From Alphaproteobacteria bacterium (GTDB lineage Bacteria > Pseudomonadota > Alphaproteobacteria > Rhodobacterales > Rhodobacteraceae): DNA of 64,000 nucleotides. The translations under genes and the position numbers were made by a program. Positions 1-64,000 of the stretch are shown piece by piece. The stretch lies in contig JAAAPD010000034.1 of the NCBI GenBank assembly GCA_009908505.1, forward strand, positions 1,430 to 65,429. The letters run 5' to 3'. The first letter of the stretch is position 1; each line of letters opens with the position of its first letter. A model generated the notes under the pieces. The model was not told the DNA's origin. It searched no databases and saw only the letters and a program-made list of their open reading frames with translations.

Positions 1-15
1 CGGGTTCCTGCGTGA

Positions 16-729
16 CTAGCCGCGCGCCCGGCCCAGGGCGGAAAGCGGGACGGGTATTGCCCGCGATCCGGTCAGGACGGCGATACCGTCCCGCGCGATG
101 AGGGTCTCCAGCACGGGCCGCGTTGCGTGAAGCCCGCCGGTATAGGCCCCGAAGGCCGGTAGGATAAGTCGCGCCCGGTCCACGAGGAAACACGGCCGCG
201 CCGGTCCTGCCCCCGGAATTCTCGCCTTGGGGTGGTAGTGGCCGGAAACCTCGGCGATATCGGCCGTGGCGATATGCCGGAAGGTCAGCGGACCGACGGT
301 CAGTTCCCCGACATGGCTCCCCCCGAGATCGATCGGGCCGGGATCATGGTTGCCTTCGATCCAGACCCAATCGCGACCGGCCTGCATTCTCGCAAGGTGC
401 AGCCGCGCGCCCTCGGCCAGGCCCATCGCCGCGTCCAGATCGTCGAAGCTGTCGCCAAGGCAGACCACCTGCGCCGGACATGTCTCGGCGATGGCCTTGT
501 CCAGGCGGGCCAGGGTCTCTTGCACCTCGTAGGGCGGCAAGAGCCCTCCGCCGCGCCGTGCCATGCGTTCGGATTTTCCCAGATGCAGATCGGACACGCA
601 AAGCAGGCCCCGGTCGGGCCAGAACAGGCTGCCATCGGCGCGGGCGTGCAAATGCGCGCCGTTGAAATCCAGCGCATGGAACGACGTGGGGGCTGATTTG
701 GCGTTTCGGTCCAGGCCTTGCAAGCTCAA
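16..729 (-). CDS. pdeM: Ligase-associated DNA damage response metallophosphoesterase/endonuclease (PdeM-like)
   Basis: Calcineurin-like motifs VSDLHLGK, CLGDSFDD, WIEGNHD, SGHYHPK and ILPAFG. TTG start overlaps the helicase stop; the start is uncertain. Confidence 0.85.
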   Translation of the reverse strand: MSLQGLDRNAKSAPTSFHALDFNGAHLHARADGSLFWPDRGLLCVSDLHLGKSERMARRGGGLLPPYEVQETLARLDKAIAETCPAQVVCLGDSFDDLDAAMGLAEGARLHLARMQAGRDWVWIEGNHDPGPIDLGGSHVGELTVGPLTFRHIATADIAEVSGHYHPKARIPGAGPARPCFLVDRARLILPAFGAYTGGLHATRPVLETLIARDGIAVLTGSRAIPVPLSALGRARG

Positions 730-3125
730 AGCGCGCCCAGCCCGGCCTCGGCCATCTGGCGCGCTGCCTCCGCTTCAAGCAGTCTTTCGCGCCCCTCACC
801 GGTGATGGGCACCTTGCCAGGTTCCAGGAACAGCGGCGCGGCGAGGGGCGAGACACGGGTCAGCCGCACGTGGTCGATCCCCTCGATCCGCGCCAGCATG
901 TCCTCGATCCGGCCGAAATCGACAAGACCCCTCAGAGCCTCGTCGCGGGTGATCCGCATCAGCAGATGGTCGGGTTCGTATTTCGCCAAGGTGTCATACA
1001 GGATATCCGAGGAAAACGTCGCCTGACGCCCGGTCTTCCTGGGGCCGGGTATGTTGCGTTCGATCAGCCCGGCGATGGTCGCCACCCCGCGAAAGGTGCG
1101 TTTCATCACCGCGTTGCCCTGCAGCCACTGGTCCAAACCGTTGCGCATATCGGACGGATCCAGCAGGGCGGCCGGGTCGGCCACATGCTCCAGCCCCCAG
1201 ATCAGCAGCGCGCAATCGGTCACGACGAAGCCGAGAGGCGACAGGCCCGCCGCCTCCATCCGCTGGGTCAGGATCAGGCCCAGCGTGCGGTGGGCGTTCT
1301 GACCGGCGAAACCATAAAGGCACAGATGCTCGCGTCCTTCATGCGGGAAAGTCTCGACCAGAAGGCGCCGCGCCGAGGGCATGCGGCTGACCTCGCCTTG
1401 CAGGGCCAGCCATTCGGCGGTGTGATCCGGCAGGTTGGGCCAGCTGTCCTGGTTGAGCAGGCGCAGGATACGGGCCGAAAGCTGCGTGGAAGTCGCGAAT
1501 TTCATGCCCGAGAACACGGCGACCTTTGGCTCGCGGCCCGGCGTTCGGCTTACCTCGACGGTCAGTTCTTTCAATCCCTCGTAGCGCACGACCTCGCCCC
1601 CGATCAGGAAGCGATCGCCGGGGGTCAGTGAGGCGGCGAAGGCCTCTTCGACCTCGCCAAGGACCCGATTGCCGCGCCGTATCCGCACCTTGAGAAGGTC
1701 CGCGTCCTGGATCGTGCCGATATTCATGCGGATGCGTTTCACCGCGCGGGGGTCACGCAGGTGCCACGTGCCATCCGTCTGCTTCAGCCGCTGCCACTTG
1801 TCATAGGCCCGAAAGGCGTATCCGCCCGTCGCGCAAAAGGACAGGCAATCGTCGAAGGCGGCGCGGCTCAGCCCGGCATAGGCGCCCACCGTCCTGACCT
1901 CGGCGAACAGGGCGTCGGCCTCGAACGGGCCGGCGCAGGCGCGGATCAGGATATGCTGGCATAACACGTCCAGGGGGCCGGGGCCGCGCGGCTCGCCGTC
2001 CAGGGCGTGTTCGCGGGCAGCTTCCAGCGCGGCGACACATTCCACCACCTCGAATCGGTTGGCCGGAACCAGCAGCGCCCTGGAGGGGGCGTTGTAGCGA
2101 TGATTGGCCCGCCCGATCCGCTGCACAAGGCGCTTGACGTTCTTGGGCGCGCCGATCTGGATCACTAGGTCCACGTCGCCCCAGTCGATCCCGAGGTCCA
2201 ACGATCCGGTGCAGACGATAGCGCGCAACTGGCCGGCAACCATGGCTGCCTCGACCCGCTCGCGCTGGTCACGGCTCAGGCTGCCGTGGTGGATACCGAT
2301 GGGCAAGGCGTCCTCGTTCGCCAGCCAGAGATGGTGGAAGAAAATCTCGGCCTGGGCGCGGGTGTTGTGAAAGATGAGTGTGGTCCTGTGCTTTTTGACC
2401 TGCTCGAGGACCTCATGAACGGCGTATTTTGCCCCGCCGCCAGACCAGGGCGGTCGGCCTTGCGTGCCCAGCATCTCGATGTTCGGGTCGGGGCCCGGAT
2501 TGGCCGACAGGATCGGACAGGGGTCGGGGTGGCGCGCCAGCGTGCGGGCGATGGCCTGCGGGTCGTCCACCGTGGCAGACAAGCCGATGCGGCGCAAACC
2601 CGGCGCCAGGCGTTCCAGACGCGACAGGGCCAGCATCAGCTGGTCGCCGCGCTTGCTGTCGGCCAGGGCGTGGATTTCATCCACGATCACGCGTTGCAGC
2701 CCGGCAAAGATGCGCGGTGCGTCCTCGTAGCTGGTCAGCAGCGCCAGCGATTCCGGCGTGGTCAGCAGGATATGCGGCGGGTCGGCCCGCTGGCGCCGCT
2801 TGGCGGTATAGGTCGTGTCCCCGGTGCGATCCTCGACGCGGATCGGCAGGCCCATTTCTTCGACGGGCATGGTCAGGTTGCGCCGGATATCCGCGGCGAG
2901 CGCCTTGAGCGGCGAAACATAAAGCGTGTGAAGCCCCTGATGGGCGCCGCTCGCCAATTCCACCAGGCTGGGCAGGAACCCGGCCAGGGTCTTGCCGCCG
3001 CCGGTGGGCGCGATCAGCAGCGTTGCAGGCTCCGCGGCCCGGTCCAGCATCTGACGCTGGTGCGGATACACCGTCCACCCACGGGCCGCGAACCAGGTCT
3101 CGAAGAACGGGGGCAGTTCGGTCAT
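726..3125 (-). CDS. Ligase-associated DEXH-box helicase (Lhr family)
   Basis: Walker A APTGGGKT, DEIH box, GLSAT, HHGSLS, CTGSLDLGID and QRIGRANHR; 799 aa; directly upstream of pdeM. Confidence 0.9.
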   Translation of the reverse strand: MTELPPFFETWFAARGWTVYPHQRQMLDRAAEPATLLIAPTGGGKTLAGFLPSLVELASGAHQGLHTLYVSPLKALAADIRRNLTMPVEEMGLPIRVEDRTGDTTYTAKRRQRADPPHILLTTPESLALLTSYEDAPRIFAGLQRVIVDEIHALADSKRGDQLMLALSRLERLAPGLRRIGLSATVDDPQAIARTLARHPDPCPILSANPGPDPNIEMLGTQGRPPWSGGGAKYAVHEVLEQVKKHRTTLIFHNTRAQAEIFFHHLWLANEDALPIGIHHGSLSRDQRERVEAAMVAGQLRAIVCTGSLDLGIDWGDVDLVIQIGAPKNVKRLVQRIGRANHRYNAPSRALLVPANRFEVVECVAALEAAREHALDGEPRGPGPLDVLCQHILIRACAGPFEADALFAEVRTVGAYAGLSRAAFDDCLSFCATGGYAFRAYDKWQRLKQTDGTWHLRDPRAVKRIRMNIGTIQDADLLKVRIRRGNRVLGEVEEAFAASLTPGDRFLIGGEVVRYEGLKELTVEVSRTPGREPKVAVFSGMKFATSTQLSARILRLLNQDSWPNLPDHTAEWLALQGEVSRMPSARRLLVETFPHEGREHLCLYGFAGQNAHRTLGLILTQRMEAAGLSPLGFVVTDCALLIWGLEHVADPAALLDPSDMRNGLDQWLQGNAVMKRTFRGVATIAGLIERNIPGPRKTGRQATFSSDILYDTLAKYEPDHLLMRITRDEALRGLVDFGRIEDMLARIEGIDHVRLTRVSPLAAPLFLEPGKVPITGEGRERLLEAEAARQMAEAGLGAL

Positions 3126-3200
3126 GGGCCGAACCTAGCCCGCGGCAGGGGCCTTCGCCAGCGCGCCCGGCTTCTTTGGGTCGAAAATACTGCGGGGGGA

Positions 3201-3264
3201 GTCGCGGCGCGCGCGACAGGGGGCAGAGTCCCCCGGCCCGGTCGGACGGGTCCGGCCCGTCCGA
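3201..3264. repeat. Three consecutive GC-rich intergenic hairpins
   Basis: GTCGCG/CGCGAC (3201-3217), GGGGG/CCCCC (3219-3234) and TCGGACGGG/CCCGTCCGA (3242-3264). Confidence 0.5.
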
Positions 3265-3273
3265 TCCCGGGGT

Positions 3274-4584
3274 TCAGTGCACGATTTCCTCTTCCTTGAC
3301 GAACATGTTCGCCCAGGCGCGGTCGATCAGGTCCGGGCGCATCTGGTAGGGGATGCCCTCGAATTCGCAGATCGAAATGATCTGGTCGATCAGGAAGATC
3401 GGCTGGTAATTGGCATAAACGTTGTCGATGCTCGGGTATTTTTCCTGCAACAGGTAGACCAGCGATTCCTCGTCCAGCGGCATGCCCTTCTTGCGGGCCA
3501 CCAGGGCAAAGATCTTCAGGAAATCCTCTTGGGTGGGGCCATCGATCTTGATCTTGAAGAAGATCCGGCGCAGCGCGGCCTTGTCGAAGATGTCGTTGGG
3601 GTGGAAGTTGGTCGAGAAGATCACAAGGGTGTCGAAGGGCACCTCGAATTTTTCGCCCGATTGCAGGGCGAGGATGTCGCGGCTTTCCTCCAGCGGGACG
3701 ATCCAGCGGTTGACCAGTTTCTGCGGCGGCTCTTCCTGGCGGCCAAGGTCATCCACGATGAAGACCCCGCCCGAGGATTTCAGCTGCAAAGGCGCCTGGT
3801 AGGTCCGCGCGGTCGGGTTGTAGACCAGGTCGAGCATGGACAGTGACAGTTCACCGCCGGTGATCACCGTGGGGCGTTCGCAACGCACATAGCGGGTATC
3901 GAACCGCCCCGAGGTGCGGCGCAGGGAATTGGGGTCGTCCACGTCTTCCTCGGCGGCCGAATGCACGATCGGATCGTAGACCGTGATGACCTGCCCAGCA
4001 TATTCGATCGCGCGGGGGATATAGATCTTGTCGCCAAGGGCGTCGCGGATCCCGTTCGAGATCGAGGATTTGCCGTTTCCCGGCGGGCCATACATCAGGA
4101 TCGACCGGCCCGAGGACACTGCCGGCCCCAGCTGGTCCAGCAGGTCCGGCGGAAGGACCAGGTGCCCCATGGCCGCGGTCAACTGGTCGCGCGTGACTTG
4201 GATGTTGCGGATCGACTGGCGCTTGACCTGTTCGGCATAGACCTCCAGCGGCACCGGCATCGCCCCGTAATATTCTGACTGGGCCAGCGCATCGAGAGCG
4301 CGGGCCTTGCCCGCATCGGTCAACTGATAGCCCATCTCGCCGCCGGAATTGGCGTGCAGCGTGCCGGTCGATTCCAGCAGTTTCTGGCTGCGCGCAAGGT
4401 CCACCAGTTCCTGGGTCACCGGGACCGGCAGGCAGATCGCTCGGCTCAGCTCCGATACCGTGTCCGCGTTCTTGCGGAACATGGTTTTCAGGACGATATC
4501 CCGCATCATCACCAGGGGCAGGCGCATCGCCTCGAGCGATTTCGGCGCGGGCGGGGCGACAACGTTGGGGTTTTGCATGTTCAT
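3274..4584 (-). CDS. AAA+ ATPase of unknown function with probable N-terminal winged helix, at the edge of the Tad locus
   Basis: Walker A GPPGNGKSS, Walker B VFIVDD and sensor region VIFSTN. Start moved to ATG 4584 (MNMQNP). Confidence 0.8.
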   Translation of the reverse strand: MNMQNPNVVAPPAPKSLEAMRLPLVMMRDIVLKTMFRKNADTVSELSRAICLPVPVTQELVDLARSQKLLESTGTLHANSGGEMGYQLTDAGKARALDALAQSEYYGAMPVPLEVYAEQVKRQSIRNIQVTRDQLTAAMGHLVLPPDLLDQLGPAVSSGRSILMYGPPGNGKSSISNGIRDALGDKIYIPRAIEYAGQVITVYDPIVHSAAEEDVDDPNSLRRTSGRFDTRYVRCERPTVITGGELSLSMLDLVYNPTARTYQAPLQLKSSGGVFIVDDLGRQEEPPQKLVNRWIVPLEESRDILALQSGEKFEVPFDTLVIFSTNFHPNDIFDKAALRRIFFKIKIDGPTQEDFLKIFALVARKKGMPLDEESLVYLLQEKYPSIDNVYANYQPIFLIDQIISICEFEGIPYQMRPDLIDRAWANMFVKEEEIVH

Positions 4585-4730
4585 GACGGTCTGCTCGCAT
4601 TGCCGTTGCATTTGTGGCCCATAGGCCGCGTCGGCCGGTTAATCCGGCACCGGGCCGCCAAAGGGCTATGATCGGCTTTGTGCCGCAGTATTGTGGCGAA
4701 AAAAGGGACAAACAGGTTCCAGAGGCAGGC

Positions 4731-6359
4731 ATGAGCAGACCGAATCCAGTCGTTTTGACGGCATTTCTTCTGGGCATACTGGGCCTATTGGGGGGCGCGG
4801 CGCTTCTCAAGGGTGGGCTCTATGTCGGCAAGCACGAAGGCGACACGCTGCACCTGATGCAGATCGTCTTTCGCATGGCCGACGGGCAATTGCCGCATCT
4901 CGATTTCATGACTCCCATTGGCGCGCTGGCCTTCTGGCCCATCGCCCGTCTGGTCGAGGCGGGGCTGGGCATGGGCATGGCGATCCTCTGGTCCCAGGTC
5001 ATCATGGCAACCCTGTTCGTGCCGATCACCGTCTGGGTCGCCTCCAGCCGGCTTGGCCCCAACGTGGCGCTGCTTTTCGGGGCCTTCGTGATGGTGCTGC
5101 TTCTGGCGCTGGTGCATGGCGAGGCGCAGCGCAGCGTGTCGATCTCGATGCATTACAACCGCCTGGCCTGGGCGGCGGCCTTCGTGGTGATCCTGGCCGC
5201 CATTGTTCCGCCGGTGCATCCGCGCTCGGGGCTGGTGGACGGGATCATCATCGGCCTGATGATGGTGATCATGGTGATGATCAAGGTCACCTATTTCGCG
5301 GCCTTCGCGCTACCCGTCGTTGTGGCGCTGTTTTTGAGCGAACAGCGCCGGGCGTTGGCCTGGGCGCTGCTGACCGGCGCGGCTGCGGCCTTGGCAATCA
5401 CGGCTTTCGTCGGGGTGGAATACTGGCTGGCCTATCTTGGCGATCTCGCCACCGTGGCCGGGTCCGAGATCCGCGCTGCGCCAGGAGAGCCCCTCGGGGC
5501 GATCCTGGGGGCCCCGGCCTATATCGGCGGATCGCTGGTGGCCGTCGCCGGGGTGATCCTGTTACGGCAGGCGCGGGTCGAGACCGGGGGGCTGGTCCTG
5601 CTGCTGCTGTTGCCGGGGTTCTTCTATGTCACCTTCCAGAATTTCGGGAACGACCCGCAATGGCTGATGCTTGTGGCGGTGTTGCTTCTGGCCATGCGCC
5701 CCGGATCGGACAAGGTGCTGCGCAACGGTTTCGGCTGGCCCCTGCGCGAGGCGCTGGGCGTCACCGCCGCCATGGCCCTGGCCCTGTCGGCGCCGTCCTT
5801 CTTCAACCTGGCCTACAGCCCTTTGCGCCACCTCAAGCTCGATACTGCGGAGTATACGCCGCTCTTGCCGCGGGGCGGGGTGCATGCCGACCTGCAATCC
5901 ACCAAGTTGCGGGTGGACAGGGTCTATACCCGGGTCGCGCTGGACGGGCCCGACAGCATGCTGGCCTCTTTCGGCGCGCCGGGCGTCGACAGCGACCCGG
6001 CCAGCTTCAGGGGCGAGACATTCGAGCAATGCTCGGTCGAGCTGGGCCTGCCAACGGTGATGGACACGATCGTACGTGACCTCGAAAAGGCCGGGTTGGC
6101 AGAGGGCAAGAGCCTGTTCGCCGCCGACATCTTCAGTTCGCATTGGCTGTTCGGCGAGTTGGAGCCGTTGCAGGGCGGCGCGCCATGGTACTACGGCGGG
6201 CTGCCGGGCTGGGACGATGCCGATTACCTGTTGATCCCGCTCTGCCCAGTCGTGCCGGACGTGCGGGCCCGTATCCTGACCGTGATCGAGGAGCAGGGGG
6301 CCGAGGGCCTGGTCGAGATCCGCCGAACGCCGCTCTACGTTCTCTATTCCAAAGGGTGA
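4731..6359 (+). CDS. Polytopic membrane protein (543 codons); candidate GT-C-fold glycosyltransferase
   Basis: About 11-13 hydrophobic segments followed by a soluble C-terminal domain. First loop carries EGD and GQLPHLDFMTPIG. Start ATG 4731 follows AGAGGCAGGC. The transferase function is inference. Confidence 0.7.
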   Translation: MSRPNPVVLTAFLLGILGLLGGAALLKGGLYVGKHEGDTLHLMQIVFRMADGQLPHLDFMTPIGALAFWPIARLVEAGLGMGMAILWSQVIMATLFVPITVWVASSRLGPNVALLFGAFVMVLLLALVHGEAQRSVSISMHYNRLAWAAAFVVILAAIVPPVHPRSGLVDGIIIGLMMVIMVMIKVTYFAAFALPVVVALFLSEQRRALAWALLTGAAAALAITAFVGVEYWLAYLGDLATVAGSEIRAAPGEPLGAILGAPAYIGGSLVAVAGVILLRQARVETGGLVLLLLLPGFFYVTFQNFGNDPQWLMLVAVLLLAMRPGSDKVLRNGFGWPLREALGVTAAMALALSAPSFFNLAYSPLRHLKLDTAEYTPLLPRGGVHADLQSTKLRVDRVYTRVALDGPDSMLASFGAPGVDSDPASFRGETFEQCSVELGLPTVMDTIVRDLEKAGLAEGKSLFAADIFSSHWLFGELEPLQGGAPWYYGGLPGWDDADYLLIPLCPVVPDVRARILTVIEEQGAEGLVEIRRTPLYVLYSKG

Positions 6360-6363
6360 CCCG

Positions 6364-6870
6364 TCAGCCCTGGAACAAGGGGTGCGCGAGATAAAGGATC
6401 AGCGTCACACCCAGCGGAAACCCCATGGGAAATCGCCGCTTTTCCGTCCAGCTTTGCCAATGCGGAACCAGGTTGCGGATGGCCGGGATGGCGCGGCAAA
6501 GGCGATGCACCGCGAAGGCCGCGATGAAGCTGGTCGCCAGCAGGAAAAGTACCGCCCAGGCATCCTGCACCGCCACGAAGGGCGCGGCCGAGGCGATGAA
6601 TTTGCTGTCGCCGGCCCCCATCGCGCCGATCGCGTTCAGCGCCATGCCGATTACCAGCACCACACCGAAATGCGCGAACCGCATAACGTAGTCGGGCCAG
6701 AATGGCATCAGGAAGATGCCCACGACGACGAAGATCAGCGCCAGCAGGTCCGTGGACCAGGTGGGAATCTTCATCGCGCGCAGGTCGTTCCAGGCGATGT
6801 AGAGGCACAGCGGCGCGACGAAGGGCAGGAACCAGGCGGCCTGTGTCGCGGTCAGGGATGTTTCGACCAC
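6364..6870 (-). CDS. cpaA: Prepilin peptidase, A24 family (CpaA/TadV)
   Basis: Catalytic Asp motifs WNDLRAMKIP and GAGDSK; several TM helices; last gene of the Tad run. Confidence 0.9.
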   Translation of the reverse strand: MVETSLTATQAAWFLPFVAPLCLYIAWNDLRAMKIPTWSTDLLALIFVVVGIFLMPFWPDYVMRFAHFGVVLVIGMALNAIGAMGAGDSKFIASAAPFVAVQDAWAVLFLLATSFIAAFAVHRLCRAIPAIRNLVPHWQSWTEKRRFPMGFPLGVTLILYLAHPLFQG

Positions 6871-6874
6871 GGGA

Positions 6875-7732
6875 TCAGTTCGTCACGTTGTCTTCAAGTG
6901 CCCGGAGTGACCGTGCCGCGGCCTCGAAATGCTGCGGATGGGTGTCGATCGCCTCGCGCAGCAGGCCGCGCCCGGTTGTGACGTCGTTCTGCTTGATCGC
7001 GGTCAGGGCCATCGTGTGCAGAAGTTGGGCGCGCTCGACCTGGCTCATGGGAATGACGGGCAGGTCGTAGTTGCGCTGCGCACCGCGGGCCATGACCAGG
7101 TTGTTCTTGGCCGTGAAAAGGTCGCGGTCGTTCTGGATCGCGTCCAGGAACAGCTCTTCCGCACCGGCATAATCGCCGCGGGTCAGCTTGGAAAAGCCCC
7201 AGTTGTTGTAGACGCCGCCCGGGCGCGTCGTCAGGCCCGCTGCGGTTTCATAGAAGCTGTCAGCGTTGTCCCATTCCTCGTTGCTGTCGGCGACCATCGC
7301 CTCGAGGCGGTACCGTTCATAGGTCTCATGCGTGGGCGGGATCGCGTCGAGCACCTGTTCGGCGCGGTCCCACTGGTTCGTACGGATCAGCGCATCGGAA
7401 AGGTCCACCTGGTCGTCCAGGGTGCTGTCCTCATGATCGGTCACATCCGTCCAGGCGGCCACGGCCCGGTCATAGTCCCGGGCCCGCACAAGCGATTTCG
7501 CCAGCCCGCGCATCAGGTCGATCCGGCCGGGATCGTTGGCGCTGGCGCGGGAAAAGTAGCTCACTGCCTCGTCGGGGTCTCCGACCGTCAGCATCACGTC
7601 GTTGAGGTTGGTTTCATCGACGACGTTCACATCCTGCAGGGCGCGGTTGACCTGGGCCTCGCCCGACCGGTCACAGGCCGCCAGCAACATCGCCCCCAAA
7701 AGGGCTGTGGAGAAAAGGATAGGGTGGCGCAT
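6875..7732 (-). CDS. tadD: TPR lipoprotein, TadD-like secretin pilotin
   Basis: Lipobox LAAC after a hydrophobic signal; TPR-like helices; YNNWGFS..RGDY..AE..F motif. Confidence 0.75.
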   Translation of the reverse strand: MRHPILFSTALLGAMLLAACDRSGEAQVNRALQDVNVVDETNLNDVMLTVGDPDEAVSYFSRASANDPGRIDLMRGLAKSLVRARDYDRAVAAWTDVTDHEDSTLDDQVDLSDALIRTNQWDRAEQVLDAIPPTHETYERYRLEAMVADSNEEWDNADSFYETAAGLTTRPGGVYNNWGFSKLTRGDYAGAEELFLDAIQNDRDLFTAKNNLVMARGAQRNYDLPVIPMSQVERAQLLHTMALTAIKQNDVTTGRGLLREAIDTHPQHFEAAARSLRALEDNVTN

Positions 7733-7761
7733 GGTTTTGCGTCCTTTTTCTGCTCTTGCCT

Positions 7762-8322
7762 CTAGGGTCCGCCCAGCAACAGGTAATCCCCGGTGCCGCG
7801 TCGAACCAATTGGAACTGTTCGCTCTCTTGTTGGCCAGAATAGCCCGGGTTTTCCAGTTTTGCGAGGGCCAAGCGCAAGTTGTCGCGAATCAGGTCGGAA
7901 TCGCCATTATCCGTTGCATAGGCGCGACGAAATAACTGCGCTGCCTCGGCGATTTCACCGCGTTCCATGAGGATGACGCCAAGGTTGTTCCAAGCCGGAA
8001 CGAAGCTGTCGTCCTTTTCCACGGCGCGGCGCAACAAGCCCTCGGCCTGGTTCAGACGGCCCAGCCGCAGGTTGGCCGACCCCAGCGCCGACAGGGTGTC
8101 CACGTTCAGACCCTGGCGTCCGGCGGCGCGGGTATAGGCCTGAAGCGCCAGTTCGAATTCGCCTGCCGCCATCAGCCTGTGGCCCACGGTCAGCCCGTCG
8201 ACATCCGCCTCGCCGGCAATGCCGGGCGCAAAGACCCGGTCGCCGGTGGGCGTGAAACCGCGCGGGCCGCAGGCCGCCAGGGCGCAGCAAAGGGCGATGA
8301 TCCAAAGGGTGCGGCGCGTCAT
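7762..8322 (-). CDS. Second TPR lipoprotein of the Tad locus
   Basis: Lipobox LAAC; TPRs (ALGSANLRLGRLNQAE, AWNNLGVILMERGEIAEA). Start moved to ATG 8322. Confidence 0.8.
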   Translation of the reverse strand: MTRRTLWIIALCCALAACGPRGFTPTGDRVFAPGIAGEADVDGLTVGHRLMAAGEFELALQAYTRAAGRQGLNVDTLSALGSANLRLGRLNQAEGLLRRAVEKDDSFVPAWNNLGVILMERGEIAEAAQLFRRAYATDNGDSDLIRDNLRLALAKLENPGYSGQQESEQFQLVRRGTGDYLLLGGP

Positions 8323-8418
8323 GAGTTGGGCTGCTCGGCCTGTCTGCTCTTGTCGTCTTGTTGGTGCATGGGTTGCCGAAAGCGCCCGGAGTTTCAAGAA
8401 GAATACCCGAGACAGGCG

Positions 8419-8445
8419 AAAACCGCCCGCGTGCGGGCGGTTTTT
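8419..8445 (-). terminator. Intrinsic terminator-like hairpin after tadC
   Basis: AAAACCGCCCG-cgtg-CGGGCGGTTTT perfect stem with T-runs on both strands. Confidence 0.65.
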
Positions 8446-8462
8446 GCCACGTCGGGTGCGCC

Positions 8463-9443
8463 TCAGAAGTTGGCGTTCGAAAGCGTTACGTAGATGTTGT
8501 AGACCGACGGGCCGATCAGGATGATCAGCAGCGGCGGCACCGTCAACATCATGGTCGCCAGCGTCATCTTGGTGGGCAGGGTGTTGGCCTTTTCCTCGGC
8601 CCGCATGACCCGCTTGTCGCGCATCTCGGCCGAGAAGACCCGCAGCGCCTCGGCGATCGAGGTGCCGAATTGCTGCGACTGGATCAGAACGGTGACGAAG
8701 CTGGCGATATCGGACACGCCGGCGCGTTCGGACATGTCGCGCAGAACCTGGGTCTTGTCCTTGCCGGCCTTCATCTCGTTGGCGACGATCTTGTATTCCT
8801 CGGCCAAGGCAGGAAAGCCCGATTCCAGTTCACGCGACACCCGGATGATGGCCTGGTCCAGCGACTGGCCCGCCTCGACGCAGACCAGCATCATGTCCAG
8901 GCTGTCGGGAAAGCCGTTGACCATCTGTTCCTGGCGTTCCTGCTGGCGCCGGTTGACCCAGTATTTGGGCAGCATGTAACCCACCACGCCCGGCAGCAGG
9001 ATCGAGATGATCGTCGCCCTGGTCGTGGGATCACCGGTGGAAGAGGCGTAGATCGCATAGGCCACGCCCAGGACCAGCAAACCGATACCGAGGGCGAACT
9101 GCGCGAAGTGATACATCCGCACGGCGTTCTTGCTGCGATAGCCCGCCTGAACCAGTTTCAGCTGGATCGAGGAGAATTCTTCCTGGTCCTGGGGTTCGAG
9201 AAAGTTGGAGTATTTCTCCAGCTTGTCCTTGCCCCCGCCCATGCGCAGCTTGGTGCCTTCCTTGGCGACCATGGCGGCCTGGTTGGCGGATTTGAGTTTC
9301 TCAAGCGGATCCTCTTCCTTTTTCAGAAGGGCCGGCAGGACCAGAAGGATCAGAAGGACCCCCAGCATGCCGATCACCATGAGAGGCCCGAACGGGCCCA
9401 GCATGTCGATCAGCATTTGGTTGATGGTGTCGAGAATCTGCAT
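8463..9443 (-). CDS. tadC: Tad platform protein TadC (T2SSF family)
   Basis: FPDSLDMMLVCVEAGQSLDQA, QSQQFGTSIAEALR and AEEKANTLPTKM. Confidence 0.92.
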   Translation of the reverse strand: MQILDTINQMLIDMLGPFGPLMVIGMLGVLLILLVLPALLKKEEDPLEKLKSANQAAMVAKEGTKLRMGGGKDKLEKYSNFLEPQDQEEFSSIQLKLVQAGYRSKNAVRMYHFAQFALGIGLLVLGVAYAIYASSTGDPTTRATIISILLPGVVGYMLPKYWVNRRQQERQEQMVNGFPDSLDMMLVCVEAGQSLDQAIIRVSRELESGFPALAEEYKIVANEMKAGKDKTQVLRDMSERAGVSDIASFVTVLIQSQQFGTSIAEALRVFSAEMRDKRVMRAEEKANTLPTKMTLATMMLTVPPLLIILIGPSVYNIYVTLSNANF

Positions 9444-9451
9444 GGGACCCC

Positions 9452-10420
9452 TCAGACCTTGATGTTCACGAGACGGCGCATGACGATCACGTTGGCCACC
9501 AGGAAACCGGCCACGACCAGTGCGGCCGGGATGAAGGCCGACGTTTCGCGCACGTCGTCATAGTAATTCGGCTGGATCACGTTGATCATGACCAGCGCCA
9601 CGATCGGGAAGCCGGACAGGAACATGCCCGACCATTTCGCCTCGGCGGTGATGGCCTTGACCCTGCGGAACAGCTTGAATCGCGCCCGGATCACCTTGGC
9701 CAGGCCGTCGAGGATCTCGGCCAGGTTGCCGCCCGCCTGCTGCTGGATCGCCACCGCGACGGCCAAAAAGCGCAGATCCTGCATGTCGATGCGTTCGGCC
9801 ATGGCCTTGAGCGTTTCGCCCATGTCTCGGCCATAGGCCGCCTCGTCCGAGATCACGCCCATTTCGGAACCCAGCGGGTCCGGCACTTCCTTGGCCACGA
9901 TGGCCACGGCCGAGCTGAACGGGTGACCGACGCGCAACGACCGGACCATGAGTTCCACTGCGTCGGGCAGCTGTTCTTCCAGCATGGCCATGCGCTTTTT
10001 GGCCTTCGAATTGATCCAGACATAGACACTGCCCACGCCCATGGCGACCGCCACGGCCAACCGCACCGGCGCCGCCGCCGTGGTGCCGAAGGTCAGCGCG
10101 AAAAAGGCCACGCCCGACAGGACGCCCATGAGGATCATCAGCTGCGTCGGGGTGAAGGCGATGTTGGCCTTCTGGGCCTTGTTCGCCAGAAGCGAGTAAA
10201 GCGGGATCTTCTGGCTTTGCAGATGCTGGGTCATCTCCTTGCGGAGCTGTTCGAGCACTTCCTCGCGGTTGTTGCCCTTCTCCAGCATTTCCAGCCGGCG
10301 GTTGACCCGATTGTTGAGGCTGATCGACTTGCCGAAGGCGACAAGGTAGATGCCGTTCACCAGCACCAGGATCGAGATGAAGATCAGGCCATAGATGATG
10401 GGTTCTGCTGAAATCGTCAT
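9452..10420 (-). CDS. tadB: Tad platform protein TadB (T2SSF family)
   Basis: QLPDAVELMVRSLRVGHP, IQQQAGGNLAEIL and AITAEAKWS. Confidence 0.92.
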   Translation of the reverse strand: MTISAEPIIYGLIFISILVLVNGIYLVAFGKSISLNNRVNRRLEMLEKGNNREEVLEQLRKEMTQHLQSQKIPLYSLLANKAQKANIAFTPTQLMILMGVLSGVAFFALTFGTTAAAPVRLAVAVAMGVGSVYVWINSKAKKRMAMLEEQLPDAVELMVRSLRVGHPFSSAVAIVAKEVPDPLGSEMGVISDEAAYGRDMGETLKAMAERIDMQDLRFLAVAVAIQQQAGGNLAEILDGLAKVIRARFKLFRRVKAITAEAKWSGMFLSGFPIVALVMINVIQPNYYDDVRETSAFIPAALVVAGFLVANVIVMRRLVNIKV

Positions 10421-10421
10421 G

Positions 10422-11873
10422 TTACTGCGCCGCCACGGGTTCGAAGATTTGCGCGGGCAGGTCGTAACCCCAGAGCTTGAACCGCTCGGAGAAGTGCGAC
10501 CGCACGCCGGTGGCCGTGAAATGGCCGATGATCTTGTTGTCGGGGGTCAGGCCAACGCGCTGGTAGCGGAAGACCTCCTGCATCGAGATAACGTCGCCTT
10601 CCATGCCCGTCACCTCGGTGATCGAGACCATGCGGCGTGACCCGTCCTGCAGGCGGCTGACCTGGACGATCAGATGGACGGCGCTGGCGATCTGGCTGCG
10701 TACCGCCTTGAGCGGCATCTCGATCCCGGCCATGGCGACCATGTTCTCCAGGCGGCTGATGGCGTCGCGGGCGTTGTTGGCGTGGATGGTGGTCATCGAT
10801 CCGTCGTGGCCGGTGTTCATGGCCTGAAGCATGTCGATGACTTCCTCGCCGCGCGTTTCGCCGACGATGATGCGGTCGGGGCGCATCCGCAGGGCGTTCT
10901 TCAGACAGTCGCGCTGGCTTACCCCGCCCTTGCCCTCGACATTGGGTGGGCGGCTTTCCATCCGGCCGACATGGGTCTGCTGCAACTGCAGTTCGGCGGT
11001 GTCCTCGATCGTCAGGATGCGCTCGGAATCGTCGATGAAGGACGACAGCGCGTTCAACGAAGTCGTTTTACCCGAACCGGTCCCGCCCGACACGATCACG
11101 TTGAGGCGGGTCGAGACGGCGGCCTGCAGGAAGGCGGCCATTTCCTCGGAGAACGCGCCGAAATTCACCAGATCCTGGATGCCCAGCTTGTCCTTGGTGA
11201 ATTTCCGGATCGACACCAGAGACCCGTCCACAGCGATGGGTGGCACCATGGCGTTGAAACGCGACCCGTCGGCAAGGCGGGCGTCGACATAGGGGTTGGA
11301 TTCGTCCACGCGCCGACCCACGGCCGACACGATCTTGTCGATGATCCGCAGCAGGTGGCGTTCATCCTTGAAAGTGATGTCCGTGAGTTCCAGCTTGCCG
11401 CCGCGTTCCACGAAGATCTGCTTGGGGCCGTTGACCAGGATATCGTTGACCTTGTCGTCCTGAAGCAGGGTCTCCAGCGGGCCCAGGCCCTTGACCTCGA
11501 AAAACAGTTCTTGCGAAAGGGTGCTGCGTTCCTCGCGGTTCAGGACAACGCCCATATCCTCGAGCGTTTCGGTCGCGATTGCGTTGATCTCGGCCTTGAG
11601 GTCCTTTTCCGACGCCTGTTCGAGCGCGGCAAGGTTCAGGTTCTCCAGCAGTGCCTTGTGCAGTTCCAGCTTGACCTCGCCCAACTTCTCCTTGCGCTTG
11701 ATTTCCTTGTCCTTCGGAACAGGCTGCGCAGCGGTCGTGGGCGCGGCCTTCATCAAGGGCTTCTTGGGGGCGTCAGGGGCCGGGGCGGCCTCGCGCGCAT
11801 CCGGGGCGGCCTCGGGGGCCGGGGCAGGGGCAGCCTTTGGGGCCGGTGCCGTCTTTTTGTACTTCGAAAACAT
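10422..11873 (-). CDS. cpaF: Tad assembly ATPase CpaF/TadA
   Basis: Walker [32 protein letters not shown] and [15 protein letters not shown]; Pro/Ala-rich N-terminus. Confidence 0.95.
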
Positions 11874-11885
11874 CTGGCGGACTCC

Positions 11886-13124
11886 TTATGCGGTTGCCGC
11901 GTCCTCGGACACGTTGTGTTCATGCACCGACGTGGCCAGCTTCAGGATTTCCTTGCGCAAGGGGTTCTTGGGCAGCCCCTCGGCCAGGGGCACGCCATGG
12001 TCGGCATTCTGTGCCACCGGGCGGCCGCCATCGGGCATCTGCACCTCGATCGAGATGCCGAGGCTTTCCGACAGGCGCTTGATCCGGCTCTTTCCGTTCA
12101 GGTCGGTGAATTTCGGTGCGCGGTTCAGCACGAAGCGGAGTTTTTCGAAGGGCAGTTGTTCGGCCTGCAGCGCACGTTTGACGCGCAGCGTGTTCTGCGC
12201 CGACCGCATGTCCAGCTCAAGCGTGGCGAAGTAGACATGCGCCGCGTTCAGGACGGTCTCGGTCCATTCCACGAAGGTCTTGGGCATGTCGATGACCACG
12301 TAGTCGAAATTCACCCGCGCGGTTTCGATCAGCCGGGTGATATCCTCGGAGGTGACAAGATCCAGCGGGATCAGGTCCGTCGGCGCTGTCAGGACGTGGA
12401 GCTTTTCCTCGAAGCCCAGAAGGGCCTGCATGAAGCTCTCGCTGTCCATGGTTTCGGTATCCTGCAGAAGCTCGAACACCGATTCCCGCCGCGGCAGATC
12501 AAGAAACGTCGAGGTGCTGCCAAACTGGAAATCCAGGTCAATCAGGCAGACCCGCGGCGCTTTGGTCTTATCGATATTGGCGAGTTCCCAGGCAATGTTG
12601 ACGGCCAGGGTGGTGGCGCCGGTGCCGCCGGCCATGCCCTGGATGGGGATCACCACGCCGCTGCGATCATCGGTGGCCTTGAGCACCGTCGGCGTTTCGG
12701 GGGCGGGCGGCTCGGGCGGGGAAAGGACCCGTTCGACCGCTTGGGCCAGTTCGCCTTCGGGCAGCGGGTAGGGGACGAATTCGTCGCCGCCTTCGCGCAG
12801 CAACATGTGCAGCGACGCCGGAGAGACCTCTTCGCCGATGATGATGATACTGCGGATTGATCGGGCCTTCGCAGCCCGGACGATATCGACGATCAGGCCG
12901 ATTTCGCCTTCGTCCTCTTCGTCCAGCGCGATGGCGAGGAATTCCAGCTCTTCGGCCTCGGGCTGTTCGAGGAAGGCCAGGGCATCCTCGAATCCCAGAT
13001 CGCCCCAGCTTTCACCCATGCAGGTTTCCATGTCCTCGATCAACAGGTCGAAATTCTGCACGTCACGGCTGACGGTGCAGGCCGTGATCGGTTGCGGGTC
13101 TGGCTGCAGCATTGCACTACTCAT
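11886..13124 (-). CDS. cpaE: CpaE/TadZ pilus localisation protein (receiver-like domain + MinD-like ATPase)
   Basis: Deviant P-loop GMAGGTGATT, LIDLDFQFG and DYVVIDMP; located upstream of cpaF. Confidence 0.88.
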   Translation of the reverse strand: MSSAMLQPDPQPITACTVSRDVQNFDLLIEDMETCMGESWGDLGFEDALAFLEQPEAEELEFLAIALDEEDEGEIGLIVDIVRAAKARSIRSIIIIGEEVSPASLHMLLREGGDEFVPYPLPEGELAQAVERVLSPPEPPAPETPTVLKATDDRSGVVIPIQGMAGGTGATTLAVNIAWELANIDKTKAPRVCLIDLDFQFGSTSTFLDLPRRESVFELLQDTETMDSESFMQALLGFEEKLHVLTAPTDLIPLDLVTSEDITRLIETARVNFDYVVIDMPKTFVEWTETVLNAAHVYFATLELDMRSAQNTLRVKRALQAEQLPFEKLRFVLNRAPKFTDLNGKSRIKRLSESLGISIEVQMPDGGRPVAQNADHGVPLAEGLPKNPLRKEILKLATSVHEHNVSEDAATA

Positions 13125-13343
13125 GCCTGGTTCCGTCCTTCTTTACCTGGCCCGTCTCTTTGAACTGCGCGGGGCCGATTGCTCGTAATCTTCGGACCCT
13201 GTCTCAAGACGTACTCGGGGCCGTGATGGCGTTGAAATTCACTGAGAAACATGTCGAGAATTGGGCCGAAATTCCGCCATTGTGCGAAATCATGCGACGA
13301 TCACGCAGCGACGCGTTCTCTGTTTCCGGGACGTCGCAAAGAA

Positions 13344-13366
13344 AAAGGGGCCGCTGGGGCCCCTTT
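13344..13366 (-). terminator. Intrinsic terminator after the ompA-like gene
   Basis: Stem AAAGGGGCC/GGCCCCTTT; on the minus strand it is followed by TTTTTCTTT. Confidence 0.7.
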
Positions 13367-13403
13367 GTTGATGTGTGTTCGAATTCCCGGTGGGTGCGGG
13401 GGA

Positions 13404-14105
13404 TCAGGTGCCGCCGCCACCGCCGCCACCACCACCACCGGTGGGCAGATTCGTTGAATGGCCAAGACCCGCCGGGTTGGCGTCACCCAAGCTTCCGGAA
13501 ACGCCGGTCGACACGTAGTCACGGAAGATCACCGCGGCGTATTCCCCGTTCAGGATCGTCGGGTGATTCTGAACGAAGCCGGTCACCTCGGTCACCGTGC
13601 GGCGATTGCGGCGTTCGCGCCCTTCGGTCACGATCAGCGGCTGGGTTTCGCCTTGGCTGACCACGGCCTCGAGTCGGCTGCGATCGACCCCCTGGCTGAC
13701 CAGGTAGGCCACGGCCGCTTGCGCCCGGCGCAGGCCGAGCCCCCGGTTATAGCCGCGCGACCCGACCAGGTCGGTATGGCCGTAGACCTTGAACCGGACC
13801 TCGGGGAACTGGTTGATCCAGGTGGCCTGCTGCCGCAGGATCTGGCGGGCTTGCTGGTCCAGCGCGGTGGAGTTGAACGCGAAGTTGATCATCGGCTGGA
13901 CCTCGTTCGAGAAACGCTGGTTCAGGTTGATCAAGTAGTTGGCCTGGCCGGTCCCGACGAGGACATTGTTCATCGTCGCATTGCCGAAATAGCCGGTATC
14001 GAGCTGCGCGCCCGCCTCGCGGGTGTTGAAATCACGCCATTCGTTGGCACAGCCGCTCAGGGCAAACAGGCCAGTGGCCGCGATGATGGTGAGGGGTCGT
14101 TTCAT
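13404..14105 (-). CDS. OmpA-family peptidoglycan-binding lipoprotein of the Tad locus, with a poly-Gly tail
   Basis: Lipobox LSGC; OmpA motifs FAFNSTAL, GHTDLVGSRGYNRGLGLRRA and RNRRTV; 10 Gly codons at the C-terminus. Start ATG 14105 with GGAG RBS. Confidence 0.88.
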   Translation of the reverse strand: MKRPLTIIAATGLFALSGCANEWRDFNTREAGAQLDTGYFGNATMNNVLVGTGQANYLINLNQRFSNEVQPMINFAFNSTALDQQARQILRQQATWINQFPEVRFKVYGHTDLVGSRGYNRGLGLRRAQAAVAYLVSQGVDRSRLEAVVSQGETQPLIVTEGRERRNRRTVTEVTGFVQNHPTILNGEYAAVIFRDYVSTGVSGSLGDANPAGLGHSTNLPTGGGGGGGGGGT

Positions 14106-14116
14106 GGCCTCGCTCC

Positions 14117-15544
14117 TCAATTGTCCATGACGTAGCCATAGGACCCGCTGAAGTCCTGGCGCGCCACTTCGCCGGCGCCGCCCGAGCTGGGGGCGTTCTC
14201 CGATGCGACCCGGCCGAAAAGGAACAGGTCGCGTTCCGAGGGCGGGCGGACCCGGTCCGTCGGCAGGGCCAGCGCCTCGCCACGGGTCGGTGTCACCAGG
14301 TGCGGTGTGACGATGATGACCAGTTCGGTCTGCTGGCGCGAATATTCGGCGCTGCGGAACAGCGCGCCCAGCACCGGGATATCGCCCAGCCACGGAACCT
14401 GGCCGTTCAGGTCGGTGAAGTCATCCGACAGCAGCCCGGCGATGGCGAAGCTTTCGCCGTCGCGCATCTCGACCGTGGTCGAGGTCTCGCGGGTGCTGAA
14501 GGCGTCGATGGAAAAGCCGCTCTGGTTGAAGCCGTTGGTCGGATCCAGTGCGCTGACCGAGGCGTTGAGTTCCAGGTTGATCACATCGCCGTCGATAACC
14601 CTCGGGATGAAGTTCAGCTCGATGCCGAAGGGCTTGTATTCCACGGTGATCGTGTCGTCGTCCTGGGCGATCGGGATCGGGTATTCGCCGCCAGCCAGGA
14701 ACCGCGCCTCCTGGCCCGACAGGGCGGTCAGGTTCGGTTCGGCCAGGGTGCGGACCACGCCGCGCTGCTCCAGGGCCTCCATCAGGATCCCGACCTCGAG
14801 GCCGCCGGCATTGAACCCGAAGAGCATGGCGCCCTGGTTGTCGTTCGACCCCGGAAGTGCGCCGCTCAGGGCGCCGGTGCGGCCGCCCTCGGTCACGGTG
14901 GTGCCGGTGCCGCCGGCCGTGCCGAGGTCGCCGCCCAGAAGATCGCCGCCGATGGCGATGGAAGAGCTGAGCTGTTTCGACACCGAGCGCTGCATCTCGG
15001 CAAAGCGCACCCGCAGCATGACCTGCTGGGTGCCGCCGACGCTCATCAGGTTGGACACGCGCCCGGCCGCATAGCGTTCGGCCAGTTGCAGGGCCCGGTC
15101 CAGCCGCGCCGACGAGCTGACCGTGCCGGACAGCACGATACCGTCATTGGCGGTACGCACCTCGATGGGCTCGCCCGGCAGGATCTGTTCCAGACGTTCC
15201 TTGAATTCCGCGATATCGGGTGTGACGTGGATTTCCACGTTGGTGATCAGCCGCCCGTCGCCGCCCAGAAGGGTCAGCGTTGTGCGCCCCGGCTCCTTGC
15301 CCAACACGTAGATGGTGCGTTCCGAAAGCGACGAGATGTCGGCGATACCGGGATTGGCGATCGACAATTCACTGAACGGAACGTCGCTTTCGACCACCAC
15401 GGCCCGGTTCATGGGCACGTTCAACGCCCGTGAGGGTGAGCCGCTCATGACCCGAAGGGTTTCGGCCGGCGACATCGAGGGCGCCGCCATGAATATAAAG
15501 GAAAGCCCGGCAAGGGCTGCCTTGAAAAGTGTCTTTAATGTCAT
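14117..15544 (-). CDS. cpaC: Tad secretin CpaC/RcpA
   Basis: Signal peptide, BON-like region, QVMLRVRFAEM, AEPNLTALSGQEARFLAGGEYPIP, PWLGDIPVLGALFRS and ELVIIVTP. Start moved to ATG 15544. Confidence 0.95.
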   Translation of the reverse strand: MTLKTLFKAALAGLSFIFMAAPSMSPAETLRVMSGSPSRALNVPMNRAVVVESDVPFSELSIANPGIADISSLSERTIYVLGKEPGRTTLTLLGGDGRLITNVEIHVTPDIAEFKERLEQILPGEPIEVRTANDGIVLSGTVSSSARLDRALQLAERYAAGRVSNLMSVGGTQQVMLRVRFAEMQRSVSKQLSSSIAIGGDLLGGDLGTAGGTGTTVTEGGRTGALSGALPGSNDNQGAMLFGFNAGGLEVGILMEALEQRGVVRTLAEPNLTALSGQEARFLAGGEYPIPIAQDDDTITVEYKPFGIELNFIPRVIDGDVINLELNASVSALDPTNGFNQSGFSIDAFSTRETSTTVEMRDGESFAIAGLLSDDFTDLNGQVPWLGDIPVLGALFRSAEYSRQQTELVIIVTPHLVTPTRGEALALPTDRVRPPSERDLFLFGRVASENAPSSGGAGEVARQDFSGSYGYVMDN

Positions 15545-15740
15545 GTGACCTGCCTCTCGATCACGCCCAAAGGAGGGCATTTTTGCCCGTTATTGATACG
15601 ACCCTGCACTGAATTGGCTTTTATTGCAAGAATCAATGCTGTGGGTGCGTCTCTTCATGTGGATAACCAGCAACATCTGCCGAAACGCGAAGGCCCGGCC
15701 CCAAACGGGACCGGGCGCGGCATGATGCATTGGATGCCGC

Positions 15741-16607
15741 TCAGTTGGTGCAGGGAATGACCACCTCGACCTGTTCCGTCCCGCGGTTCTGGCGGATCGT
15801 GCAGACGCGTTCCTGTTCGACCGGTTCGGGCTCTTCGCGCGGTGTGATGCCCAGCAGCGTGGCCTGGTTTACCTCGATCTGGCTTGTCAGGTCCGACGGC
15901 GGACCGTCACCCACAAGGGCCAGCGACAATTCACCTGACCCTTGCGCGGTAGCGAGCGCGGCCACTTGTCTACTGTCGGCTTCGACGGTGACGGTGCGCA
16001 CCCTTTCCGATGCCGAGGACCGCCCGCTATCGGTGCTCTGGTCGACGGCGACGATGGTCAGGCCGCTCTGGATCAGGCGGGTGGTGACACCGTTGGTGCC
16101 GCCCATGTCGCCAAGGTTGACCTGGCCGGTCCAGTAGACGTCGACCCGGTCACCCGGCCGCAGGAAGCCGGACACGGCCGAGCGCACGTTCACGTCGATC
16201 GCATAGGCCTGCATACCAGGCGTCAGAAGGGCATTGATGCCAGCGCTTTCGCCGGGTGCCGTGACCTTGACGGCCATCAGCGGTTCGTTCGGTTCCATCT
16301 GGCGCACGGCGACGCGCAGCTTCTCGGGACCGTCGGGAAAGAATTCCTCCTGGGTGCGGAAAACACCCTCGGGCAGGAAGGGTTCGGCATGCTTGATGAT
16401 GACGACATCTTCCGGCGTGATCTGTTGCCCGTATTCCACCGTGCGGTTCACGGCGAGCACATCGACCGTGGGCGCATTCTGGGCCATGGCGGCGCGCTGG
16501 GCCGCGAGTTGGGCATTCTGTTGTTCGAAATAGCCCTGGACCATGTAAATGGCCGCGCCTGCCAAGCCGACCCCGATGACCAGGACAAGACCAAATACTG
16601 CTCGCAT
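15741..16607 (-). CDS. cpaB: Flp pilus assembly protein CpaB/RcpC
   Basis: N-terminal TM, SAF domain, SAVSGFLRPGDRVDVYWT, TVTVEA and LSLAL. Start ATG 16607. Confidence 0.92.
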   Translation of the reverse strand: MRAVFGLVLVIGVGLAGAAIYMVQGYFEQQNAQLAAQRAAMAQNAPTVDVLAVNRTVEYGQQITPEDVVIIKHAEPFLPEGVFRTQEEFFPDGPEKLRVAVRQMEPNEPLMAVKVTAPGESAGINALLTPGMQAYAIDVNVRSAVSGFLRPGDRVDVYWTGQVNLGDMGGTNGVTTRLIQSGLTIVAVDQSTDSGRSSASERVRTVTVEADSRQVAALATAQGSGELSLALVGDGPPSDLTSQIEVNQATLLGITPREEPEPVEQERVCTIRQNRGTEQVEVVIPCTN

Positions 16608-16649
16608 CGTCTTTCCTTTCGGTTGCGGTGCCTCTGCGACACCCACTCA

Positions 16650-16664
16650 TTAAAGTCACCTTAT
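16650..16664 (-). promoter_or_regulatory. Putative CtrA box upstream of cpaB
   Basis: TTAA-agtcacc-TTAT, one mismatch to TTAA-N7-TTAA, 43 nt upstream of the cpaB ATG. Confidence 0.55.
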
Positions 16665-16756
16665 ACCTGTCGAATGCGGCCATTTTTTGCCGTCTTGATG
16701 GTGGCTTCTGGACAATGCCCAAGGGGGCAGGGCATTGGGCATTTGCGTGGCGTCCG

Positions 16757-16942
16757 TCAGAAGGTCTGGATCGACTGGTTGCTCAGATGGGCGCCAAGAC
16801 CGGTGGACTTGTCTGTCGCACCCTGGGCAATCACGGCGATGACTCCGATACCCAGTCCGACGATTGCCGCAGTCAGCACGACCCAGTCGACGGTTACCGC
16901 GCCGCACTCGTCGCGGCGAAATCTCTCAAAAATGCGTTTCAT
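16757..16942 (-). CDS. flp: Flp family pilin, divergent third copy
   Basis: 61 aa; RFRRDECG|AVTVDWVVLTAAIVGLG; GGAG RBS. Confidence 0.9.
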   Translation of the reverse strand: MKRIFERFRRDECGAVTVDWVVLTAAIVGLGIGVIAVIAQGATDKSTGLGAHLSNQSIQTF

Positions 16943-17061
16943 GGCGGTCTCCAGGGTCGGTCGTGAATTGAATTGATCGCTATCGGGTCAATGTGGCGGT
17001 TTGTGGACCTATCGATGGCGTTTCGGCGCTCGCGGCGAGGCTGTGGGCACGGGTCCGAGGT

Positions 17062-17096
17062 AAAAAAGGGCCGCCCGCAAGACGGGCGACCCTTTT
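17062..17096 (-). terminator. Intrinsic terminator after the two near-identical flp genes
   Basis: Minus strand reads AGGGTCGCCCG-tcttg-CGGGCGGCCCT-TTTTTA. Confidence 0.75.
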
Positions 17097-17116
17097 GTCG
17101 GTCCGAGCCGCCGCGA

Positions 17117-17302
17117 TCAGTAGGTCGCGATGGTCTGGGCGCTCAGTTGCGCCTCGATCTTGTCGGCCAGGTCGGCGGTGCCACCACCGACGGAAGCCAG
17201 CACGGCGATGCCGAGGCCAACGATGGCGGCGGTCAGCACGACCCAGTCGACGGTCACGGCGCCGTCTTCGTCACGGCGGAAGTTCTTGATAAAGTTCAGC
17301 AT
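17117..17302 (-). CDS. flp: Flp family pilin, copy 2
   Basis: 61 aa; NFRRDEDG|AVTVDWVVL..; GGAG RBS. Confidence 0.93.
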   Translation of the reverse strand: MLNFIKNFRRDEDGAVTVDWVVLTAAIVGLGIAVLASVGGGTADLADKIEAQLSAQTIATY

Positions 17303-17334
17303 TGGATTTCTCCGTTCTTCGGTTCGTATCGCGA

Positions 17335-17520
17335 TCAGTAGGTCGCGATGGTCTGGGCGCTCAGTTGCGTCTCGATCTTGTCGGCCAGGTCGGCGGTGCC
17401 ACCACCGACGGAAGCAAGCACGGCGATGCCGAGGCCAACGATGGCGGCGGTCAGCACGACCCAGTCGACGGTCACGGCGCCGTCTTCGTCACGGCGGAAG
17501 TTCTTGATGAAGTTCAGCAT
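17335..17520 (-). CDS. flp: Flp family pilin, copy 1
   Basis: 61 aa; identical to copy 2 except Thr51 in place of Ala51. Start ATG 17520 with GAGGAGG RBS. Confidence 0.93.
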   Translation of the reverse strand: MLNFIKNFRRDEDGAVTVDWVVLTAAIVGLGIAVLASVGGGTADLADKIETQLSAQTIATY

Positions 17521-17876
17521 TGTATGTCCCTCCTCAGGGGTATCGCTCAGTTTCTGTTCCCGTCCCGGATCGCCCTGCACCGGCCTCTCAATGGCACAGT
17601 CCCCGTTTCGGATGAGGCAATATGGCCATTCGATTGGGGCAAGATTTGGACGGCATTCGTGCATTTTTGCATCCCCTTAACTATTTGCCGATAACCGATG
17701 TATTTAATTGAAAAATATAGAAAAAAAACTTTTCAACTTTGTGTCTCGGCGTGTCTTTGTTGATGGTGGCGCGCCAATTCCACAACAGACTTCCGGACTG
17801 TTCACGTGAATGCTGGTCAGGCCGCAGCGCGCGCGATATGTTTTCCACAAACCAGAGGCAGGCGGAGACCGCAACA

Positions 17877-18725
17877 ATGCGGCGCAGTATGATATTGGCC
17901 GGGCTTGTCGGCCTGACCGTGGCCACGGGCGGCCGCGCAGAGCAAGACAGGCTACAACCGGATTTCACCTTCAAGCGGGTCGGCGTACCGCCCGCTGGCG
18001 CCACCAATCGCATCAACGTGCAGATCGCACCGGGCGCGCCATCGGGACCGTCTGCGCCGCCATCGGCCGGCCAGGCCGCATCGCAGAGCCCGCGCGCGCC
18101 CGCCATTTCCGGGCTTGCCCCGGCCCCGTCCGAGGTCGCCTGGTTCTGGGAGGCGGTCTCGCCCAGCCTGGACCTGTCCAGCCCGGCCAGCCACGTGGCC
18201 GCCGAAAATGCCCTTCTCAATGCGCCCGATGACGCGGCGGTGCCGCAACCGCGGCTTCAATCCATGAGCGAACTGGCGGCGCGCTACGGGGTCGAGATCC
18301 TTGCCGCCTCGATCGGCAAGGAGGTATCCCCGGCCCTGGTCCTGGCGGTGATCTCGGTGGAGAGCGCCGGCAAGTCCGACGCGGTCAGCCGTGCGGGCGC
18401 CCGGGGCCTGATGCAGCTTATGCCTGCGACCGCCGAACGGTTCGGGGTTCGGGACAGCTTCGATCCGGGGCAGAACATCGCCGGGGGCGTGGCCTACCTG
18501 GACTGGCTGATGAGAGAGTTCGACCGCGACCTGCTGATGGTCCTGGCCGGCTACAATGCCGGTGAGGGAGCCGTGAGGGACAACAACGGTGTGCCGCCCT
18601 ATGCCGAAACGCGGGCCTATGTGCCCAAGGTCCTGGCCGCTTGGCAGGTGGCGCGGGGGCTGTGCATCACGCCGCCCGAACTGCCGACCGATGGCTGTGT
18701 CTTTAACGTGAATTCGGAGGGCTGA
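17877..18725 (+). CDS. Lytic transglycosylase (SLT domain), divergent from the flp genes
   Basis: Signal peptide; AVISVES (catalytic Glu), GARGLMQLMPAT, LAGYNAGEG and YAETRAYV. Start moved to ATG 17877. Confidence 0.9.
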   Translation: MRRSMILAGLVGLTVATGGRAEQDRLQPDFTFKRVGVPPAGATNRINVQIAPGAPSGPSAPPSAGQAASQSPRAPAISGLAPAPSEVAWFWEAVSPSLDLSSPASHVAAENALLNAPDDAAVPQPRLQSMSELAARYGVEILAASIGKEVSPALVLAVISVESAGKSDAVSRAGARGLMQLMPATAERFGVRDSFDPGQNIAGGVAYLDWLMREFDRDLLMVLAGYNAGEGAVRDNNGVPPYAETRAYVPKVLAAWQVARGLCITPPELPTDGCVFNVNSEG

Positions 18726-18726
18726 G

Positions 18727-20151
18727 ATGTCCGGCAAGCCGCTGGTCGTGGACGCGGATGGCACCCTGTTGCGCACCGACATGTTGCTGGAATGCGCCTG
18801 GAAGGGGTTGGGCACCGACCCGCACGGCATGTTGCGGGCGGTGGGCCGCCTGCCGGACCGGGCGGCGTTCAAAGCCGAGCTGGCCCGTATCGCGCCGTTG
18901 AGGATCGATCTGCTGCCGGTCCACGAAGAGGTGGTGGCGCTGGTCGAACGGGCCAAGGCGGAGGGGCGCGAGGTCGTGCTCGCCTCGGCCTCGGACAGGG
19001 CGCTGGTAGAGCCGCTGGCCCGGCGGTTCGGCTTTGACCGGGTCTTCGCGTCGAATGGCGGCGAGAACCTGAAGGGCGCCGCCAAGGCACGTGCGCTGGT
19101 CGAGGCCTATGGCGAACAGGGGTTCGACTATGCCGGCAACGATGTCTCGGACATGGAAATCTGGCGCCACGCCGATCACGCCATCGTCGTGGGCAAGGCC
19201 GGCGGGGCGGCGCAGAAGCTGGACGCGCCCACCCGGATCGACGGCGGCTGGACACCCCGCGCCCTGGTAAAGGCGCTGCGGCCGCATCAATGGGTCAAGA
19301 ACGTGCTTCTGTTCCTGCCGATGATCGCGGCCCATGCCTTCTATTTCGACACCTTCCTGCGGGTGTGCCTGGGGATCGTGGCCTTTTCGGCGGCGGCCTC
19401 GACCATCTATATCGTCAACGACCTTCTCGATATCGAGTCCGACCGGCAGCATGCCACAAAGAAAAAGCGCCCCTTCGCGGCCGGAACCGTGCCGATCCCC
19501 GTTGGCATGGCCGCCTGCCTTGTGCTGGCGACGGTGGCGCTGGGGCTCGGGGCGGCGCTGTCCTGGCACATGTTCGGAGTGGTGGCCTTCTACATGGCGC
19601 TCTCGCTGGCCTATTCGCTGCGCCTCAAGCGCCTGCGCTGGATCGACATCGCGACGCTGGCCTCGCTTTATACGTTGCGGGTTGTGGCCGGGGCCGCGGC
19701 CAGCCAGGTCTATGCGTCGGTCTTCATGCTGATCTTCATCTTCCCGATCTTCCTGACGCTGGGCTGCGTCAAGCGGATGACCGAACTGGCGCTGGCCCCC
19801 GATGACAAGCCGCTGCCCGGCCGTGGATATGCGCGGGGCGACCGGGGCGACCTGCTCAACATGGCGGTGCTGGGTATGGTGGGCGCCTTGGTGATCTTCT
19901 TCCTGTATTCCTGGTCGGACCAGGCGCGGATCCTCTACCCCGATCAATGGCTGCTCTGGGTGGCGCTTTTGCCGATCGCCGCCTGGCTCTACCGCATGAT
20001 CCGGCTGGGCTATTTCGGCAAACAGGATTATGACCCCATCGTCTTTGCCCTGCGCGACATTCGCGGCATCGGCTACCTGCTGATCACCCTGTCGCTGATG
20101 TTCTATGCCGCCGGTCTGTGGACCGAATGGTATTTCCGTCTGTTGGACTAG
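18727..20151 (+). CDS. HAD-UbiA fusion; decaprenyl/polyprenyl-phosphate phosphoribosyltransferase-like (DPPR synthase)
   Basis: N-terminal HAD motif VVDADGTL; LRPHQWVKN; UbiA motif YIVNDLLDIESDRQH..K..RPFAAG; many TM helices; C-terminal DPIVFA. Confidence 0.85.
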   Translation: MSGKPLVVDADGTLLRTDMLLECAWKGLGTDPHGMLRAVGRLPDRAAFKAELARIAPLRIDLLPVHEEVVALVERAKAEGREVVLASASDRALVEPLARRFGFDRVFASNGGENLKGAAKARALVEAYGEQGFDYAGNDVSDMEIWRHADHAIVVGKAGGAAQKLDAPTRIDGGWTPRALVKALRPHQWVKNVLLFLPMIAAHAFYFDTFLRVCLGIVAFSAAASTIYIVNDLLDIESDRQHATKKKRPFAAGTVPIPVGMAACLVLATVALGLGAALSWHMFGVVAFYMALSLAYSLRLKRLRWIDIATLASLYTLRVVAGAAASQVYASVFMLIFIFPIFLTLGCVKRMTELALAPDDKPLPGRGYARGDRGDLLNMAVLGMVGALVIFFLYSWSDQARILYPDQWLLWVALLPIAAWLYRMIRLGYFGKQDYDPIVFALRDIRGIGYLLITLSLMFYAAGLWTEWYFRLLD

Positions 20152-20888
20152 ATCGACATCTTCTTGAAGAGAGGTTCGGGAATGGCGCGGATCACCGTCA
20201 TGATCGGCCACCAGATGCGCCGGGTGTAGAGCACGTTCTTGCCGCGCTTGACCCCGGCCAGGATATCATCGGCCACCGCTTCTGCGGTTGTCATGAAGGG
20301 CAGGTCGTCCATGCCCTGCGTCATGGCGGTGTCCACCGGGCCGGGTTTGACCGTCATCACGTGCACGCCCTCGCGGCCCAACCGGTTGCGCAGGCCTGAC
20401 AGGTAGGTGGCAAAGCCCCCCTTGGCCGCACCATAGACATAATTGCCGATCCGGCCCCGGTCCCCTGCGACCGATCCGACGCCCACGATCGTGCCCGATC
20501 CGCGCGCCTCCAGGTGCGGGGCAAGCATCTGCAGGAACCGGGCGGGGCCGGTGAAACTGTCGGCGATAACGCCATCCAGCATGGCCGGGTCGGCGTCGAT
20601 CTCTTCCTGGGGCGGCATGGAGCCGACGAAAACCGCGCAATTGATCTGGCCGGCCTGTTTCAGGGCCAGGTCGATCACCGGCTGAAAACTGTCCGGGTCG
20701 CGCGCATCGAAGGCAACGGGTTCGGCCATGGTGGCGCCCCGCGCCAGCGCGTCGGTCGCATTGGTGCTTAGGTCATCCAGCCGACGCCCGGCCAGGATCA
20801 GCCCCGCGCCCTGTTCGGCCAGTTTCTGCATGAAAGCCCGCGCCATGGTCGAGCTTGCCCCCAGGATGATCCAGGTCTGTTCCATCAT
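20148..20888 (-). CDS. SDR oxidoreductase, DprE2-like
   Basis: ILGASSTMARA, GSVAGDRGRIGNYVYGAAK (YxxxK) and VKPGPVDTAMT; coupled to the DprE1-like gene. Confidence 0.82.
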   Translation of the reverse strand: MMEQTWIILGASSTMARAFMQKLAEQGAGLILAGRRLDDLSTNATDALARGATMAEPVAFDARDPDSFQPVIDLALKQAGQINCAVFVGSMPPQEEIDADPAMLDGVIADSFTGPARFLQMLAPHLEARGSGTIVGVGSVAGDRGRIGNYVYGAAKGGFATYLSGLRNRLGREGVHVMTVKPGPVDTAMTQGMDDLPFMTTAEAVADDILAGVKRGKNVLYTRRIWWPIMTVIRAIPEPLFKKMSI

Positions 20889-22192
20889 GTCCTCCGCAGG
20901 CCCAAACGCCGGACCATGTCTGTTGAAAGTGTCTCGTCCGGGTCCGCCTTAGCGACTTGGGCCGCCCAGTCCGGATGTTCGGGATACATCGCCTTGACGC
21001 GCGGCCCGGTCGCCAGTGCGTCCTTGGCAAGGTAGATGCGGCCACCGGCGGCGACCGTTCGATCCTCGAGCCGGGCGACCAGGTCGTGCGCGGCGTCACG
21101 ATTTGGGAAGTCCACCGCCAGCGTGTAGCCTTGCATCGGGAAAGACAGGTAACCGGCGCGCCCATCCCCCATGCGTTTCAGCACCGCCAGCGGCGAGGCG
21201 AGGCCGCTTTCGGCGATCTCGGCCAGCATCGTGCGCAGGGCCTCGGCCTGGTCCAGGGGCACCACACATTGGAACTGGTGAAAGCCGCGCTTGCCGTAAA
21301 GCCGGTTCCAGTCGTGGATCTTGTCCAGCGGAAAGAAGAAATCCTCGAAGGCGCGCACGACGGTCCGGCCGGATGCGGGCACCCTGTGATAATAAAGACT
21401 GTTGAAGGCCCGCACGATGGGCCCGGACAGTGCCCAGGCCGGCGCGTCCAGCGGCACGCTGCGCCGCCTTGGCCGGGCCGGGGGCAGGCCACGCCCGATC
21501 TCTGCCTCTTCAAGGATGCCGCGGCCCAGCCTGTCGCCGGTCGCGGTGGCGTCGATCCAGCCCACGCAATAGGTCGCGTCCGACGCATCGAGATGGGCGA
21601 TATGCTCGGCCCAACCCTCGACCCGGCGCTCGGTCACGACCATGACCTCGCCGGGGCAGGGTTTCAGCTGTAGCGTGACCTGGGTGATCACCCCGGTCTG
21701 GCCCAGCCCGCCGCAGGTGGCGGCCCAAAGCCGCTTGTCCCGGTTTGGCGTGATCCGGCGCATCTCGCCGTTCTGCAAAAGGGTCAGGGCGGTCACGTGT
21801 TGGCAGAAACTGCCGCTGCGGTGGTGGTTCTTGCCGTGTACATCCATGGCCACGGCACCGCCCACGGTGGCAAAGCCCGTGCCGGGCATGACGGGCGGCA
21901 CCCAGCCTTGTGGCGGCAGGATCCGGGCCAGTGTGCCGAGGGTCACGCCCGCCTCGACGGTGATCAGTCCGGTCTTGCGGTCAAAGGCGGTGATCCGGTC
22001 CTGCGCGGTCATGTCCAGCGCCGCACCGCCATCGTTGAGTGGCGCATCGCCATAGGATCGCCGGTTGCCGAAGGCCGGGGCGGCGGTGTCGATCTCGTGT
22101 GCGGTGACGGGGCGTGCGACGCGGCCCGTGGCGGTCAGCGCCCGGCCCCAGCCGGCATAGGAAATGTCCTTGCGCCAACGCATCGCGATCAC
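20885..22192 (-). CDS. FAD-binding oxidoreductase, DprE1-like
   Basis: GNRRSYGDAPLN, PGTGFATVGGAVAMDVHGKNHH, FHQFQCVVP, GYTLAVDF and GGRIYLAKD. GTG start at 22192 overlaps the upstream stop; ATG 22183 is the alternative. Confidence 0.88.
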   Translation of the reverse strand: MIAMRWRKDISYAGWGRALTATGRVARPVTAHEIDTAAPAFGNRRSYGDAPLNDGGAALDMTAQDRITAFDRKTGLITVEAGVTLGTLARILPPQGWVPPVMPGTGFATVGGAVAMDVHGKNHHRSGSFCQHVTALTLLQNGEMRRITPNRDKRLWAATCGGLGQTGVITQVTLQLKPCPGEVMVVTERRVEGWAEHIAHLDASDATYCVGWIDATATGDRLGRGILEEAEIGRGLPPARPRRRSVPLDAPAWALSGPIVRAFNSLYYHRVPASGRTVVRAFEDFFFPLDKIHDWNRLYGKRGFHQFQCVVPLDQAEALRTMLAEIAESGLASPLAVLKRMGDGRAGYLSFPMQGYTLAVDFPNRDAAHDLVARLEDRTVAAGGRIYLAKDALATGPRVKAMYPEHPDWAAQVAKADPDETLSTDMVRRLGLRRT

Positions 22193-23196
22193 CCCTGCGC
22201 CCGCGCCGCACTGCGTTCGGCCAACGGAAAGACCGCAAGCCCGATGGCGATGGCGAACCACAGCGTCGTCAGGCGGATCACAGCGGTGGCGGGAATCGAT
22301 ACCTCGAGCGGGACGCCCTCCAGGGACAGCAGCGCGACCATCGCCGCCTCGGCGCCGCCGACACCGCCGGGTGCGCCGGTCAGGCCGCCGGCCAGCGTGG
22401 CGAAGGTGAAGATGCCCATGGCCGTCCACAGGCCGATATCCGCCCCCATCCAGCCCAGAAGAAGGTGAAAGGCATAGCCCTCGGCGCCCCAGCCGATCAG
22501 GCCCAGCAAGATCGACAGCGAGAGGGTCGAGCCGGTCGAGAAAACAGCCAGGGACCGCGCCGCGCCGCGCACTCGCCCCAACAGGCGCGGCAGCAGGCCC
22601 GTGATCCGGTAGGCCCATGTGACGCCCCCGGCCAGAAGGCGCGGGCGCGTTGCGACCCAGGCCGCGGCAAGGGCCAGAAAGGCGACCGGGATGGCCAGTT
22701 TCGCGCCCCCCGCCGACAGGCCCACGGACAGCGCCAGGATCAGCGCCATGGCGGCCAGGTCCGAGGCGCGATCAACCAGCACCAGCGGCGCGGTCCGTTC
22801 CACGGCCCAACCGGTTTCGCGTTTCAGCCAGCGCATGCGGATCAATTCGCCCACGCGCCCCGGCGTCACCGACATGGCAAAGCCGCCCAGGAAATGCCGG
22901 ATGTCCTGAACCAAGCCCGTCGGCAGACCAAGGCGCCGGGCAAAAAGATGCCAGCGCGCGCCGCGAAACAGGTAGTTCACCAGGCTCAGCGCCAGCAGGA
23001 TCGCAACCTGTGCCCCGGTTAGGCGCATCAATTGATCTCGGGTTTCGGCCCATCCGGTTGCAGCGGCAAGCCCGGCCAGGCCCGCGATGACGACCGCGAA
23101 CAGCCCGGCCAAAAGGGCGATATCGCGCCAACGTCGGGCGGCGGCGCGCGGCGCGGGCGAGGCCGCCGCGGGTTGCGGAGAAATTGACATGCTCAT
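22189..23196 (-). CDS. Lysylphosphatidylglycerol-synthase TM-domain (YbhN/flippase-like) membrane protein
   Basis: RGARW, TPGRVGELIR, LVDRASDL, PGGVGGAEAAM and RLTTLW motifs; about 8 TM helices. Confidence 0.8.
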   Translation of the reverse strand: MSMSISPQPAAASPAPRAAARRWRDIALLAGLFAVVIAGLAGLAAATGWAETRDQLMRLTGAQVAILLALSLVNYLFRGARWHLFARRLGLPTGLVQDIRHFLGGFAMSVTPGRVGELIRMRWLKRETGWAVERTAPLVLVDRASDLAAMALILALSVGLSAGGAKLAIPVAFLALAAAWVATRPRLLAGGVTWAYRITGLLPRLLGRVRGAARSLAVFSTGSTLSLSILLGLIGWGAEGYAFHLLLGWMGADIGLWTAMGIFTFATLAGGLTGAPGGVGGAEAAMVALLSLEGVPLEVSIPATAVIRLTTLWFAIAIGLAVFPLAERSAARAQG

Positions 23197-23284
23197 TACC
23201 CGCCTATCTAGACACAGATTGGGGCGATATTATGAAACCGTTTCGTAAATCGAAACGGCTTCGCAGCGCGATGGTGTGCGGGTC

Positions 23285-25792
23285 TCAGGCCCTTTTGCGG
23301 CCCTTGCCCTTTTTCGCGGATTTCTCGGCGATCAACGCCACGGCCTGATCGATGGTCACGTCGCCCGGTTCCGTCCCCTTGGGAATGGTCGCGTTGACCT
23401 TGCCCCATTTCACGTAGGGCCCGTAGCGCCCGTCCATGACATTGACCGGCCCACCCTCGGACGGATGCTCGCCCAGTTCCTTGAGGGGCTTGGCCGCCGC
23501 CCGGCCGCCACGACCGGGATTGGCGCGTTTCTCGGCCAGCATTTCCACTGCACGGTTCATCCCGATCTGGAACACGTCGTCGGGGTCCTTGAGGTTGACA
23601 TAGACCGGCTTGGCCTCGTCAGGCATCTGGTGCATGACATAGGGTCCGAACCGGCCGAAATTCGACTTGATCACGCCGCCCTCGGGATGGTCGCCGATCT
23701 CGCGTGGCAGGCTGAGCAGGGTCAGCGCCTTTTCCAGGTCCATCGCCTCCTTGTCCCAGCCTTTGGGCAGCGAGGCGCGCGGCGGCTTCTTGTTTTCCGG
23801 CGTCGGCTCGCCGCGCTGGACGTAGGGGCCAAAGCGGCCCGATTTCAGCCAGATCTCGTCGCCCTGGTCCTCGCCCAGCACGCGTTCGTCGCCATCGGCG
23901 CCCTCGCCCGCGATGGGGCGGGTATAGGTGCATTCGGGGTAATTTCCGCAGCCCACGAACCCGCCCGTGCGCGAGGTTTTCAGGTGCAGGCGCCCGGTGC
24001 CGCATTTGGGGCAGGTGCGCGGATCGGTCCCGTCCTGGCGCGGGGGGTACAATTGCGGCGCCAGCACGTCGTCCAGCACGTCCAGCACCTCGGTGATGCG
24101 CAGTTCCGAGGTTTCCTCGATCGCCTTGTGGAAGTCGCGCCAGAACCCTGACAGGACCTCTTTCCAGTCGCGCTGACCGGCCGAGACATCGTCCAGCATC
24201 TCTTCGAGGTTGGCGGTGAACTCGTAGCCGACATACTTGCGAAAGAAGTTCAGAAGGAAAACGGTGACGATCCGGCCCTTGTCCTCGGGGATCAGACGGT
24301 TCTTTTCCTTGCGGACATATTCGCGGTCCTGGATCGTCGAGATCACGCTGGCATAGGTCGAGGGCCGCCCGATGCCCAGCTCTTCCATCCGCTTGACCAG
24401 CGTTGCCTCGGTATAGCGGGGCGGCGGCTGGGTGAAATGCTGTTCGGGGCTGACGGATGTCTTTTTCGCCGCCTCGCCCTCGGTCATCTGGGGCAGGCGC
24501 TTGTCGTCGTCATCGACCACGTCGTCGCGACCTTCTTCGTAGACGGCAAGGAAACCGTCGAACAAAACCACCTGGCCGTTGGCGCGAAGCACCACCTGCC
24601 CATCTGCGCTGGCGATATCGACGCTGGTGCGTTCCAGCCGGGCCGCTTCCATTTGGCTGGCCAGCGTGCGTTTCCAGATCAGATCGTACAGCTTTTTTTG
24701 GTCCTGTTCGCCGAGCTTGGCCTCGGCCACGGATTTGGCCATGTCCGTGGGGCGGATGCATTCGTGGGCTTCCTGCGCATTCTTGGCCTTGTTCTTGTAG
24801 ACCCGCGCGTCGGTCGGCACGTAGTCCTCGCCATAGCGCGCCTCGATTGCCGCCCGCGCGTCGGCCATGGCCTCGGGGGCCATGTCGATCCCGTCGGTCC
24901 GCATGTAGGTGATCAGCCCGGCCTCGTATAGGCGCTGGGCGGCGTTCATGCACTGCCGTGCACCCATGCCGAACTTGCGGCTGGCCTCTTGCTGCAGGGT
25001 CGAAGTCATGAAGGGCGGCGAAGGATTGCGGGTGCTGGGCTTGGCCTCGACCTTCTGCACCGACAGATCGCGCGAGGTGACGGCCTGAACGGCCATTTCG
25101 GCCTGGGTCGCGTTCTCGATATCGAACTTTTCCAGCCGTTTGCCGGCCAGGGTCGTCAGGCGCGCCTCGAAACCTTGCCCGCGCGGGGTCTCCAGCATGG
25201 CCTTGACCGTCCAGTATTCGCGGGGGTCGAAGGCCTCGATCTCCATCTCGCGTTCGACGATCAGGCGCAGGCAGACCGATTGCACCCGCCCGGCGCTGCG
25301 CGCGCCCGGCAACTTGCGCCACAGCACGGGCGAGAGGTTGAAGCCCACCAGGTAGTCCAGCGCGCGGCGGGCCAGGTAGGCCTCGACCAGGTCGCCATCG
25401 ACCTGGCGGGGGTGCTGCATCGCTTCGGTGATGGCCTCTTTCGTGATCGCGTTGAAGGTCACACGTCTGACAGCGGTGTCCTTCTTGATCGACCGGCGCT
25501 TGGTCAGCGCCTCTTGCAGATGCCAGCTGATCGCCTCGCCTTCGCGGTCGGGGTCGGTGGCGAGGATCAGTTCGTTGTCGTCCTTCAGCGCGTCGGCGAT
25601 GGCCTTGACGTGCTTCTTGCTGTCATTGGCAACCTCCCAGACCATGTCGAATCCGTTGTCCGGATCAACCGATCCGTTCTTGGGCGGCAGGTCGCGGACA
25701 TGGCCGTAGGAGGCGAGTACAGTGTAGTCGGAGCCCAGATATTTGTTGATTGTCTTGGCCTTGGCCGGGGACTCGACGACGACGACTGGCAT
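23285..25792 (-). CDS. topA: DNA topoisomerase I
   Basis: VVVESPAKAKTI, ATDPDREGEAI, SAGRVQS, ITYMRTD (catalytic Tyr), Zn-ribbon and C-terminal repeats. Start ATG 25792. Confidence 0.97.
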   Translation of the reverse strand: MPVVVVESPAKAKTINKYLGSDYTVLASYGHVRDLPPKNGSVDPDNGFDMVWEVANDSKKHVKAIADALKDDNELILATDPDREGEAISWHLQEALTKRRSIKKDTAVRRVTFNAITKEAITEAMQHPRQVDGDLVEAYLARRALDYLVGFNLSPVLWRKLPGARSAGRVQSVCLRLIVEREMEIEAFDPREYWTVKAMLETPRGQGFEARLTTLAGKRLEKFDIENATQAEMAVQAVTSRDLSVQKVEAKPSTRNPSPPFMTSTLQQEASRKFGMGARQCMNAAQRLYEAGLITYMRTDGIDMAPEAMADARAAIEARYGEDYVPTDARVYKNKAKNAQEAHECIRPTDMAKSVAEAKLGEQDQKKLYDLIWKRTLASQMEAARLERTSVDIASADGQVVLRANGQVVLFDGFLAVYEEGRDDVVDDDDKRLPQMTEGEAAKKTSVSPEQHFTQPPPRYTEATLVKRMEELGIGRPSTYASVISTIQDREYVRKEKNRLIPEDKGRIVTVFLLNFFRKYVGYEFTANLEEMLDDVSAGQRDWKEVLSGFWRDFHKAIEETSELRITEVLDVLDDVLAPQLYPPRQDGTDPRTCPKCGTGRLHLKTSRTGGFVGCGNYPECTYTRPIAGEGADGDERVLGEDQGDEIWLKSGRFGPYVQRGEPTPENKKPPRASLPKGWDKEAMDLEKALTLLSLPREIGDHPEGGVIKSNFGRFGPYVMHQMPDEAKPVYVNLKDPDDVFQIGMNRAVEMLAEKRANPGRGGRAAAKPLKELGEHPSEGGPVNVMDGRYGPYVKWGKVNATIPKGTEPGDVTIDQAVALIAEKSAKKGKGRKRA

Positions 25793-25984
25793 GGAAACTC
25801 CTTGAAAAGCAATGGGCCTCGGGCGGCGCATAAAGGCCGCGCGCCGCCGGGTTTGTCAATGCGTTGACTTGGGATGACCGAGCGCCGAGGTCAAGTCGTG
25901 ACCTGTTGATGTCGGTTTGGTGGCCGCTGTCACGAGGCCAATCGGGCGCCGTGGGCAACGGCCCGCCAGGCCCGCGGGGTGAGT

Positions 25985-27130
25985 TCAGACCGCCTTGGAC
26001 AGCAGCCCGCCGGGCTGGCGCAGGATCTTGCCATCGAGTTCGAGATCGACCAGCGCCGGCGCGATCTGGCCGGGTGCGGCGCGCAGGTCGCGGATCAACT
26101 GGTCCTCGGCCACCGGGCTGGGCCCGAGCCGGGCCAGGATATCCTGGTGGAGGCGGGCCGTGTCGCGCAGGCTTCGGCGGTCGGGTGCCGGTGCGGGGGG
26201 AATGTCCATGGCCATCTGTGCGCTCTGGACCGATGCGGGTTGATCTATCGCCTCGATCACGTCAGCGGCGTTGCGCACGAGATGCGCCCCGTCCCGTATC
26301 AACATGTTGCAGCCCGCCGCGCGGGCATCGAAGGGGTGGCCGGGCACGGCCATGACGTCGCGCCCCTGGTCTAGGGCATTGCGCGCGGTGATCAGGCTGC
26401 CGGATTTCGACGCGGCTTCGACCACGATGACGGCACGGACCAGACCGGAAATGATCCGGTTGCGCGCCGGGAAATGCCGCGCCTGTGGCTGCAGGCCCAT
26501 CGGCTGTTCGGACAGGCGCAGCCCGGACTCGGCGATCCTGCCGGCCAGCGCGGCGTTCTCGGGCGGATAGATCACGTCGACACCGCCCGCCTGCACTGCG
26601 ATCGTGCCGCTGTCGAAGGCCGCGTCATGGGCCACCGCGTCGATGCCGCGTGCCAGGCCCGATACCACGCAATAGCCCGCCTCGCCCAGGTCGGCGGCCA
26701 GTTTGCGGGTCATGCGGGTGCCAAGCGAAGATGCGTTGCGCGCGCCCACCAGTGCGACCAAGGGGCGCCGCAGAAGCGCCGCATCGCCCATCAGCCACAA
26801 GGCGACGGGCGCATCGGAGATTTCGGCCAGGTCGGCCGGGTAGTCGGCATCCCCCTGAAAGATCAGCCGCGCGCCGGACGCGGCGCCGGCCTTCAATTCA
26901 TTGACGATCACGCCTTCGGGGCAGGGGTCGTAGTTGTCCACGCCAGCGGCACGGGCAACCTGTGGCAGGGCGGCAAGTGCCGTGCCCGCATCCCCGTGTT
27001 CCGCCAGAAGGCGACGATAGGTCGATGGCCCCACGCGGCGCGAGCGCAACAGGCGAAGGGCGTTGAACCGTTCGTCTTCCGTGGTGGGTGGGAGTGGGGG
27101 GTGAGTGGAAGAGCATGTATCCCCGGTCAT
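25985..27130 (-). CDS. dprA: DNA-processing protein DprA
   Basis: LRSRRVGP, VALVGARNAS, VSGLARGID, FPARNRIISGL and SGSLITA; C-terminal wHTH; lies next to topA. Confidence 0.95.
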   Translation of the reverse strand: MTGDTCSSTHPPLPPTTEDERFNALRLLRSRRVGPSTYRRLLAEHGDAGTALAALPQVARAAGVDNYDPCPEGVIVNELKAGAASGARLIFQGDADYPADLAEISDAPVALWLMGDAALLRRPLVALVGARNASSLGTRMTRKLAADLGEAGYCVVSGLARGIDAVAHDAAFDSGTIAVQAGGVDVIYPPENAALAGRIAESGLRLSEQPMGLQPQARHFPARNRIISGLVRAVIVVEAASKSGSLITARNALDQGRDVMAVPGHPFDARAAGCNMLIRDGAHLVRNAADVIEAIDQPASVQSAQMAMDIPPAPAPDRRSLRDTARLHQDILARLGPSPVAEDQLIRDLRAAPGQIAPALVDLELDGKILRQPGGLLSKAV

Positions 27131-27174
27131 CCTGGCCTCCGCCTGTTGCGGGGTCAGGTGTAGACCGCCAAGGG

Positions 27175-27189
27175 TTAACCGTGGGTAAA
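27175..27189 (-). promoter_or_regulatory. Putative CtrA box upstream of dprA
   Basis: Minus strand reads TTTA-cccacgg-TTAA(CC), one mismatch to TTAA-N7-TTAAC, 45 nt upstream of the dprA ATG. Confidence 0.65.
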
Positions 27190-27225
27190 GGAAACCGCAG
27201 ATTTGCCGAGTTTCTGCGCGCAGGC

Positions 27226-27675
27226 TCAGCCGCTTGCGCGGTCGGTGCGCAGGCGCGGTTCAAGCAGCCAGGCCCCGGCCCAGAACAGCAATGCGAAGGG
27301 CATGGCCGCGACGGACCACAGATACATGGTGTAGAACCCACCATTGAGAAAGCCGGCCACACCGAAGAAGACCGCCGCGGTCGCGATCGCGGTGCCCGGG
27401 CCGGCCCAGCCGCTGCGCGCGGCGGGAATCGCCAGCAGGCAGGCCGGGATCAGGCCCACCCAGGTCACCAGGGGCGACATCAGCATCATGGCGGACATAT
27501 TGCCGAAGACCGCGTCGAGAAAGCCCGGCGTATTGGACTTCGACGAGGCGGCCAGAACGGCGAGACCGTGAAAGACCCCGCCCAGCAGAAGGGCGCCCAG
27601 CACCACGCCCAGCACCCCGCCCAGCAGCATCCGCCAGCTGGCGCCGGGCACGCGCGGGCTTCGGAACAGGCTCAT
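27226..27675 (-). CDS. Hypothetical membrane protein (149 aa, about 4 TM)
   Basis: Hydrophobic ORF; ATG 27675 overlaps the tldD stop (ATGA). Confidence 0.65.
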   Translation of the reverse strand: MSLFRSPRVPGASWRMLLGGVLGVVLGALLLGGVFHGLAVLAASSKSNTPGFLDAVFGNMSAMMLMSPLVTWVGLIPACLLAIPAARSGWAGPGTAIATAAVFFGVAGFLNGGFYTMYLWSVAAMPFALLFWAGAWLLEPRLRTDRASG

Positions 27676-29096
27676 CCCGCGGCGGCCCCGCCCACGGTCA
27701 GCCCACCGATCAGAAGGCTGGGTTGCCCAACGCCCACTGGCACCCATTGACCGGCCTTGCCGCAATTGCCCATGCCGGGATCCAGCGCCATGTCATTGCC
27801 GATGCCGCGGATCTGCTGCAGGGCCGTCGCGCCGTCGCCGATCAGGGTCGCGCCCTTGACCGGGGCGCCGACCTTGCCATCCTTCACCCGGTAAGCCTCG
27901 GTGCAGGAAAAGACGAACTTGCCGCTGGTGATATCGACCTGCCCGCCGCCGAACCCCACGGCATAGATTCCATCCTTCAGGTCTGCGACCAGCGCCTCGG
28001 GTTCTGCATCGCCGCCCAGCATGTAAGTATTGGTCATGCGGGGCATGGGAATATGGGCATAGCTTTCGCGCCGCCCGTTGCCGGTCGGTGCACCCCCCAT
28101 CAGGCGGGCATTCTGGCGATCCTGCATGTAGCCGACCAGCCTGCCGTCCTCGATCAGGACATTCCGGCCCGACGGCGTGCCCTCGTCATCGACCGTCAGC
28201 GACCCGCGCCGATCCGGTATCGTGCCGTCGTCCAGCACGGTCACGCCTTTCGCCGCGACCTGCTGGCCCATGAGGCCCGCGAAGGCAGAGCTGCCCTTGC
28301 GGTTGAAATCGCCTTCCAGCCCGTGGCCAACCGCCTCGTGCAGCAGGATTCCGGGCCAGCCGGGGCCGAGCACCACGTCCATCACGCCCGCCGGGGCCGG
28401 TTCGGCCTGGAGGTTGACCAGCGCGATGCGCAGCGCCTCGCGCAGCTTGGGTTCCCAGTTGTCGCGGGAAATCACATGCGACAGGCCCAGCCGTCCGCCG
28501 CCGCCCGCCGCGCCGCTTTCGCGGCGGCCGTTTTCTTCGACGATGACGGAAACGTTCAGACGGCTCATGGGGCGCGTGTCATCGACCAGCGCGCCATCGG
28601 GTCGCAGGATCACGACCTCCTGGTGCGAGGCGGCCAGGGTCGCCGAAACCTGCACCACGCGCGGGTCCATCTGCCGGGCGACCGAGTCGATCTCGGCCAG
28701 CAGCTCGATCTTGGCGGGAAACTCGGCCTCGGCCATCGGGTCGGCATCGGTGTAGAGATGGCGATTGGTGCGCGCCGGGCCGTCGGCCAGGGTGCCGCCG
28801 CCATCGCCCACGGCAAGCTGCGCCGTGGCCACCGCCCGCTTGAGCGCCTGTTCGTCAATCCGGGTGGAATGGGCATAGCCGGCGGTCTCGCCGCGCACGG
28901 CGCGCAGGCCGAACCCTTCTGAGGCATCGAAACTTGCGGTCTTGACGCGCCCGTCATCCAAGGAGATCACCTCGGACTTGCGCCGTTCCAGGAACAATTC
29001 GCCGTCATCGGCCCCGGCCACGGCCGCCTTGACATGGGACAAGGCCGCGTCGCGATCCATATGGGTTTCGAAGGGGCGAAAGGTGCTGTCTGTCAT
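27672..29096 (-). CDS. tldD: Metalloprotease TldD
   Basis: HEAVGHGLEGDFNRKG, DDEGTP, TGNGRRESY..MPRMTNTY and GNCGK.GQ.VPVGVGQP. Start moved to ATG 29096. Confidence 0.95.
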   Translation of the reverse strand: MTDSTFRPFETHMDRDAALSHVKAAVAGADDGELFLERRKSEVISLDDGRVKTASFDASEGFGLRAVRGETAGYAHSTRIDEQALKRAVATAQLAVGDGGGTLADGPARTNRHLYTDADPMAEAEFPAKIELLAEIDSVARQMDPRVVQVSATLAASHQEVVILRPDGALVDDTRPMSRLNVSVIVEENGRRESGAAGGGGRLGLSHVISRDNWEPKLREALRIALVNLQAEPAPAGVMDVVLGPGWPGILLHEAVGHGLEGDFNRKGSSAFAGLMGQQVAAKGVTVLDDGTIPDRRGSLTVDDEGTPSGRNVLIEDGRLVGYMQDRQNARLMGGAPTGNGRRESYAHIPMPRMTNTYMLGGDAEPEALVADLKDGIYAVGFGGGQVDITSGKFVFSCTEAYRVKDGKVGAPVKGATLIGDGATALQQIRGIGNDMALDPGMGNCGKAGQWVPVGVGQPSLLIGGLTVGGAAAG

Positions 29097-29115
29097 GGAT
29101 GCCTCGTGCCGAAAC

Positions 29116-29129
29116 TTGATCGAGATCAA
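29116..29129. promoter_or_regulatory. FNR/FnrL box in the tldD-coxB divergent region
   Basis: Perfect TTGAT-cgag-ATCAA. Confidence 0.8.
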
Positions 29130-29260
29130 AAAAGCGACCGTTTGCCACAATGGCCGCGCTTGAGTTGCCCCCCAGATTATGGGATGACCACCACCGAATA
29201 CAACGGAATTCCGTGATCCCACCCCGTGATCTCGTTGTGCGAACTGCTTTAGGGAACGAC

Positions 29261-30124
29261 ATGCGACTGAACACTCTTGTCAGCAAGCTGGGCCTTGCCG
29301 CCGCCATGGCCACCGCCTACGCCGGGGCCGCCTCGGCTCAGCAGGCCTTGAATGACCTTGAAATCATCGGCACCCCGACACAGGGCGGCACCGGCTTCCA
29401 GCCCGCCGCGACCGAGCTGGCCCGCGATCTGCAATGGCTCGACGGGATGATCCTGGTCATCATCACGATCATCACGCTGTTCGTTGTGGGCCTGCTGGCC
29501 TGGGTGATTCTGCGCTACAACCAGCGCGCCAACAAGGAACCGGCGACCTTCACGCACAATTCGCCGCTGGAAGTGGCCTGGACGGTGATCCCGATCGTCA
29601 TCCTCGTTTTCATCGGATCGTTCTCGCTGCCGACGCTGTTCAAGCAGCAGGAAATCCCCGAGGGTGACATCAACATCCTGGTCACCGGCTACCAGTGGTT
29701 CTGGTCCTACGAATACACGGACGAGGATGTCTTCTTCGAAAGCTACATGATCGGCTATGGCGAGGGGAACCTGAATGACGGCATCCGCGAGCAGCTGGTC
29801 GAGGCCGGCTATTCCGAGGATGAATTCCTTCTGGCGACCGACACCGCCGTCGTCGTGCCGACCGGTGCCACCGTGGTCATGACCGTCACCGGCGCTGACG
29901 TGATCCATTCCTGGACCGTGCCGGCCTTCGGGGTGAAGCAGGACGCGGTGCCGGGCCGCTTTGCCCAGCTGTGGTTCGAGGCCGAAAAAGAGGGTGTTTA
30001 TTTCGGCCAGTGTTCGGAACTGTGCGGCAAGGACCACGCCTACATGCCGATCACGGTCAAGGTCGTCAGCCCCGAAGCGTACGAGGACTGGCTGGCCAAC
30101 GCCAAGGAAGAATTCCCGGCCTGA
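29261..30124 (+). CDS. coxB: Cytochrome c oxidase subunit II (aa3 type)
   Basis: [19 protein letters not shown] and DVIHSW; CuA motif [12 protein letters not shown]. Start ATG 29261. Confidence 0.96.
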
Positions 30125-30188
30125 TCGGCCGGGCCGGCCCATCCGGCAGGCGCCGGGCGGGTCGCTGTTCAAACCCAGCGGGAACGAC

Positions 30189-31121
30189 ATGACCGACGTC
30201 ACGCAGCAAACAGGCACTTACGAGGCACGGATGGGCGACTATTTCGCCCTGATGAAGCCGCGCGTCATGCAGCTGGTCGTGTTCACGGCGCTGGTCGGTC
30301 TGCTGGTCGCGCCGGTGCCGGTGCATCCCTTCATCGGCTTTGTCGGCATCCTGTGCATCGCCGTGGGGGCCGGGGCGTCGGGCGCGTTGAACATGTGGTG
30401 GGACGCTGACATCGACGCGGTCATGACGCGCACGCGGTCGCGCCCAATCCCCTCGGGCCGGGTGCAGCCGGGCGAGGCGCTTGGGATCGGGTTGGCGCTG
30501 TCGGGCTTTTCGGTGATCCTGCTGGGATTGGCGACCAACCTGCTTGCCGCCGGTCTTCTGGCCTTCACGATCTTCTTTTACGCGGTCATCTATTCGATGT
30601 GGCTGAAGCGGTCGACGCCGCAGAACATCGTCATCGGCGGCGCCGCAGGCGCTTTTCCCCCGATGGTTGGCTGGGCCGTGGCCACGGGCGGTATCGCGCC
30701 CGAAAGCATCCTGATGTTCGCGTTGATCTTCATGTGGACGCCGCCGCATTTCTGGGCGCTGGCCCTCTTCGTCAAGTCGGACTACGGCAACGCCGACGTC
30801 CCGATGCTGACCGAGACACATGGCCGGGGCGTCACACGTAATCACATCCTCGGCTATACGATCGCCCTGGTGCCGGTGGCGCTTGGGATCGCCTTCACCT
30901 CGATCGGCGGGCCGGTCTACCTGGCCGTGGCGCTGTTGCTCAATGGCTGGTTCCTGAAAGGCGCCGTGGACATCTGGCGGCGCGACGATACCGACAGCGA
31001 GGCGGACAGCCACGCCACCGAAAAGCGGGTTTTCAAAATTTCGCTCTACTACCTGTTCGGCCATTTCGGCGCGCTTCTGTTCGAGGCGGTGTTGCGGACC
31101 AACGGGCTGGGGGGCTGGTAG
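30189..31121 (+). CDS. ctaB: Heme o synthase (protoheme IX farnesyltransferase)
   Basis: ALMKPRV, DADIDAVMTRTRSRPIP, LKRSTPQNIVIGG and WTPPHFWAL. Start ATG 30189. Confidence 0.95.
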   Translation: MTDVTQQTGTYEARMGDYFALMKPRVMQLVVFTALVGLLVAPVPVHPFIGFVGILCIAVGAGASGALNMWWDADIDAVMTRTRSRPIPSGRVQPGEALGIGLALSGFSVILLGLATNLLAAGLLAFTIFFYAVIYSMWLKRSTPQNIVIGGAAGAFPPMVGWAVATGGIAPESILMFALIFMWTPPHFWALALFVKSDYGNADVPMLTETHGRGVTRNHILGYTIALVPVALGIAFTSIGGPVYLAVALLLNGWFLKGAVDIWRRDDTDSEADSHATEKRVFKISLYYLFGHFGALLFEAVLRTNGLGGW

Positions 31122-31124
31122 GCC

Positions 31125-31343
31125 ATGGCGATCAAAGTGGAACATGAGCTGCACAAGCGCCGGCTGGACCGCAATGTCGGCGTCGGGCTGCTGCTGGCCA
31201 GCTTCGTCGTCATCGTGCTGGTGCTGACCGTGGTCAAGGTGCAGGGCCTTGGCGATATTCGTGAGATGGAGCGGTTCGATCACGTCGCACGGCCCGCGCT
31301 GGAAGAGGCCGCGACCAGAGCGCAAGAGGAGGGCACGGAATGA
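31125..31343 (+). CDS. Small single-TM protein in the cox operon (probable assembly factor)
   Basis: 72 aa with a basic N-terminus and one TM; packed between ctaB and ctaG with an ATGA overlap. Confidence 0.75.
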   Translation: MAIKVEHELHKRRLDRNVGVGLLLASFVVIVLVLTVVKVQGLGDIREMERFDHVARPALEEAATRAQEEGTE

Positions 31344-31960
31344 AGCTGTTTTCCCGTATCGAGGATGGCCCCAAGCGCACCGCCGCTCAGGCCGTATCGG
31401 TCGTGTTGCTGATGGGCGGCCTGGCCTGGGCCTCGGTTCCGTTCTACGACTGGTTCTGCCGGGTCACCGGGTTCGGCGGCGTGACCGGCGTTGCCGAGGC
31501 GGAAAGCGACGAGATCCTAGACCAGACCATCCTCGTCCGGTTCGAGGCGTCGGTCGAGCGTGACATGCCCTGGCGGTTCAAGCCCGCGCAGCGCGAGATG
31601 GAAGTGCGCATCGGAGAAACCGCGCTGGCCTTCTACGAGGCCACGAACACGAGCGACGTTCCGGTCGCCGGAACGGCCAGCTACAATGTCGCGCCCTATG
31701 ACGCCGGCGGCTTCTTCGAGAAGATCGACTGCTTTTGCTTTGAAATGCAGGTACTGAAACCGGGCCAGACCATGCAGATGCCGGTCAGCTTCTTTGTCGA
31801 TCCCGATATCGTGGATGACCGCGAAGGGCAGTATGTGCATACCATCACCCTGGGCTATACCTTCCACAAGACGGAGCTGCCCGAGGAAGAACAGCAGGCG
31901 GCCCTGGATGGCGACCTGACACTGCCGACCGTTCCGGCCGGCCTGAACCAAGACCAATAA
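31340..31960 (+). CDS. ctaG: Cytochrome c oxidase assembly protein CtaG/Cox11
   Basis: [15 protein letters not shown] and copper motif KIDCFCF. Confidence 0.95.
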
Positions 31961-31983
31961 AATCGCGCGAGGGAACGCATAAA

Positions 31984-32784
31984 ATGGCGCACGAAAAGAA
32001 CCACGACTACCACATTCTCAACCCGTCCATCTGGCCCTTCCTTGGTTCGGTCGGGGCCTTCGTGATGCTATTCGGGGCGGTGCTCTGGATGGATGGCTCG
32101 GCGCCGTGGATGTTCCTGATCGGCCTTGTGGCTGTCCTCTACACGATGTTCGGCTGGTGGGCCGACGTGGTCGCAGAAAGCCAGCAGGGCGATCACACCC
32201 CGGTTGTCCGCATTGGTCTGCGCTACGGCTTCATTATGTTCATCATGTCCGAGGTCATGTTCTTCGCCGCCTGGTTCTGGAGCTTTTTCAAGCACGCCAT
32301 GTACCCGATGGGCCCGCAAAGCCCGGCGGTCGATGGCCAGTGGCCGCCGGCCGGCATTGAGACCTTCGACCCCTGGCATCTGCCGTTGATCAACACCCTC
32401 ATCCTGCTGTGTTCGGGCGCCGCCGCGACTTGGGCGCACCACGCCTTGGTGCATGAAAACAACCGCCAGGACATGAAGCACGGCTTGATCCTGGCCGTCC
32501 TGTTGGGCGTCATTTTCACCGGCTTTCAGGCCTATGAGTACAGCCATGCCGCCTTCGGTCTGGCCGGCAACATCTATGGCGCCAACTTCTTCATGGCGAC
32601 CGGCTTTCACGGGGCGCACGTGATCATCGGCACCATCTTCCTGCTGGTGTGCCTGATCCGCGTCTACAAGGGGCATTTCACCCCCGAAAAGCATGTCGGT
32701 TTCGAGGCCGCCGCCTGGTATTGGCACTTCGTCGACGTGGTGTGGCTGTTCCTCTTCGCCGCCGTCTACGTCTGGGGCGCCTGA
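31984..32784 (+). CDS. coxC: Cytochrome c oxidase subunit III
   Basis: [27 protein letters not shown] and [14 protein letters not shown]. Confidence 0.96.
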
Positions 32785-32829
32785 GGGTAAATCACGCGGC
32801 GGGCCTTGACCCCCGCTTGACGACACGAC

Positions 32830-32863
32830 AAGACGCGCGGGGTGCAAACGCCCCGCGCGTCTT
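32830..32863 (+). terminator. Strong hairpin after coxC (terminator or mRNA stabiliser)
   Basis: 13-bp stem AAGACGCGCGGGG/CCCCGCGCGTCTT. Confidence 0.6.
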
Positions 32864-32897
32864 CACGTTCAACAAAGCCGGAGTCACGGATCACCTG

Positions 32898-33581
32898 ATG
32901 CGACAGCTTCTGTTCTCGATCTTCATCGGTCTTGGCGGCCTTGTCGTGCTGCTCTGGCTTGGTTTCTGGCAACTCGATCGGCTGGAATGGAAGCGGGAGA
33001 TCCTGGCCGGGATCGACGCGCGCATGATGGCCGAGCCGATCCCGCTGCCCCAAGCGCCCACCGAGGCCGAGGATGAATACCGCACCGTGCTTCTGTCAGG
33101 TCGCCCGACCGGCGAGGAAGTGCACGTGCTGGTGTCCGGGACCCAGGCGGGAACCGGTTATCGAGTCATTTCCGCCTTTGAAACGGATACCGGGCGCCGT
33201 ATCTTGCTGGATCAGGGCCTGCTCGAACTGGACGCCAAGGACGCCCAGCCGGCCCGCCCGCGGATGGACCTGCGCGGTGCGCTGCTCTGGCCCGATGACG
33301 TGAACAGTTCGACCCCCGAACCGGATCTTGACGATAACACCTGGTTCGGCCGCGACGTGGACCGGATGGCCGAGGCGCTGGACACCGAGCCGCTGCTCGT
33401 CGTGCTGGCCCGGTCGTCGGATTACGACCCCCGGTTGACGCCCTTGCCCGTCGACACGGTCGGGATCCCCAACGATCATCTGGAATACGCGATCACCTGG
33501 TTCCTGCTGGCCACCGTCTGGCTGAGCATGAGCATCTACTGGTTGATCCGCACGCTACGCCGCAAGGAAACTGGCGCATGA
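32898..33581 (+). CDS. SURF1 family cytochrome oxidase biogenesis protein
   Basis: LGFWQLDRLEWK and IPNDHLEYAITWF. Start moved to ATG 32898. Confidence 0.92.
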   Translation: MRQLLFSIFIGLGGLVVLLWLGFWQLDRLEWKREILAGIDARMMAEPIPLPQAPTEAEDEYRTVLLSGRPTGEEVHVLVSGTQAGTGYRVISAFETDTGRRILLDQGLLELDAKDAQPARPRMDLRGALLWPDDVNSSTPEPDLDDNTWFGRDVDRMAEALDTEPLLVVLARSSDYDPRLTPLPVDTVGIPNDHLEYAITWFLLATVWLSMSIYWLIRTLRRKETGA

Positions 33582-34966
33582 GATACGTATCGACACGCGG
33601 GGCGGCCCCCGTTCTGACCTTCGAAGAAGCGATGATGACGGGCCTGGCCCGCGATGGCGGGCTTTACGTGCCCGAGACCATTCCGCAGATGACAGGTGAA
33701 GAAATCGCCGCACTGGCGGGCCAAAGCTATGAGGCGGCGGCCTACGCGGTCATGCGGCCATTCATCGGCGACACCTTTTCGGACGATGAATTCCGCCGGC
33801 TGATCGACGCCGCCTATGCGGGCTTCGGCCATGCCGCCCGTGCGCCGCTCAAGCAGCTGGCGCCCAACCATTTCCTGCTGGAGCTGTTCCACGGGCCGAC
33901 ACTGGCCTTCAAGGACTTCGCCATGCAGCTGATCGGCCAGATGTTCCAGGCCGCGCTGACCCGCTCGGGCAAGCAGATCACCATCGTCGGCGCCACGTCC
34001 GGTGATACGGGGTCCGCCGCGATCGAGGCGTTCAAGGGGCTGGACAACGTGGATGTCTTCATCCTTTTCCCCCATGGCCGGGTGTCCGAGGTTCAGCGCC
34101 GCCAGATGACAACCCCGACCGAGGCCAACGTGCATGCCCTGGCGGTCGATGGCGATTTCGACGATTGCCAGGCGCGGCTCAAGGACATGTTCAACGATTT
34201 CGACTTCCGCGACGAGGTTGGGCTGGCCGGTGTGAACTCCATCAACTGGGGCCGGGTTCTGGCGCAGGTCGTCTATTACTTCACCGCCGCCGTCAGCCTT
34301 GGCGCGCCGCATCGCAAGGTCAGTTTCACCGTGCCCACGGGCAATTTCGGCGACATTTTCGCCGGCTATATCGCCAAGCGCATGGGCCTGTCCATCGACC
34401 GGCTGGTGATTGCGACGAACCAGAACGACATTCTGCACCGCACCATGGAAACCGGCGCCCAGGTCAAGGAAGGGGTCACGCCCTCGATCAGCCCGTCCAT
34501 GGATATCCAGGTCAGCTCGAATTTCGAGCGCGCCCTGTTCGAGGCCTATGACCGCGATGGCGCCGTCGTTGCCGCCCAGATGGACGAATTGAAGGACAAG
34601 GGCGCCTTCACCATCAGCCAAGGCGCCATCGACATGCTGCGCGAAAATTTCGATAGCGGCCGCGTGTCCGAAAAGGAAACGCTGGGCCGGATCAAGGCCG
34701 AGCTCACGCGGTCCGGCGAATTGCTGTGCCCGCACAGTGCCGTAGGTGTTAAGGTGGCCGATGACCACCAGGGCGCGACGCCCATGATCACGCTTGCCAC
34801 GGCGCACCCGGCGAAATTCCCCGACGCCGTGGAACAGGCCAGCGGCATTCGCCCGGTGCTGCCCGATCGCATGGCCGATCTGTTCGAACGCAAGGAGCGC
34901 GTGACCCGCGTCGCGAACGACCTGGGCGCCCTTGAAACTCTGATCCGGGAGAACCGCACCACGTGA
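33578..34966 (+). CDS. thrC: Threonine synthase
   Basis: MRYVSTRG, GLARDGGLYVP, FHGPTLAFKD (PLP Lys), ATSGDTG and VPTGNFGD. Confidence 0.96.
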   Translation: MRYVSTRGAAPVLTFEEAMMTGLARDGGLYVPETIPQMTGEEIAALAGQSYEAAAYAVMRPFIGDTFSDDEFRRLIDAAYAGFGHAARAPLKQLAPNHFLLELFHGPTLAFKDFAMQLIGQMFQAALTRSGKQITIVGATSGDTGSAAIEAFKGLDNVDVFILFPHGRVSEVQRRQMTTPTEANVHALAVDGDFDDCQARLKDMFNDFDFRDEVGLAGVNSINWGRVLAQVVYYFTAAVSLGAPHRKVSFTVPTGNFGDIFAGYIAKRMGLSIDRLVIATNQNDILHRTMETGAQVKEGVTPSISPSMDIQVSSNFERALFEAYDRDGAVVAAQMDELKDKGAFTISQGAIDMLRENFDSGRVSEKETLGRIKAELTRSGELLCPHSAVGVKVADDHQGATPMITLATAHPAKFPDAVEQASGIRPVLPDRMADLFERKERVTRVANDLGALETLIRENRTT

Positions 34967-36228
34967 CTGTCGAAATCCACACGCTATCCAACGGCCTGCG
35001 CATCGTCTGCGAGGTCATGCCGGGCCTGAAATCCGCCTCGGTCGGGGTCTGGGTCGATGCGGGCGGGCGCCATGAACGCGCCGACCAGAACGGCATCGCG
35101 CATTTCCTTGAACACATGGCCTTCAAGGGCACCAAACGGCGCAGCGCGCTGCAGATCGCCGAGGCAATCGAGGATGTGGGCGGCTATATCAACGCCTATA
35201 CCAGCCGCGAAATGACGGCCTATTACGCCCGCGTCCTCGAACAGGACGTGTCGCTGGCCGTGGATGTCATCGCCGACATCCTGCTCAACCCGGTTTTCGA
35301 CCAGCGCGAAATCGAGGTGGAGCGCGGCGTGATCCTGCAAGAAATCGGCCAGGCGCTGGACACGCCCGACGACATCATCTTCGACTGGCTGCAGGAACAG
35401 GCCTATCCCGATCAGCCCATCGGTCGCACCATTCTTGGCCCTGCCGAACGCGTGAACGCCTTTACCCGCGACGACTTGGCCGGATTCGTGCAGGAACAAT
35501 ACGGCCCCGAACAGATGATCCTCGCCGCCGCCGGGGCGGTGGACCCCGACGAGCTGCTGAAGCTGGCCGAGGCCCAGTTCGGTCACCTCGCCCCGCGCAC
35601 CCCGGCCAATAACCCCGCACCGGCCCGGTTCGGCGGCGGCGAGGCGCGCCACGACAAGGCCCTCGAACAGGCCCATTTCACACTGGCCTTCGAAGGGCCG
35701 GACTACTGCGCCGACCGGATCTATGCGGCGCAGATCTACGCCATCGCCATGGGTGGCGGCATGTCCTCGCGCCTGTTCCAGGAATTGCGCGAAAACCGGG
35801 GGCTTTGTTACACGATCTTCGCCCAGACCGGGGCCTATTCGGATACCGGGATGATGACGCTGTATGCCGGAACATCTTCCGACCAGCTGGGCGATTTGGC
35901 CAACCTGACCATCGACCAGATGAAAAAGGCGGCCGAGGACATGAGCGCCCAAGAGGTCGCTCGCGCCCGCGCCCAGATGAAGGCTGGGTTGCTGATGGGG
36001 CTGGAAAGCCCGTCGAACCGTGCCGAAAGGCTGGCGCGGATGCTGTCGATCTGGGGCACGGTGCCCAGCATCGAGGATACGACCCGCCGCATCGACGCGG
36101 TGACGACGGGGGATGTGCGCGACTTCGGCGCGGACATGTTGACCAAGGCGGGCACGGCCATGGCGCTTTATGGTCCGGTGGGTCATGCCCCGACGCTGGA
36201 GGCCCTTCGCGAAAGGCTCGCGGCCTGA
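34963..36228 (+). CDS. M16 family zinc peptidase
   Basis: Inverted zincin HFLEH, INAYTSRE and GGGMSSRLFQELRE. Confidence 0.93.
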   Translation: MTVEIHTLSNGLRIVCEVMPGLKSASVGVWVDAGGRHERADQNGIAHFLEHMAFKGTKRRSALQIAEAIEDVGGYINAYTSREMTAYYARVLEQDVSLAVDVIADILLNPVFDQREIEVERGVILQEIGQALDTPDDIIFDWLQEQAYPDQPIGRTILGPAERVNAFTRDDLAGFVQEQYGPEQMILAAAGAVDPDELLKLAEAQFGHLAPRTPANNPAPARFGGGEARHDKALEQAHFTLAFEGPDYCADRIYAAQIYAIAMGGGMSSRLFQELRENRGLCYTIFAQTGAYSDTGMMTLYAGTSSDQLGDLANLTIDQMKKAAEDMSAQEVARARAQMKAGLLMGLESPSNRAERLARMLSIWGTVPSIEDTTRRIDAVTTGDVRDFGADMLTKAGTAMALYGPVGHAPTLEALRERLAA

Positions 36229-36812
36229 TGCTGCGCCAGAAGCGGAAGGTCCGGCTGGAGACCGAGCGCATGACGTTGCGCCCGCCCCAGCACACGGATT
36301 TCCGCGACTGGGTGGCGCTGCGCAAGGCCAGCCGCGACTTCCTGACCCCGTGGGAGCCCAGCTGGGCCCCCGATCACCTGACCCGAAAAAGCTTTACCAA
36401 CCGGGTCTATTGGGCGCAGAGGTCCATCGCCAATGGCACCGCCGTGCCGCTGTTCATGATCCGGCGCGCGGATGACGTGTTGCTGGGCGCGATCACGCTG
36501 GACCATATTCGGCGTGGTCCGGCACAGGCGGGCACGACCGGCTACTGGATCGGCGAGGCCTTCGCGCGGCAGGGCTACATGCGTGAAGCGATCGAGGCGC
36601 TGGTGCATTACGCCTTCACCACGCTGGACCTGAGCCGGATCGAGGCGGGCTGCCTGCCGGAAAACACCGCCTCACGCCGTTTGCTTGAAAGCTGCGGCTA
36701 CAAGTACGAGGGCGTCGCGCAATCCTATCTTCAGATCAACGGACGCTGGCGCAACCACGTGCTCTACGCCAATCTGCGCCACGACCGGCGGGGCAAGACC
36801 GAGGTGGGGTAA
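36228..36812 (+). CDS. GNAT N-acetyltransferase, RimJ-like
   Basis: FLTPWEP, GYWIGE..ARQGYM and YLQINGRWRNH; TGATG overlap with the peptidase stop. Confidence 0.88.
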   Translation: MLRQKRKVRLETERMTLRPPQHTDFRDWVALRKASRDFLTPWEPSWAPDHLTRKSFTNRVYWAQRSIANGTAVPLFMIRRADDVLLGAITLDHIRRGPAQAGTTGYWIGEAFARQGYMREAIEALVHYAFTTLDLSRIEAGCLPENTASRRLLESCGYKYEGVAQSYLQINGRWRNHVLYANLRHDRRGKTEVG

Positions 36813-36924
36813 CGCGGCAGCCGGGCGAGCTTTCTCAGCGGATTTCCGCAGGCCCGGTTGGTGTGCCGGGGTTGGTGCGTTAGGTCACGCGGGTGACGAC
36901 AATTCACCCCCGGAAAGGATCTTC

Positions 36925-37317
36925 ATGACCCTGAAAAAGACACTCTACACCTCCCTCGCAGCCACCGGTATGGCGGTGTCGGCCTTCTTCGCCGGCCCGG
37001 CTGTTGCGCAGGACGGCGGCGCGGATACCGGCGAAGACTTGGCTGCCACGGCCGATGTCTCCGAGGTCGAACTGGACGCCTTCGTCGCGGCGGTCGGCGC
37101 CGTCATGTCGATCGAGCAGACCTACGCGGCACGGCTCGCCGACGCCGAGGGCGACCAGGCCCAGCAGCAACAGCTGATGGAAGAGGCCCGCGCCGAGATG
37201 ATGACGGCGGTGAACGAAACGCCCGATATCGACGTCGACCGCTATGTCGAGATCATCGAGCTGGCCCAGAACGATCCGGAACTGCGTGCCGATCTGACGG
37301 ACCGCATGGAAAACTGA
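36925..37317 (+). CDS. Secreted acidic helical protein (DUF4168-like)
   Basis: Signal peptide ending AVA|QD; ELDAFVAA and RYVEIIELAQNDPELR. Confidence 0.7.
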   Translation: MTLKKTLYTSLAATGMAVSAFFAGPAVAQDGGADTGEDLAATADVSEVELDAFVAAVGAVMSIEQTYAARLADAEGDQAQQQQLMEEARAEMMTAVNETPDIDVDRYVEIIELAQNDPELRADLTDRMEN

Positions 37318-37466
37318 GCGGCTCGACCTTGGCGACGAAATTGACCCGCATGTCGCGCAACGGCATGCGGGTTTTTCATTTCTGGCGAGGGGCCTGTCCC
37401 AATTGCGGGCGGAACATGCTGACTTTCACCGCCGTGGCGCTATTATTTCCGACAGGAGGGCTTGCC

Positions 37467-38282
37467 ATGATCCGTTACATCCTGCCGCTCTTCTTGCTGG
37501 CGACCCCCGGCGCCGCCGTGGCGCAGGACCGCATCCCGTCCCATTGCCGCGCCTTCGCGCAGGCGCCCGGGATGGAATACCTGCAGCAGGCCAGCTTTCG
37601 CGATGCCGTGGCCGAGGACACCGTGCGGATCACCTACGTCGATCACGCCATGTTCCTGATCCAGTCCGAGACGGTCTCGGCCATGACCGATTTCACAGGC
37701 TGGTATGGAAATGTGGATTTCATTCCCGACGTGGTGACCATGAACAACGCGCACTCCACCCATTTCACCAGTGCGCCCGATCCGGCGATCAGCCATGTTC
37801 TGGAAGGCTGGGCGGTGAACGGCCAGGCGCGCGATCACGAACTGGACCTGGGCGAGATGCTGATCCGAAACGTGCACACGGACGTCCGGTCCAATGGTCC
37901 GGCGGTGCGCGAGGATGGCAATTCCATTTTCGTCTTCGAGGTCGCGGGGCTGTGCGTCGGTCACCTGGGCCACCTGCACCACGAACCCGACGACGCGCAA
38001 TATGCCATGTTGGGGCGGCTCGACGTGGTGATGGCCGCTGTCGATGGCGGGCTGACCCTGCGCCATGAAACGCTGTTGCGGGTGATGGACCGGTTGCGGT
38101 CCTCGGTGGTGATCCCGATGCACTGGTTCGGGCGCAGCACGCTGGACTCGTTCCTCGATGACATGGAGATCAGCGGCTATGACGTGGTGCGCACAGGCGG
38201 GTCCGACATCACCCTGTCGCTGGACAGCCTGCCGTCTCGGCGCACGGTCATGGTGCTGGAGCCTGAATTCCTGGCCGACTGA
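37467..38282 (+). CDS. Secreted MBL-fold metallo-hydrolase
   Basis: Signal peptide; HSTH, GHLGHLHH and IPMHWF; GGAGG RBS. Confidence 0.82.
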   Translation: MIRYILPLFLLATPGAAVAQDRIPSHCRAFAQAPGMEYLQQASFRDAVAEDTVRITYVDHAMFLIQSETVSAMTDFTGWYGNVDFIPDVVTMNNAHSTHFTSAPDPAISHVLEGWAVNGQARDHELDLGEMLIRNVHTDVRSNGPAVREDGNSIFVFEVAGLCVGHLGHLHHEPDDAQYAMLGRLDVVMAAVDGGLTLRHETLLRVMDRLRSSVVIPMHWFGRSTLDSFLDDMEISGYDVVRTGGSDITLSLDSLPSRRTVMVLEPEFLAD

Positions 38283-38318
38283 CTTGCCCGCGTTCCGCCT
38301 TTGTGCTTTGGGGCGTCC

Positions 38319-39731
38319 ATGTTGAATGCCGTTTCCCCCGAGTTGGAAAAAAAGCTGCGCGCCTTGCTGGGGCCGAAGGGACTGCCGTCGGGCAGCGCCG
38401 CGTTCCTTGAAGAACCGCGCGGGCGGTGGAAAGGCCGGGGCCTTGTCGTCGCACCGGCGGGCACCGACGAGGTCGCCGCCGTGGTGCGCCTTTGTGCAGA
38501 GCACCGGGTGGGGGTCATCCCCTATGGCGGGGGCACGGGGCTGGTGGGCGGCCAGATCACCGAGACGGGCCCTGCGCCGGTGATTCTGTCACTGCACCGT
38601 ATGGCCGAGATCCGCGCGATCTACCCGCGCGAGAACGCGATGGTTGTCCAAGCGGGGGCGATCCTGGCCGATATCCAGGCGGCTGCGGAAGACGTGGATC
38701 GCCTGTTTCCGCTGTCGCTGGCCTCGGAGGGGTCGGCGCTGATCGGCGGGTTGCTGGCCACCAATGCGGGCGGATTGAACGTGATCCGCTATGGCAATGC
38801 GCGGGCGCAATGCCTTGGCCTGGAGGTCGTCATGGCCGATGGCGCGGTCTGGAACGGGCTGTCCCGGCTGCGCAAGGACAATACCGGCTATGACCTGCGC
38901 GACCTGATGATCGGGGCCGAAGGCACGCTGGGAATCATCACCGCCGCCACGCTCAAGCTCATGCCGCGCCCGGTCGAAACCGCGACCGCGCTTTTCGCCG
39001 TGCCGGACCCGGCAGCGGCGCTGGATCTGCTGGCGCTGGCCGGGGAGCAATTGGGCGAGACGATCACGGCCTTTGAACTGATACATCGACAGGGCTTTGA
39101 CTTTCTCCAAGAGGCGGGCATCGACCATGTCCGCCCCCTCGACCCGCTGCCCGATTGGTGTGTGCTGGTCGAGATCGGGCTGGGACAGGGGCAGGATGCG
39201 GATGGCGCGCTCGAGGCGCTTTTCTCGTCGGCATTGAAAGGCGGGCTGTCAACCGATGGCACGATCGCGCAGTCGGTCCAACAGGCTCAGGCCCTGTGGA
39301 CGATCCGTGAAAGCATCCCCCTCGCCAACAGGGCCATCGGTGCGGTTTCGTCCCATGATATCGCCCTGCCGCTGTCCGCGATCCCGCAGTTCATCGCGCA
39401 GGCGCCCGGCCGGCTGGCCGAGATCGGTGCATTCCGCATCAATTGTTTCGGTCACCTTGGCGACGGGAACCTGCATTACAATGTCTTCCCCTTGCCAGGG
39501 AAAAGCCGCGCGGACCACGAGGGCCAGCGCGAGGCCGTGAAGCGGGAGGTGCATGATCTGACCCACGAAATGGGCGGATCGGTCAGCGCCGAGCACGGCG
39601 TCGGCCGGCTGAAAGTCCCCGACCTGGAACGCTATGGCGATCCGGTGAAGCTGGCGACGATGCGGGCGATCAAGACGGCGCTCGATCCGTTGGGCGTTCT
39701 CAACCCGGGCGCGGTCTTGTCGCTGCGGTGA
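38319..39731 (+). CDS. FAD-linked oxidase (D-2-hydroxyacid dehydrogenase/GlcD family)
   Basis: GGGTGLVGG, LRKDNTGYDL, GAEGTLGIIT, GHLGDGNLHYN and SAEHGVG. Confidence 0.9.
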   Translation: MLNAVSPELEKKLRALLGPKGLPSGSAAFLEEPRGRWKGRGLVVAPAGTDEVAAVVRLCAEHRVGVIPYGGGTGLVGGQITETGPAPVILSLHRMAEIRAIYPRENAMVVQAGAILADIQAAAEDVDRLFPLSLASEGSALIGGLLATNAGGLNVIRYGNARAQCLGLEVVMADGAVWNGLSRLRKDNTGYDLRDLMIGAEGTLGIITAATLKLMPRPVETATALFAVPDPAAALDLLALAGEQLGETITAFELIHRQGFDFLQEAGIDHVRPLDPLPDWCVLVEIGLGQGQDADGALEALFSSALKGGLSTDGTIAQSVQQAQALWTIRESIPLANRAIGAVSSHDIALPLSAIPQFIAQAPGRLAEIGAFRINCFGHLGDGNLHYNVFPLPGKSRADHEGQREAVKREVHDLTHEMGGSVSAEHGVGRLKVPDLERYGDPVKLATMRAIKTALDPLGVLNPGAVLSLR

Positions 39732-39790
39732 TGCTTGCCCTTGACCACCCTTGCGCATAAGAGTGCGCGGACAGGAGCGAAGGGGCGAAA

Positions 39791-41029
39791 ATGCCGGTTC
39801 TCGTGATGAAATTTGGCGGTACCAGCGTCGCCACGCTGGACCGTATCCGCCGCGCCGCCAAGCGCGTCGGTGTCGAGGTGTCCAAGGGCTATGACGTGAT
39901 CGTCATCGTCTCGGCCATGGCCGGGGAAACCAACAAGCTGGTGGGCTATGTCAGCGACACCAGCCCGCTTTACGATGCCCGCGAATACGATGCCATCGTC
40001 AGTTCCGGCGAGAATGTGACCGCCGGGCTGATGGCGCTGACTTTGCAGGAAATGGACGTGCCCGCGCGCAGCTGGCAGGGCTGGCAGGTGCCGGTAAAAA
40101 CCACCAGCGCCCATTCCGCCGCCCGGATCGAGGACATCCCGACAGACAACATCAATGCGAAGTTCGGCGAGGGCATGCGCGTGGCCGTCGTGGCGGGGTT
40201 CCAGGGTGTCAGCCCCGAGGGCCGGATCACCACGCTTGGCCGGGGCGGGTCCGACACCACCGCAGTGGCCTTCGCCGCGGCCTTCGGCGCCGAGCGCTGC
40301 GACATCTACACCGACGTGGATGGTGTCTACACCACCGACCCGCGTATCGCCTCGAAGGCCCGCAAGCTGGACCGCATCGCCTTCGAGGAAATGCTGGAGC
40401 TTGCCAGCCTGGGCGCCAAGGTGCTGCAGACCCGATCGGTCGAACTGGCCATGCGCTACAACGTGAAACTGCGCGTGCTCAGCAGTTTCGAGGAACAATC
40501 CGACGAGGCCGGCACGCTGGTCTGCGACGAGGAGGACGTGATGGAAAACCGACCTGTATCCGGCATCGCCTATAGTCGAGAAGAGGCCAAGATGACGCTG
40601 ATTTCCGTGGCCGACCGCCCCGGGATCGCCGCCGCCATCTTCGGGCCCCTGTCCGAGGCCGGGGTGAACGTGGACATGATCATCCAGAACATCGCCGAAG
40701 AGGGCCGCACCGACATGACCTTTTCCTGCCCGGTCGACCAGGTCGCGCGGGCCGAGAAGGCCCTGAACGAGGCCAAGGCCGCCGGCGACATCAATTATCA
40801 CGACCTGGTCGCGGATACGGATGTGGCCAAGATCAGCGCCGTGGGCATCGGCATGCGCAGCCAGTCGGGCGTTGCCGCGACCATGTTCAAGACCCTTTCG
40901 GACGAGGGGATCAACATCAAGGTCATCGCCACGTCCGAGATCAAGATCAGCGTGCTGGTCGATCGAAAGTACATGGAACTGGCCGTTCAGGCGCTGCATG
41001 ACGCCTTCGAGCTTGAAAAGGCCGGCTGA
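39791..41029 (+). CDS. lysC: Aspartate kinase
   Basis: VMKFGGTSV, LGRGGSDT and YTDVDGVYTTDPR; two ACT domains. Confidence 0.96.
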   Translation: MPVLVMKFGGTSVATLDRIRRAAKRVGVEVSKGYDVIVIVSAMAGETNKLVGYVSDTSPLYDAREYDAIVSSGENVTAGLMALTLQEMDVPARSWQGWQVPVKTTSAHSAARIEDIPTDNINAKFGEGMRVAVVAGFQGVSPEGRITTLGRGGSDTTAVAFAAAFGAERCDIYTDVDGVYTTDPRIASKARKLDRIAFEEMLELASLGAKVLQTRSVELAMRYNVKLRVLSSFEEQSDEAGTLVCDEEDVMENRPVSGIAYSREEAKMTLISVADRPGIAAAIFGPLSEAGVNVDMIIQNIAEEGRTDMTFSCPVDQVARAEKALNEAKAAGDINYHDLVADTDVAKISAVGIGMRSQSGVAATMFKTLSDEGINIKVIATSEIKISVLVDRKYMELAVQALHDAFELEKAG

Positions 41030-41199
41030 CCGGGCGTCCGGGTATTCGGCGTCCCGGGGTCCGAATAGACGTTTTCGTGCCCCGCCTGGCCTACGCTTTC
41101 AATCAATGGGCAGGACGACGATAACGCGGTTCTCTTTCCGGTGGCAGGTCTGCTATACGGGGCCGAACGCCCGGCGGACGTCCGGCACGGAAGAGGGAC

Positions 41200-43437
41200 A
41201 TGCCCGAGACCTTTGAAACCGAAAGCCGAAAGCTGCTTGGCCGGTTGCGTGATGCCATGGCCGAGGACAATGCCGGCCAGGAACGGCTCGACAGGATCGT
41301 CGCGCTGATCGCGTCCTCGATGCGGACCGAGGTCTGTTCGATCTACCTGTTCCGCGATTCTGAGACGCTGGAGCTGTGCGCGACCGAAGGCCTTGCCGCC
41401 GAGGCGGTGCACCAGACCCGCATGCGGCTGGGCGAAGGGCTGGTGGGGCGCGTCGCCAAGGCGCGCGACGTGATCAACACCGCCGATGCGCCGGCCGCCC
41501 GGGGGTTCCGCTATATGCCGGAAACCGGCGAGGAGCGCTTTTCCAGCTTCTGCGGCGTGCCGATCCAGCGCCTGGGCGACACGATGGGCGTGCTTGTCGT
41601 GCAGTCGAAGCGGGTCCGCGAATTCACCGCCGACGAGGTTTACGCGCTGGAAGTCGTGGCCATGGTCCTGGCCGAGATGACCGAGCTGGGCGCGTTCCTG
41701 GGCGAAGGCGCGGCGCTTTCGGCGCGCCACCAGCAGCCGGTTTTGTTCCGCGGCACGGTCGCGCAAGAGGGCGCCGCCGGCGGCAACGTGTTCCTGCACG
41801 AACCGCGCGTCGTCGTCACGAACCCGATCGCCGACGACCCGGAAATCGAGAAAACCCGCCTGACCGAGGCGATAGACCGCTTGCGCCTGTCCGTGGACAA
41901 GATGCTAGCCCGCAATTCCGGCGCCAGTGCCGACCAGAAGGACGTGCTGGAAGCCTACCGGATGTTCGCCAATTCCCGCAGCTGGCAAAAGCGGATGCTG
42001 GACGACATCGAGAATGGCCTGTCGGCCGAGGCGGCGGTGGAAAAGGAACAATCCCTGGCCCGCACCCGCATGTCGCAGTCCAAGGATGCCTATCTGCGCG
42101 ACCGGCTGCACGACCTCGATGACCTGTCCAACCGCCTGCTGCGCATCCTGACGGGGCAGGGCAAGGATACCGGGGCCGAGCTGCCCGAGAACCCGGTGCT
42201 TGTCGCCCGCAATATCGGACCGGGCGAGTTGCTGGACTATGGCAAGGTGCTCAAGGCCATCGTTCTCGAAGAGGGCGCCGTTGGCAGCCATGCCGCCGTT
42301 GTCGCGCGGGCCTGGGCCATCCCCCTTGTGATCCATGCCAAGAACATCACCACCGAGGCGCTGAACGGCGACCCGATCCTGGTGGATGGCGAACAGGGGG
42401 TCGTGCACCTGCGGCCCGATGACACCGTGCGCTCGGCCTTTCGCGACAAGATCGCCATGCAGGCGGCGGCGCAGGAGCGCTATGCCTCGCTCGTGGACAA
42501 GCCGGCCACGACGCGCTGCGGCCAGACTATCGACCTGAACATGAATGCCGGGCTGATGGCTGACCTGCCCTCGCTGCCCAGCTCGGGGGCCGAGGGGGTG
42601 GGCCTGTTTCGCACCGAGCTGCAATTCCTGGTCCGCAACCAGATGCCCAAGCGGGCCGAGTTGTCGGCGCTCTATGCGCGGGTGATGGACGCGGCTGGCG
42701 GCAAGCGCGTTGCCTTCCGCACGCTGGATATCGGGTCGGACAAGGTGCTGACCTACATGAAGCCAAACGACGAACCGAACCCGGCCATGGGGTGGCGCGC
42801 GATCCGCGTGGGGCTGGACAAGCCCGGCGTGCTGCGCATGCAGTTGCAGGCGCTGATCCGCGCCTCGGCCGGGCGGCCGCTCAGCGTCATGTTTCCCTTC
42901 GTGGCGCAGCTGCAGGAATACCGCGATGCGCGGGCCGAGTTCGACAAGGCGATGGAGCGTGAACGCCGGTTGGGCCATCCCCTGCCGGAATCGGTCGAGA
43001 TCGGCGCGATGCTGGAAACGCCCAGCCTGGCCTTCGCGCCGGATCGTTTCTTTCAGGATGTCGATTTCCTGTCCATCGGGGGCAACGACCTGAAACAGTT
43101 CTTCTTTGCAGCCGACCGGGAAAACGAACGGGTGCGGCGGCGCTATGATACGCTCAATGTCAGCTTTCTGGCCTTTCTCGAACAGTTGATCGCACGCTGC
43201 GCGGCGCTGGATACGCCCGTCAGCTTTTGCGGAGAGGATGCCGGGCGGCCCATCGAGGCGATTTGTTTCGCGGCCCTGGGCCTGCGGTCGCTGTCCATGC
43301 GCCCCGCCTCGATCGGGCCGGTCAAGCACCTGTTGCGGCAGGTAGACCTGGGGCAGGTCAAGGCGGCCATGGACGCGTCGCGCGACCGCGGCGATCAAAG
43401 CGTGCGCCACGCGGTGATCGAGGCGCTGCGGGGTTAA
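41200..43437 (+). CDS. ptsP: PTS-Ntr enzyme I (GAF + EI)
   Basis: N-terminal GAF domain, GSHAAVVAR (phospho-His), GVGLFRTE, EPNPAMGWRAIR and SIGGNDL. Confidence 0.95.
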   Translation: MPETFETESRKLLGRLRDAMAEDNAGQERLDRIVALIASSMRTEVCSIYLFRDSETLELCATEGLAAEAVHQTRMRLGEGLVGRVAKARDVINTADAPAARGFRYMPETGEERFSSFCGVPIQRLGDTMGVLVVQSKRVREFTADEVYALEVVAMVLAEMTELGAFLGEGAALSARHQQPVLFRGTVAQEGAAGGNVFLHEPRVVVTNPIADDPEIEKTRLTEAIDRLRLSVDKMLARNSGASADQKDVLEAYRMFANSRSWQKRMLDDIENGLSAEAAVEKEQSLARTRMSQSKDAYLRDRLHDLDDLSNRLLRILTGQGKDTGAELPENPVLVARNIGPGELLDYGKVLKAIVLEEGAVGSHAAVVARAWAIPLVIHAKNITTEALNGDPILVDGEQGVVHLRPDDTVRSAFRDKIAMQAAAQERYASLVDKPATTRCGQTIDLNMNAGLMADLPSLPSSGAEGVGLFRTELQFLVRNQMPKRAELSALYARVMDAAGGKRVAFRTLDIGSDKVLTYMKPNDEPNPAMGWRAIRVGLDKPGVLRMQLQALIRASAGRPLSVMFPFVAQLQEYRDARAEFDKAMERERRLGHPLPESVEIGAMLETPSLAFAPDRFFQDVDFLSIGGNDLKQFFFAADRENERVRRRYDTLNVSFLAFLEQLIARCAALDTPVSFCGEDAGRPIEAICFAALGLRSLSMRPASIGPVKHLLRQVDLGQVKAAMDASRDRGDQSVRHAVIEALRG

Positions 43438-44246
43438 CCGCGCAGGGCCGGGCGGCGTAGCTGATCCAATTCCTCGTGGAATGCCGACAGGACGGCCTCT
43501 TGCCCGTGGATCCGGCCCAGGGCGCGCAAACCGAAATGCACCTCGGCGATCTGGCTGTAGTAATCCATGAAGGCGTAGTTGGTTCCGGCCCCGGCCGCCG
43601 CGCCCAGCACGGGCACCGCCTGGCCGGCCAGTTTCTGGCCGATCACCGTGGCGAAGCGGGGCGCGATCCGCGCCAGCAACTTGTTCAGCGCCGCCCCGGA
43701 CAGGCTGAGCCTGGTGCCGATGAAGGACGTGTCGATGCCGTCATCGCCGGCGCCGGGGCCGCCCGCGCCGAAAACCTGCAGGCATTGCAGGCGGGTTTCC
43801 TCGGATCGGGGGTCCTCGTCATGGGTTTCGGCCACGGATTGAACCGCGCGAAAGATCACCGTCGTCGCGATGGGCAGTTCCGCCAGCGCCGTTGGCAGTC
43901 CGCCGAACCCGCCGAAGGCACCGGACAGGGTGGCCAGCGCCTTGTGGCCCCGTTCCGAGTTGGCGATGCGGGCCATGGCCCCCCGGCGGCTGCGCCCGGC
44001 CAGGTCATAGGAATGGCGAAGCGCCGACTTCGCGGCGGTTTCGAGCTGGGCCCGCGACCCCGGGGGCAAGAGTTTCAACCCGTCCTCGACCTGGCCGCCG
44101 ACAAATGTGATGGCCCGCATCAACAGTGTATTGGCCCCGTGCTGACGCGCGGCAAGCGCAGAAATGGCCGCGCGGGCGCCGTCATCAAGGGGCGCGGGGG
44201 CGGGGTCGGGATTGATCAGGCGCATGCTTTCCGGTTCGGTCGTCAT
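43434..44246 (-). CDS. EcsC family protein
   Basis: GGLPTALAELP, TRLQCLQVF and QAVPVLGAAAGAGTN; start could also be at 44226. Confidence 0.8.
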   Translation of the reverse strand: MTTEPESMRLINPDPAPAPLDDGARAAISALAARQHGANTLLMRAITFVGGQVEDGLKLLPPGSRAQLETAAKSALRHSYDLAGRSRRGAMARIANSERGHKALATLSGAFGGFGGLPTALAELPIATTVIFRAVQSVAETHDEDPRSEETRLQCLQVFGAGGPGAGDDGIDTSFIGTRLSLSGAALNKLLARIAPRFATVIGQKLAGQAVPVLGAAAGAGTNYAFMDYYSQIAEVHFGLRALGRIHGQEAVLSAFHEELDQLRRPALRG

Positions 44247-44276
44247 GGATGAAAGATGGGGAGGCCGCGCGGCAAT

Positions 44277-44762
44277 TCAATCTCTGTCGCGTTCCACCTG
44301 CCCGGCGATCGCCGACCACGCATCCGGTTTCAGACCCAGGCCCAACACCCGGTCGGGATTGGTCGGGGGCGGCATCCGCACGTCCGGCAATCGTTCGAAA
44401 CCGAACCGCGCGTAATAGGGCGCATCGCCCACCAGCATGACCCTGTCCCAACCCTGGCGCGCGGCTTCGGCGACCTGCGCCCGGATCAGCAGGTCGCCCA
44501 GCCCCTCGCCCTGCCGGGTGGGGTGTACGGCCACCGGGCCCAGCAGGATCGCCCGCGCCGTGCCGATACGGACCGGCCAGCCACGGATCGCACCGCCCAG
44601 AATGCCGTCATCGTCCCGGGCGACAAGGCAAAGCGGCGCGACCGGCGGCACGTCGTCGCGCAACCGATAGGAGGACAGGGCCTCGCGCCCCGGCCCGAAA
44701 CACAGGTCGAAGAGCGCCTCGACCTCCCACCAATCCTCGTCGCGTTCGGGACGCAGCTTCAT
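44277..44762 (-). CDS. GNAT N-acetyltransferase (YhbS-like)
   Basis: LLGPVAVHPTRQGEGLG and LVGDAPYYARFGF. Start moved to ATG 44762. Confidence 0.88.
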   Translation of the reverse strand: MKLRPERDEDWWEVEALFDLCFGPGREALSSYRLRDDVPPVAPLCLVARDDDGILGGAIRGWPVRIGTARAILLGPVAVHPTRQGEGLGDLLIRAQVAEAARQGWDRVMLVGDAPYYARFGFERLPDVRMPPPTNPDRVLGLGLKPDAWSAIAGQVERDRD

Positions 44763-44838
44763 GTCCCGGTCTTTCTTGTTGTTTCCGCATCGCTCGGTAG
44801 CATGGCCGCAAAACCACGGCAAATGCTTGGAGAGATTG

Positions 44839-45447
44839 ATGTTCTACCGACCCGGTGATGGCCATGGCCTGCCGCATGATCCGTTCGGCGCGATCGTGAC
44901 ACCCCGGCCCATCGGCTGGATTTCCACGAAAGGCGCGGATGGCGGCGACAACCTCGCGCCCTATTCCTTCTTCAACGCCGTGGCCTATGAACCGCCGCAG
45001 GTCATGTTTGCCTCGACATCGGCCAAGCCGGATCGTGACGGCACGAAGGACAGCGTGGCCAATATCCGCGACACCGGCGTTTTCGCGGTGAACGTGGTGG
45101 AATTCTCGGCGCGGGCGGCGATGAACCGAACGTCGGGGCCGTGGGGCAGGGGCGTGGACGAATTCACCGATGCGGGCATCGCCAAAGCCGTTTGCAAGAC
45201 GATCGACTGCCCCCGCGTTGCAGGTGCGCCCGCATCCCTGGAATGCCGGCTGACCCGGATCATCGACCTGCCCGGCGCGGCGAATATCGTGGTCTTCGGG
45301 GAAGTGACCGGCGTGCATCTGCGCGACGACTGCCTGGTCGACGGGCGGTTCGACGTCAGCCGCTACACGCCACTGGCCCGTTTGGGCTATCGTGACTACA
45401 CCGCCGTTCGCGAGGTTTTCGCGCTGGTGCGTCCGGATGGGTCGTAA
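44839..45447 (+). CDS. Flavin reductase family protein
   Basis: PRPIGWIST, NLAPYSFFN and PLARLGY. Start ATG 44839. Confidence 0.88.
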   Translation: MFYRPGDGHGLPHDPFGAIVTPRPIGWISTKGADGGDNLAPYSFFNAVAYEPPQVMFASTSAKPDRDGTKDSVANIRDTGVFAVNVVEFSARAAMNRTSGPWGRGVDEFTDAGIAKAVCKTIDCPRVAGAPASLECRLTRIIDLPGAANIVVFGEVTGVHLRDDCLVDGRFDVSRYTPLARLGYRDYTAVREVFALVRPDGS

Positions 45448-45614
45448 CGGCGATGCGCCGCTCGTTTCCGGGCCCTCGGCCCGCCAACTTCGCCCCGCCC
45501 GCCGTCCCGTCTGCCCATGATTTGCGCAGGTTTTCAACGCGGTCGGTTCGGAACCCCGCTTCACAACCGGGGCGGGTTTGGGCAAGGTGACGGGGCCAAG
45601 ACACGGAGGATGAG

Positions 45615-46481
45615 ATGACAGTGATGCTCGGCATAATTGGGGGGTCCGGCCTGTACCAATTGCCGGGGCTGGAAAGGGCGGACTGGCATCCTGTCGCCAC
45701 GCCGTGGGGCGCCCCGTCCGATGACATCCTCGTGGGGGAAATGGCGGGGGTCAGGCTTGCGTTTCTGCCGCGCCACGGGCGCGGCCATGTCCATTCACCC
45801 AGCACCGTGCCCTACCGCGCGAATATCGACGCGTTGAAACGTCTGGGCTGCACCGACGTGGTCTCGGTCTCGGCCTGCGGGTCCTTCCGCGAAGAGCTGG
45901 CGCCGGGGGATTTCGTCGTCGTGGATCAGTTCATCGACCGCACCATCGCCCGCGAGAAGAGCTTTTTCGGCACCGGCTGCGTTGCACATGTCAGCGTGGC
46001 GCATCCGGTTTGTGACCGGTTGGCAAAGACCTGTGCCGAGGCCGCGACCGCCGCGGGCGTGACTGTCCACCAGGGCGGCACCTACCTGGCCATGGAAGGT
46101 CCGCAATTCTCGGCCATGGCGGAGTCGAAGCTCTACCGCGATGCATGGGGCTGCGACGTGATCGGCATGACCAATATGCCCGAGGCCAAGCTCGCACGCG
46201 AGGCCGAGCTTTGCTATGCCTCCGTCGCCATGATCACCGATTACGACAGCTGGCATCCCGATCACGGCAGCGTGGATATTTCCGAGATCATCGCCACCCT
46301 GGGCGCCAATGCCGACAATGCGCGCAGGACGGTGGTCGGCCTGCCTGAACGGCTGGATCATGACCGCCCATGCCCCTGCGGCTGCGACCGGGCGCTCGAC
46401 CATGCGATCCTGACCGCACCCGAAGCCCGCGATCCGCACCTTCTGCGCAAGCTCGACGCGGTGGCCGGTCGCGTTCTCTGA
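45615..46481 (+). CDS. mtnP: S-methyl-5'-thioadenosine phosphorylase
   Basis: [35 protein letters not shown] and TDYD.W. Confidence 0.93.
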
Positions 46482-46504
46482 CACCCTTTCGAAAGGACCA
46501 CTTC

Positions 46505-47035
46505 ATGAAAACCGTGAAGGAGTATATCCGCACGATCCCCGACTTTCCACATGACGGGATCATGTTCCGCGATGTCACGACGCTCTTTGCCGATGCGCGC
46601 GGTTTCCGCATGGCGGTCGACCAGTTACTGCATCCCTATGCCGGCCAGCCCATCGACGTGGTCGTCGGGCTCGAGGCGCGCGGGTTCATCCTGGGCGGGG
46701 CTATCGCGCACCAGCTTGGCAAGGGCTTCGTGCCGATCCGCAAGAAGGGCAAACTGCCCGGCGCGGTGATCGAACAACCCTACCAGTTGGAATATGGCGA
46801 GGCGGTGATGGAAATGCATGACGATGCCATTGCCGCCGGCCAGAAAGTCCTTGTTGTCGACGACCTGCTGGCCACCGGCGGCACGGCCGAGGCGGGTATC
46901 AAGCTGATCGAGCGGCTTGGCGGCGAGGTCGTGGGCTGCGCTTTCGTGATCGACCTGCCCGAGCTGGGCGGGCGCAAACGGCTGCAGGCGCTGGGCATGG
47001 AGGTCCATGCGCTTTGCGACTTCGAGGGGGCCTGA
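46505..47035 (+). CDS. apt: Adenine phosphoribosyltransferase
   Basis: [27 protein letters not shown] and PRPP motif [11 protein letters not shown]. Confidence 0.96.
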
Positions 47036-47036
47036 G

Positions 47037-47459
47037 CTAGTTCGCCTTGCGCTTGGGCACGAAGGGCAGCGGGGCCACGGGAATGCCGTCCTCGATCAGG
47101 GCCTTGGCCTCGTCCGGCTTGGCCTCTCCGTAGATCGACCGTTCCGGGGCCTCGCCGGCATGCATCGCGCGGGCTTCGCGGGCAAAGGACAGGCCGACAT
47201 AGTCGCTGTTTTCCTCGACCTTCCTGCGCAAAGCGACCATGGCCTCTTCCGCCTCGGAGCGGGGCTTCGCCAGCGACGCTGCCGGCGCATCGGCGCCCTT
47301 CGCGATGCTGGGCGCCATGAGGCTGCGGCGCACCCTGGTCGAACCGCAGGTCACACAGGCGATCTGGTTCGCATCGCGCAGCTTCTCATAGGCCACAGAC
47401 GACTGGAACCAGCTGTCGAACTGGTGGCCCTGGTCACAGGTAAGCGTGTAATGGATCAT
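47037..47459 (-). CDS. DUF1178 family protein
   Basis: C.QGHQFDSWF, C..C, FAREAR.MH.GE and IYGEA. Confidence 0.85.
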   Translation of the reverse strand: MIHYTLTCDQGHQFDSWFQSSVAYEKLRDANQIACVTCGSTRVRRSLMAPSIAKGADAPAASLAKPRSEAEEAMVALRRKVEENSDYVGLSFAREARAMHAGEAPERSIYGEAKPDEAKALIEDGIPVAPLPFVPKRKAN

Positions 47460-47520
47460 CCAGGACCCCGGCGCGCTGTTTCGATCACTGTCAGATAGGG
47501 CCCTTCCCCGGCCTTGGCAA

Positions 47521-47988
47521 TCAGACCAGTTTCGGGTCGAACTGCAGGATCATCTGCTGCAACTCGGGTTCATCCACCAGCTTGGCGGCCTTGCGCCGGT
47601 TGACCCAGCGCCGCTTGCGTTCCTTGCGTTCGGGCCAGCGGTTGTGGACCTTCTTGACCTTGAGCGGGAAGATCACCGCGACACAGGGCAGTTCATCGTC
47701 GCTATGGGCCTTGTAGTAGCTGTAAACGCCGAGCGGCCGGCTGCGCACCCGCCCTTCCAGCCCGGCCTCTTCCCAGGCCTCGGTCGCGGCGGCCTGTGTC
47801 GGGGTTTCCCCGTCCATGGGCCAGCCCTTGGGCACGATCCAGCGGCCGGTGCCGCGACTGGTGATCAAACAGAACTGCAATTCACCGTTATTGATGCGGT
47901 AGCACAAGGCGCCGAATTGCGTCCGCACATCTGTCTTGGCGGCTGCGCCAAGGTTGATTTCGTTCTGTTGTATCTCCTGCTTTGCCAT
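47521..47988 (-). CDS. NUDIX hydrolase
   Basis: WIVPKGW and Nudix box AAATEAWEEAG. Confidence 0.9.
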   Translation of the reverse strand: MAKQEIQQNEINLGAAAKTDVRTQFGALCYRINNGELQFCLITSRGTGRWIVPKGWPMDGETPTQAAATEAWEEAGLEGRVRSRPLGVYSYYKAHSDDELPCVAVIFPLKVKKVHNRWPERKERKRRWVNRRKAAKLVDEPELQQMILQFDPKLV

Positions 47989-48089
47989 GCTGTTTGCCTG
48001 TGACCCGTTCGGGCCGTTGCTGTGCCTCTTTGGCGACTATAACGCAGTGCGTGCCGACGCCAAAGCGTAATCCGCCGAAGGTCAACCGA

Positions 48090-51288
<3,199 letters not shown>

Positions 51289-51313
51289 TCCGGCCCGTTA
51301 TCGCGAAACGGAA

Positions 51314-51337
51314 AACGGCGCCCCTCGGGGCGCCGTT
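51314..51337. terminator. Bidirectional terminator-like hairpin between katG and eutC
   Basis: AACGGCGCCC-ctcg-GGGCGCCGTT with T-rich flanks on both strands. Confidence 0.7.
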
Positions 51338-51339
51338 CT

Positions 51340-52323
51340 TCATGTGCGGATGATCTGGCCCGCCTTGGGCAGGCTGGCCCGGACATGGCTGGCGATGGCC
51401 GTGTCCTGTGCCCCGGTGCCGGTCAGGTCGCAGATCGTGATATCGCTGTCGTCGATCCTTCCCGAAGCCGCGCCGGTGATGATCTGCCCCAGTTCCGGCG
51501 GCATGCCCTTCACGAGGCCCGCCGCGCGCGCCGCTTCCAATTCGCCCGAAACCTCGCATTGGCTGACCCGGTCGCAGACGTAGAGATCGGCCTTGGTGAG
51601 CGCGTTAGGGTCGATCTCGTTCTTGCCTTCCTGGTCCGACCCCATGGCGGTGACATGCAGGCCGGGATGCAGCCAATCGGCCATCAGCACCGGATCGCGG
51701 GCCGGGGTCGTGGTCACGACCAGTTGGGAATGCGCCAAAAGGTCAGCGGCATCGGTCATCACCTCGGCCTCAATGCCCAATGCCTGCCCCAGATCGGCAG
51801 CGCATTGTGCGGCCTTGGCCGGGTCGCGGCCATGGACGAGGACGCGCGTGAAAGGCCGGACCAGATGTGCGGCCTGCATTTGCAGTCGCGCCTGCACGCC
51901 GGTGCCGATCACGCCGGCGGTGTCCACCTGTTTCGGGGCGAGGTGCCGCGCGGCAACCGCGCCGGCGGCGGCCGTGCGGATATCGGTCAGGTAGCCATTG
52001 TCGAGATAGACCGCCTCGACCAGCCCCGTCTTGGCGGAGAACAGGATCATCAGCCCGTTTAGGCTGGGCAGGCCCAGTTCGGGATTGTCGAAAAAGCCCG
52101 GGCTGACCTTGATCGCGAAGCTGTCGAAGCCCTGGATATAGGCGGTTTTCACGTCCACTTCACCATTGGCATCGGCCATGTCCATGGACAGGATCGGCGG
52201 CATCACCACCTCGTCTCCGGCCAGCGCGGCGAAGGCGCGTTCGATCACGGCGACCGTTGTCAGGTCCAGCTGCACGGCGTCCTTCAGCTCGGCCTCGGTG
52301 ACGATCTGGATGTCATGGCCCAT
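51340..52323 (-). CDS. eutC: Cyclodeaminase / mu-crystallin family, EutC-like
   Basis: FAIKVSPGFFDNP, LTDIRTAAAGA, GTGVQARLQ and DLTGTGAQD. Confidence 0.8.
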   Translation of the reverse strand: MGHDIQIVTEAELKDAVQLDLTTVAVIERAFAALAGDEVVMPPILSMDMADANGEVDVKTAYIQGFDSFAIKVSPGFFDNPELGLPSLNGLMILFSAKTGLVEAVYLDNGYLTDIRTAAAGAVAARHLAPKQVDTAGVIGTGVQARLQMQAAHLVRPFTRVLVHGRDPAKAAQCAADLGQALGIEAEVMTDAADLLAHSQLVVTTTPARDPVLMADWLHPGLHVTAMGSDQEGKNEIDPNALTKADLYVCDRVSQCEVSGELEAARAAGLVKGMPPELGQIITGAASGRIDDSDITICDLTGTGAQDTAIASHVRASLPKAGQIIRT

Positions 52324-53317
52324 AGGACTTGCCTTTCACGATGATCTCGCCCAGCCGGATATCCTCGCCCGCCATGATGCGATGGAACATGCCCATATCC
52401 GGATTGCGCCCGGTGATGATGGTCGCCGTTGGCCCGTTGGGGGTGAATTTCCCGGACAGGCAGGCGGCCAGCCCCACCACGCAGGCGCCTTCGGCCACGA
52501 TCCGGTCTTCGTAGAAAAGCACCTGCATGGCGTGGTAGATTTCTTCTTCGGTGACCAGCAGGGTGTCGTCCAGCAAATCCCGGCACAGCGGAAAGGACAG
52601 CTTGTTGGCCATACCGATCCCGCCGCCCAGGCTGTCGGCAAGGCTGGGCACCTCTTCGACCTCGACAGGAAGGCCCGCCGCGATCGATGCCTTCATGGCC
52701 GCGCCGCGTTCCATGGAGATCCCGATCACCCGGATATCGGGTTTGATCGCCTTGGCCGCCAACGCCACGCCCGCCGCCAAACCACCGCCCGACAGGGGGA
52801 TCAAAAGGGTGTCCAGATCGGGCCGCGCCTCTAGCAATTCCAGCCCGATCGTGCCTTGCCCGGCGATCACGCGCGGATCATCGAAGGGCGAGATCTCGAC
52901 CAGCCCCTCTTGTTCCACCAGGCGCAGGCTTTCGGCCAGCGCATCGTCCTGGCTTTGGCCACAGATGCGCACCTCGCCGCCCAAGGCCTTGATCCCGTCT
53001 ACCTTGGCCCGTGGCACCAGCTCGGACATACAGATCACCGCGCGTATGCCCCGCCGCGCGGCGGCATAGGCCACGCCGCGCCCATGATTGCCGGTCGAAC
53101 AGCAGATCACGCCCGTCGTACCCTCGGGCAGCGCCATCAGCGCATTCATCGCCCCGCGCAGCTTGAACGCGCCGATGGGCTGCATGTTCTCCAGTTTCAG
53201 AAGGAAGTCCTGCCCCGTCTCGGCCGCCATGAAGGGCGAGGGGACCAATGGTGTCGCATCGGCGACGCCGTGCAGCACGCGGCGGGCGGCAAGGATATCT
53301 GCAAGGGCCAGTGTCAC
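52313..53317 (-). CDS. eutB: PLP-dependent dehydratase, EutB-like (threonine dehydratase family)
   Basis: KLENMQPIGAFKLRGA, STGNHG, PLSGGGL and SLADSLGGGIG; GTG start. Confidence 0.82.
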   Translation of the reverse strand: MTLALADILAARRVLHGVADATPLVPSPFMAAETGQDFLLKLENMQPIGAFKLRGAMNALMALPEGTTGVICCSTGNHGRGVAYAAARRGIRAVICMSELVPRAKVDGIKALGGEVRICGQSQDDALAESLRLVEQEGLVEISPFDDPRVIAGQGTIGLELLEARPDLDTLLIPLSGGGLAAGVALAAKAIKPDIRVIGISMERGAAMKASIAAGLPVEVEEVPSLADSLGGGIGMANKLSFPLCRDLLDDTLLVTEEEIYHAMQVLFYEDRIVAEGACVVGLAACLSGKFTPNGPTATIITGRNPDMGMFHRIMAGEDIRLGEIIVKGKSYGP

Positions 53318-53355
53318 TGCCCCAGATCACCGCGCCGCCCGGCCCGTTTCAAGCC

Positions 53356-54237
53356 CTAAACCATCATGTTGCGGGGCTCGCCGATCAGTTCGGCGTAATG
53401 CGCCAGGAATCGCGCCGCGTCGGCCCCGTTGATCACGCGGTGATCGTAGGACAGGTCCAGCGGCACCATCGGCACCGGACGCGGCGTGTCGCCGTCCCAG
53501 ACCGTGACGGTTTCGGTCCGGGTGATACCAAGGATCGCGACCTCGGGCGGGTTGACGATGGGGGTGAAGGCCGTGCCGCCGATGCCGCCCAGATTGGTGA
53601 TGGTCATGGAGGCACCGCCCATTTCATCGGGTCCGATCTTGCGGGTCTGCGCCCGCGCCGCAAGGTCGGTGATTTCCGCCCCGATCTGCCACAGCCCCTT
53701 GGTGTCCGCATCGCGGATCACCGGGACCATCAGGCCGTGTGGCGTGTCCACGGCGATACCGATATGGACATAGTTTTTGAGCACCAGCGTTTCGCCATCA
53801 GGCGTGAGCGAGGCATTGAAACGGGGATAGGCACGCAGGGACCGGGCCAGCGCGGCGACGTGAAAGGCCAGCGCGGTCAGCTTGACGCCGCGCGACTGGG
53901 CCTCGGGCTTGAGCGACTTGCGGAAGGCCTCGATCGCGCTGACTTCGGCGCGGTCGTGATGGGTCACCGCCGGAATGAGGGCCTGCGCGGCGGCAAGATT
54001 TTTCGCCGCCACCTGCGCAAAGCGGCTCATCGGTTCCTCGGTCACCGGTCCATATTGGCTATGGTCCACGTCCCAGTAGGAAGTGTCGCCACCGCCCCCG
54101 GAGGACGCCGGCGCGCTGCCGGTGATGTCCTCGGGGCCGATCGTGGTGCGACCGAGGCGCTTGGCCAGCGCGTCTATATCCACGTCATTGTCCCGTGCAA
54201 GGCGGCGGGTCGAGGGGCTGGCGATGATGTCCGACAT
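53356..54237 (-). CDS. 2-oxoacid dehydrogenase E2 catalytic subunit lacking lipoyl domains
   Basis: PSBD-like IASPSTRRLAR at the N-terminus; TITNLGGIG; catalytic SYDHRVING. Confidence 0.88.
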   Translation of the reverse strand: MSDIIASPSTRRLARDNDVDIDALAKRLGRTTIGPEDITGSAPASSGGGGDTSYWDVDHSQYGPVTEEPMSRFAQVAAKNLAAAQALIPAVTHHDRAEVSAIEAFRKSLKPEAQSRGVKLTALAFHVAALARSLRAYPRFNASLTPDGETLVLKNYVHIGIAVDTPHGLMVPVIRDADTKGLWQIGAEITDLAARAQTRKIGPDEMGGASMTITNLGGIGGTAFTPIVNPPEVAILGITRTETVTVWDGDTPRPVPMVPLDLSYDHRVINGADAARFLAHYAELIGEPRNMMV

Positions 54238-54246
54238 ATCCGCCCC

Positions 54247-55671
54247 CTACCAACTGGCCGAGATATACTGGGTTTCCATGAACTCCAGCATGCCCTCGTG
54301 GCCACCCTCGCGGCCAAGGCCCGATTGCTTGACGCCGCCAAAGGGCGCGGCAGGGTCGCTGACCAGCCCCCGATTGAGGCCGACCATGCCGTATTCCAGC
54401 CGCTCGCAGACCTGCATGGCGCGCTTGAAATCCTCGGAAAAGACATAGGCAACCAGCCCGTATTCCGTGTCATTGGCGCGGGTGATCACCTCGTCCTGGT
54501 CCTTGAAGGTCTGGATCGCGGCGACGGGGCCGAAGATTTCATCCTTCACGCATTCCGCGTTCTCGGACACGTTCGACAGGACCGTGGGCGGGTAGAAGTA
54601 TCCCTTGCCATTGGGCGTGCTGCCGCCGCATTCGACCGATGCGCCCTTGGCCACGGCGTCGGCCACGAACTCGGCCACCTTGTCGCGGGTGTCGGCATTG
54701 ACCAGCGGGCCGACATCCACCGATGGGTCGGTGCCATCGCCGACGTTGAGCGCGGCCATGCGTTCGGTCAGGCGCTTGGTGAACTCCTCGGCAACGTCTT
54801 CATGCACGTAGATGCGGTTGGCGGCGGTGCAAGCCTCGCCCAGGTTGCGCATCTTGGCCAGCATGGTGCCCTCGATGGCGGTGTCCATGTCGGCATCCTC
54901 GAAGACGATACAGGGCGCATTGCCGCCCAGCTCCATGGCCGGTTTCAGCACCTGGTCGGCGGCACCCTTCAGGAGCTTGCGGCCAACCCCGGTCGATCCG
55001 GTGAAGCTGACGACGCGCACGCGCGGATCATGCAGCATGTGATCTACCAGCGCACCGGTGCGGCGCGAGGGCAGGACGTTCACAAGGCCCGCAGGCACGC
55101 CCGCCTCTTCCAGCAGGGGCATCAGGGCCAGCATGGTGAGCGGGGTTTCCGAGGCCGGCTTGATGATGACACCGCAGCCCGCGGCCAGCGCCGGGGCGAT
55201 CTTGCGGGTGCCCATGGCCGCCGGGTAGTTCCAGGGCGTGACCAGCACGGCCAACCCCGCGGGCTTGTGCTGCACCACGATGCGGGCCCCGGAGGCGGGC
55301 GCATGGGTGATCATGCCGTCGGCGCGCACGGCCTCTTCGGCGAACCAGCGGAAGAATTCGGCGGCATAGGTCGCCTCGCCCTTGGCATCGGTGCCCGCCT
55401 TGCCGTTTTCCAGCGTGATCAGGTGGGCGAAGTGATCGAGCCGCGCGGTCATCAACTCCCACGCCTTGCGCAGCACTTCGGACCGTTCGCGCGGGGTGCG
55501 CGCGGCCCAGTCGGTCATGGCGGCCTCGGCGGCGTCCAGCGCCGCATCGGCATCGGCGATATCGGCCGAGGCGACCGAGGCAAGCACCTCTTCCGTCGCC
55601 GGGTTGATCACGTCGAAACGGTCGCCCGTCTTGTGCCATTCGCCGTTGATGTAGAGATCGGTGTAGTCCAT
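54247..55671 (-). CDS. NAD(P)-dependent aldehyde dehydrogenase, succinate-semialdehyde dehydrogenase-like
   Basis: TPWNYP, FTGSTGVG, ELGGNAP, GEACTA, EIFGP and PFGGVKQSGLGREG. Start ATG 55671 with GGAG RBS. Confidence 0.92.
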   Translation of the reverse strand: MDYTDLYINGEWHKTGDRFDVINPATEEVLASVASADIADADAALDAAEAAMTDWAARTPRERSEVLRKAWELMTARLDHFAHLITLENGKAGTDAKGEATYAAEFFRWFAEEAVRADGMITHAPASGARIVVQHKPAGLAVLVTPWNYPAAMGTRKIAPALAAGCGVIIKPASETPLTMLALMPLLEEAGVPAGLVNVLPSRRTGALVDHMLHDPRVRVVSFTGSTGVGRKLLKGAADQVLKPAMELGGNAPCIVFEDADMDTAIEGTMLAKMRNLGEACTAANRIYVHEDVAEEFTKRLTERMAALNVGDGTDPSVDVGPLVNADTRDKVAEFVADAVAKGASVECGGSTPNGKGYFYPPTVLSNVSENAECVKDEIFGPVAAIQTFKDQDEVITRANDTEYGLVAYVFSEDFKRAMQVCERLEYGMVGLNRGLVSDPAAPFGGVKQSGLGREGGHEGMLEFMETQYISASW

Positions 55672-55685
55672 GTCGGTCTCCATTG

Positions 55686-57002
55686 TCAGAGCAGATGGCG
55701 AAGCGGTTGCTCCACCCGGCCTGCGAAGTCGGAAAGAAGCTGGATCGCGGAAGTGGCGTCCATCCGGGACGGCGAGCATTCCAGCGTGATCGTCAGCCCG
55801 GTGCCATTCGCCGTCAGCGTCAGAACCGGGGTGGCCTCGCCGCCCATTTCGACGCCGCATAGGCGCGTGCCGCGCAGATCGCGCAGGATCAGGGTGGGGG
55901 CCTCTTCGGTTTCGGTGGCGGCCGACAGAACCCGGCTCGCGGGCAGGGCATAGGTAGTCGCCTGTCCATGCCGTTCCACGGCGACGGGGCCGGGCACAGG
56001 CATCGAGGAGGCGGCAAGCGCTGCCAGGATCGCATCCGCATCGGTCAGGCCATGGGCCTCCGCCGCCCAGGCGGCAAAGCCCGGCACACCATCCTCGGCG
56101 ATTTCAGCGACAAGCCTGCGGCTTGCGGTTCCAGCCTCTGCCGCTGGTGCGGCGGCAGGCAGGCTGCGCAGCGTTTCCAGGTCGCTGACGTGATAGGGCT
56201 GCGGATAGCCCGCCTCGGCCAGGCGGCCCAGGTCGAGCCCCTGTTCCAGCGCCAGGCGCCGCGCCTTCGGCGACGCCAGGATGCGCCCACCCGTGGGCTG
56301 CGGGGGCGCTGCAGGTGCGGTGGGGGCAGGCTTGGCCTCGGGCTCGGGGTCGGCCTTTGCCGGTTCCGCCTGCGCGCTGGGTGCCGCGGCAGGGGCCGCG
56401 GCAGTCACCGACCGGGCGACCGGGCTGGCCGGGGCCGCGTCGCTGATAACCGCCACCGGGTCGCCCACCGGGACCTCTTCACCGGCCTGGGCCAGTGTCG
56501 CGGCGAGATAACCGTCGCGGCCCGCCTCGACCTCCATGGTGCTCTTGTCGGTTTCGACCTCGAACAGGACATCGGTGGCGGAGACCGCATCGCCCGGCGC
56601 TTTCTGCCAGCTGACCAGCAGTCCGGTATCTTGCGCCATGCCAAGCTGTGGCATAGTCACGCTATGGCCGTCGGGAAGGTCATCGGCCGGGGCCTCTGCC
56701 GCGGGGGCCGGGGCCGTTTCGGCAGGCGCGTCATCCTCGGCGCTGTCGCTGATCCGGGCGATCACGGCGCCCACGGGCACATCGTCGCCCTCATCCGCCG
56801 TCACGCCTGTCAGGTAGCCCGCCGCCTGCGCCTCGACCTCCATCGTGGCCTTGTCGGTTTCCACTTCGAACAGGGCATCCCCCTTGGCGACCTCGTCACC
56901 GGGGGATTTGAGCCAGGACACGAGCTTGCCCGCATCCTGAGCCATGCCCAGCTGAGGCATCGTCACGTCATGCCGCGTGACTGTCTGTTTGTCACGCTGC
57001 AT
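55686..57002 (-). CDS. E2-like lipoyl carrier: two lipoyl domains + PSBD + degenerate catalytic domain
   Basis: VETDKATMEVEA and VETDKSTMEVEA; ILASPKARRLA; C-terminus ends PLRHLL but has no DHR motif. Confidence 0.85.
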   Translation of the reverse strand: MQRDKQTVTRHDVTMPQLGMAQDAGKLVSWLKSPGDEVAKGDALFEVETDKATMEVEAQAAGYLTGVTADEGDDVPVGAVIARISDSAEDDAPAETAPAPAAEAPADDLPDGHSVTMPQLGMAQDTGLLVSWQKAPGDAVSATDVLFEVETDKSTMEVEAGRDGYLAATLAQAGEEVPVGDPVAVISDAAPASPVARSVTAAAPAAAPSAQAEPAKADPEPEAKPAPTAPAAPPQPTGGRILASPKARRLALEQGLDLGRLAEAGYPQPYHVSDLETLRSLPAAAPAAEAGTASRRLVAEIAEDGVPGFAAWAAEAHGLTDADAILAALAASSMPVPGPVAVERHGQATTYALPASRVLSAATETEEAPTLILRDLRGTRLCGVEMGGEATPVLTLTANGTGLTITLECSPSRMDATSAIQLLSDFAGRVEQPLRHLL

Positions 57003-57993
57003 GAATCATCTCTCCTGAACACAGCTTGCGGGCGTTTTCGGCCACGCCTTCGGGCGTCGGCACGGTGATGTCCTCCAAGGCCGGCGAGAAGGGCACCGGC
57101 ACATCCATCGCCCCCATGCGCAGAACCGGCGCATCCAGGTGATAGAATGCCTTTTCATTCAGGCGGCTGGCGATTTCCGAGGTGACGCCATAACTTTGGT
57201 GGCCCTCGTCGATGACGATGGCGCGGCTGGTCTTCTTGACGCTCTCGATCAGGGTTTTCTCGTCCAGCGGCACGATAGTGCGCGGGTCGATGACCTCGGC
57301 CCCGATCCCCTCCTGGCCGAGCATCTCGGCGGCCTTCTCGGCCACCTGCACCATCGAGGACGTGGCAATCAGCGAAATGTCCTTGCCCTCGCGCTTCACG
57401 TTGGCCTCGCCGAAGGGGATCAGGAATTCCTCTTCCGGCACCGGGGCCTTGTCCTGGTACATCAGCTTGTCTTCGAATATCACGACCGGGTTGTTGTCGC
57501 GGATCGCCGTCTTCATCAGGCCCTTTGCCTCGTAGGCCGAGGACGGCATTGCGACCTTGAGCCCCGGAATATGCGCGACAAGCGCCTGCAGCGACTGCGA
57601 ATGCTGCGCCGCCGAGCGGCGCGTCGCCCCGAGGTTGGTGCGCAGGACCATCGGCACGGACAACTTGCCGCCCGACATGTAGTGCTGCTTGGCCGCCTGG
57701 TTGCACAGTTGATCCATGACCAGGTAGAGGAAATCGCCGAACATCAGGTCCACGATGGGGCGCGCACCGGTCATGGCGGCCCCCACGGCCAGACCGACGA
57801 AGCCCGGCTCGGCGATGGGGGTATCGATGACACGTGCCGTACCGAACTCCTCGACCAGGCCCGACAGGACCTTGAAGGGCGTGCCGGCCTCGGCCACGTC
57901 CTCGCCCAGCAGGAAAACGGTTTCATCGCGGCGCATTTCCTCGGCGATCGCTTCGTTCACGGCCTGGGACAGGGTAATCTCTCGCATCTTCAT
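56992..57993 (-). CDS. TPP-dependent dehydrogenase E1 beta (AcoB-like)
   Basis: LGEDV, DTPIAE, MFGDF, HSQSL and EVIDPRTIVPLD. Confidence 0.92.
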   Translation of the reverse strand: MKMREITLSQAVNEAIAEEMRRDETVFLLGEDVAEAGTPFKVLSGLVEEFGTARVIDTPIAEPGFVGLAVGAAMTGARPIVDLMFGDFLYLVMDQLCNQAAKQHYMSGGKLSVPMVLRTNLGATRRSAAQHSQSLQALVAHIPGLKVAMPSSAYEAKGLMKTAIRDNNPVVIFEDKLMYQDKAPVPEEEFLIPFGEANVKREGKDISLIATSSMVQVAEKAAEMLGQEGIGAEVIDPRTIVPLDEKTLIESVKKTSRAIVIDEGHQSYGVTSEIASRLNEKAFYHLDAPVLRMGAMDVPVPFSPALEDITVPTPEGVAENARKLCSGEMIHAA

Positions 57994-57999
57994 CTCTCC

Positions 58000-58977
58000 T
58001 CAGTCCGCGTAGACATGCATGTCGACTTCGGACACATCGGGGTAGTTGGCGGCCTCGGCATAGGCGACAGCCTCGGTGGCGTCGGTCTCGATCTCGGTGT
58101 TCATCGCCTCGATCTCGTCCTCGCTGGCGATGCCCTGTTCGACCAGCCACCCGCGGAAGCGCACGATCGGGTCGCGATTTTCCTTCCAGTCCTTTTCCTC
58201 GTCCTTGGACCGGTAATATTCGCGGTTGATGTCGCCGACGTGGTGGCCGTGATAGCGATAGGTTTCTAGCTCGATGAAGAACGGGCCTTCTCCCTTGCGG
58301 CAGCGCGCGACCAGCTTCTGCGTCAGCTCGTTGACCGCCAGAACGTCCTGCCCGTCGACCTTGAAGGCCTCGATGCCAAAGGCCTCGGCCCGCGCGGTTA
58401 TGGACCCGGCGGCGATCTCCTCGGTCTTGGTGTATTCCGAATAGCCGTTGTTCTCGCAGGCATAGATCACCGGCAGGTTCCACAGGGCGGCCATGTTCAT
58501 GACCTCGTATAGAAGGCCCTGAGCCGTGGCCCCGTCGCCGAAGAAACACACGGTCACGTCATCGGCGCCCTGCAGTTTCGAGCGCAGAGCCGAGCCCGTG
58601 GCGATCCCCATCGAGCCGCCGACGATGGCATTGGCGCCCAGGTTGCCATGGCTCTGGTCGGCGATGTGCATGGACCCGCCCTTGCCGCGGCAATAGCCCT
58701 CTTCCTTGCCCAGAAGCTCGCAGAACATCTGCTTGAACTCGGCCCCCTTGGCGACGCAATGCCCGTGGCCCCGGTGGGTCGATGTGATGCGGTCGTCGTC
58801 CGTGAGGGCCTCGCAGATGCCGACGGCGACCGCTTCCTCGCCGGAATACATATGGGTCAGGCCGGGCATCTTGGCCGACAGGTACAGCTGGTTGGCATTG
58901 TCCTCGAAGGTGCGGATGCGCACCATCTGGCGATACATGCGCAGGTAGTCTTCGGTATTTGTCTTGGCCTTTGCCAT
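58000..58977 (-). CDS. TPP-dependent dehydrogenase E1 alpha (AcoA-like)
   Basis: STHRGHGH, GKGGSMH, TPP motif FGDGA..ENN and TYRYHGHH. Confidence 0.92.
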   Translation of the reverse strand: MAKAKTNTEDYLRMYRQMVRIRTFEDNANQLYLSAKMPGLTHMYSGEEAVAVGICEALTDDDRITSTHRGHGHCVAKGAEFKQMFCELLGKEEGYCRGKGGSMHIADQSHGNLGANAIVGGSMGIATGSALRSKLQGADDVTVCFFGDGATAQGLLYEVMNMAALWNLPVIYACENNGYSEYTKTEEIAAGSITARAEAFGIEAFKVDGQDVLAVNELTQKLVARCRKGEGPFFIELETYRYHGHHVGDINREYYRSKDEEKDWKENRDPIVRFRGWLVEQGIASEDEIEAMNTEIETDATEAVAYAEAANYPDVSEVDMHVYAD

Positions 58978-59073
58978 GGTGGGTGTCCTTTGCGGGGCGG
59001 CGCGTATCCCGGGGGCGGCGCCGCGACTATGCGTAACGGGCGAAGGAGGCGCGCGGCCCCCTTCGCCGTTGGC

Positions 59074-60372
59074 TCAGTAGCGGTTCGCGATCGGCAGATC
59101 CTCGGCCGGGAACAGGCTGATCACCTCGCAGCCGGTTTCCGTCACGACCACCTCTTCCTCGATCCGCGCGGCGGAGTAGCCGTCGGCGGCGGGGCAGTAG
59201 GTTTCCAGTGCGAAGACCATGCCGGTCTGGATTTCCATCGGGTGATCCAGGCTGACCGCGCGGCTGATGATCGGCCGCTCGTGCAGCGCAAGTCCCAGCC
59301 CGTGGCCGAATTGCAGGCCGAAGGCGGCGTCCTCGCTCGGGAAGCCGAATTCCTCGGCCTTGGGCCACAGCTTGGCGACCTGGTCGGTGGTGACACCCGG
59401 CTTGATCGCCGCGATCGAGGCGTCGATCCATTCGCGGGCCTTTACGTAGGCGTCGTTCTGCGCCGGGGTGGCCCGGCCGATGTTGAAGGTCCGGTAATAG
59501 CAGGTCCGGTAGCCCTGGTAGGATTGCAGGATGTCGAAGAACGCCTGGTCCCCGGGCCGGAACAGCCGGTCGGTGAAGTTGTGCGGATGCGGGTTGCAGC
59601 GTTCGCCGGAAATGGCGTTGATCGCTTCCACGTCGTCCGAGCCCATCTCGTAGAGCATCTTATTGGACAGCGCGACGATGTCGTTCTCGCGCACGCCCGG
59701 CTTCAACTCTTCGTAGATCATGTGGTAGACGCCATCGACCATGGAGGCGGCTTGCGTCAGCAACTGGATTTCATCCCAGTTCTTGATCTCGCGTGCGGCA
59801 AGCATGATCTGCTGCCCGTCGACCACGTGCAGCCCCTCTTCCTGGAGCGCATGGAACATGGCCGTTTCGGCATAATCGACGCCCACGGGCATGTCGGCCA
59901 TGCCGGCCTCCTTGATCAGGCGGGCGATGTCCTTGGCGTATTTCTTCATCAGGCCGAATTCCGGCGGAATCGTGCCGCGCATGCCGACGACCCCGGCCAG
60001 GCAGTGATCGGGTTCCAGCCAGTCGGAATAGAGCTTGTGATGCATCGCGGCCGAACCGAAATCCCACACGTAGGGGGAATCGTCGCCGGTCAGCAGGCAG
60101 AAACGGCACATCTTGTCCCGTTCCCATTCGCCGATCTTGGTGGCGCTGACGTAGCGGATGTTGTTGACGTCGAACAGCAGCAGGGTGCCCGCATCCGAAT
60201 TCTGAAGCGCCTGCCGTGTACGGGCAAGGCGATAGCGGCGCAGGCGGTCATGGTCGATCCGCCGTTCGAAATCCACGGACATATGGCCCGAGGCGGGCAG
60301 GCGGTCGCGCCATTCCCAGTTCGGTTCCAGGTCCTGCGGGGTCAGCATGTTGGGCAGTAGTGCGCGTGACAT
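59074..60372 (-). CDS. M24 (pita-bread) family hydrolase with atypical metal ligands
   Basis: Creatinase-like N-domain; FFDI, FGHGLGL, ALET and RIEEEV; YRTCYYRT where GYxSDxTRT is usual. Confidence 0.85.
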   Translation of the reverse strand: MSRALLPNMLTPQDLEPNWEWRDRLPASGHMSVDFERRIDHDRLRRYRLARTRQALQNSDAGTLLLFDVNNIRYVSATKIGEWERDKMCRFCLLTGDDSPYVWDFGSAAMHHKLYSDWLEPDHCLAGVVGMRGTIPPEFGLMKKYAKDIARLIKEAGMADMPVGVDYAETAMFHALQEEGLHVVDGQQIMLAAREIKNWDEIQLLTQAASMVDGVYHMIYEELKPGVRENDIVALSNKMLYEMGSDDVEAINAISGERCNPHPHNFTDRLFRPGDQAFFDILQSYQGYRTCYYRTFNIGRATPAQNDAYVKAREWIDASIAAIKPGVTTDQVAKLWPKAEEFGFPSEDAAFGLQFGHGLGLALHERPIISRAVSLDHPMEIQTGMVFALETYCPAADGYSAARIEEEVVVTETGCEVISLFPAEDLPIANRY

Positions 60373-60437
60373 GGGAAAACTCCTTTCGGGCGCGTCTGCG
60401 CGCGCCCGGTTGCGTTGAAAAATGGGGGGGTGGGGCC

Positions 60438-61247
60438 CTACTTGGTCACCCAGCCACCGTCGATCGAGATCATCTGGCCGGTCATGTAGTCGCTGTCGTC
60501 CGAGGCCAGGAACGAGGCCGTCCCGGTGATGTCGTCGGGGTAGGAAACGCGCTTGATCACCAGGTTGTTCGCGACGATGTCGTCATAGGCCTGGCCTTCG
60601 CGTTCCTTGAAGCCGATGTCGACCAGGTCCTTGTCCAGCTGTTCCCAAAGCGGCGTGACCACGACGCCCGGCGCATAGCCGTTCACGGTGATGTTGTGTT
60701 CGGCCAGCCCCAGCGCGCCACATTCAGTCAGCGCAAGGCAGCCGTATTTCGAGGTGCAGTAGACGGTGACATCAACCAGCGGCTTGCGGCTGGCGATCGA
60801 GCCGACATTGATCAGCTTGTAGGGATGATCCTCCATCGGCCCTTGCGCGATCATCTCGCGGGCGACCTCTTGCATGCCCAACCACATCGCCTTGGTGTTC
60901 ACGTTCATGATCATGTCCCAGTTGGCTTCATCGATATCCATGAAGAACCGGGGCTTGTTCAGGCCGGCATTGAACAGGCCGACATTGATGGACCCGAACG
61001 CCTCGACGCAGGCGGCGACGGCGGCGGCGTTGTCCTCGCGCTTGGTCACATCCATCTTGACCGCGATGGCCTGGCCGTTGCCGGCCGCGTTGATGCCATC
61101 GGCGACCTTCTGCGCCTCGTCGAGATCGAGATCGCCAACGCACACATTGGCGCCCTGGGCCGCGAAGGCCTCGGCATTGGCGGCGCCCATGCCGCGCGCG
61201 GCACCGGTGATCAGGATGTTCTTACCTTTCAGGCGATTGGGGTCCAT
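60438..61247 (-). CDS. SDR oxidoreductase (polyol/acetoin dehydrogenase-like, probably NAD-dependent)
   Basis: TGAARGMG, acidic GDLD, FNAG, YCTSK and PGVVVTPLW. Confidence 0.88.
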   Translation of the reverse strand: MDPNRLKGKNILITGAARGMGAANAEAFAAQGANVCVGDLDLDEAQKVADGINAAGNGQAIAVKMDVTKREDNAAAVAACVEAFGSINVGLFNAGLNKPRFFMDIDEANWDMIMNVNTKAMWLGMQEVAREMIAQGPMEDHPYKLINVGSIASRKPLVDVTVYCTSKYGCLALTECGALGLAEHNITVNGYAPGVVVTPLWEQLDKDLVDIGFKEREGQAYDDIVANNLVIKRVSYPDDITGTASFLASDDSDYMTGQMISIDGGWVTK

Positions 61248-61271
61248 TGTCTTTCCTCCCTGGGTGACGGT

Positions 61272-63098
61272 CTAACTGTCTGGTTTTCGCAGGATGTCGC
61301 TGGCGCGGGCCTGGACCCGTGCCAATGCGTCACGCGGGGTGACGATCCCGCGCAGCATGTCGTGAAGTTCGTGGCCGCAAATGCCGATTATGTCAGAGAT
61401 CTGAGGGATGGGCGGGCGCGGCCAGAATTGCAGCTCGTCGCGCCAGGACATCTGATCGACCAGTTCGAAGATGGGCGACAAGCGGCGCACCTCGGGGTCG
61501 GCGCCAACCGAATAACGCGGCGCGGTGCGGCTGCCGTTCTGGGCATAGAGCTTTTGCGCCCCGGGCGAGGTGAAGGCGACCAGCGCCTCGGCGGCCTCTT
61601 CGACCCGGTCCTCGGCCAGGTTGGAGGGGATGCACAGAACATAGCCGCCCACCGGTGCGATCGGCACGCCCTCGGGGCCGTGCGGGTGCGGCAGGTAGCC
61701 CGTGTTGCCATGGGCCGAACAGCTGGCATCCAACTCGAAATACGGTGCCAGCAGCGTGTAGCCATAGGCCATGGCGACCTTGCCCTCGGCATAGGGCCGG
61801 ACCCGTTCGTACCAGGACATCGACAGGATGTCGGGCGGCGAGAACTGCATCAGTTGCATCAGGTAGTCGGCCGCCGCATGGGCCCGGTCGGTATCGAAGC
61901 AGGCCGTGAATCCCCCCTCGGCCAGGTGATCGGCGTCAAAGCCCCCGGCAATGGCCGGCAGGTCGATGATCGGCTGGCCGAAGGCGGCGCAGGTCATCAT
62001 GAAAGTGTGGCCCAGCGCGGTGCCGCGGGCCGCGTTCCAGGCCACGCCGTAGCGCCCCTTGCGGGGAACGTGCAGATGGCGGGCGGCCTCGATCACGGCG
62101 TCCGTGGTGGCGGGCGGCTCCAGCCCTTCGTGCGCGAACCAATCCTTGCGGTAGAACATCAGTTCCGGCGTGGTCTGGCTGGGCACGCCGTAAGGCACGC
62201 CATCCCAATGGGCCGCGCGCCAGCCGGCGGTGTGAAAATCGCTGGGATCCAGCCGGTTCACATCCATGACCTCGCCCAGCGGGCGGATCACGCCCTGTTC
62301 CACGAACTCGCCCAGCCAGGGCAGGTCGACGGCGATCAGGTCATAGCGGCTTTTCGCGCGGGAGGCATTGCGCAGCGCTTCTTCGCGCAGGCGGTCGATG
62401 GAAAAGGCCCGCTGGTGAATGCCCGTGCCGATGATCTGTTCGAATTGCCGCTTGAGCGTCTCCATCACCATGAAAGTCGGGTCACCGTGCACGAGGATCC
62501 GCAACCCGCCGGGCAGCTTCAGCGGCTGGGGCAGGGCGCTGGGCGGGGCTATGGCGGCAAGGCCAGGCTGGTAGGAGCCTCCGAAATAATAGTCACTGTC
62601 GCCGGCATCGCTGTCGCGGCGCAGCAGGGTTGCCCGCGCCATTCGGTCTACCCGGTCGGCCAACTGGTGGAAACTGGCCAGAAGCTGCGGGCTGGGATGC
62701 AGGGAAAAGCTCTTGCCGGTCTTGGTGCGCGGGCGCTGTTCGATCAACCCCGCCTCGCGCAGATCGCCCAGCTTGCGCGTGGCGGTGGCATAGGGCACCC
62801 CCGACGCGGCCACCATGGACGAGGGCGAGATCACCCGGCCTTCGAGATGGCCCCGCAACAGGTGCAGGATCATGTTGAGATGCGGGTTCGGCGTGTTGGG
62901 GTCGAGCGCGGCGTCGATCTCGACGCAGAAATCCTGCAGGAAGTGCACGACGCGTTCCAACTCGGCGCCGGAGTCCATGGCGGACATGGTTTCAGCCGCA
63001 GCAACGGCGGAATGTCCGGAATGGATGGTTTTCGCGTCGGGGTGCTGCATGGCTCGGTCGGTTCGGGGTGAAACGGGGCGTCGCTTCGATTCGGGCAT
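61272..63098 (-). CDS. wHTH-solute-binding-protein fusion; probable cytoplasmic transcriptional regulator
   Basis: No signal peptide. HTH region SGVPYATATRKLGDLREAGLIEQ, then family-1 SBP motifs YDLIAVD.PW, YGVP and LMFYRKDWF. Start ATG 63098 with GAGGAG RBS. Confidence 0.8.
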   Translation of the reverse strand: MPESKRRPVSPRTDRAMQHPDAKTIHSGHSAVAAAETMSAMDSGAELERVVHFLQDFCVEIDAALDPNTPNPHLNMILHLLRGHLEGRVISPSSMVAASGVPYATATRKLGDLREAGLIEQRPRTKTGKSFSLHPSPQLLASFHQLADRVDRMARATLLRRDSDAGDSDYYFGGSYQPGLAAIAPPSALPQPLKLPGGLRILVHGDPTFMVMETLKRQFEQIIGTGIHQRAFSIDRLREEALRNASRAKSRYDLIAVDLPWLGEFVEQGVIRPLGEVMDVNRLDPSDFHTAGWRAAHWDGVPYGVPSQTTPELMFYRKDWFAHEGLEPPATTDAVIEAARHLHVPRKGRYGVAWNAARGTALGHTFMMTCAAFGQPIIDLPAIAGGFDADHLAEGGFTACFDTDRAHAAADYLMQLMQFSPPDILSMSWYERVRPYAEGKVAMAYGYTLLAPYFELDASCSAHGNTGYLPHPHGPEGVPIAPVGGYVLCIPSNLAEDRVEEAAEALVAFTSPGAQKLYAQNGSRTAPRYSVGADPEVRRLSPIFELVDQMSWRDELQFWPRPPIPQISDIIGICGHELHDMLRGIVTPRDALARVQARASDILRKPDS

Positions 63099-63308
63099 CG
63101 CCACTCTCCTCAAAATGTTCAATTCGGGCTGAATGCAGTATGCGGAAATAATCCAATACGGATAGAGAAACATCCAAAATGAACTTATTGGCAGATCACA
63201 AGGCGCCGAGAATCACGCGTGATAAGGCAGGGATTGCGCCGGGTGTCGTCCCGGGCTGGGAGGACAGCCGCAATCCGCCAAAGAACATCCAATGGGAGGA
63301 CCCAGGAA

Positions 63309-64000
63309 ATGAAGAAGACCATGAAGTTCGCCTTGGCGTGCTCGACCGCGATGGTCGGCTCTGCCGCCATCGCCGAGACCATGACCATCGGCATCACCCA
63401 GAACAATGTGGGCGTCGACAGCTACCAGACGACCTATGAGCAGGCCTTCATCGCCGCAGCCGAAGCCAATGCCGATGTCGAAGTCGTCGTTCTGGACGCC
63501 GGTGGGGACGTGGCCCGCCAGATCGCCCAGATGGAGGATCTGATCCAGCAGCAAGTCGATGCGATCATCATCTGGCCGACCAATGGCGAGGCGGTCATCC
63601 CCGCCGTGCGCCAGGCCCACCAGGCCGATATCCCGGTGATCGTCACCAACTCCAACATCGCCGAGCAGGGCTTCGACTTCGTCGCCTCGTTCTCTGGTCC
63701 GGACAACATCACCCAGGGCGCCCGGTCCGCCGAGATCATGTGCGACCGCTTCAAGGACATGGGCATCGAAGACGAGGCGAAGGTCGTGCACATCACCGGC
63801 CAGCCGGGCTACACCACCGCCATCGAGCGCGCCCAGGGCTTCAACGACCGCCTGCCGGAAGTCTGCCCCAACGTCGAGCAGATCGACCAGCAGCCCGGCG
63901 ACTGGAACCGCGAAAAATCGCAGCAGGTCATGGAAGCCTTCCTTGTCAAGTATGACGATATCGACGGCGTCTATTCCGGCGATGACAACATGGGCGTCGG
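63309..64000 (+). CDS. Sugar-type ABC transporter substrate-binding protein (RbsB-like), partial, runs off the window
   Basis: My translation: MKKTMKFALACSTAMVGSAAIA|ETMTIG..LDAGGDVARQIAQMEDLIQQQVDAIIIWP..AIPVIVTN..GDWNREK..DIDGVYSGDDNMG. No stop before 64000, so it is absent from the ORF track. GGAG RBS. Confidence 0.9.
   Translation, partial: MKKTMKFALACSTAMVGSAAIAETMTIGITQNNVGVDSYQTTYEQAFIAAAEANADVEVVVLDAGGDVARQIAQMEDLIQQQVDAIIIWPTNGEAVIPAVRQAHQADIPVIVTNSNIAEQGFDFVASFSGPDNITQGARSAEIMCDRFKDMGIEDEAKVVHITGQPGYTTAIERAQGFNDRLPEVCPNVEQIDQQPGDWNREKSQQVMEAFLVKYDDIDGVYSGDDNMGV

Follow-up and report, generated by a model that had tools for sequence, protein, structure and literature searches.

A tad locus in a marine Rhodobacteraceae genome is bracketed by two modules, a gene for a predicted GT-C-fold glycosyltransferase on one side and genes related to the mycobacterial pathway for lipid-linked D-arabinofuranose on the other, and these may together form an accessory glycosylation island of the Tad/Flp locus, organized in three transcription units. 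This reading is assigned a probability of roughly 0.45. The region covers positions 4731-23196 of the window, the whole 64,000-nucleotide stretch of DNA that was analysed (Table 1), and a full tad set (cpaB, cpaC, OmpA-like, cpaE, cpaF, tadB, tadC, two TPR genes and tadV), accompanied by three 61-aa flp genes, lies between the modules. All five genes named in the original prediction are present where it had placed them, namely a polytopic GT-C-like gene at 4731-6359 and HAD-UbiA, DprE2-like, DprE1-like and flippase-like genes within 18727-23196.

Table 1. Features of the tad locus and its flanking modules (positions in the window).
Feature	Coordinates	Strand	Basis
GT-C-fold protein (predicted), 542 aa, polytopic	4731..6359	+	AF2 model, Foldseek
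tadV/cpaA prepilin peptidase (A24)	6364..6870	-	PF01478
TPR protein of tad locus (TadD-like)	6875..7732	-	TPR families; kept in all loci
Second TPR protein of tad locus	7762..8397	-	
tadC	8463..9443	-	PF00482
tadB	9452..10420	-	PF19360 + PF00482
cpaF/tadA secretion ATPase	10422..11873	-	PF00437
cpaE/tadZ ParA-like ATPase	11886..13124	-	PF13614
OmpA-domain protein of tad locus	13404..14393 (longest ORF)	-	PF00691
cpaC/rcpA secretin	14117..15580	-	PF00263 + PF13629
cpaB/rcpC	15741..16646	-	PF16976
flp pilin 1, 61 aa, mature form AVTVDWVVLTAAIVGLGIGVIAVIAQGATDKSTGLGAHLSNQSIQTF	16757..16942	-	
flp pilin 2, 61 aa, tail ...KIEAQLSAQTIATY	17117..17302	-	
flp pilin 3, 61 aa, differs from pilin 2 at a single residue	17335..17520	-	
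SLT lytic transglycosylase	17877..18725	+	PF01464
HAD-UbiA fusion	18727..20151	+	PF12710 + PF01040; NF006088
DprE2-like SDR reductase	20148..20888	-	PDB match DprE2; NF053786
DprE1-like FAD oxidase	20885..22192	-	PDB match 4aut; NF053785
MprF-N-domain/UPF0104 flippase-like membrane protein	22189..23196	-	PF03706, TIGR00374

The GT-C gene does abut the prepilin peptidase gene, as had been described: it is convergent with tadV, with 4 nt between the two ends. At the other flank, the donor genes do not directly adjoin the flp pilins as described, since the SLT gene (17877-18725, plus strand) separates HAD-UbiA from the three flp genes. Its stop lies 1 nt before the HAD-UbiA start, and it is found in tad loci both with and without the glycosylation modules. 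The longest ORF of the OmpA-domain gene reaches into the 3' end of cpaC, which puts its true start probably near 14110. The genome holds a single copy of each module.

For the HAD-UbiA, DprE2-like and DprE1-like proteins, the mycobacterial DPA enzymes are the best or only solved relatives. The HAD-UbiA fusion (NF006088, 505 bits) matches only Rv3806c in the PDB (8j8j/8j8k, E 5.9e-29), its HAD domain carries a DADGT motif, and its UbiA-type polyprenyl-phosphate phosphoribosyltransferase domain keeps the Asp-rich motif NDLLDIESDRQH. The DprE2-like SDR has DprE2 as its single PDB match at E <= 1e-15 (21gq_C, E 1.9e-26) and scores 159 bits against NF053786 (cut-off 250); its gene overlaps that of the DprE1-like oxidase by 4 nt. 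The latter aligns over its full length with M. smegmatis DprE1 (4aut, E 3.7e-77), retains the Lys aligned to the catalytic Lys of the mycobacterial enzyme, has Ala in place of the benzothiazinone-target Cys, and reaches 370 bits against NF053785 (cut-off 500). The proposed donor pathway of mycobacterial type is thus upheld insofar as DPPR synthase, DprE1 and DprE2 are the closest relatives, the HAD domain apparently replacing a separate phosphatase. The flippase-like protein scores above the cut-offs of PF03706 (139 bits) and TIGR00374 (82 bits), aligns with the N-terminal part of the MprF model (positions 3-302 of 841) and is encoded contiguously with DprE1-DprE2 in every related locus, which makes it a candidate flippase for the lipid-linked sugar. 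One sublineage is without HAD-UbiA at the locus, and in three genomes (G149, G056, G107) no DPPR-synthase-like gene at all was found; DprE1 and GT-C are retained there as uninterrupted full-length matches, and G149 also has intact DprE2 and flippase-like genes. These three genomes would fit a lipid-linked sugar other than D-arabinofuranose (a different 2-epimer, a keto-pentose or another polyprenyl-P-sugar substrate), as would the only moderate identity to the mycobacterial enzymes and the fact that every DprE1, DprE2 and DPPR-synthase match falls under its NCBIfam equivalog cut-off. Such a sugar is nevertheless improbable given the closest solved relatives, the conserved Lys and Asp-rich motif, and a gene set that is the same as the D-Araf set of P. 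aeruginosa.

The 542-aa protein consists of ~11-13 TM helices and a ~170-aa C-terminal alpha/beta domain. Its sequence has no match in Pfam, NCBIfam or the PDB, and the C-terminal domain has no PDB relative; the AF2 model (pLDDT 87.6, pTM 0.88) adopts the GT-C fold that had been proposed. In Foldseek, the best PDB matches of the model are AftA (8if8) and ArnT (5f15/5ezm), followed by STT3, AftB, ALG3, DPY19, AftD and EmbB. Invariant positions are G37, D38 and H41 in loop 1 and the two Cys residues C434 and C505 in the C-terminal domain. On the basis of the model, the protein is a GT-C-fold glycosyltransferase of an unclassified family and a candidate polyprenyl-P-arabinose-dependent transferase. 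No PMT_2-type GT-C is present in the genome.

The distribution of the genes was compared across 201 genomes of the same family, about one per genus, with class-1 DprE1 defined as the orthologue of the DprE1-like gene at the tad locus. The co-occurrence of GT-C and class-1 DprE1 is strict: GT-C is present in 62/62 genomes with class-1 DprE1, and any GT-C match was found in 6 of the 139 others (62/0/6/133, Fisher p = 2e-45). The modules appear as two separate indels on opposite tad flanks (TadV|GT-C|AAA and TopA|DPA|SLT), and according to tad and flank trees they have been gained or lost together 6-8 times. Two genomes with GT-C and no local DPA module (G153, G039) have a paralogous DPA cluster elsewhere. 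In a genome of another family (G430), a distant GT-C homologue with the same loop-1 motif is part of an operon of the order HAD-UbiA-DprE1-DprE2-GT-C. The strict co-occurrence, the joint changes of state and this operon strongly suggest that the donor pathway and GT-C operate as one system.

The expected linkage to tad extends to other genomes, as the order GT-C - tad - DPA is seen on single contigs in about 40 genera; in 38 genomes (the source genome and 37 other genera) a single contig has CpaF with GT-C on one side and DprE1 on the other, and in 13 further split-contig assemblies GT-C is ~4 kb from CpaF. The adjacency is kept despite a rearrangement in G142, with a possible second such case in L076, where the contig ends before the GT-C position. 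The gap between the SLT gene and HAD-UbiA is <= 53 nt in 14/15 loci. A CpaF orthologue was found in 171/201 genomes of the family, and tad is absent from 2/62 carriers of the modules versus 28/139 non-carriers (p = 0.0008). Cultured carriers include Octadecabacter ascidiaceicola, Aliiroseovarius salicola and Shimia ponticola. Both tad-less carriers show the scars of a fresh deletion: DprE2 and TPR are fused in G167, and G077 has an IS3 element together with a tadV that is frameshifted. Conserved bracketing, tight SLT-HAD-UbiA spacing and the rarity of tad-less carriers thus point to a link with tad, and an acceptor within the Tad apparatus is slightly favoured.

The weight of the bracketing is limited by a possible single origin in a universally syntenic region. 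The trees of tad and of its flanks are congruent, so that the bracketing may stem from one ancestral event within a stretch of rigid synteny, and since the synteny of TopA...Lhr extends to all genomes, including those that lack the modules, adjacency could persist through inertia. Both observations would suit a single DPA/GT-C system whose acceptor is a non-pilus envelope molecule (LPS core/lipid A, a glycan of the periplasm or outer membrane, or several proteins via general O-glycosylation), its tad position being a historical accident preserved by the rigidity of the neighbourhood; the congruence of the trees would fit a single origin with later losses. The same account could draw on AftA and ArnT, the best fold matches, whose acceptors are glycan and lipid, not protein; on homologous GT-C and DPA sets without tad (G430) or in EPS loci; on G077, in which all five genes are intact after tad loss; and on the undistinctive pilin composition of carriers. 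It is considered rather unlikely, because the coupled modules, which lie together in G430, are split here on the exact tad borders, because their adjacency outlasts rearrangement in G142 and HAD-UbiA is tightly coupled to the SLT gene of the tad locus, because no other polysaccharide genes (Wzx, Wzy, Wzz, additional glycosyltransferases) turned up in the locus, and because tad is seldom missing in carriers.

Within the Tad apparatus, the Flp pilins are the leading candidates, and their arabinosylation is the best hypothesis, although its odds are a little short of even. The pilins were recognised from a G/AVTVDW motif and their position; Pfam Flp_Fap does not match them. The argument that Ser/Thr in their C-terminal halves mark them as acceptors does not discriminate, as the Ser/Thr content of pilin tails (29% in carriers versus 25% in non-carriers) fails to separate the two groups, and sister-lineage contrasts gave no clear loss of pilin hydroxyl residues. 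The GT-C gene is also 11 kb from the flp genes and outside the tad operon. Of the overall interpretation, the gene identities, GT-C fold and tad linkage stand. Another Tad component (the OmpA-like protein, the TPR proteins, CpaB or the secretin) would share the same linkage evidence, and no observation singles out the pilin; this option is doubtful, however, since tad gene content and spacing do not differ between loci that have the modules and loci that lack them, which leaves no carrier-specific Tad component. To our knowledge, there is no precedent for glycosylation of OmpA-like, TPR, CpaB or secretin Tad parts. Pilin glycosylation by a GT-C enzyme, by contrast, is established (10.1101/2020.04.19.049825). 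The cryo-EM structure of the C. crescentus Tad pilus has no glycan density, which indicates that glycosylation is not a general Tad feature (PMC10710030). No published equivalent of Flp arabinosylation was found in the literature.

Under the pilin hypothesis, the UbiA domain would first couple phosphoribose from PRPP to polyprenyl phosphate at the cytoplasmic face, and the fused HAD domain would then remove the 5-phosphate, a step carried out by a separate PAP2 phosphatase in mycobacteria. Oxidation by the DprE1-like and reduction by the DprE2-like protein would invert C2' to give polyprenyl-P-D-arabinofuranose, which the MprF-flippase-like protein may shift to the periplasmic leaflet. At the outer face of the inner membrane, the 542-aa GT-C, with the invariant Asp38 in its predicted first periplasmic loop, would move the pentose onto the acceptor, most likely Ser/Thr in the periplasm-exposed C-terminal half of the Flp pilins, at about the stage of their processing by TadV and comparably to TfpW on type IVa pilins. 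What is inferred here is which sugar is made, what the HAD domain and the flippase do, which acceptor is used and any biological role, such as the masking of pili from pilus-specific phages.

Among known systems, the mycobacterial and corynebacterial DPA pathway (Rv3806c, DprE1, DprE2) provides the closest relatives in sequence for the three enzymes, and its arabinofuranosyltransferases (AftA-D, EmbA-C) include the best GT-C fold match, AftA. The host here is, in contrast, a Gram-negative marine alphaproteobacterium that lacks arabinan machinery and has only one GT-C; a HAD fusion takes the place of Rv3807c and Ala that of the BTZ-target Cys, and all scores lie below the equivalog cut-offs. 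Paralogous class-2 HAD-UbiA/DprE1/DprE2 clusters of other Rhodobacteraceae and other Alphaproteobacteria contain the same trio at 35-47% identity, and some carry a distant GT-C homologue with the same loop-1 motif; they differ in being unlinked to tad and in belonging to EPS-type loci (Wzz, Wzx) or a self-contained operon, and the one such operon examined (G430) showed no flippase-like gene. In Azorhizobium caulinodans, the DprE1/DprE2/UbiA-type genes of noeCHOP supply D-arabinose for Nod-factor arabinosylation, a similar alphaproteobacterial use of such genes, although with a lipo-chitooligosaccharide acceptor, a place in the nod cluster and no pilus link. A further close parallel is P. aeruginosa group IV, where TfpW arabinosylates pilins with the same donor pathway (preprint 10.1101/2020.04.19.049825). 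Both systems (there TfpW + PsPA7_6245-6251) have a DPPR-synthase homologue, DprE1 and DprE2 for lipid-linked D-Araf and a type IV-class pilin as acceptor, here proposed. The pilins are of type IVa in the TfpW system, whereas the Tad/Flp pilins have ~47 residues and no globular domain. Set against TfpW, the GT-C differs in size and C-domain (542 aa with an alpha/beta domain versus 646 aa with a TPR domain), in loop motif (EGD versus DDX) and in gene position (adjoining tadV, versus directly downstream of the pilin gene). A fused HAD domain stands in place of a PAP2 enzyme, the candidate flippase is MprF-flippase-like where the TfpW system has the GtrA-like 6247, and the donor genes flank the pilus locus here, whereas they are unlinked to it in P. 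aeruginosa. Flp arabinosylation, if true, would represent a variant of TfpW-type pilin arabinosylation on a Tad pilus.

Re-examination of the window found the coordinates and gene calls of the original prediction correct: a complete tad locus lies on the minus strand, with Pfam matches for cpaB/rcpC, secretin, tadZ/cpaE, tadA/cpaF, tadB, tadC and tadV, in a stretch of ~64% G+C. The candidate glycosyltransferase gene (GT-C) adjoins tadV, with 10.4 kb separating it from the closest flp gene, and the module named after polyprenyl-P-D-arabinofuranose (DPA), consisting of HAD-UbiA, DprE2-like, DprE1-like and flippase-like genes, occupies the opposite flank. The last three genes form an operon convergent with HAD-UbiA and are joined by 4-nt overlaps, including that between the DprE2-like and DprE1-like genes, with topA beyond. 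These donor genes had been placed immediately beside the flp pilins; they do lie on the flp side of the tad locus, with an SLT gene separating HAD-UbiA from the pilins. Other polysaccharide genes were not found within the tad/DPA/GT-C locus of the window.

Features of the tad locus and its flanking modules in the window
Feature	Position	Strand	Remarks
AAA+-like ATPase, orphan, 445 aa	3274-4611	-	weak AAA_16 matches only
GT-C, 542 aa, polytopic	4731-6359	+	convergent with tadV, 4 nt between
tadV	6364-6870	-	Pfam
two TPR genes	6875-8397	-	
tadC, tadB, cpaF, cpaE	8463-13124	-	Pfam
OmpA-like gene	between cpaE and cpaC	-	
cpaC secretin	14117-15580	-	Pfam
cpaB	15741-16646	-	Pfam
flp genes, three, 61 aa each	16757-16942, 17117-17302, 17335-17520	-	
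SLT	17877-18725	+	PF01464
HAD-UbiA	18727-20151	+	begins 1 nt past SLT stop
DprE2-like	20148-20888	-	
DprE1-like	20885-22192	-	
flippase-like, 335 aa	22189-23196	-	

The predicted mycobacterial-type arabinofuranose (Araf) donor pathway is supported by the best PDB relatives of the three enzymes, namely Rv3806c, DprE1 and DprE2, though the scores lie under the equivalog cut-offs. The DprE1-like protein gives a full-length alignment with DprE1 of M. smegmatis and M. tuberculosis (4aut, E 3.7e-77), in which RIYLAKDA matches RLYTAKDS and thereby retains the lysine that aligns with the catalytic Lys of the mycobacterial enzyme; Cys394, the benzothiazinone target, is replaced by Ala. For the UbiA domain, PDB matches are limited to Rv3806c (8j8j, E 5.9e-29), with NDLLDIESDRQH aligned to NDVRDVEADREH and agreement in the Asp-rich NDxxDxxxD motif, and DprE2 is the sole PDB match of the DprE2-like SDR at E <= 1e-15. 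All three enzymes score under the NCBIfam equivalog cut-offs (DprE1-like, NF053785, 370 bits against 500; DprE2-like, NF053786, 159 bits against 250; HAD-UbiA, under the cut-offs of the DPPR-synthase models and over that of NF006088, which is of the HAD-UbiA type); they are classed on sequence grounds as relatives of the mycobacterial enzymes and not as proven equivalogs. A PAP2 phosphatase (Rv3807c-like) gene was not found in the locus, and the N-terminal HAD domain, which carries a DADGT motif and is fused to UbiA, may take on the PAP2 role of 5-phosphate removal. The flippase-like protein is a bona fide member of its families (PF03706, 139 bits, cut-off 33; TIGR00374, 82 bits, cut-off 43) and aligns to positions 3-302 of 841 in the MprF model, corresponding to the N-terminal part; its conserved operon linkage with DprE1-DprE2 makes this MprF-like protein a candidate polyprenyl-P-sugar flippase.

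The GT-C product has no Pfam match even at E <= 5 and none in NCBIfam or PDB sequence searches, and its 797 homologous matches in Rhodobacteraceae are labelled in databases as hypothetical, DUF2029 or RgtA-D-like. An AlphaFold (AF2) model built from 40 homologues (pLDDT 87.6, pTM 0.88) confirms the expected polytopic GT-C-like character: Foldseek searches of the PDB place AftA and ArnT at the top (probability 1.00, TM 0.41-0.47), and the next significant matches, STT3, AftB, ALG3, DPY19, AftD and EmbB, are all GT-C enzymes, so that the predicted fold is that of a polytopic GT-C protein. The loop after the first transmembrane helix reads K34-H35-E36-G37-D38; here, G37, D38 and H41 are invariant and E36 nearly so among the 40 homologues. 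D38, which is also retained in a distant homologue from another alphaproteobacterial family (G430), fits the GT-C trait of a conserved acidic residue in the first extracytoplasmic loop and is putatively catalytic. The C-terminal domain contains two invariant Cys, which fits a periplasmic location. Modelled alone, it is alpha/beta (pLDDT 85) and finds no Foldseek match in the PDB at E <= 0.001, so this domain gives no clue to the acceptor. PMT_2-type GT-C genes are absent from the source genome.

The donor pathway and GT-C very probably constitute one system. In a sample of 201 Rhodobacteraceae genomes, about one per genus, GT-C occurs in 68 and a DprE1 orthologous to that of the window (class 1, >= 48% identity) in 62, and every one of these 62 genomes also holds GT-C (62/62; Fisher p = 2e-45). 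In the six GT-C genomes without an orthologous DprE1, the GT-C match is either weak and partial or a full-length gene. At least three of the six (G039, G119, G153) encode a paralogous second DprE1 with 40-47% identity at another site, accompanied in G039 and G153 by a class-2 HAD-UbiA. With cpaF present in 171/201 genomes, GT-C, cpaF and DprE1 follow in that order on one contig in 38 (37 other genera and the source genome), usually within 14-17 kb, and in 13 further fragmented assemblies GT-C lies ~4 kb from cpaF. When a GT-C profile was searched against 300 genomes from across the Alphaproteobacteria, only three weak partial homologues were found outside the family, none beside tad. The distant homologue in G430 is encoded in a single operon, HAD-UbiA-DprE1-DprE2-GT-C, and shares the loop-1 signature K..D....GQ.P..DF.T..G.L and the motif GE...S..M.YNR..W. 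Both the 62/62 co-occurrence with DprE1 and this operon linkage indirectly support a polyprenyl-phosphate sugar as the putative GT-C donor. HAD-UbiA is missing at the locus in one sublineage of the carriers, defined as genomes with class-1 DprE1 and GT-C; in G149, G056 and G107, DprE1 and GT-C are uninterrupted and full-length at the tad locus, G149 (L085) also has intact DprE2 and flippase-like genes, and no UbiA/DPPR-synthase-like gene is found at E <= 1e-5 anywhere in the three genomes. A paralogous class-2 HAD-UbiA/DprE1/DprE2 cluster (35-47% identity) occurs in ~19 other genera, for example at L087 (G004:C2, 7517-14647) and L086 (G178:C11, 5662-9694), in EPS-type contexts with Wzz/tyrosine-kinase and Wzx-like genes and other polytopic proteins alongside. 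These clusters suggest that Rhodobacteraceae make arabinose-type polysaccharides with no relation to tad.

Across 80 named loci, the conserved order is TopA-[flippase, DprE1, DprE2, HAD-UbiA]-SLT-flp-cpaB...tadV-[GT-C]-AAA-Lhr. Loci without the modules have tadV next to AAA (36-290 nt between them) and SLT next to TopA; GT-C and DPA are therefore two separate indels, one on each flank of a tad locus that is otherwise the same. The AAA gene is conserved at 69-87% identity across all related loci; in those without GT-C it lies directly downstream of tadV in the same direction, a placement that makes it a possible member of the tad operon, into which GT-C would have been inserted, between tadV and AAA, in opposite orientation. 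Parsimony requires 6-8 changes in module presence, compared with ~23 for shuffled labels. Contrasting states are found between Yoonia/Loktanella and Octadecabacter, Palleronia sp. and P. pontilimi, Roseicyclus and Albidovulum, and Shimia abyssi plus S. biformata on one side and S. ponticola on the other; another change concerns the large clade of Ruegeria, Sulfitobacter and Roseovarius. Cultured bacteria with the modules include Octadecabacter ascidiaceicola CECT 8868 (L017), O. algicola (L054), Aliiroseovarius salicola (L067), Shimia ponticola (L081), Palleronia pontilimi (L044) and Albidovulum spp. (L061/L080), whereas Yoonia and Ruegeria/Phaeobacter provide natural non-carriers. The two modules go together at most loci with both flanks visible, the exceptions being L014, L023 and L056, which retain GT-C only, and L041, which retains only part of the DPA module; some genomes carry GT-C beside tadV without a local DPA module. 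Repeatedly, the two modules have been lost together although they are physically apart, which argues strongly that GT-C relies on the donor pathway. A tree of the flanking AAA gene agrees broadly with one built from concatenated Tad proteins, which gives no support to horizontal transfer of GT-C, tad and DPA as a single unit. Among individual loci, insertions of ~2.7 kb between tadB and tadC (L015, 11684-14434, Histidinibacterium aquaticum) and of ~2.4 kb between tadV and GT-C (L073, 14040-16529, MAG UBA9292) were observed, and the locus G013:C6:403683-419023, from a genome estimated to be 63% complete, seems to be decaying as a whole, with four in-frame TGA codons in GT-C and only fragments of GT-C, DprE1 and cpaF.

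The acceptor is slightly more likely than not to be a part of the Tad apparatus, and the main rival, an envelope acceptor other than the pilus, is less likely. The split modules are positioned exactly at the borders of the tad locus, and this arrangement survives rearrangement in G142; L076 is a possible second rearranged case, its contig ending before the GT-C position. Of 15 loci, 14 have <= 53 nt between HAD-UbiA and SLT, itself a tad-locus gene, and cpaF is missing in 2/62 carriers against 28/139 non-carriers (p = 0.0008). That other polysaccharide genes were not found within the window locus counts in the same direction. Against a tie to Tad, paralogous DPA clusters are at work in EPS-type loci containing Wzz and Wzx, the TopA...Lhr region is syntenic with or without the modules, and one carrier, G077, keeps all five genes intact without tad. 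The congruence of tad and flank trees also means that the bracketing of tad may be a single ancestral event. The two tad-less carriers were considered as evidence of independence from tad and set aside as uninformative, because both bear fresh deletion scars. In G167 (L002, C14, 10028-11242), a 404-aa chimeric ORF joins DprE2 residues 1 to ~160 to TPR beside tadV, the mark of a single ~11 kb deletion that removed HAD-UbiA, SLT, flp and cpaB-tadC; in G077 (L003, C1, 10759-13283), an IS3-family element (rve integrase and orfA) stands in place of the tad genes, with tadV frameshifted, a TPR remnant left, and GT-C and all four donor genes intact. A shared CtrA-type box (TTAA-N7-TTAA, 1 mismatch) was also rejected, with 3 occurrences in 64 kb against ~1 expected, none of which precedes the GT-C or DPA operons.

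Of the acceptors considered, Flp pilin is the most likely, at a little under even odds. The three predicted window pilins show G/AVTVDW followed by a hydrophobic helix, in which Asp-Trp replaces the Glu-Tyr of G/XXXXEY; they have no match to Pfam Flp_Fap and only weak ones to Flp1_like/DUF4244. The motif is present in all 70+ related loci, the mature N-terminus AVTVDW (Asp5-Trp6 versus canonical Glu5-Tyr6) is invariant in Rhodobacteraceae Flp, which as a group escape Flp_Fap, and each locus has 1 to 5 flp copies. The original interpretation is partly supported: the coupling of GT-C to the donor genes and the bracketing of tad hold, but its argument from Ser/Thr-rich pilin C-terminal halves does not. 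Ser/Thr make up 29% of Flp tails in carriers and 25% in non-carriers, and Ser/Thr enrichment was rejected as a signature. When pilins of sister lineages were compared, hydroxyl residues had not clearly been lost. Carriers more often show a C-terminal aromatic ending (32/50 against 17/97 in non-carriers) and a KISS.LSAQ-type motif, both phylogeny-confounded and not universal. Their pilins also end more often in Thr/Ser plus an aromatic residue (e.g. ...LSAQTIATY), again confounded by phylogeny. Judged from sequence, the pilin evidence is neutral on glycosylation.

In the proposed mechanism, polyprenyl-P-Araf would be made in the cytoplasm by UbiA, HAD, DprE1 and DprE2 and flipped across the membrane by the MprF-like protein, after which GT-C would transfer the sugar at the periplasmic face, most likely to Flp pilin while this is embedded in the inner membrane. 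The full reading, to which we assign a probability of roughly 0.4, is a first dedicated Tad/Flp glycosylation system in Rhodobacteraceae, in which an unclassified GT-C family would O-arabinosylate the ~47-residue Flp with D-Araf supplied via HAD-UbiA/DprE1/DprE2 and the MprF-like flippase, as a dispensable and repeatedly lost module. If true, such dispensability and repeated loss are what would be expected of surface masking driven by phages or grazers.

Tad/Flp pili are widespread adhesion organelles that in roseobacters are tied to surface and phytoplankton association. With Flp as acceptor, D-Araf pilin glycosylation would no longer be confined to one Pseudomonas lineage: it would reach a large marine group and include the simplest pilin known. 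The system would define a new GT-C family recognisable by its loop-1 signature and supply a concrete flippase candidate for polyprenyl-P-arabinose, and the 6-8 independent changes would offer a natural presence/absence series on the purpose of a pilin glycan (phage evasion, adhesion, pilus stability). Whatever the acceptor, there appears to be no earlier description of an arabinose glycoconjugate that would depend on DprE1/DprE2 and occur in ~30% of Rhodobacteraceae genera.

Literature searches on Flp arabinosylation, or on decaprenylphosphoryl with Roseobacter, returned nothing relevant, nor was any description found of a glycosylation system dedicated to Tad pilins. A study of tad genes in Rhodobacterales makes no mention of these flanking genes (PMC8383342), and glycan density is absent from the cryo-EM structure of the C. 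crescentus Tad pilus (PMC10710030). The closest system is the TfpW-dependent D-Araf glycosylation of P. aeruginosa group IV pilins, for which no dedicated polyprenyl-P-arabinose flippase has been identified (preprint 10.1101/2020.04.19.049825). Both are alike in donor logic and enzyme class, but differ in pilus class, GT-C architecture, gene placement, phosphatase and flippase candidate. TfpW is encoded directly downstream of the pilin gene and, by its description, has a C-terminal periplasmic TPR domain, whereas the window GT-C lies beside tadV and has an alpha/beta C-domain. Finally, mycobacteria and P. aeruginosa possess a separate PAP2 phosphatase, in contrast to the HAD domain fused to UbiA in the window.

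Follow-up and report, generated by a model that had tools for sequence, protein, structure and literature searches.

A mobile catabolic island, probably for a sugar-like compound, and a eutBC-like gene pair apparently inserted into it in a Rhodobacteraceae bacterium

The window, the 64,000-nucleotide stretch of alphaproteobacterial DNA that was analysed, contains a tight minus-strand operon and, divergent from it, the start of an importer operon. Pfam and NCBIfam scans verified all the genes that an earlier note on this DNA had listed, in one orientation, with the divergent binding protein recognised by Peripla_BP_4. The features are:

63219..64000, plus strand: RbsB-like solute-binding protein (SBP) of a CUT2 sugar-type ABC importer, truncated at the window end (Peripla_BP_4, 176 bits)
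61272..63173, minus strand: wHTH-SBP protein (SBP_bac_1, 82 bits, residues 269-541)
60438..61247, minus strand: SDR of the vicinal-diol type (adh_short, 153 bits)
59074..60372, minus strand: M24 pita-bread enzyme with creatinase-type N-domain (Peptidase_M24, 126 bits)
58000..58977, minus strand: TPP-dependent E1 alpha (E1_dh, 280 bits)
56992..57993, minus strand: E1 beta (Transket_pyr and Transketolase_C; NF006667, 393 bits, cut-off 321)
55686..57002, minus strand: free-standing two-lipoyl carrier protein (two Biotin_lipoyl stretches)
54247..55683, minus strand: GabD-like (succinate-semialdehyde-type) ALDH (Aldedh, 543 bits)
53356..54237, minus strand: lipoyl-less E2 core (2-oxoacid_dh, 257 bits)
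52313..53317, minus strand: EutB-like PLP-dependent dehydratase, first cassette gene (NF005680, 437.8 bits, cut-off 413)
51340..52323, minus strand: EutC-like protein of the ornithine-cyclodeaminase (OCD)/imine-reductase family, second cassette gene (NF006141, 472.9 bits, cut-off 408)
51314..51337, minus strand: terminator, a G+C-rich hairpin followed by a T-rich run, read directly from the sequence

The terminator is common to the operon and the convergent katG gene; it was seen by direct reading and is not listed by the consensus scan. To the right of the window the importer operon goes on with an SDR, two permeases, a double ATPase, a HIBADH-like dehydrogenase and ThuA, and no eutDE or atf gene is found there.

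Comparison with other genomes delimits a conserved unit, in which the CUT2 importer, SDR, HIBADH-like and ThuA genes face those for the wHTH-SBP protein, SDR, M24 enzyme, E1 alpha, E1 beta, double-lipoyl protein, GabD-like ALDH and E2 core. Relatives of the M24 gene occur in at least 573 genome stretches (more than 570 genomes), and our island survey covers the best 80 of these, with M24 proteins 88-96% identical. Directly upstream of the M24 gene there is always the SDR gene (62-95% identity across islands); the wHTH-SBP gene is present in 72 islands, its relatives being 601-605 aa long, the importer SBP is kept in 65, and E1 alpha, E1 beta, lipoyl protein, ALDH and E2 are found in 58. The island is widespread and horizontally mobile: it is plasmid-borne in Phaeobacter, Tritonibacter, Marinovum and Pacificitalea, where lpdA follows the E2 gene, it adjoins an integrase in Boseongicola, it is present in two copies in Tranquillimonas, and a Streptomyces plasmid bears LacI, SBP, HIBADH-like, M24, SSADH-like, fused E1 and E2 genes. 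The actinobacterial contexts in Paenarthrobacter and Rhodococcus are uninformative. A full-text literature search found no paper describing the island, in line with the earlier note, which had called the cluster uncharacterised.

In 19 of the 80 islands the E1/ALDH/E2 block is replaced, and the same M24 enzyme (93-95% identical), SDR, regulator and importer are kept. In these variant-B islands the M24 gene is followed by genes for a KduD-like SDR, a homologue of L-2-keto-3-deoxyfuconate (L-KDF) 4-dehydrogenase and an LldD-like (L-lactate dehydrogenase-like) FMN enzyme. The second of the variant-B SDRs scores 283-285 bits against 8XWK and 8Y11 (285 to 8Y11), the Herbaspirillum L-KDF 4-dehydrogenase of confirmed identity (PMC11199699), and nine of the 19 islands add a FAH-family hydrolase with 402 bits to 2,4-didehydro-3-deoxy-L-rhamnonate hydrolase (NF053535). 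A 2-keto-3-deoxy-acid 4-dehydrogenase and a 2,4-diketo-3-deoxy-acid hydrolase are both absent from the window and found in variant-B islands only. Close homologues of these two enzymes, an LldD-like enzyme and a CUT2-type importer recall route 3 of non-phosphorylative L-fucose/L-rhamnose catabolism (FucF/LRA5 4-dehydrogenase, FucG/LRA6 diketo-hydrolase, L-lactate dehydrogenase; PMC11199699). The window differs from that route in its E1/ALDH/E2 branch and in having the M24 enzyme where a dehydratase or lactonase would stand; among the conserved genes of the 80 islands there is neither a lactonase nor an acid-sugar dehydratase of the enolase or IlvD/EDD type. The deoxysugar-acid enzymes of the 19 variant-B islands speak for the substrate being a sugar, a deoxysugar or a polyol.

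The eutB- and eutC-like genes, which the earlier note had aptly described as grafted onto the cluster, occupy a 2,021-bp cassette (51341-53361) that separates the E2 stop codon from the terminator. L044, which is the nearest relative with the same synteny, is collinear with the window except for 51341-53361: there the E2 core gene is followed by 20 nt, the same hairpin and then katG, oxyR and a nudix gene, with no cassette. Among the islands having enough flanking sequence, eutBC is present in 0 of 48. Across 151 family genomes a EutC homologue occurs in 32 (a genome of the same genus has none), and island and eutBC are found together in seven, against 5.4 expected by chance, being adjacent only here. 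In two of 81 cases, here and in L040, eutBC lies no more than 10 kb from an island, which is above the prediction for random placement.

Both cassette genes belong to their respective families, with 413.8 bits for EutB against the TIGR02991 cut-off of 413.35, though EutC at 446.7 bits misses the TIGR02992 cut-off of 471.65. Both reading frames are intact with full-length family matches, and the PLP lysine motif is present in the EutB-like protein. Homologues of EutB with 66-82% identity reside in ectoine-type clusters, and the eight nearest eutBC homologues, from eight related genomes, lie beside EutD-like, ALDH and class-III aminotransferase genes. The pair is a recent two-gene insertion, confined to this lineage, that was taken from an ectoine/hydroxyectoine-type cluster and would not be part of the island pathway. 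Its position ahead of the terminator makes co-transcription with the operon most likely.

The ectoine/hydroxyectoine cluster (ehu/ueh-eutABCDE-asnC-ssd-atf with EnuR; PMC5924519) shares with the window the adjacent EutB-type and EutC-type genes, in the same order, as well as an M24 enzyme and a succinate-semialdehyde-type ALDH close by. However, EutA, EutD, EutE, Atf, EnuR and an Ehu/Ueh transporter are all missing here, and the M24 and ALDH genes belong to the conserved island and not to the eut set. The earlier note had seen no EutE, aminotransferase or MocR gene, and for the first two this holds well beyond the window: eutD, eutE and atf are absent from the whole 86-kb contig, as is any class-III aminotransferase (Atf/DoeD). 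The regulator is a wHTH-SBP fusion and not a MocR-type EnuR, the transporter is of the CUT2 sugar type and not Ehu, Ueh or Tea, and no Ssd/DoeC accompanies eutBC, the cluster ALDH travelling with E1/E2 in islands without eut genes. Genome-wide, in an assembly only 92% complete, the best match to EutE/DoeB (TIGR02994) reaches 75 bits against a cut-off of 403 (contig C35), the best class-III aminotransferase is 38% identical, and there is no close Ssd and no ectoine transporter adjoining eutBC. On another contig there is an orphan EutD-like gene (C66:67036-68253; 593 bits, cut-off 613).

It is conceivable, at odds clearly below even, that the cassette still serves hydroxyectoine catabolism with this orphan gene, borrowing the operon promoter, or that it is a neutral passenger heading to decay. 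The incompleteness of the assembly leaves some room for such a role, and EutB and EutC have been proposed, but not proven, to turn hydroxyectoine into ectoine (PMC5924519). However, the assembly lacks EutE and any close Atf or Ssd, no ectoine transporter adjoins these genes, and a sensor of the sugar type would be a poor means of controlling hydroxyectoine use. Recruitment in this lineage, widening the substrate range, seems improbable: the EutB-like enzyme would deaminate a beta-hydroxy amino acid to a 2-oxoacid for E1/E2, or EutB and EutC would together strip the hydroxyl from an amino-acid-like side product. Such a role would agree with the insertion precisely before the terminator and with the intact, full-length genes, but the arrangement is a single occurrence, brings no matching transporter or regulator, and involves genes whose homologues always work beside EutD, Atf and Ssd.

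Even harder to sustain is the earlier note's proposal of a polyhydroxylated N-containing substrate, of which the M24 enzyme, EutB and EutC would handle the amide or amino part and the SDR, E1/E2 and ALDH the carbon skeleton. The genes are co-oriented and probably co-transcribed here, known non-peptidase M24 enzymes use zwitterionic nitrogen or sulfur solutes, EutB exceeds its NCBIfam cut-off and a eutBC pair also lies near the L040 island. Yet joint processing by the three proteins is contradicted by the absence of eutBC from L044 and from 48 of 48 comparable islands, by the lack of co-occurrence across the 151 genomes, and by the M24 enzyme itself, which is no EutD (TIGR02993, 65 bits, cut-off 613) and belongs to a highly conserved family of its own. 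Leaving eutBC aside, no conserved island gene, be it an aminotransferase, a deaminase or another amine-handling enzyme, releases or handles nitrogen, and the alternative branch is built from deoxysugar-acid enzymes.

Importer and regulator are both of sugar type. Among solved structures, the SBP at 63219 is best matched by ribose-binding proteins and by two CUT2 binding proteins from Mycobacterium, and the binding domain of the wHTH-SBP protein matches 5IAI and the binding proteins for sorbitol, trehalose and maltose; both binding proteins are distant from their solved relatives (84-110 bits). With a probable start at Met26 (position 63098), the wHTH-SBP protein is likely to be a cytoplasmic one-component regulator, its N-terminal winged-helix-like segment having only marginal IclR/MarR likeness (E 0.026-0.14).

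The M24 protein is the signature enzyme of the island. In its active site Cys291 takes the place of the second metal-binding Asp, and the resulting D-C-H-E-E set is invariant in 89 homologues. Its best named relative is the DMSP lyase DddP (118.6 bits against a cut-off of 600), which is also its best PDB match (77 bits). The two share a full-length architecture of creatinase-type N-domain and pita-bread domain, and DddP provides a precedent on the M24 fold for beta-elimination beside a carboxylate; it differs in its canonical D-D-H-E-E metal site and in its DMSP context, as opposed to the sugar-catabolic context of the island enzyme. For the dehydratase or ring-opening step that the island otherwise lacks, the M24 protein is the leading candidate, a role reached by elimination of alternatives, since the DddP likeness is weak (77-119 bits) and no dehydratase of the M24 fold is known. 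Our full-text search found no paper on an M24 enzyme in any sugar pathway.

The lower branch present in the window is PDH-like. E1 alpha is closest to human-type PDH E1 alpha (231 bits, against 124-139 bits for BCKDH), which places it in that branch, and the E2 function is divided over two genes, with the ALDH gene between them. The two-lipoyl carrier has an ETDK motif in both lipoyl domains, for which AcoC is the best NCBIfam match, an E3/E1-binding segment, and a C-terminal region of about 150 aa and unknown fold. A degenerate E2 core in that region was considered and rejected, as BLAST found no similarity to the E2 core. The E2 core itself (53356-54237) joins a short binding segment to an acyltransferase domain that carries a DHR motif. 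An E3 gene is not in the window; lpdA follows E2 in 6 of the 58 relatives and on the Phaeobacter plasmid. The ALDH scores 553 bits against the TIGR01780 cut-off of 646, and its best solved relative is E. coli GabD (3JZ4, 466 bits). Among the 80 islands it is restricted to those carrying E1/E2, which fits a role on an aldehyde leaving group. Sequence does not distinguish E1 alpha/beta from a true 2-oxoacid dehydrogenase, which could decarboxylate a 2-keto-3-deoxy acid instead of performing an acyloin cleavage; the ALDH would then be left unexplained.

The gene content agrees with the earlier note's description of acetoin-dehydrogenase-like E1/E2 and ALDH genes joined to a sugar-type importer. 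The acetoin dehydrogenase system (AcoA/AcoB/AcoC/AcoL with butanediol dehydrogenases) has in common with the island a PDH-like TPP E1 alpha/beta, lipoyl-dependent acyl transfer to CoA, nearby diol-type SDRs and an aldehyde-oxidising step fitting acyloin cleavage; the best solved relatives of the SDR at 60438-61247 are L-2,3-butanediol dehydrogenase/diacetyl reductase and sorbitol dehydrogenase. In contrast, the island has a split E2, seldom an E3 in the cluster, and adds the invariant M24 enzyme, a HIBADH-like enzyme, ThuA, a sugar-type importer and regulator and a GabD-like ALDH. Plain use of acetoin/2,3-butanediol, in which SDRs would oxidise butanediol, E1/E2 would convert acetoin to acetyl-CoA and acetaldehyde, and ALDH would yield acetate, is suggested by the AcoABC-like logic and by both SDRs being nearest butanediol/acetoin dehydrogenases. 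We nevertheless hold it very improbable, since it leaves the M24 enzyme (no island protein is better conserved), HIBADH, ThuA, and the sugar-type importer and sensor without a function, the ALDH is of the GabD and not the acetaldehyde type, the island has no sigma-54 AcoR-like gene, and in 19 islands this upstream gene set is coupled to a deoxysugar-acid branch. Sulfolactaldehyde metabolism, too, employs HIBADH-like and GabD-like enzymes, and a sulfonate (DHPS/sulfolactate) lead was therefore considered. It was rejected because the conserved genes of the 80 islands include neither a sulfite exporter nor any other desulfonation gene, and because variant B speaks for deoxysugar acids. Ideas of pantothenate, AI-2, cyclitol and betaine-lipid head-group substrates were dropped with nothing in their support.

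Our main reading, to which we assign a probability of roughly 0.55, is that the window holds a copy of a mobile catabolic island for a sugar-like compound, with eutBC as an inserted cassette outside the pathway. The gene set suggests that a sugar, a deoxysugar or a polyol, and not an N-containing solute, is broken down by an oxidative, non-phosphorylative route, and the substrate would most likely be a 6-deoxyhexose, a pentose, a polyol or the matching sugar acid. According to this reading, the compound would be taken up by the CUT2 ABC importer and sensed by the cytoplasmic wHTH-SBP protein, which would turn on the divergent operons. Hydroxyls would be oxidised by the diol-type SDRs and by the HIBADH-like dehydrogenase paired with ThuA. 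The M24 enzyme would then supply the step that no other island gene can, most likely a beta-elimination/dehydration analogous to that of DddP, or alternatively a ring-opening hydrolysis. In this version of the island, the TPP-dependent E1 would cleave the keto compound and pass the acyl part to the free-standing double-lipoyl carrier, from which the separate E2 core would transfer it to CoA; the released aldehyde-acid would be oxidised by the GabD-like ALDH, and the lipoate re-oxidised by a host E3. The island dehydrogenases outnumber the needs of any simple scheme.

One may go further and speculate, quite tentatively, that this is an undescribed sugar/deoxysugar/polyol route, in which a Cys-containing M24 enzyme does the work of the classical acid-sugar dehydratase, an Aco-like complex that relies on a free-standing double-lipoyl carrier yields acyl-CoA and a C4-type aldehyde-acid, the GabD-like ALDH delivers a central dicarboxylate, and the operon captured a hydroxyectoine-type eutBC in one lineage. 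If true, a 6-deoxyhexose would be converted, for example, to acetyl-CoA and oxaloacetate. The island would offer a new reaction for the M24 fold, next to an E2 that is split in an unusual way, its two parts flanking an ALDH gene, and the cassette illustrates neatly how a two-gene module is captured before an existing terminator. PGAP-style names such as 'hydroxyectoine utilization dehydratase EutB', 'Xaa-Pro peptidase', 'extracellular solute-binding protein' and 'succinate-semialdehyde dehydrogenase' would suggest ectoine or peptide metabolism and call for caution, since the comparative evidence points, contrary to them, to sugar catabolism. The island is found in hundreds of marine and saline Alphaproteobacteria; from this wide occurrence and its plasmid mobility, its target is probably a plentiful sugar-like metabolite of algae or microbes to which no bacterial sink has been assigned.

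All genes named in the earlier note were recovered by a six-frame ORF listing of the window combined with Pfam and NCBIfam scans. The operon genes are all encoded by the minus strand and are separated by 2-100 nt, and an importer operon of the CUT2 type diverges from them at the window's right end. We refer to this M24-centred cluster as the island, and to the eutB/eutC-like pair between the E2 core gene and the operon terminator as the cassette.

61272-63173, minus strand: wHTH-SBP protein; as relatives are 601-605 aa long, Met26 at 63098 is the probable start
60438-61247, minus strand: SDR (Pfam/NCBIfam)
59074-60372, minus strand: M24 enzyme (Pfam/NCBIfam)
58000-58977, minus strand: E1 alpha (Pfam/NCBIfam)
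56992-57993, minus strand: E1 beta (Pfam/NCBIfam)
55686-57002, minus strand: lipoyl protein of 438 aa, with two lipoyl domains (ETDK in each), a binding segment and a tail of ~150 aa
54247-55683, minus strand: ALDH, true start 2 nt past the preceding stop codon
53356-54237, minus strand: E2 core, DHR motif
52313-53317, minus strand: EutB-like protein (Pfam/NCBIfam)
51340-52323, minus strand: EutC-like protein (Pfam/NCBIfam)
from 63219, divergent: binding protein of the importer (Peripla_BP_4)

The window corresponds to C63:1430-65429 in an assembly of 85 contigs (2.99 Mb, 65% G+C). To its right, where the earlier note had advised reading on, the sequence yields the remainder of the sugar-type importer operon (an SDR, two permeases, a double ATPase, a HIBADH-like dehydrogenase and ThuA), followed by unrelated genes. 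At the other end, one hairpin is common to the operon end and the convergent katG, with oxyR and a nudix gene farther left. This katG (catalase-peroxidase) and the divergent OxyR-like LysR regulator gene (48090-51288) adjoin the island's left side and are syntenic in its closest relative.

The island is real, widespread and mobile. Relatives of its M24 gene occur in at least 573 genome stretches, and conservation was counted by mapping every island protein onto the best 80 of these loci, which are 88-96% identical in M24 and belong to Rhodobacterales, Hyphomicrobiales (Hoeflea, Roseibium, Pseudovibrio, Martelella) and Rhodospirillales. The wHTH-SBP gene is found in 72 of the 80 and the importer in 65. 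In 58, as in the window, E1 alpha, E1 beta, lipoyl protein, ALDH and E2 core genes come straight after M24 (variant A); lpdA lies 3' of E2 in six variant-A loci and on one Phaeobacter plasmid. The importer operon ends in ThuA and HIBADH at every locus whose 10-kb flank extends there (for variant B see below). Plasmids carry the island in Phaeobacter inhibens, P. gallaeciensis, P. piscinae, Tritonibacter mobilis, Marinovum algicola and Pacificitalea, and in Boseongicola a phage-type integrase adjoins it. Its surroundings vary: a Roseibium MAG has it together with a HAAT-type ABC system, and one 4.08-Mb contig of Tranquillimonas rosea holds two copies of the M24-E1-lipoyl-ALDH-E2 module (L003 and L004), the first with the CUT2 importer and the second with LacI, a GFO/IDH/MocA oxidoreductase, OsmC, an aldo-keto reductase and a TRAP transporter. 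A Streptomyces plasmid encodes LacI, an SBP, a HIBADH-like protein, M24 (62% identical), an SSADH-like protein, a fused E1 and E2, so the functional core crosses phyla. We found no description of the island in the literature, and as far as we could find it is undescribed.

The earlier note regarded the cluster as ectoine genes grafted onto an acetoin-dehydrogenase-like complex. Literally this is true, but the graft is a local one. Between the nudix gene and the E2 core, with oxyR and katG included, the window is collinear with its closest relative among the loci, L044 from a Salibaculum MAG (island proteins 81-96% identical), except that window positions 51341-53361 have no counterpart there. 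The E2 stop codon of L044 lies 20 nt ahead of the hairpin aacggcgcccc...ggcgccgtt; that of the window is followed by 38 nt, eutB, eutC and then the identical hairpin. No terminator-like structure was found between E2 and eutB, which suggests that the cassette lies inside the transcription unit. Downstream sequence of at least 8.3 kb is available for 48 variant-A islands, and eutB/eutC are absent from all of them; in the only other island with these genes nearby (L040), they lie on the other strand and share their operon with genes for a class-III aminotransferase and an ALDH. Among 151 genomes sampled from the family, an EutC homologue occurs in 32 and the M24 gene in 26; the two occur together in 7, against 5.4 expected by chance, and on one contig in the window's genome only. 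Both are absent from a genome of the same genus. Each of the eight nearest eutB-eutC pairs (EutC 72-78% identical) adjoins genes for an EutD-like M24, an ssd-like ALDH and a class-III aminotransferase, and the island is not within 10 kb of any of them. The cassette is thus a 2-kb unit captured upstream of the terminator in one lineage, and there is no evidence that it has a role in the island's pathway. EutABC has been proposed to convert hydroxyectoine to ectoine, which a review describes as biochemically untested (PMC5924519). In the window's own genome we found no EutE (best match 75 bits) and no close Atf or Ssd; as the assembly is 92% complete, these partners are not proven absent. One EutD/DoeA-like M24 gene, at 593 bits where the cut-off is 613, occurs as an orphan at C66:67036-68253; it has a PhoR-like kinase gene on one side, unrelated genes on the other, and no further eut genes next to it.

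Part of the lower module is present once more in this genome, at C12:1-3740 on a contig of 4.7 kb, as the 3' end of E1 beta, lipoyl protein (58% identical), ALDH (89%) and E2 core (73%). The better-conserved upstream genes probably collapsed during assembly; alternatively, this contig may belong to a co-binned strain.

The strongest clue to the function of the island comes from variant B, found in 19 of the 80 islands, which keeps the importer, regulator, SDR and M24 (93-95% identical) and has three different genes after M24. These encode a KduD-like SDR (319 bits against a cut-off of 339), an LldD-like FMN dehydrogenase, and an SDR whose scores to 8XWK, 8Y11 and 8Y4J are 283-285 bits; these crystal structures are of L-2-keto-3-deoxyfuconate 4-dehydrogenase (PMC11199699). 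The importer operon of nine variant-B islands (L008, L010, L012, L015, L019, L036, L040, L056, L074) ends not in HIBADH and ThuA but in an LRA6/FucG-like hydrolase of the FAH family, which matches 2,4-didehydro-3-deoxy-L-rhamnonate hydrolase at 402 bits; five others retain HIBADH and ThuA, and therefore the end modules of the two operons were swapped independently. Together, the variant-B genes match the lower half of non-phosphorylative route 3, which takes 2-keto-3-deoxy sugar acids to pyruvate and L-lactate (PMC11199699).

A classical acid-sugar dehydratase or lactonase was not found in islands of either variant, and by analogy the invariant M24 may fill this slot. Residue 291, where the M24 fold canonically has its second metal-binding Asp, is Cys, and the five metal-ligand positions read D-C-H-E-E in 89 of 89 homologues (to 52% identity), actinobacterial ones included, at a spacing that matches the prolidase pattern. 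The nearest characterised relative is DddP, in which a proton next to the carboxylate is abstracted and a beta substituent eliminated; an acid-sugar dehydratase would follow the same chemical logic.

For variant A, the nearest solved or named relative of the ALDH is GabD, and E1 alpha is nearest to PDH-type E1, not BCKDH. Beyond its binding segment, the lipoyl protein ends in ~150 aa (55686-56150) that lack a Pfam match and are not similar to the E2 core by BLAST; they may be a docking domain or a core that has degenerated. Some relatives, L069 among them, have a single-lipoyl version of 323 aa. Among the best 80 of the at least 573 loci the GabD-like ALDH occurs only with E1/E2, and its gene is nested between those for the lipoyl carrier and the E2 core, an arrangement that favours an acetoin-dehydrogenase-like cleavage, which would give an acyl-lipoyl product and an aldehyde-acid. 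The main alternative, plain oxidative decarboxylation of a 2-keto-3-deoxy acid, leaves no role for the ALDH. In a chemically consistent, if speculative, example of acyloin-type cleavage, a 6-deoxy 2-keto-3-deoxy acid in its 5-keto form would be split into acetyl-CoA and 2,4-dioxobutanoate, and oxidation of the latter by the ALDH would give oxaloacetate.

Among solved or named proteins, both SDRs are nearest to butanediol/acetoin and sorbitol dehydrogenases, and the HIBADH-like enzyme to hydroxybutyrate/succinic-semialdehyde and tartronate-semialdehyde reductases. Both binding proteins resemble sugar/polyol binders only distantly: that of the importer is like ribose-binding proteins and two Mycobacterium CUT2 proteins, which were solved with xylitol and threitol, and the regulator's sensor domain is like 5IAI and binders of sorbitol, trehalose and maltose. 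The earlier proposal of a nitrogen-containing substrate has lost its basis, and comparison among the islands points to a sugar, deoxysugar or polyol as the probable substrate.
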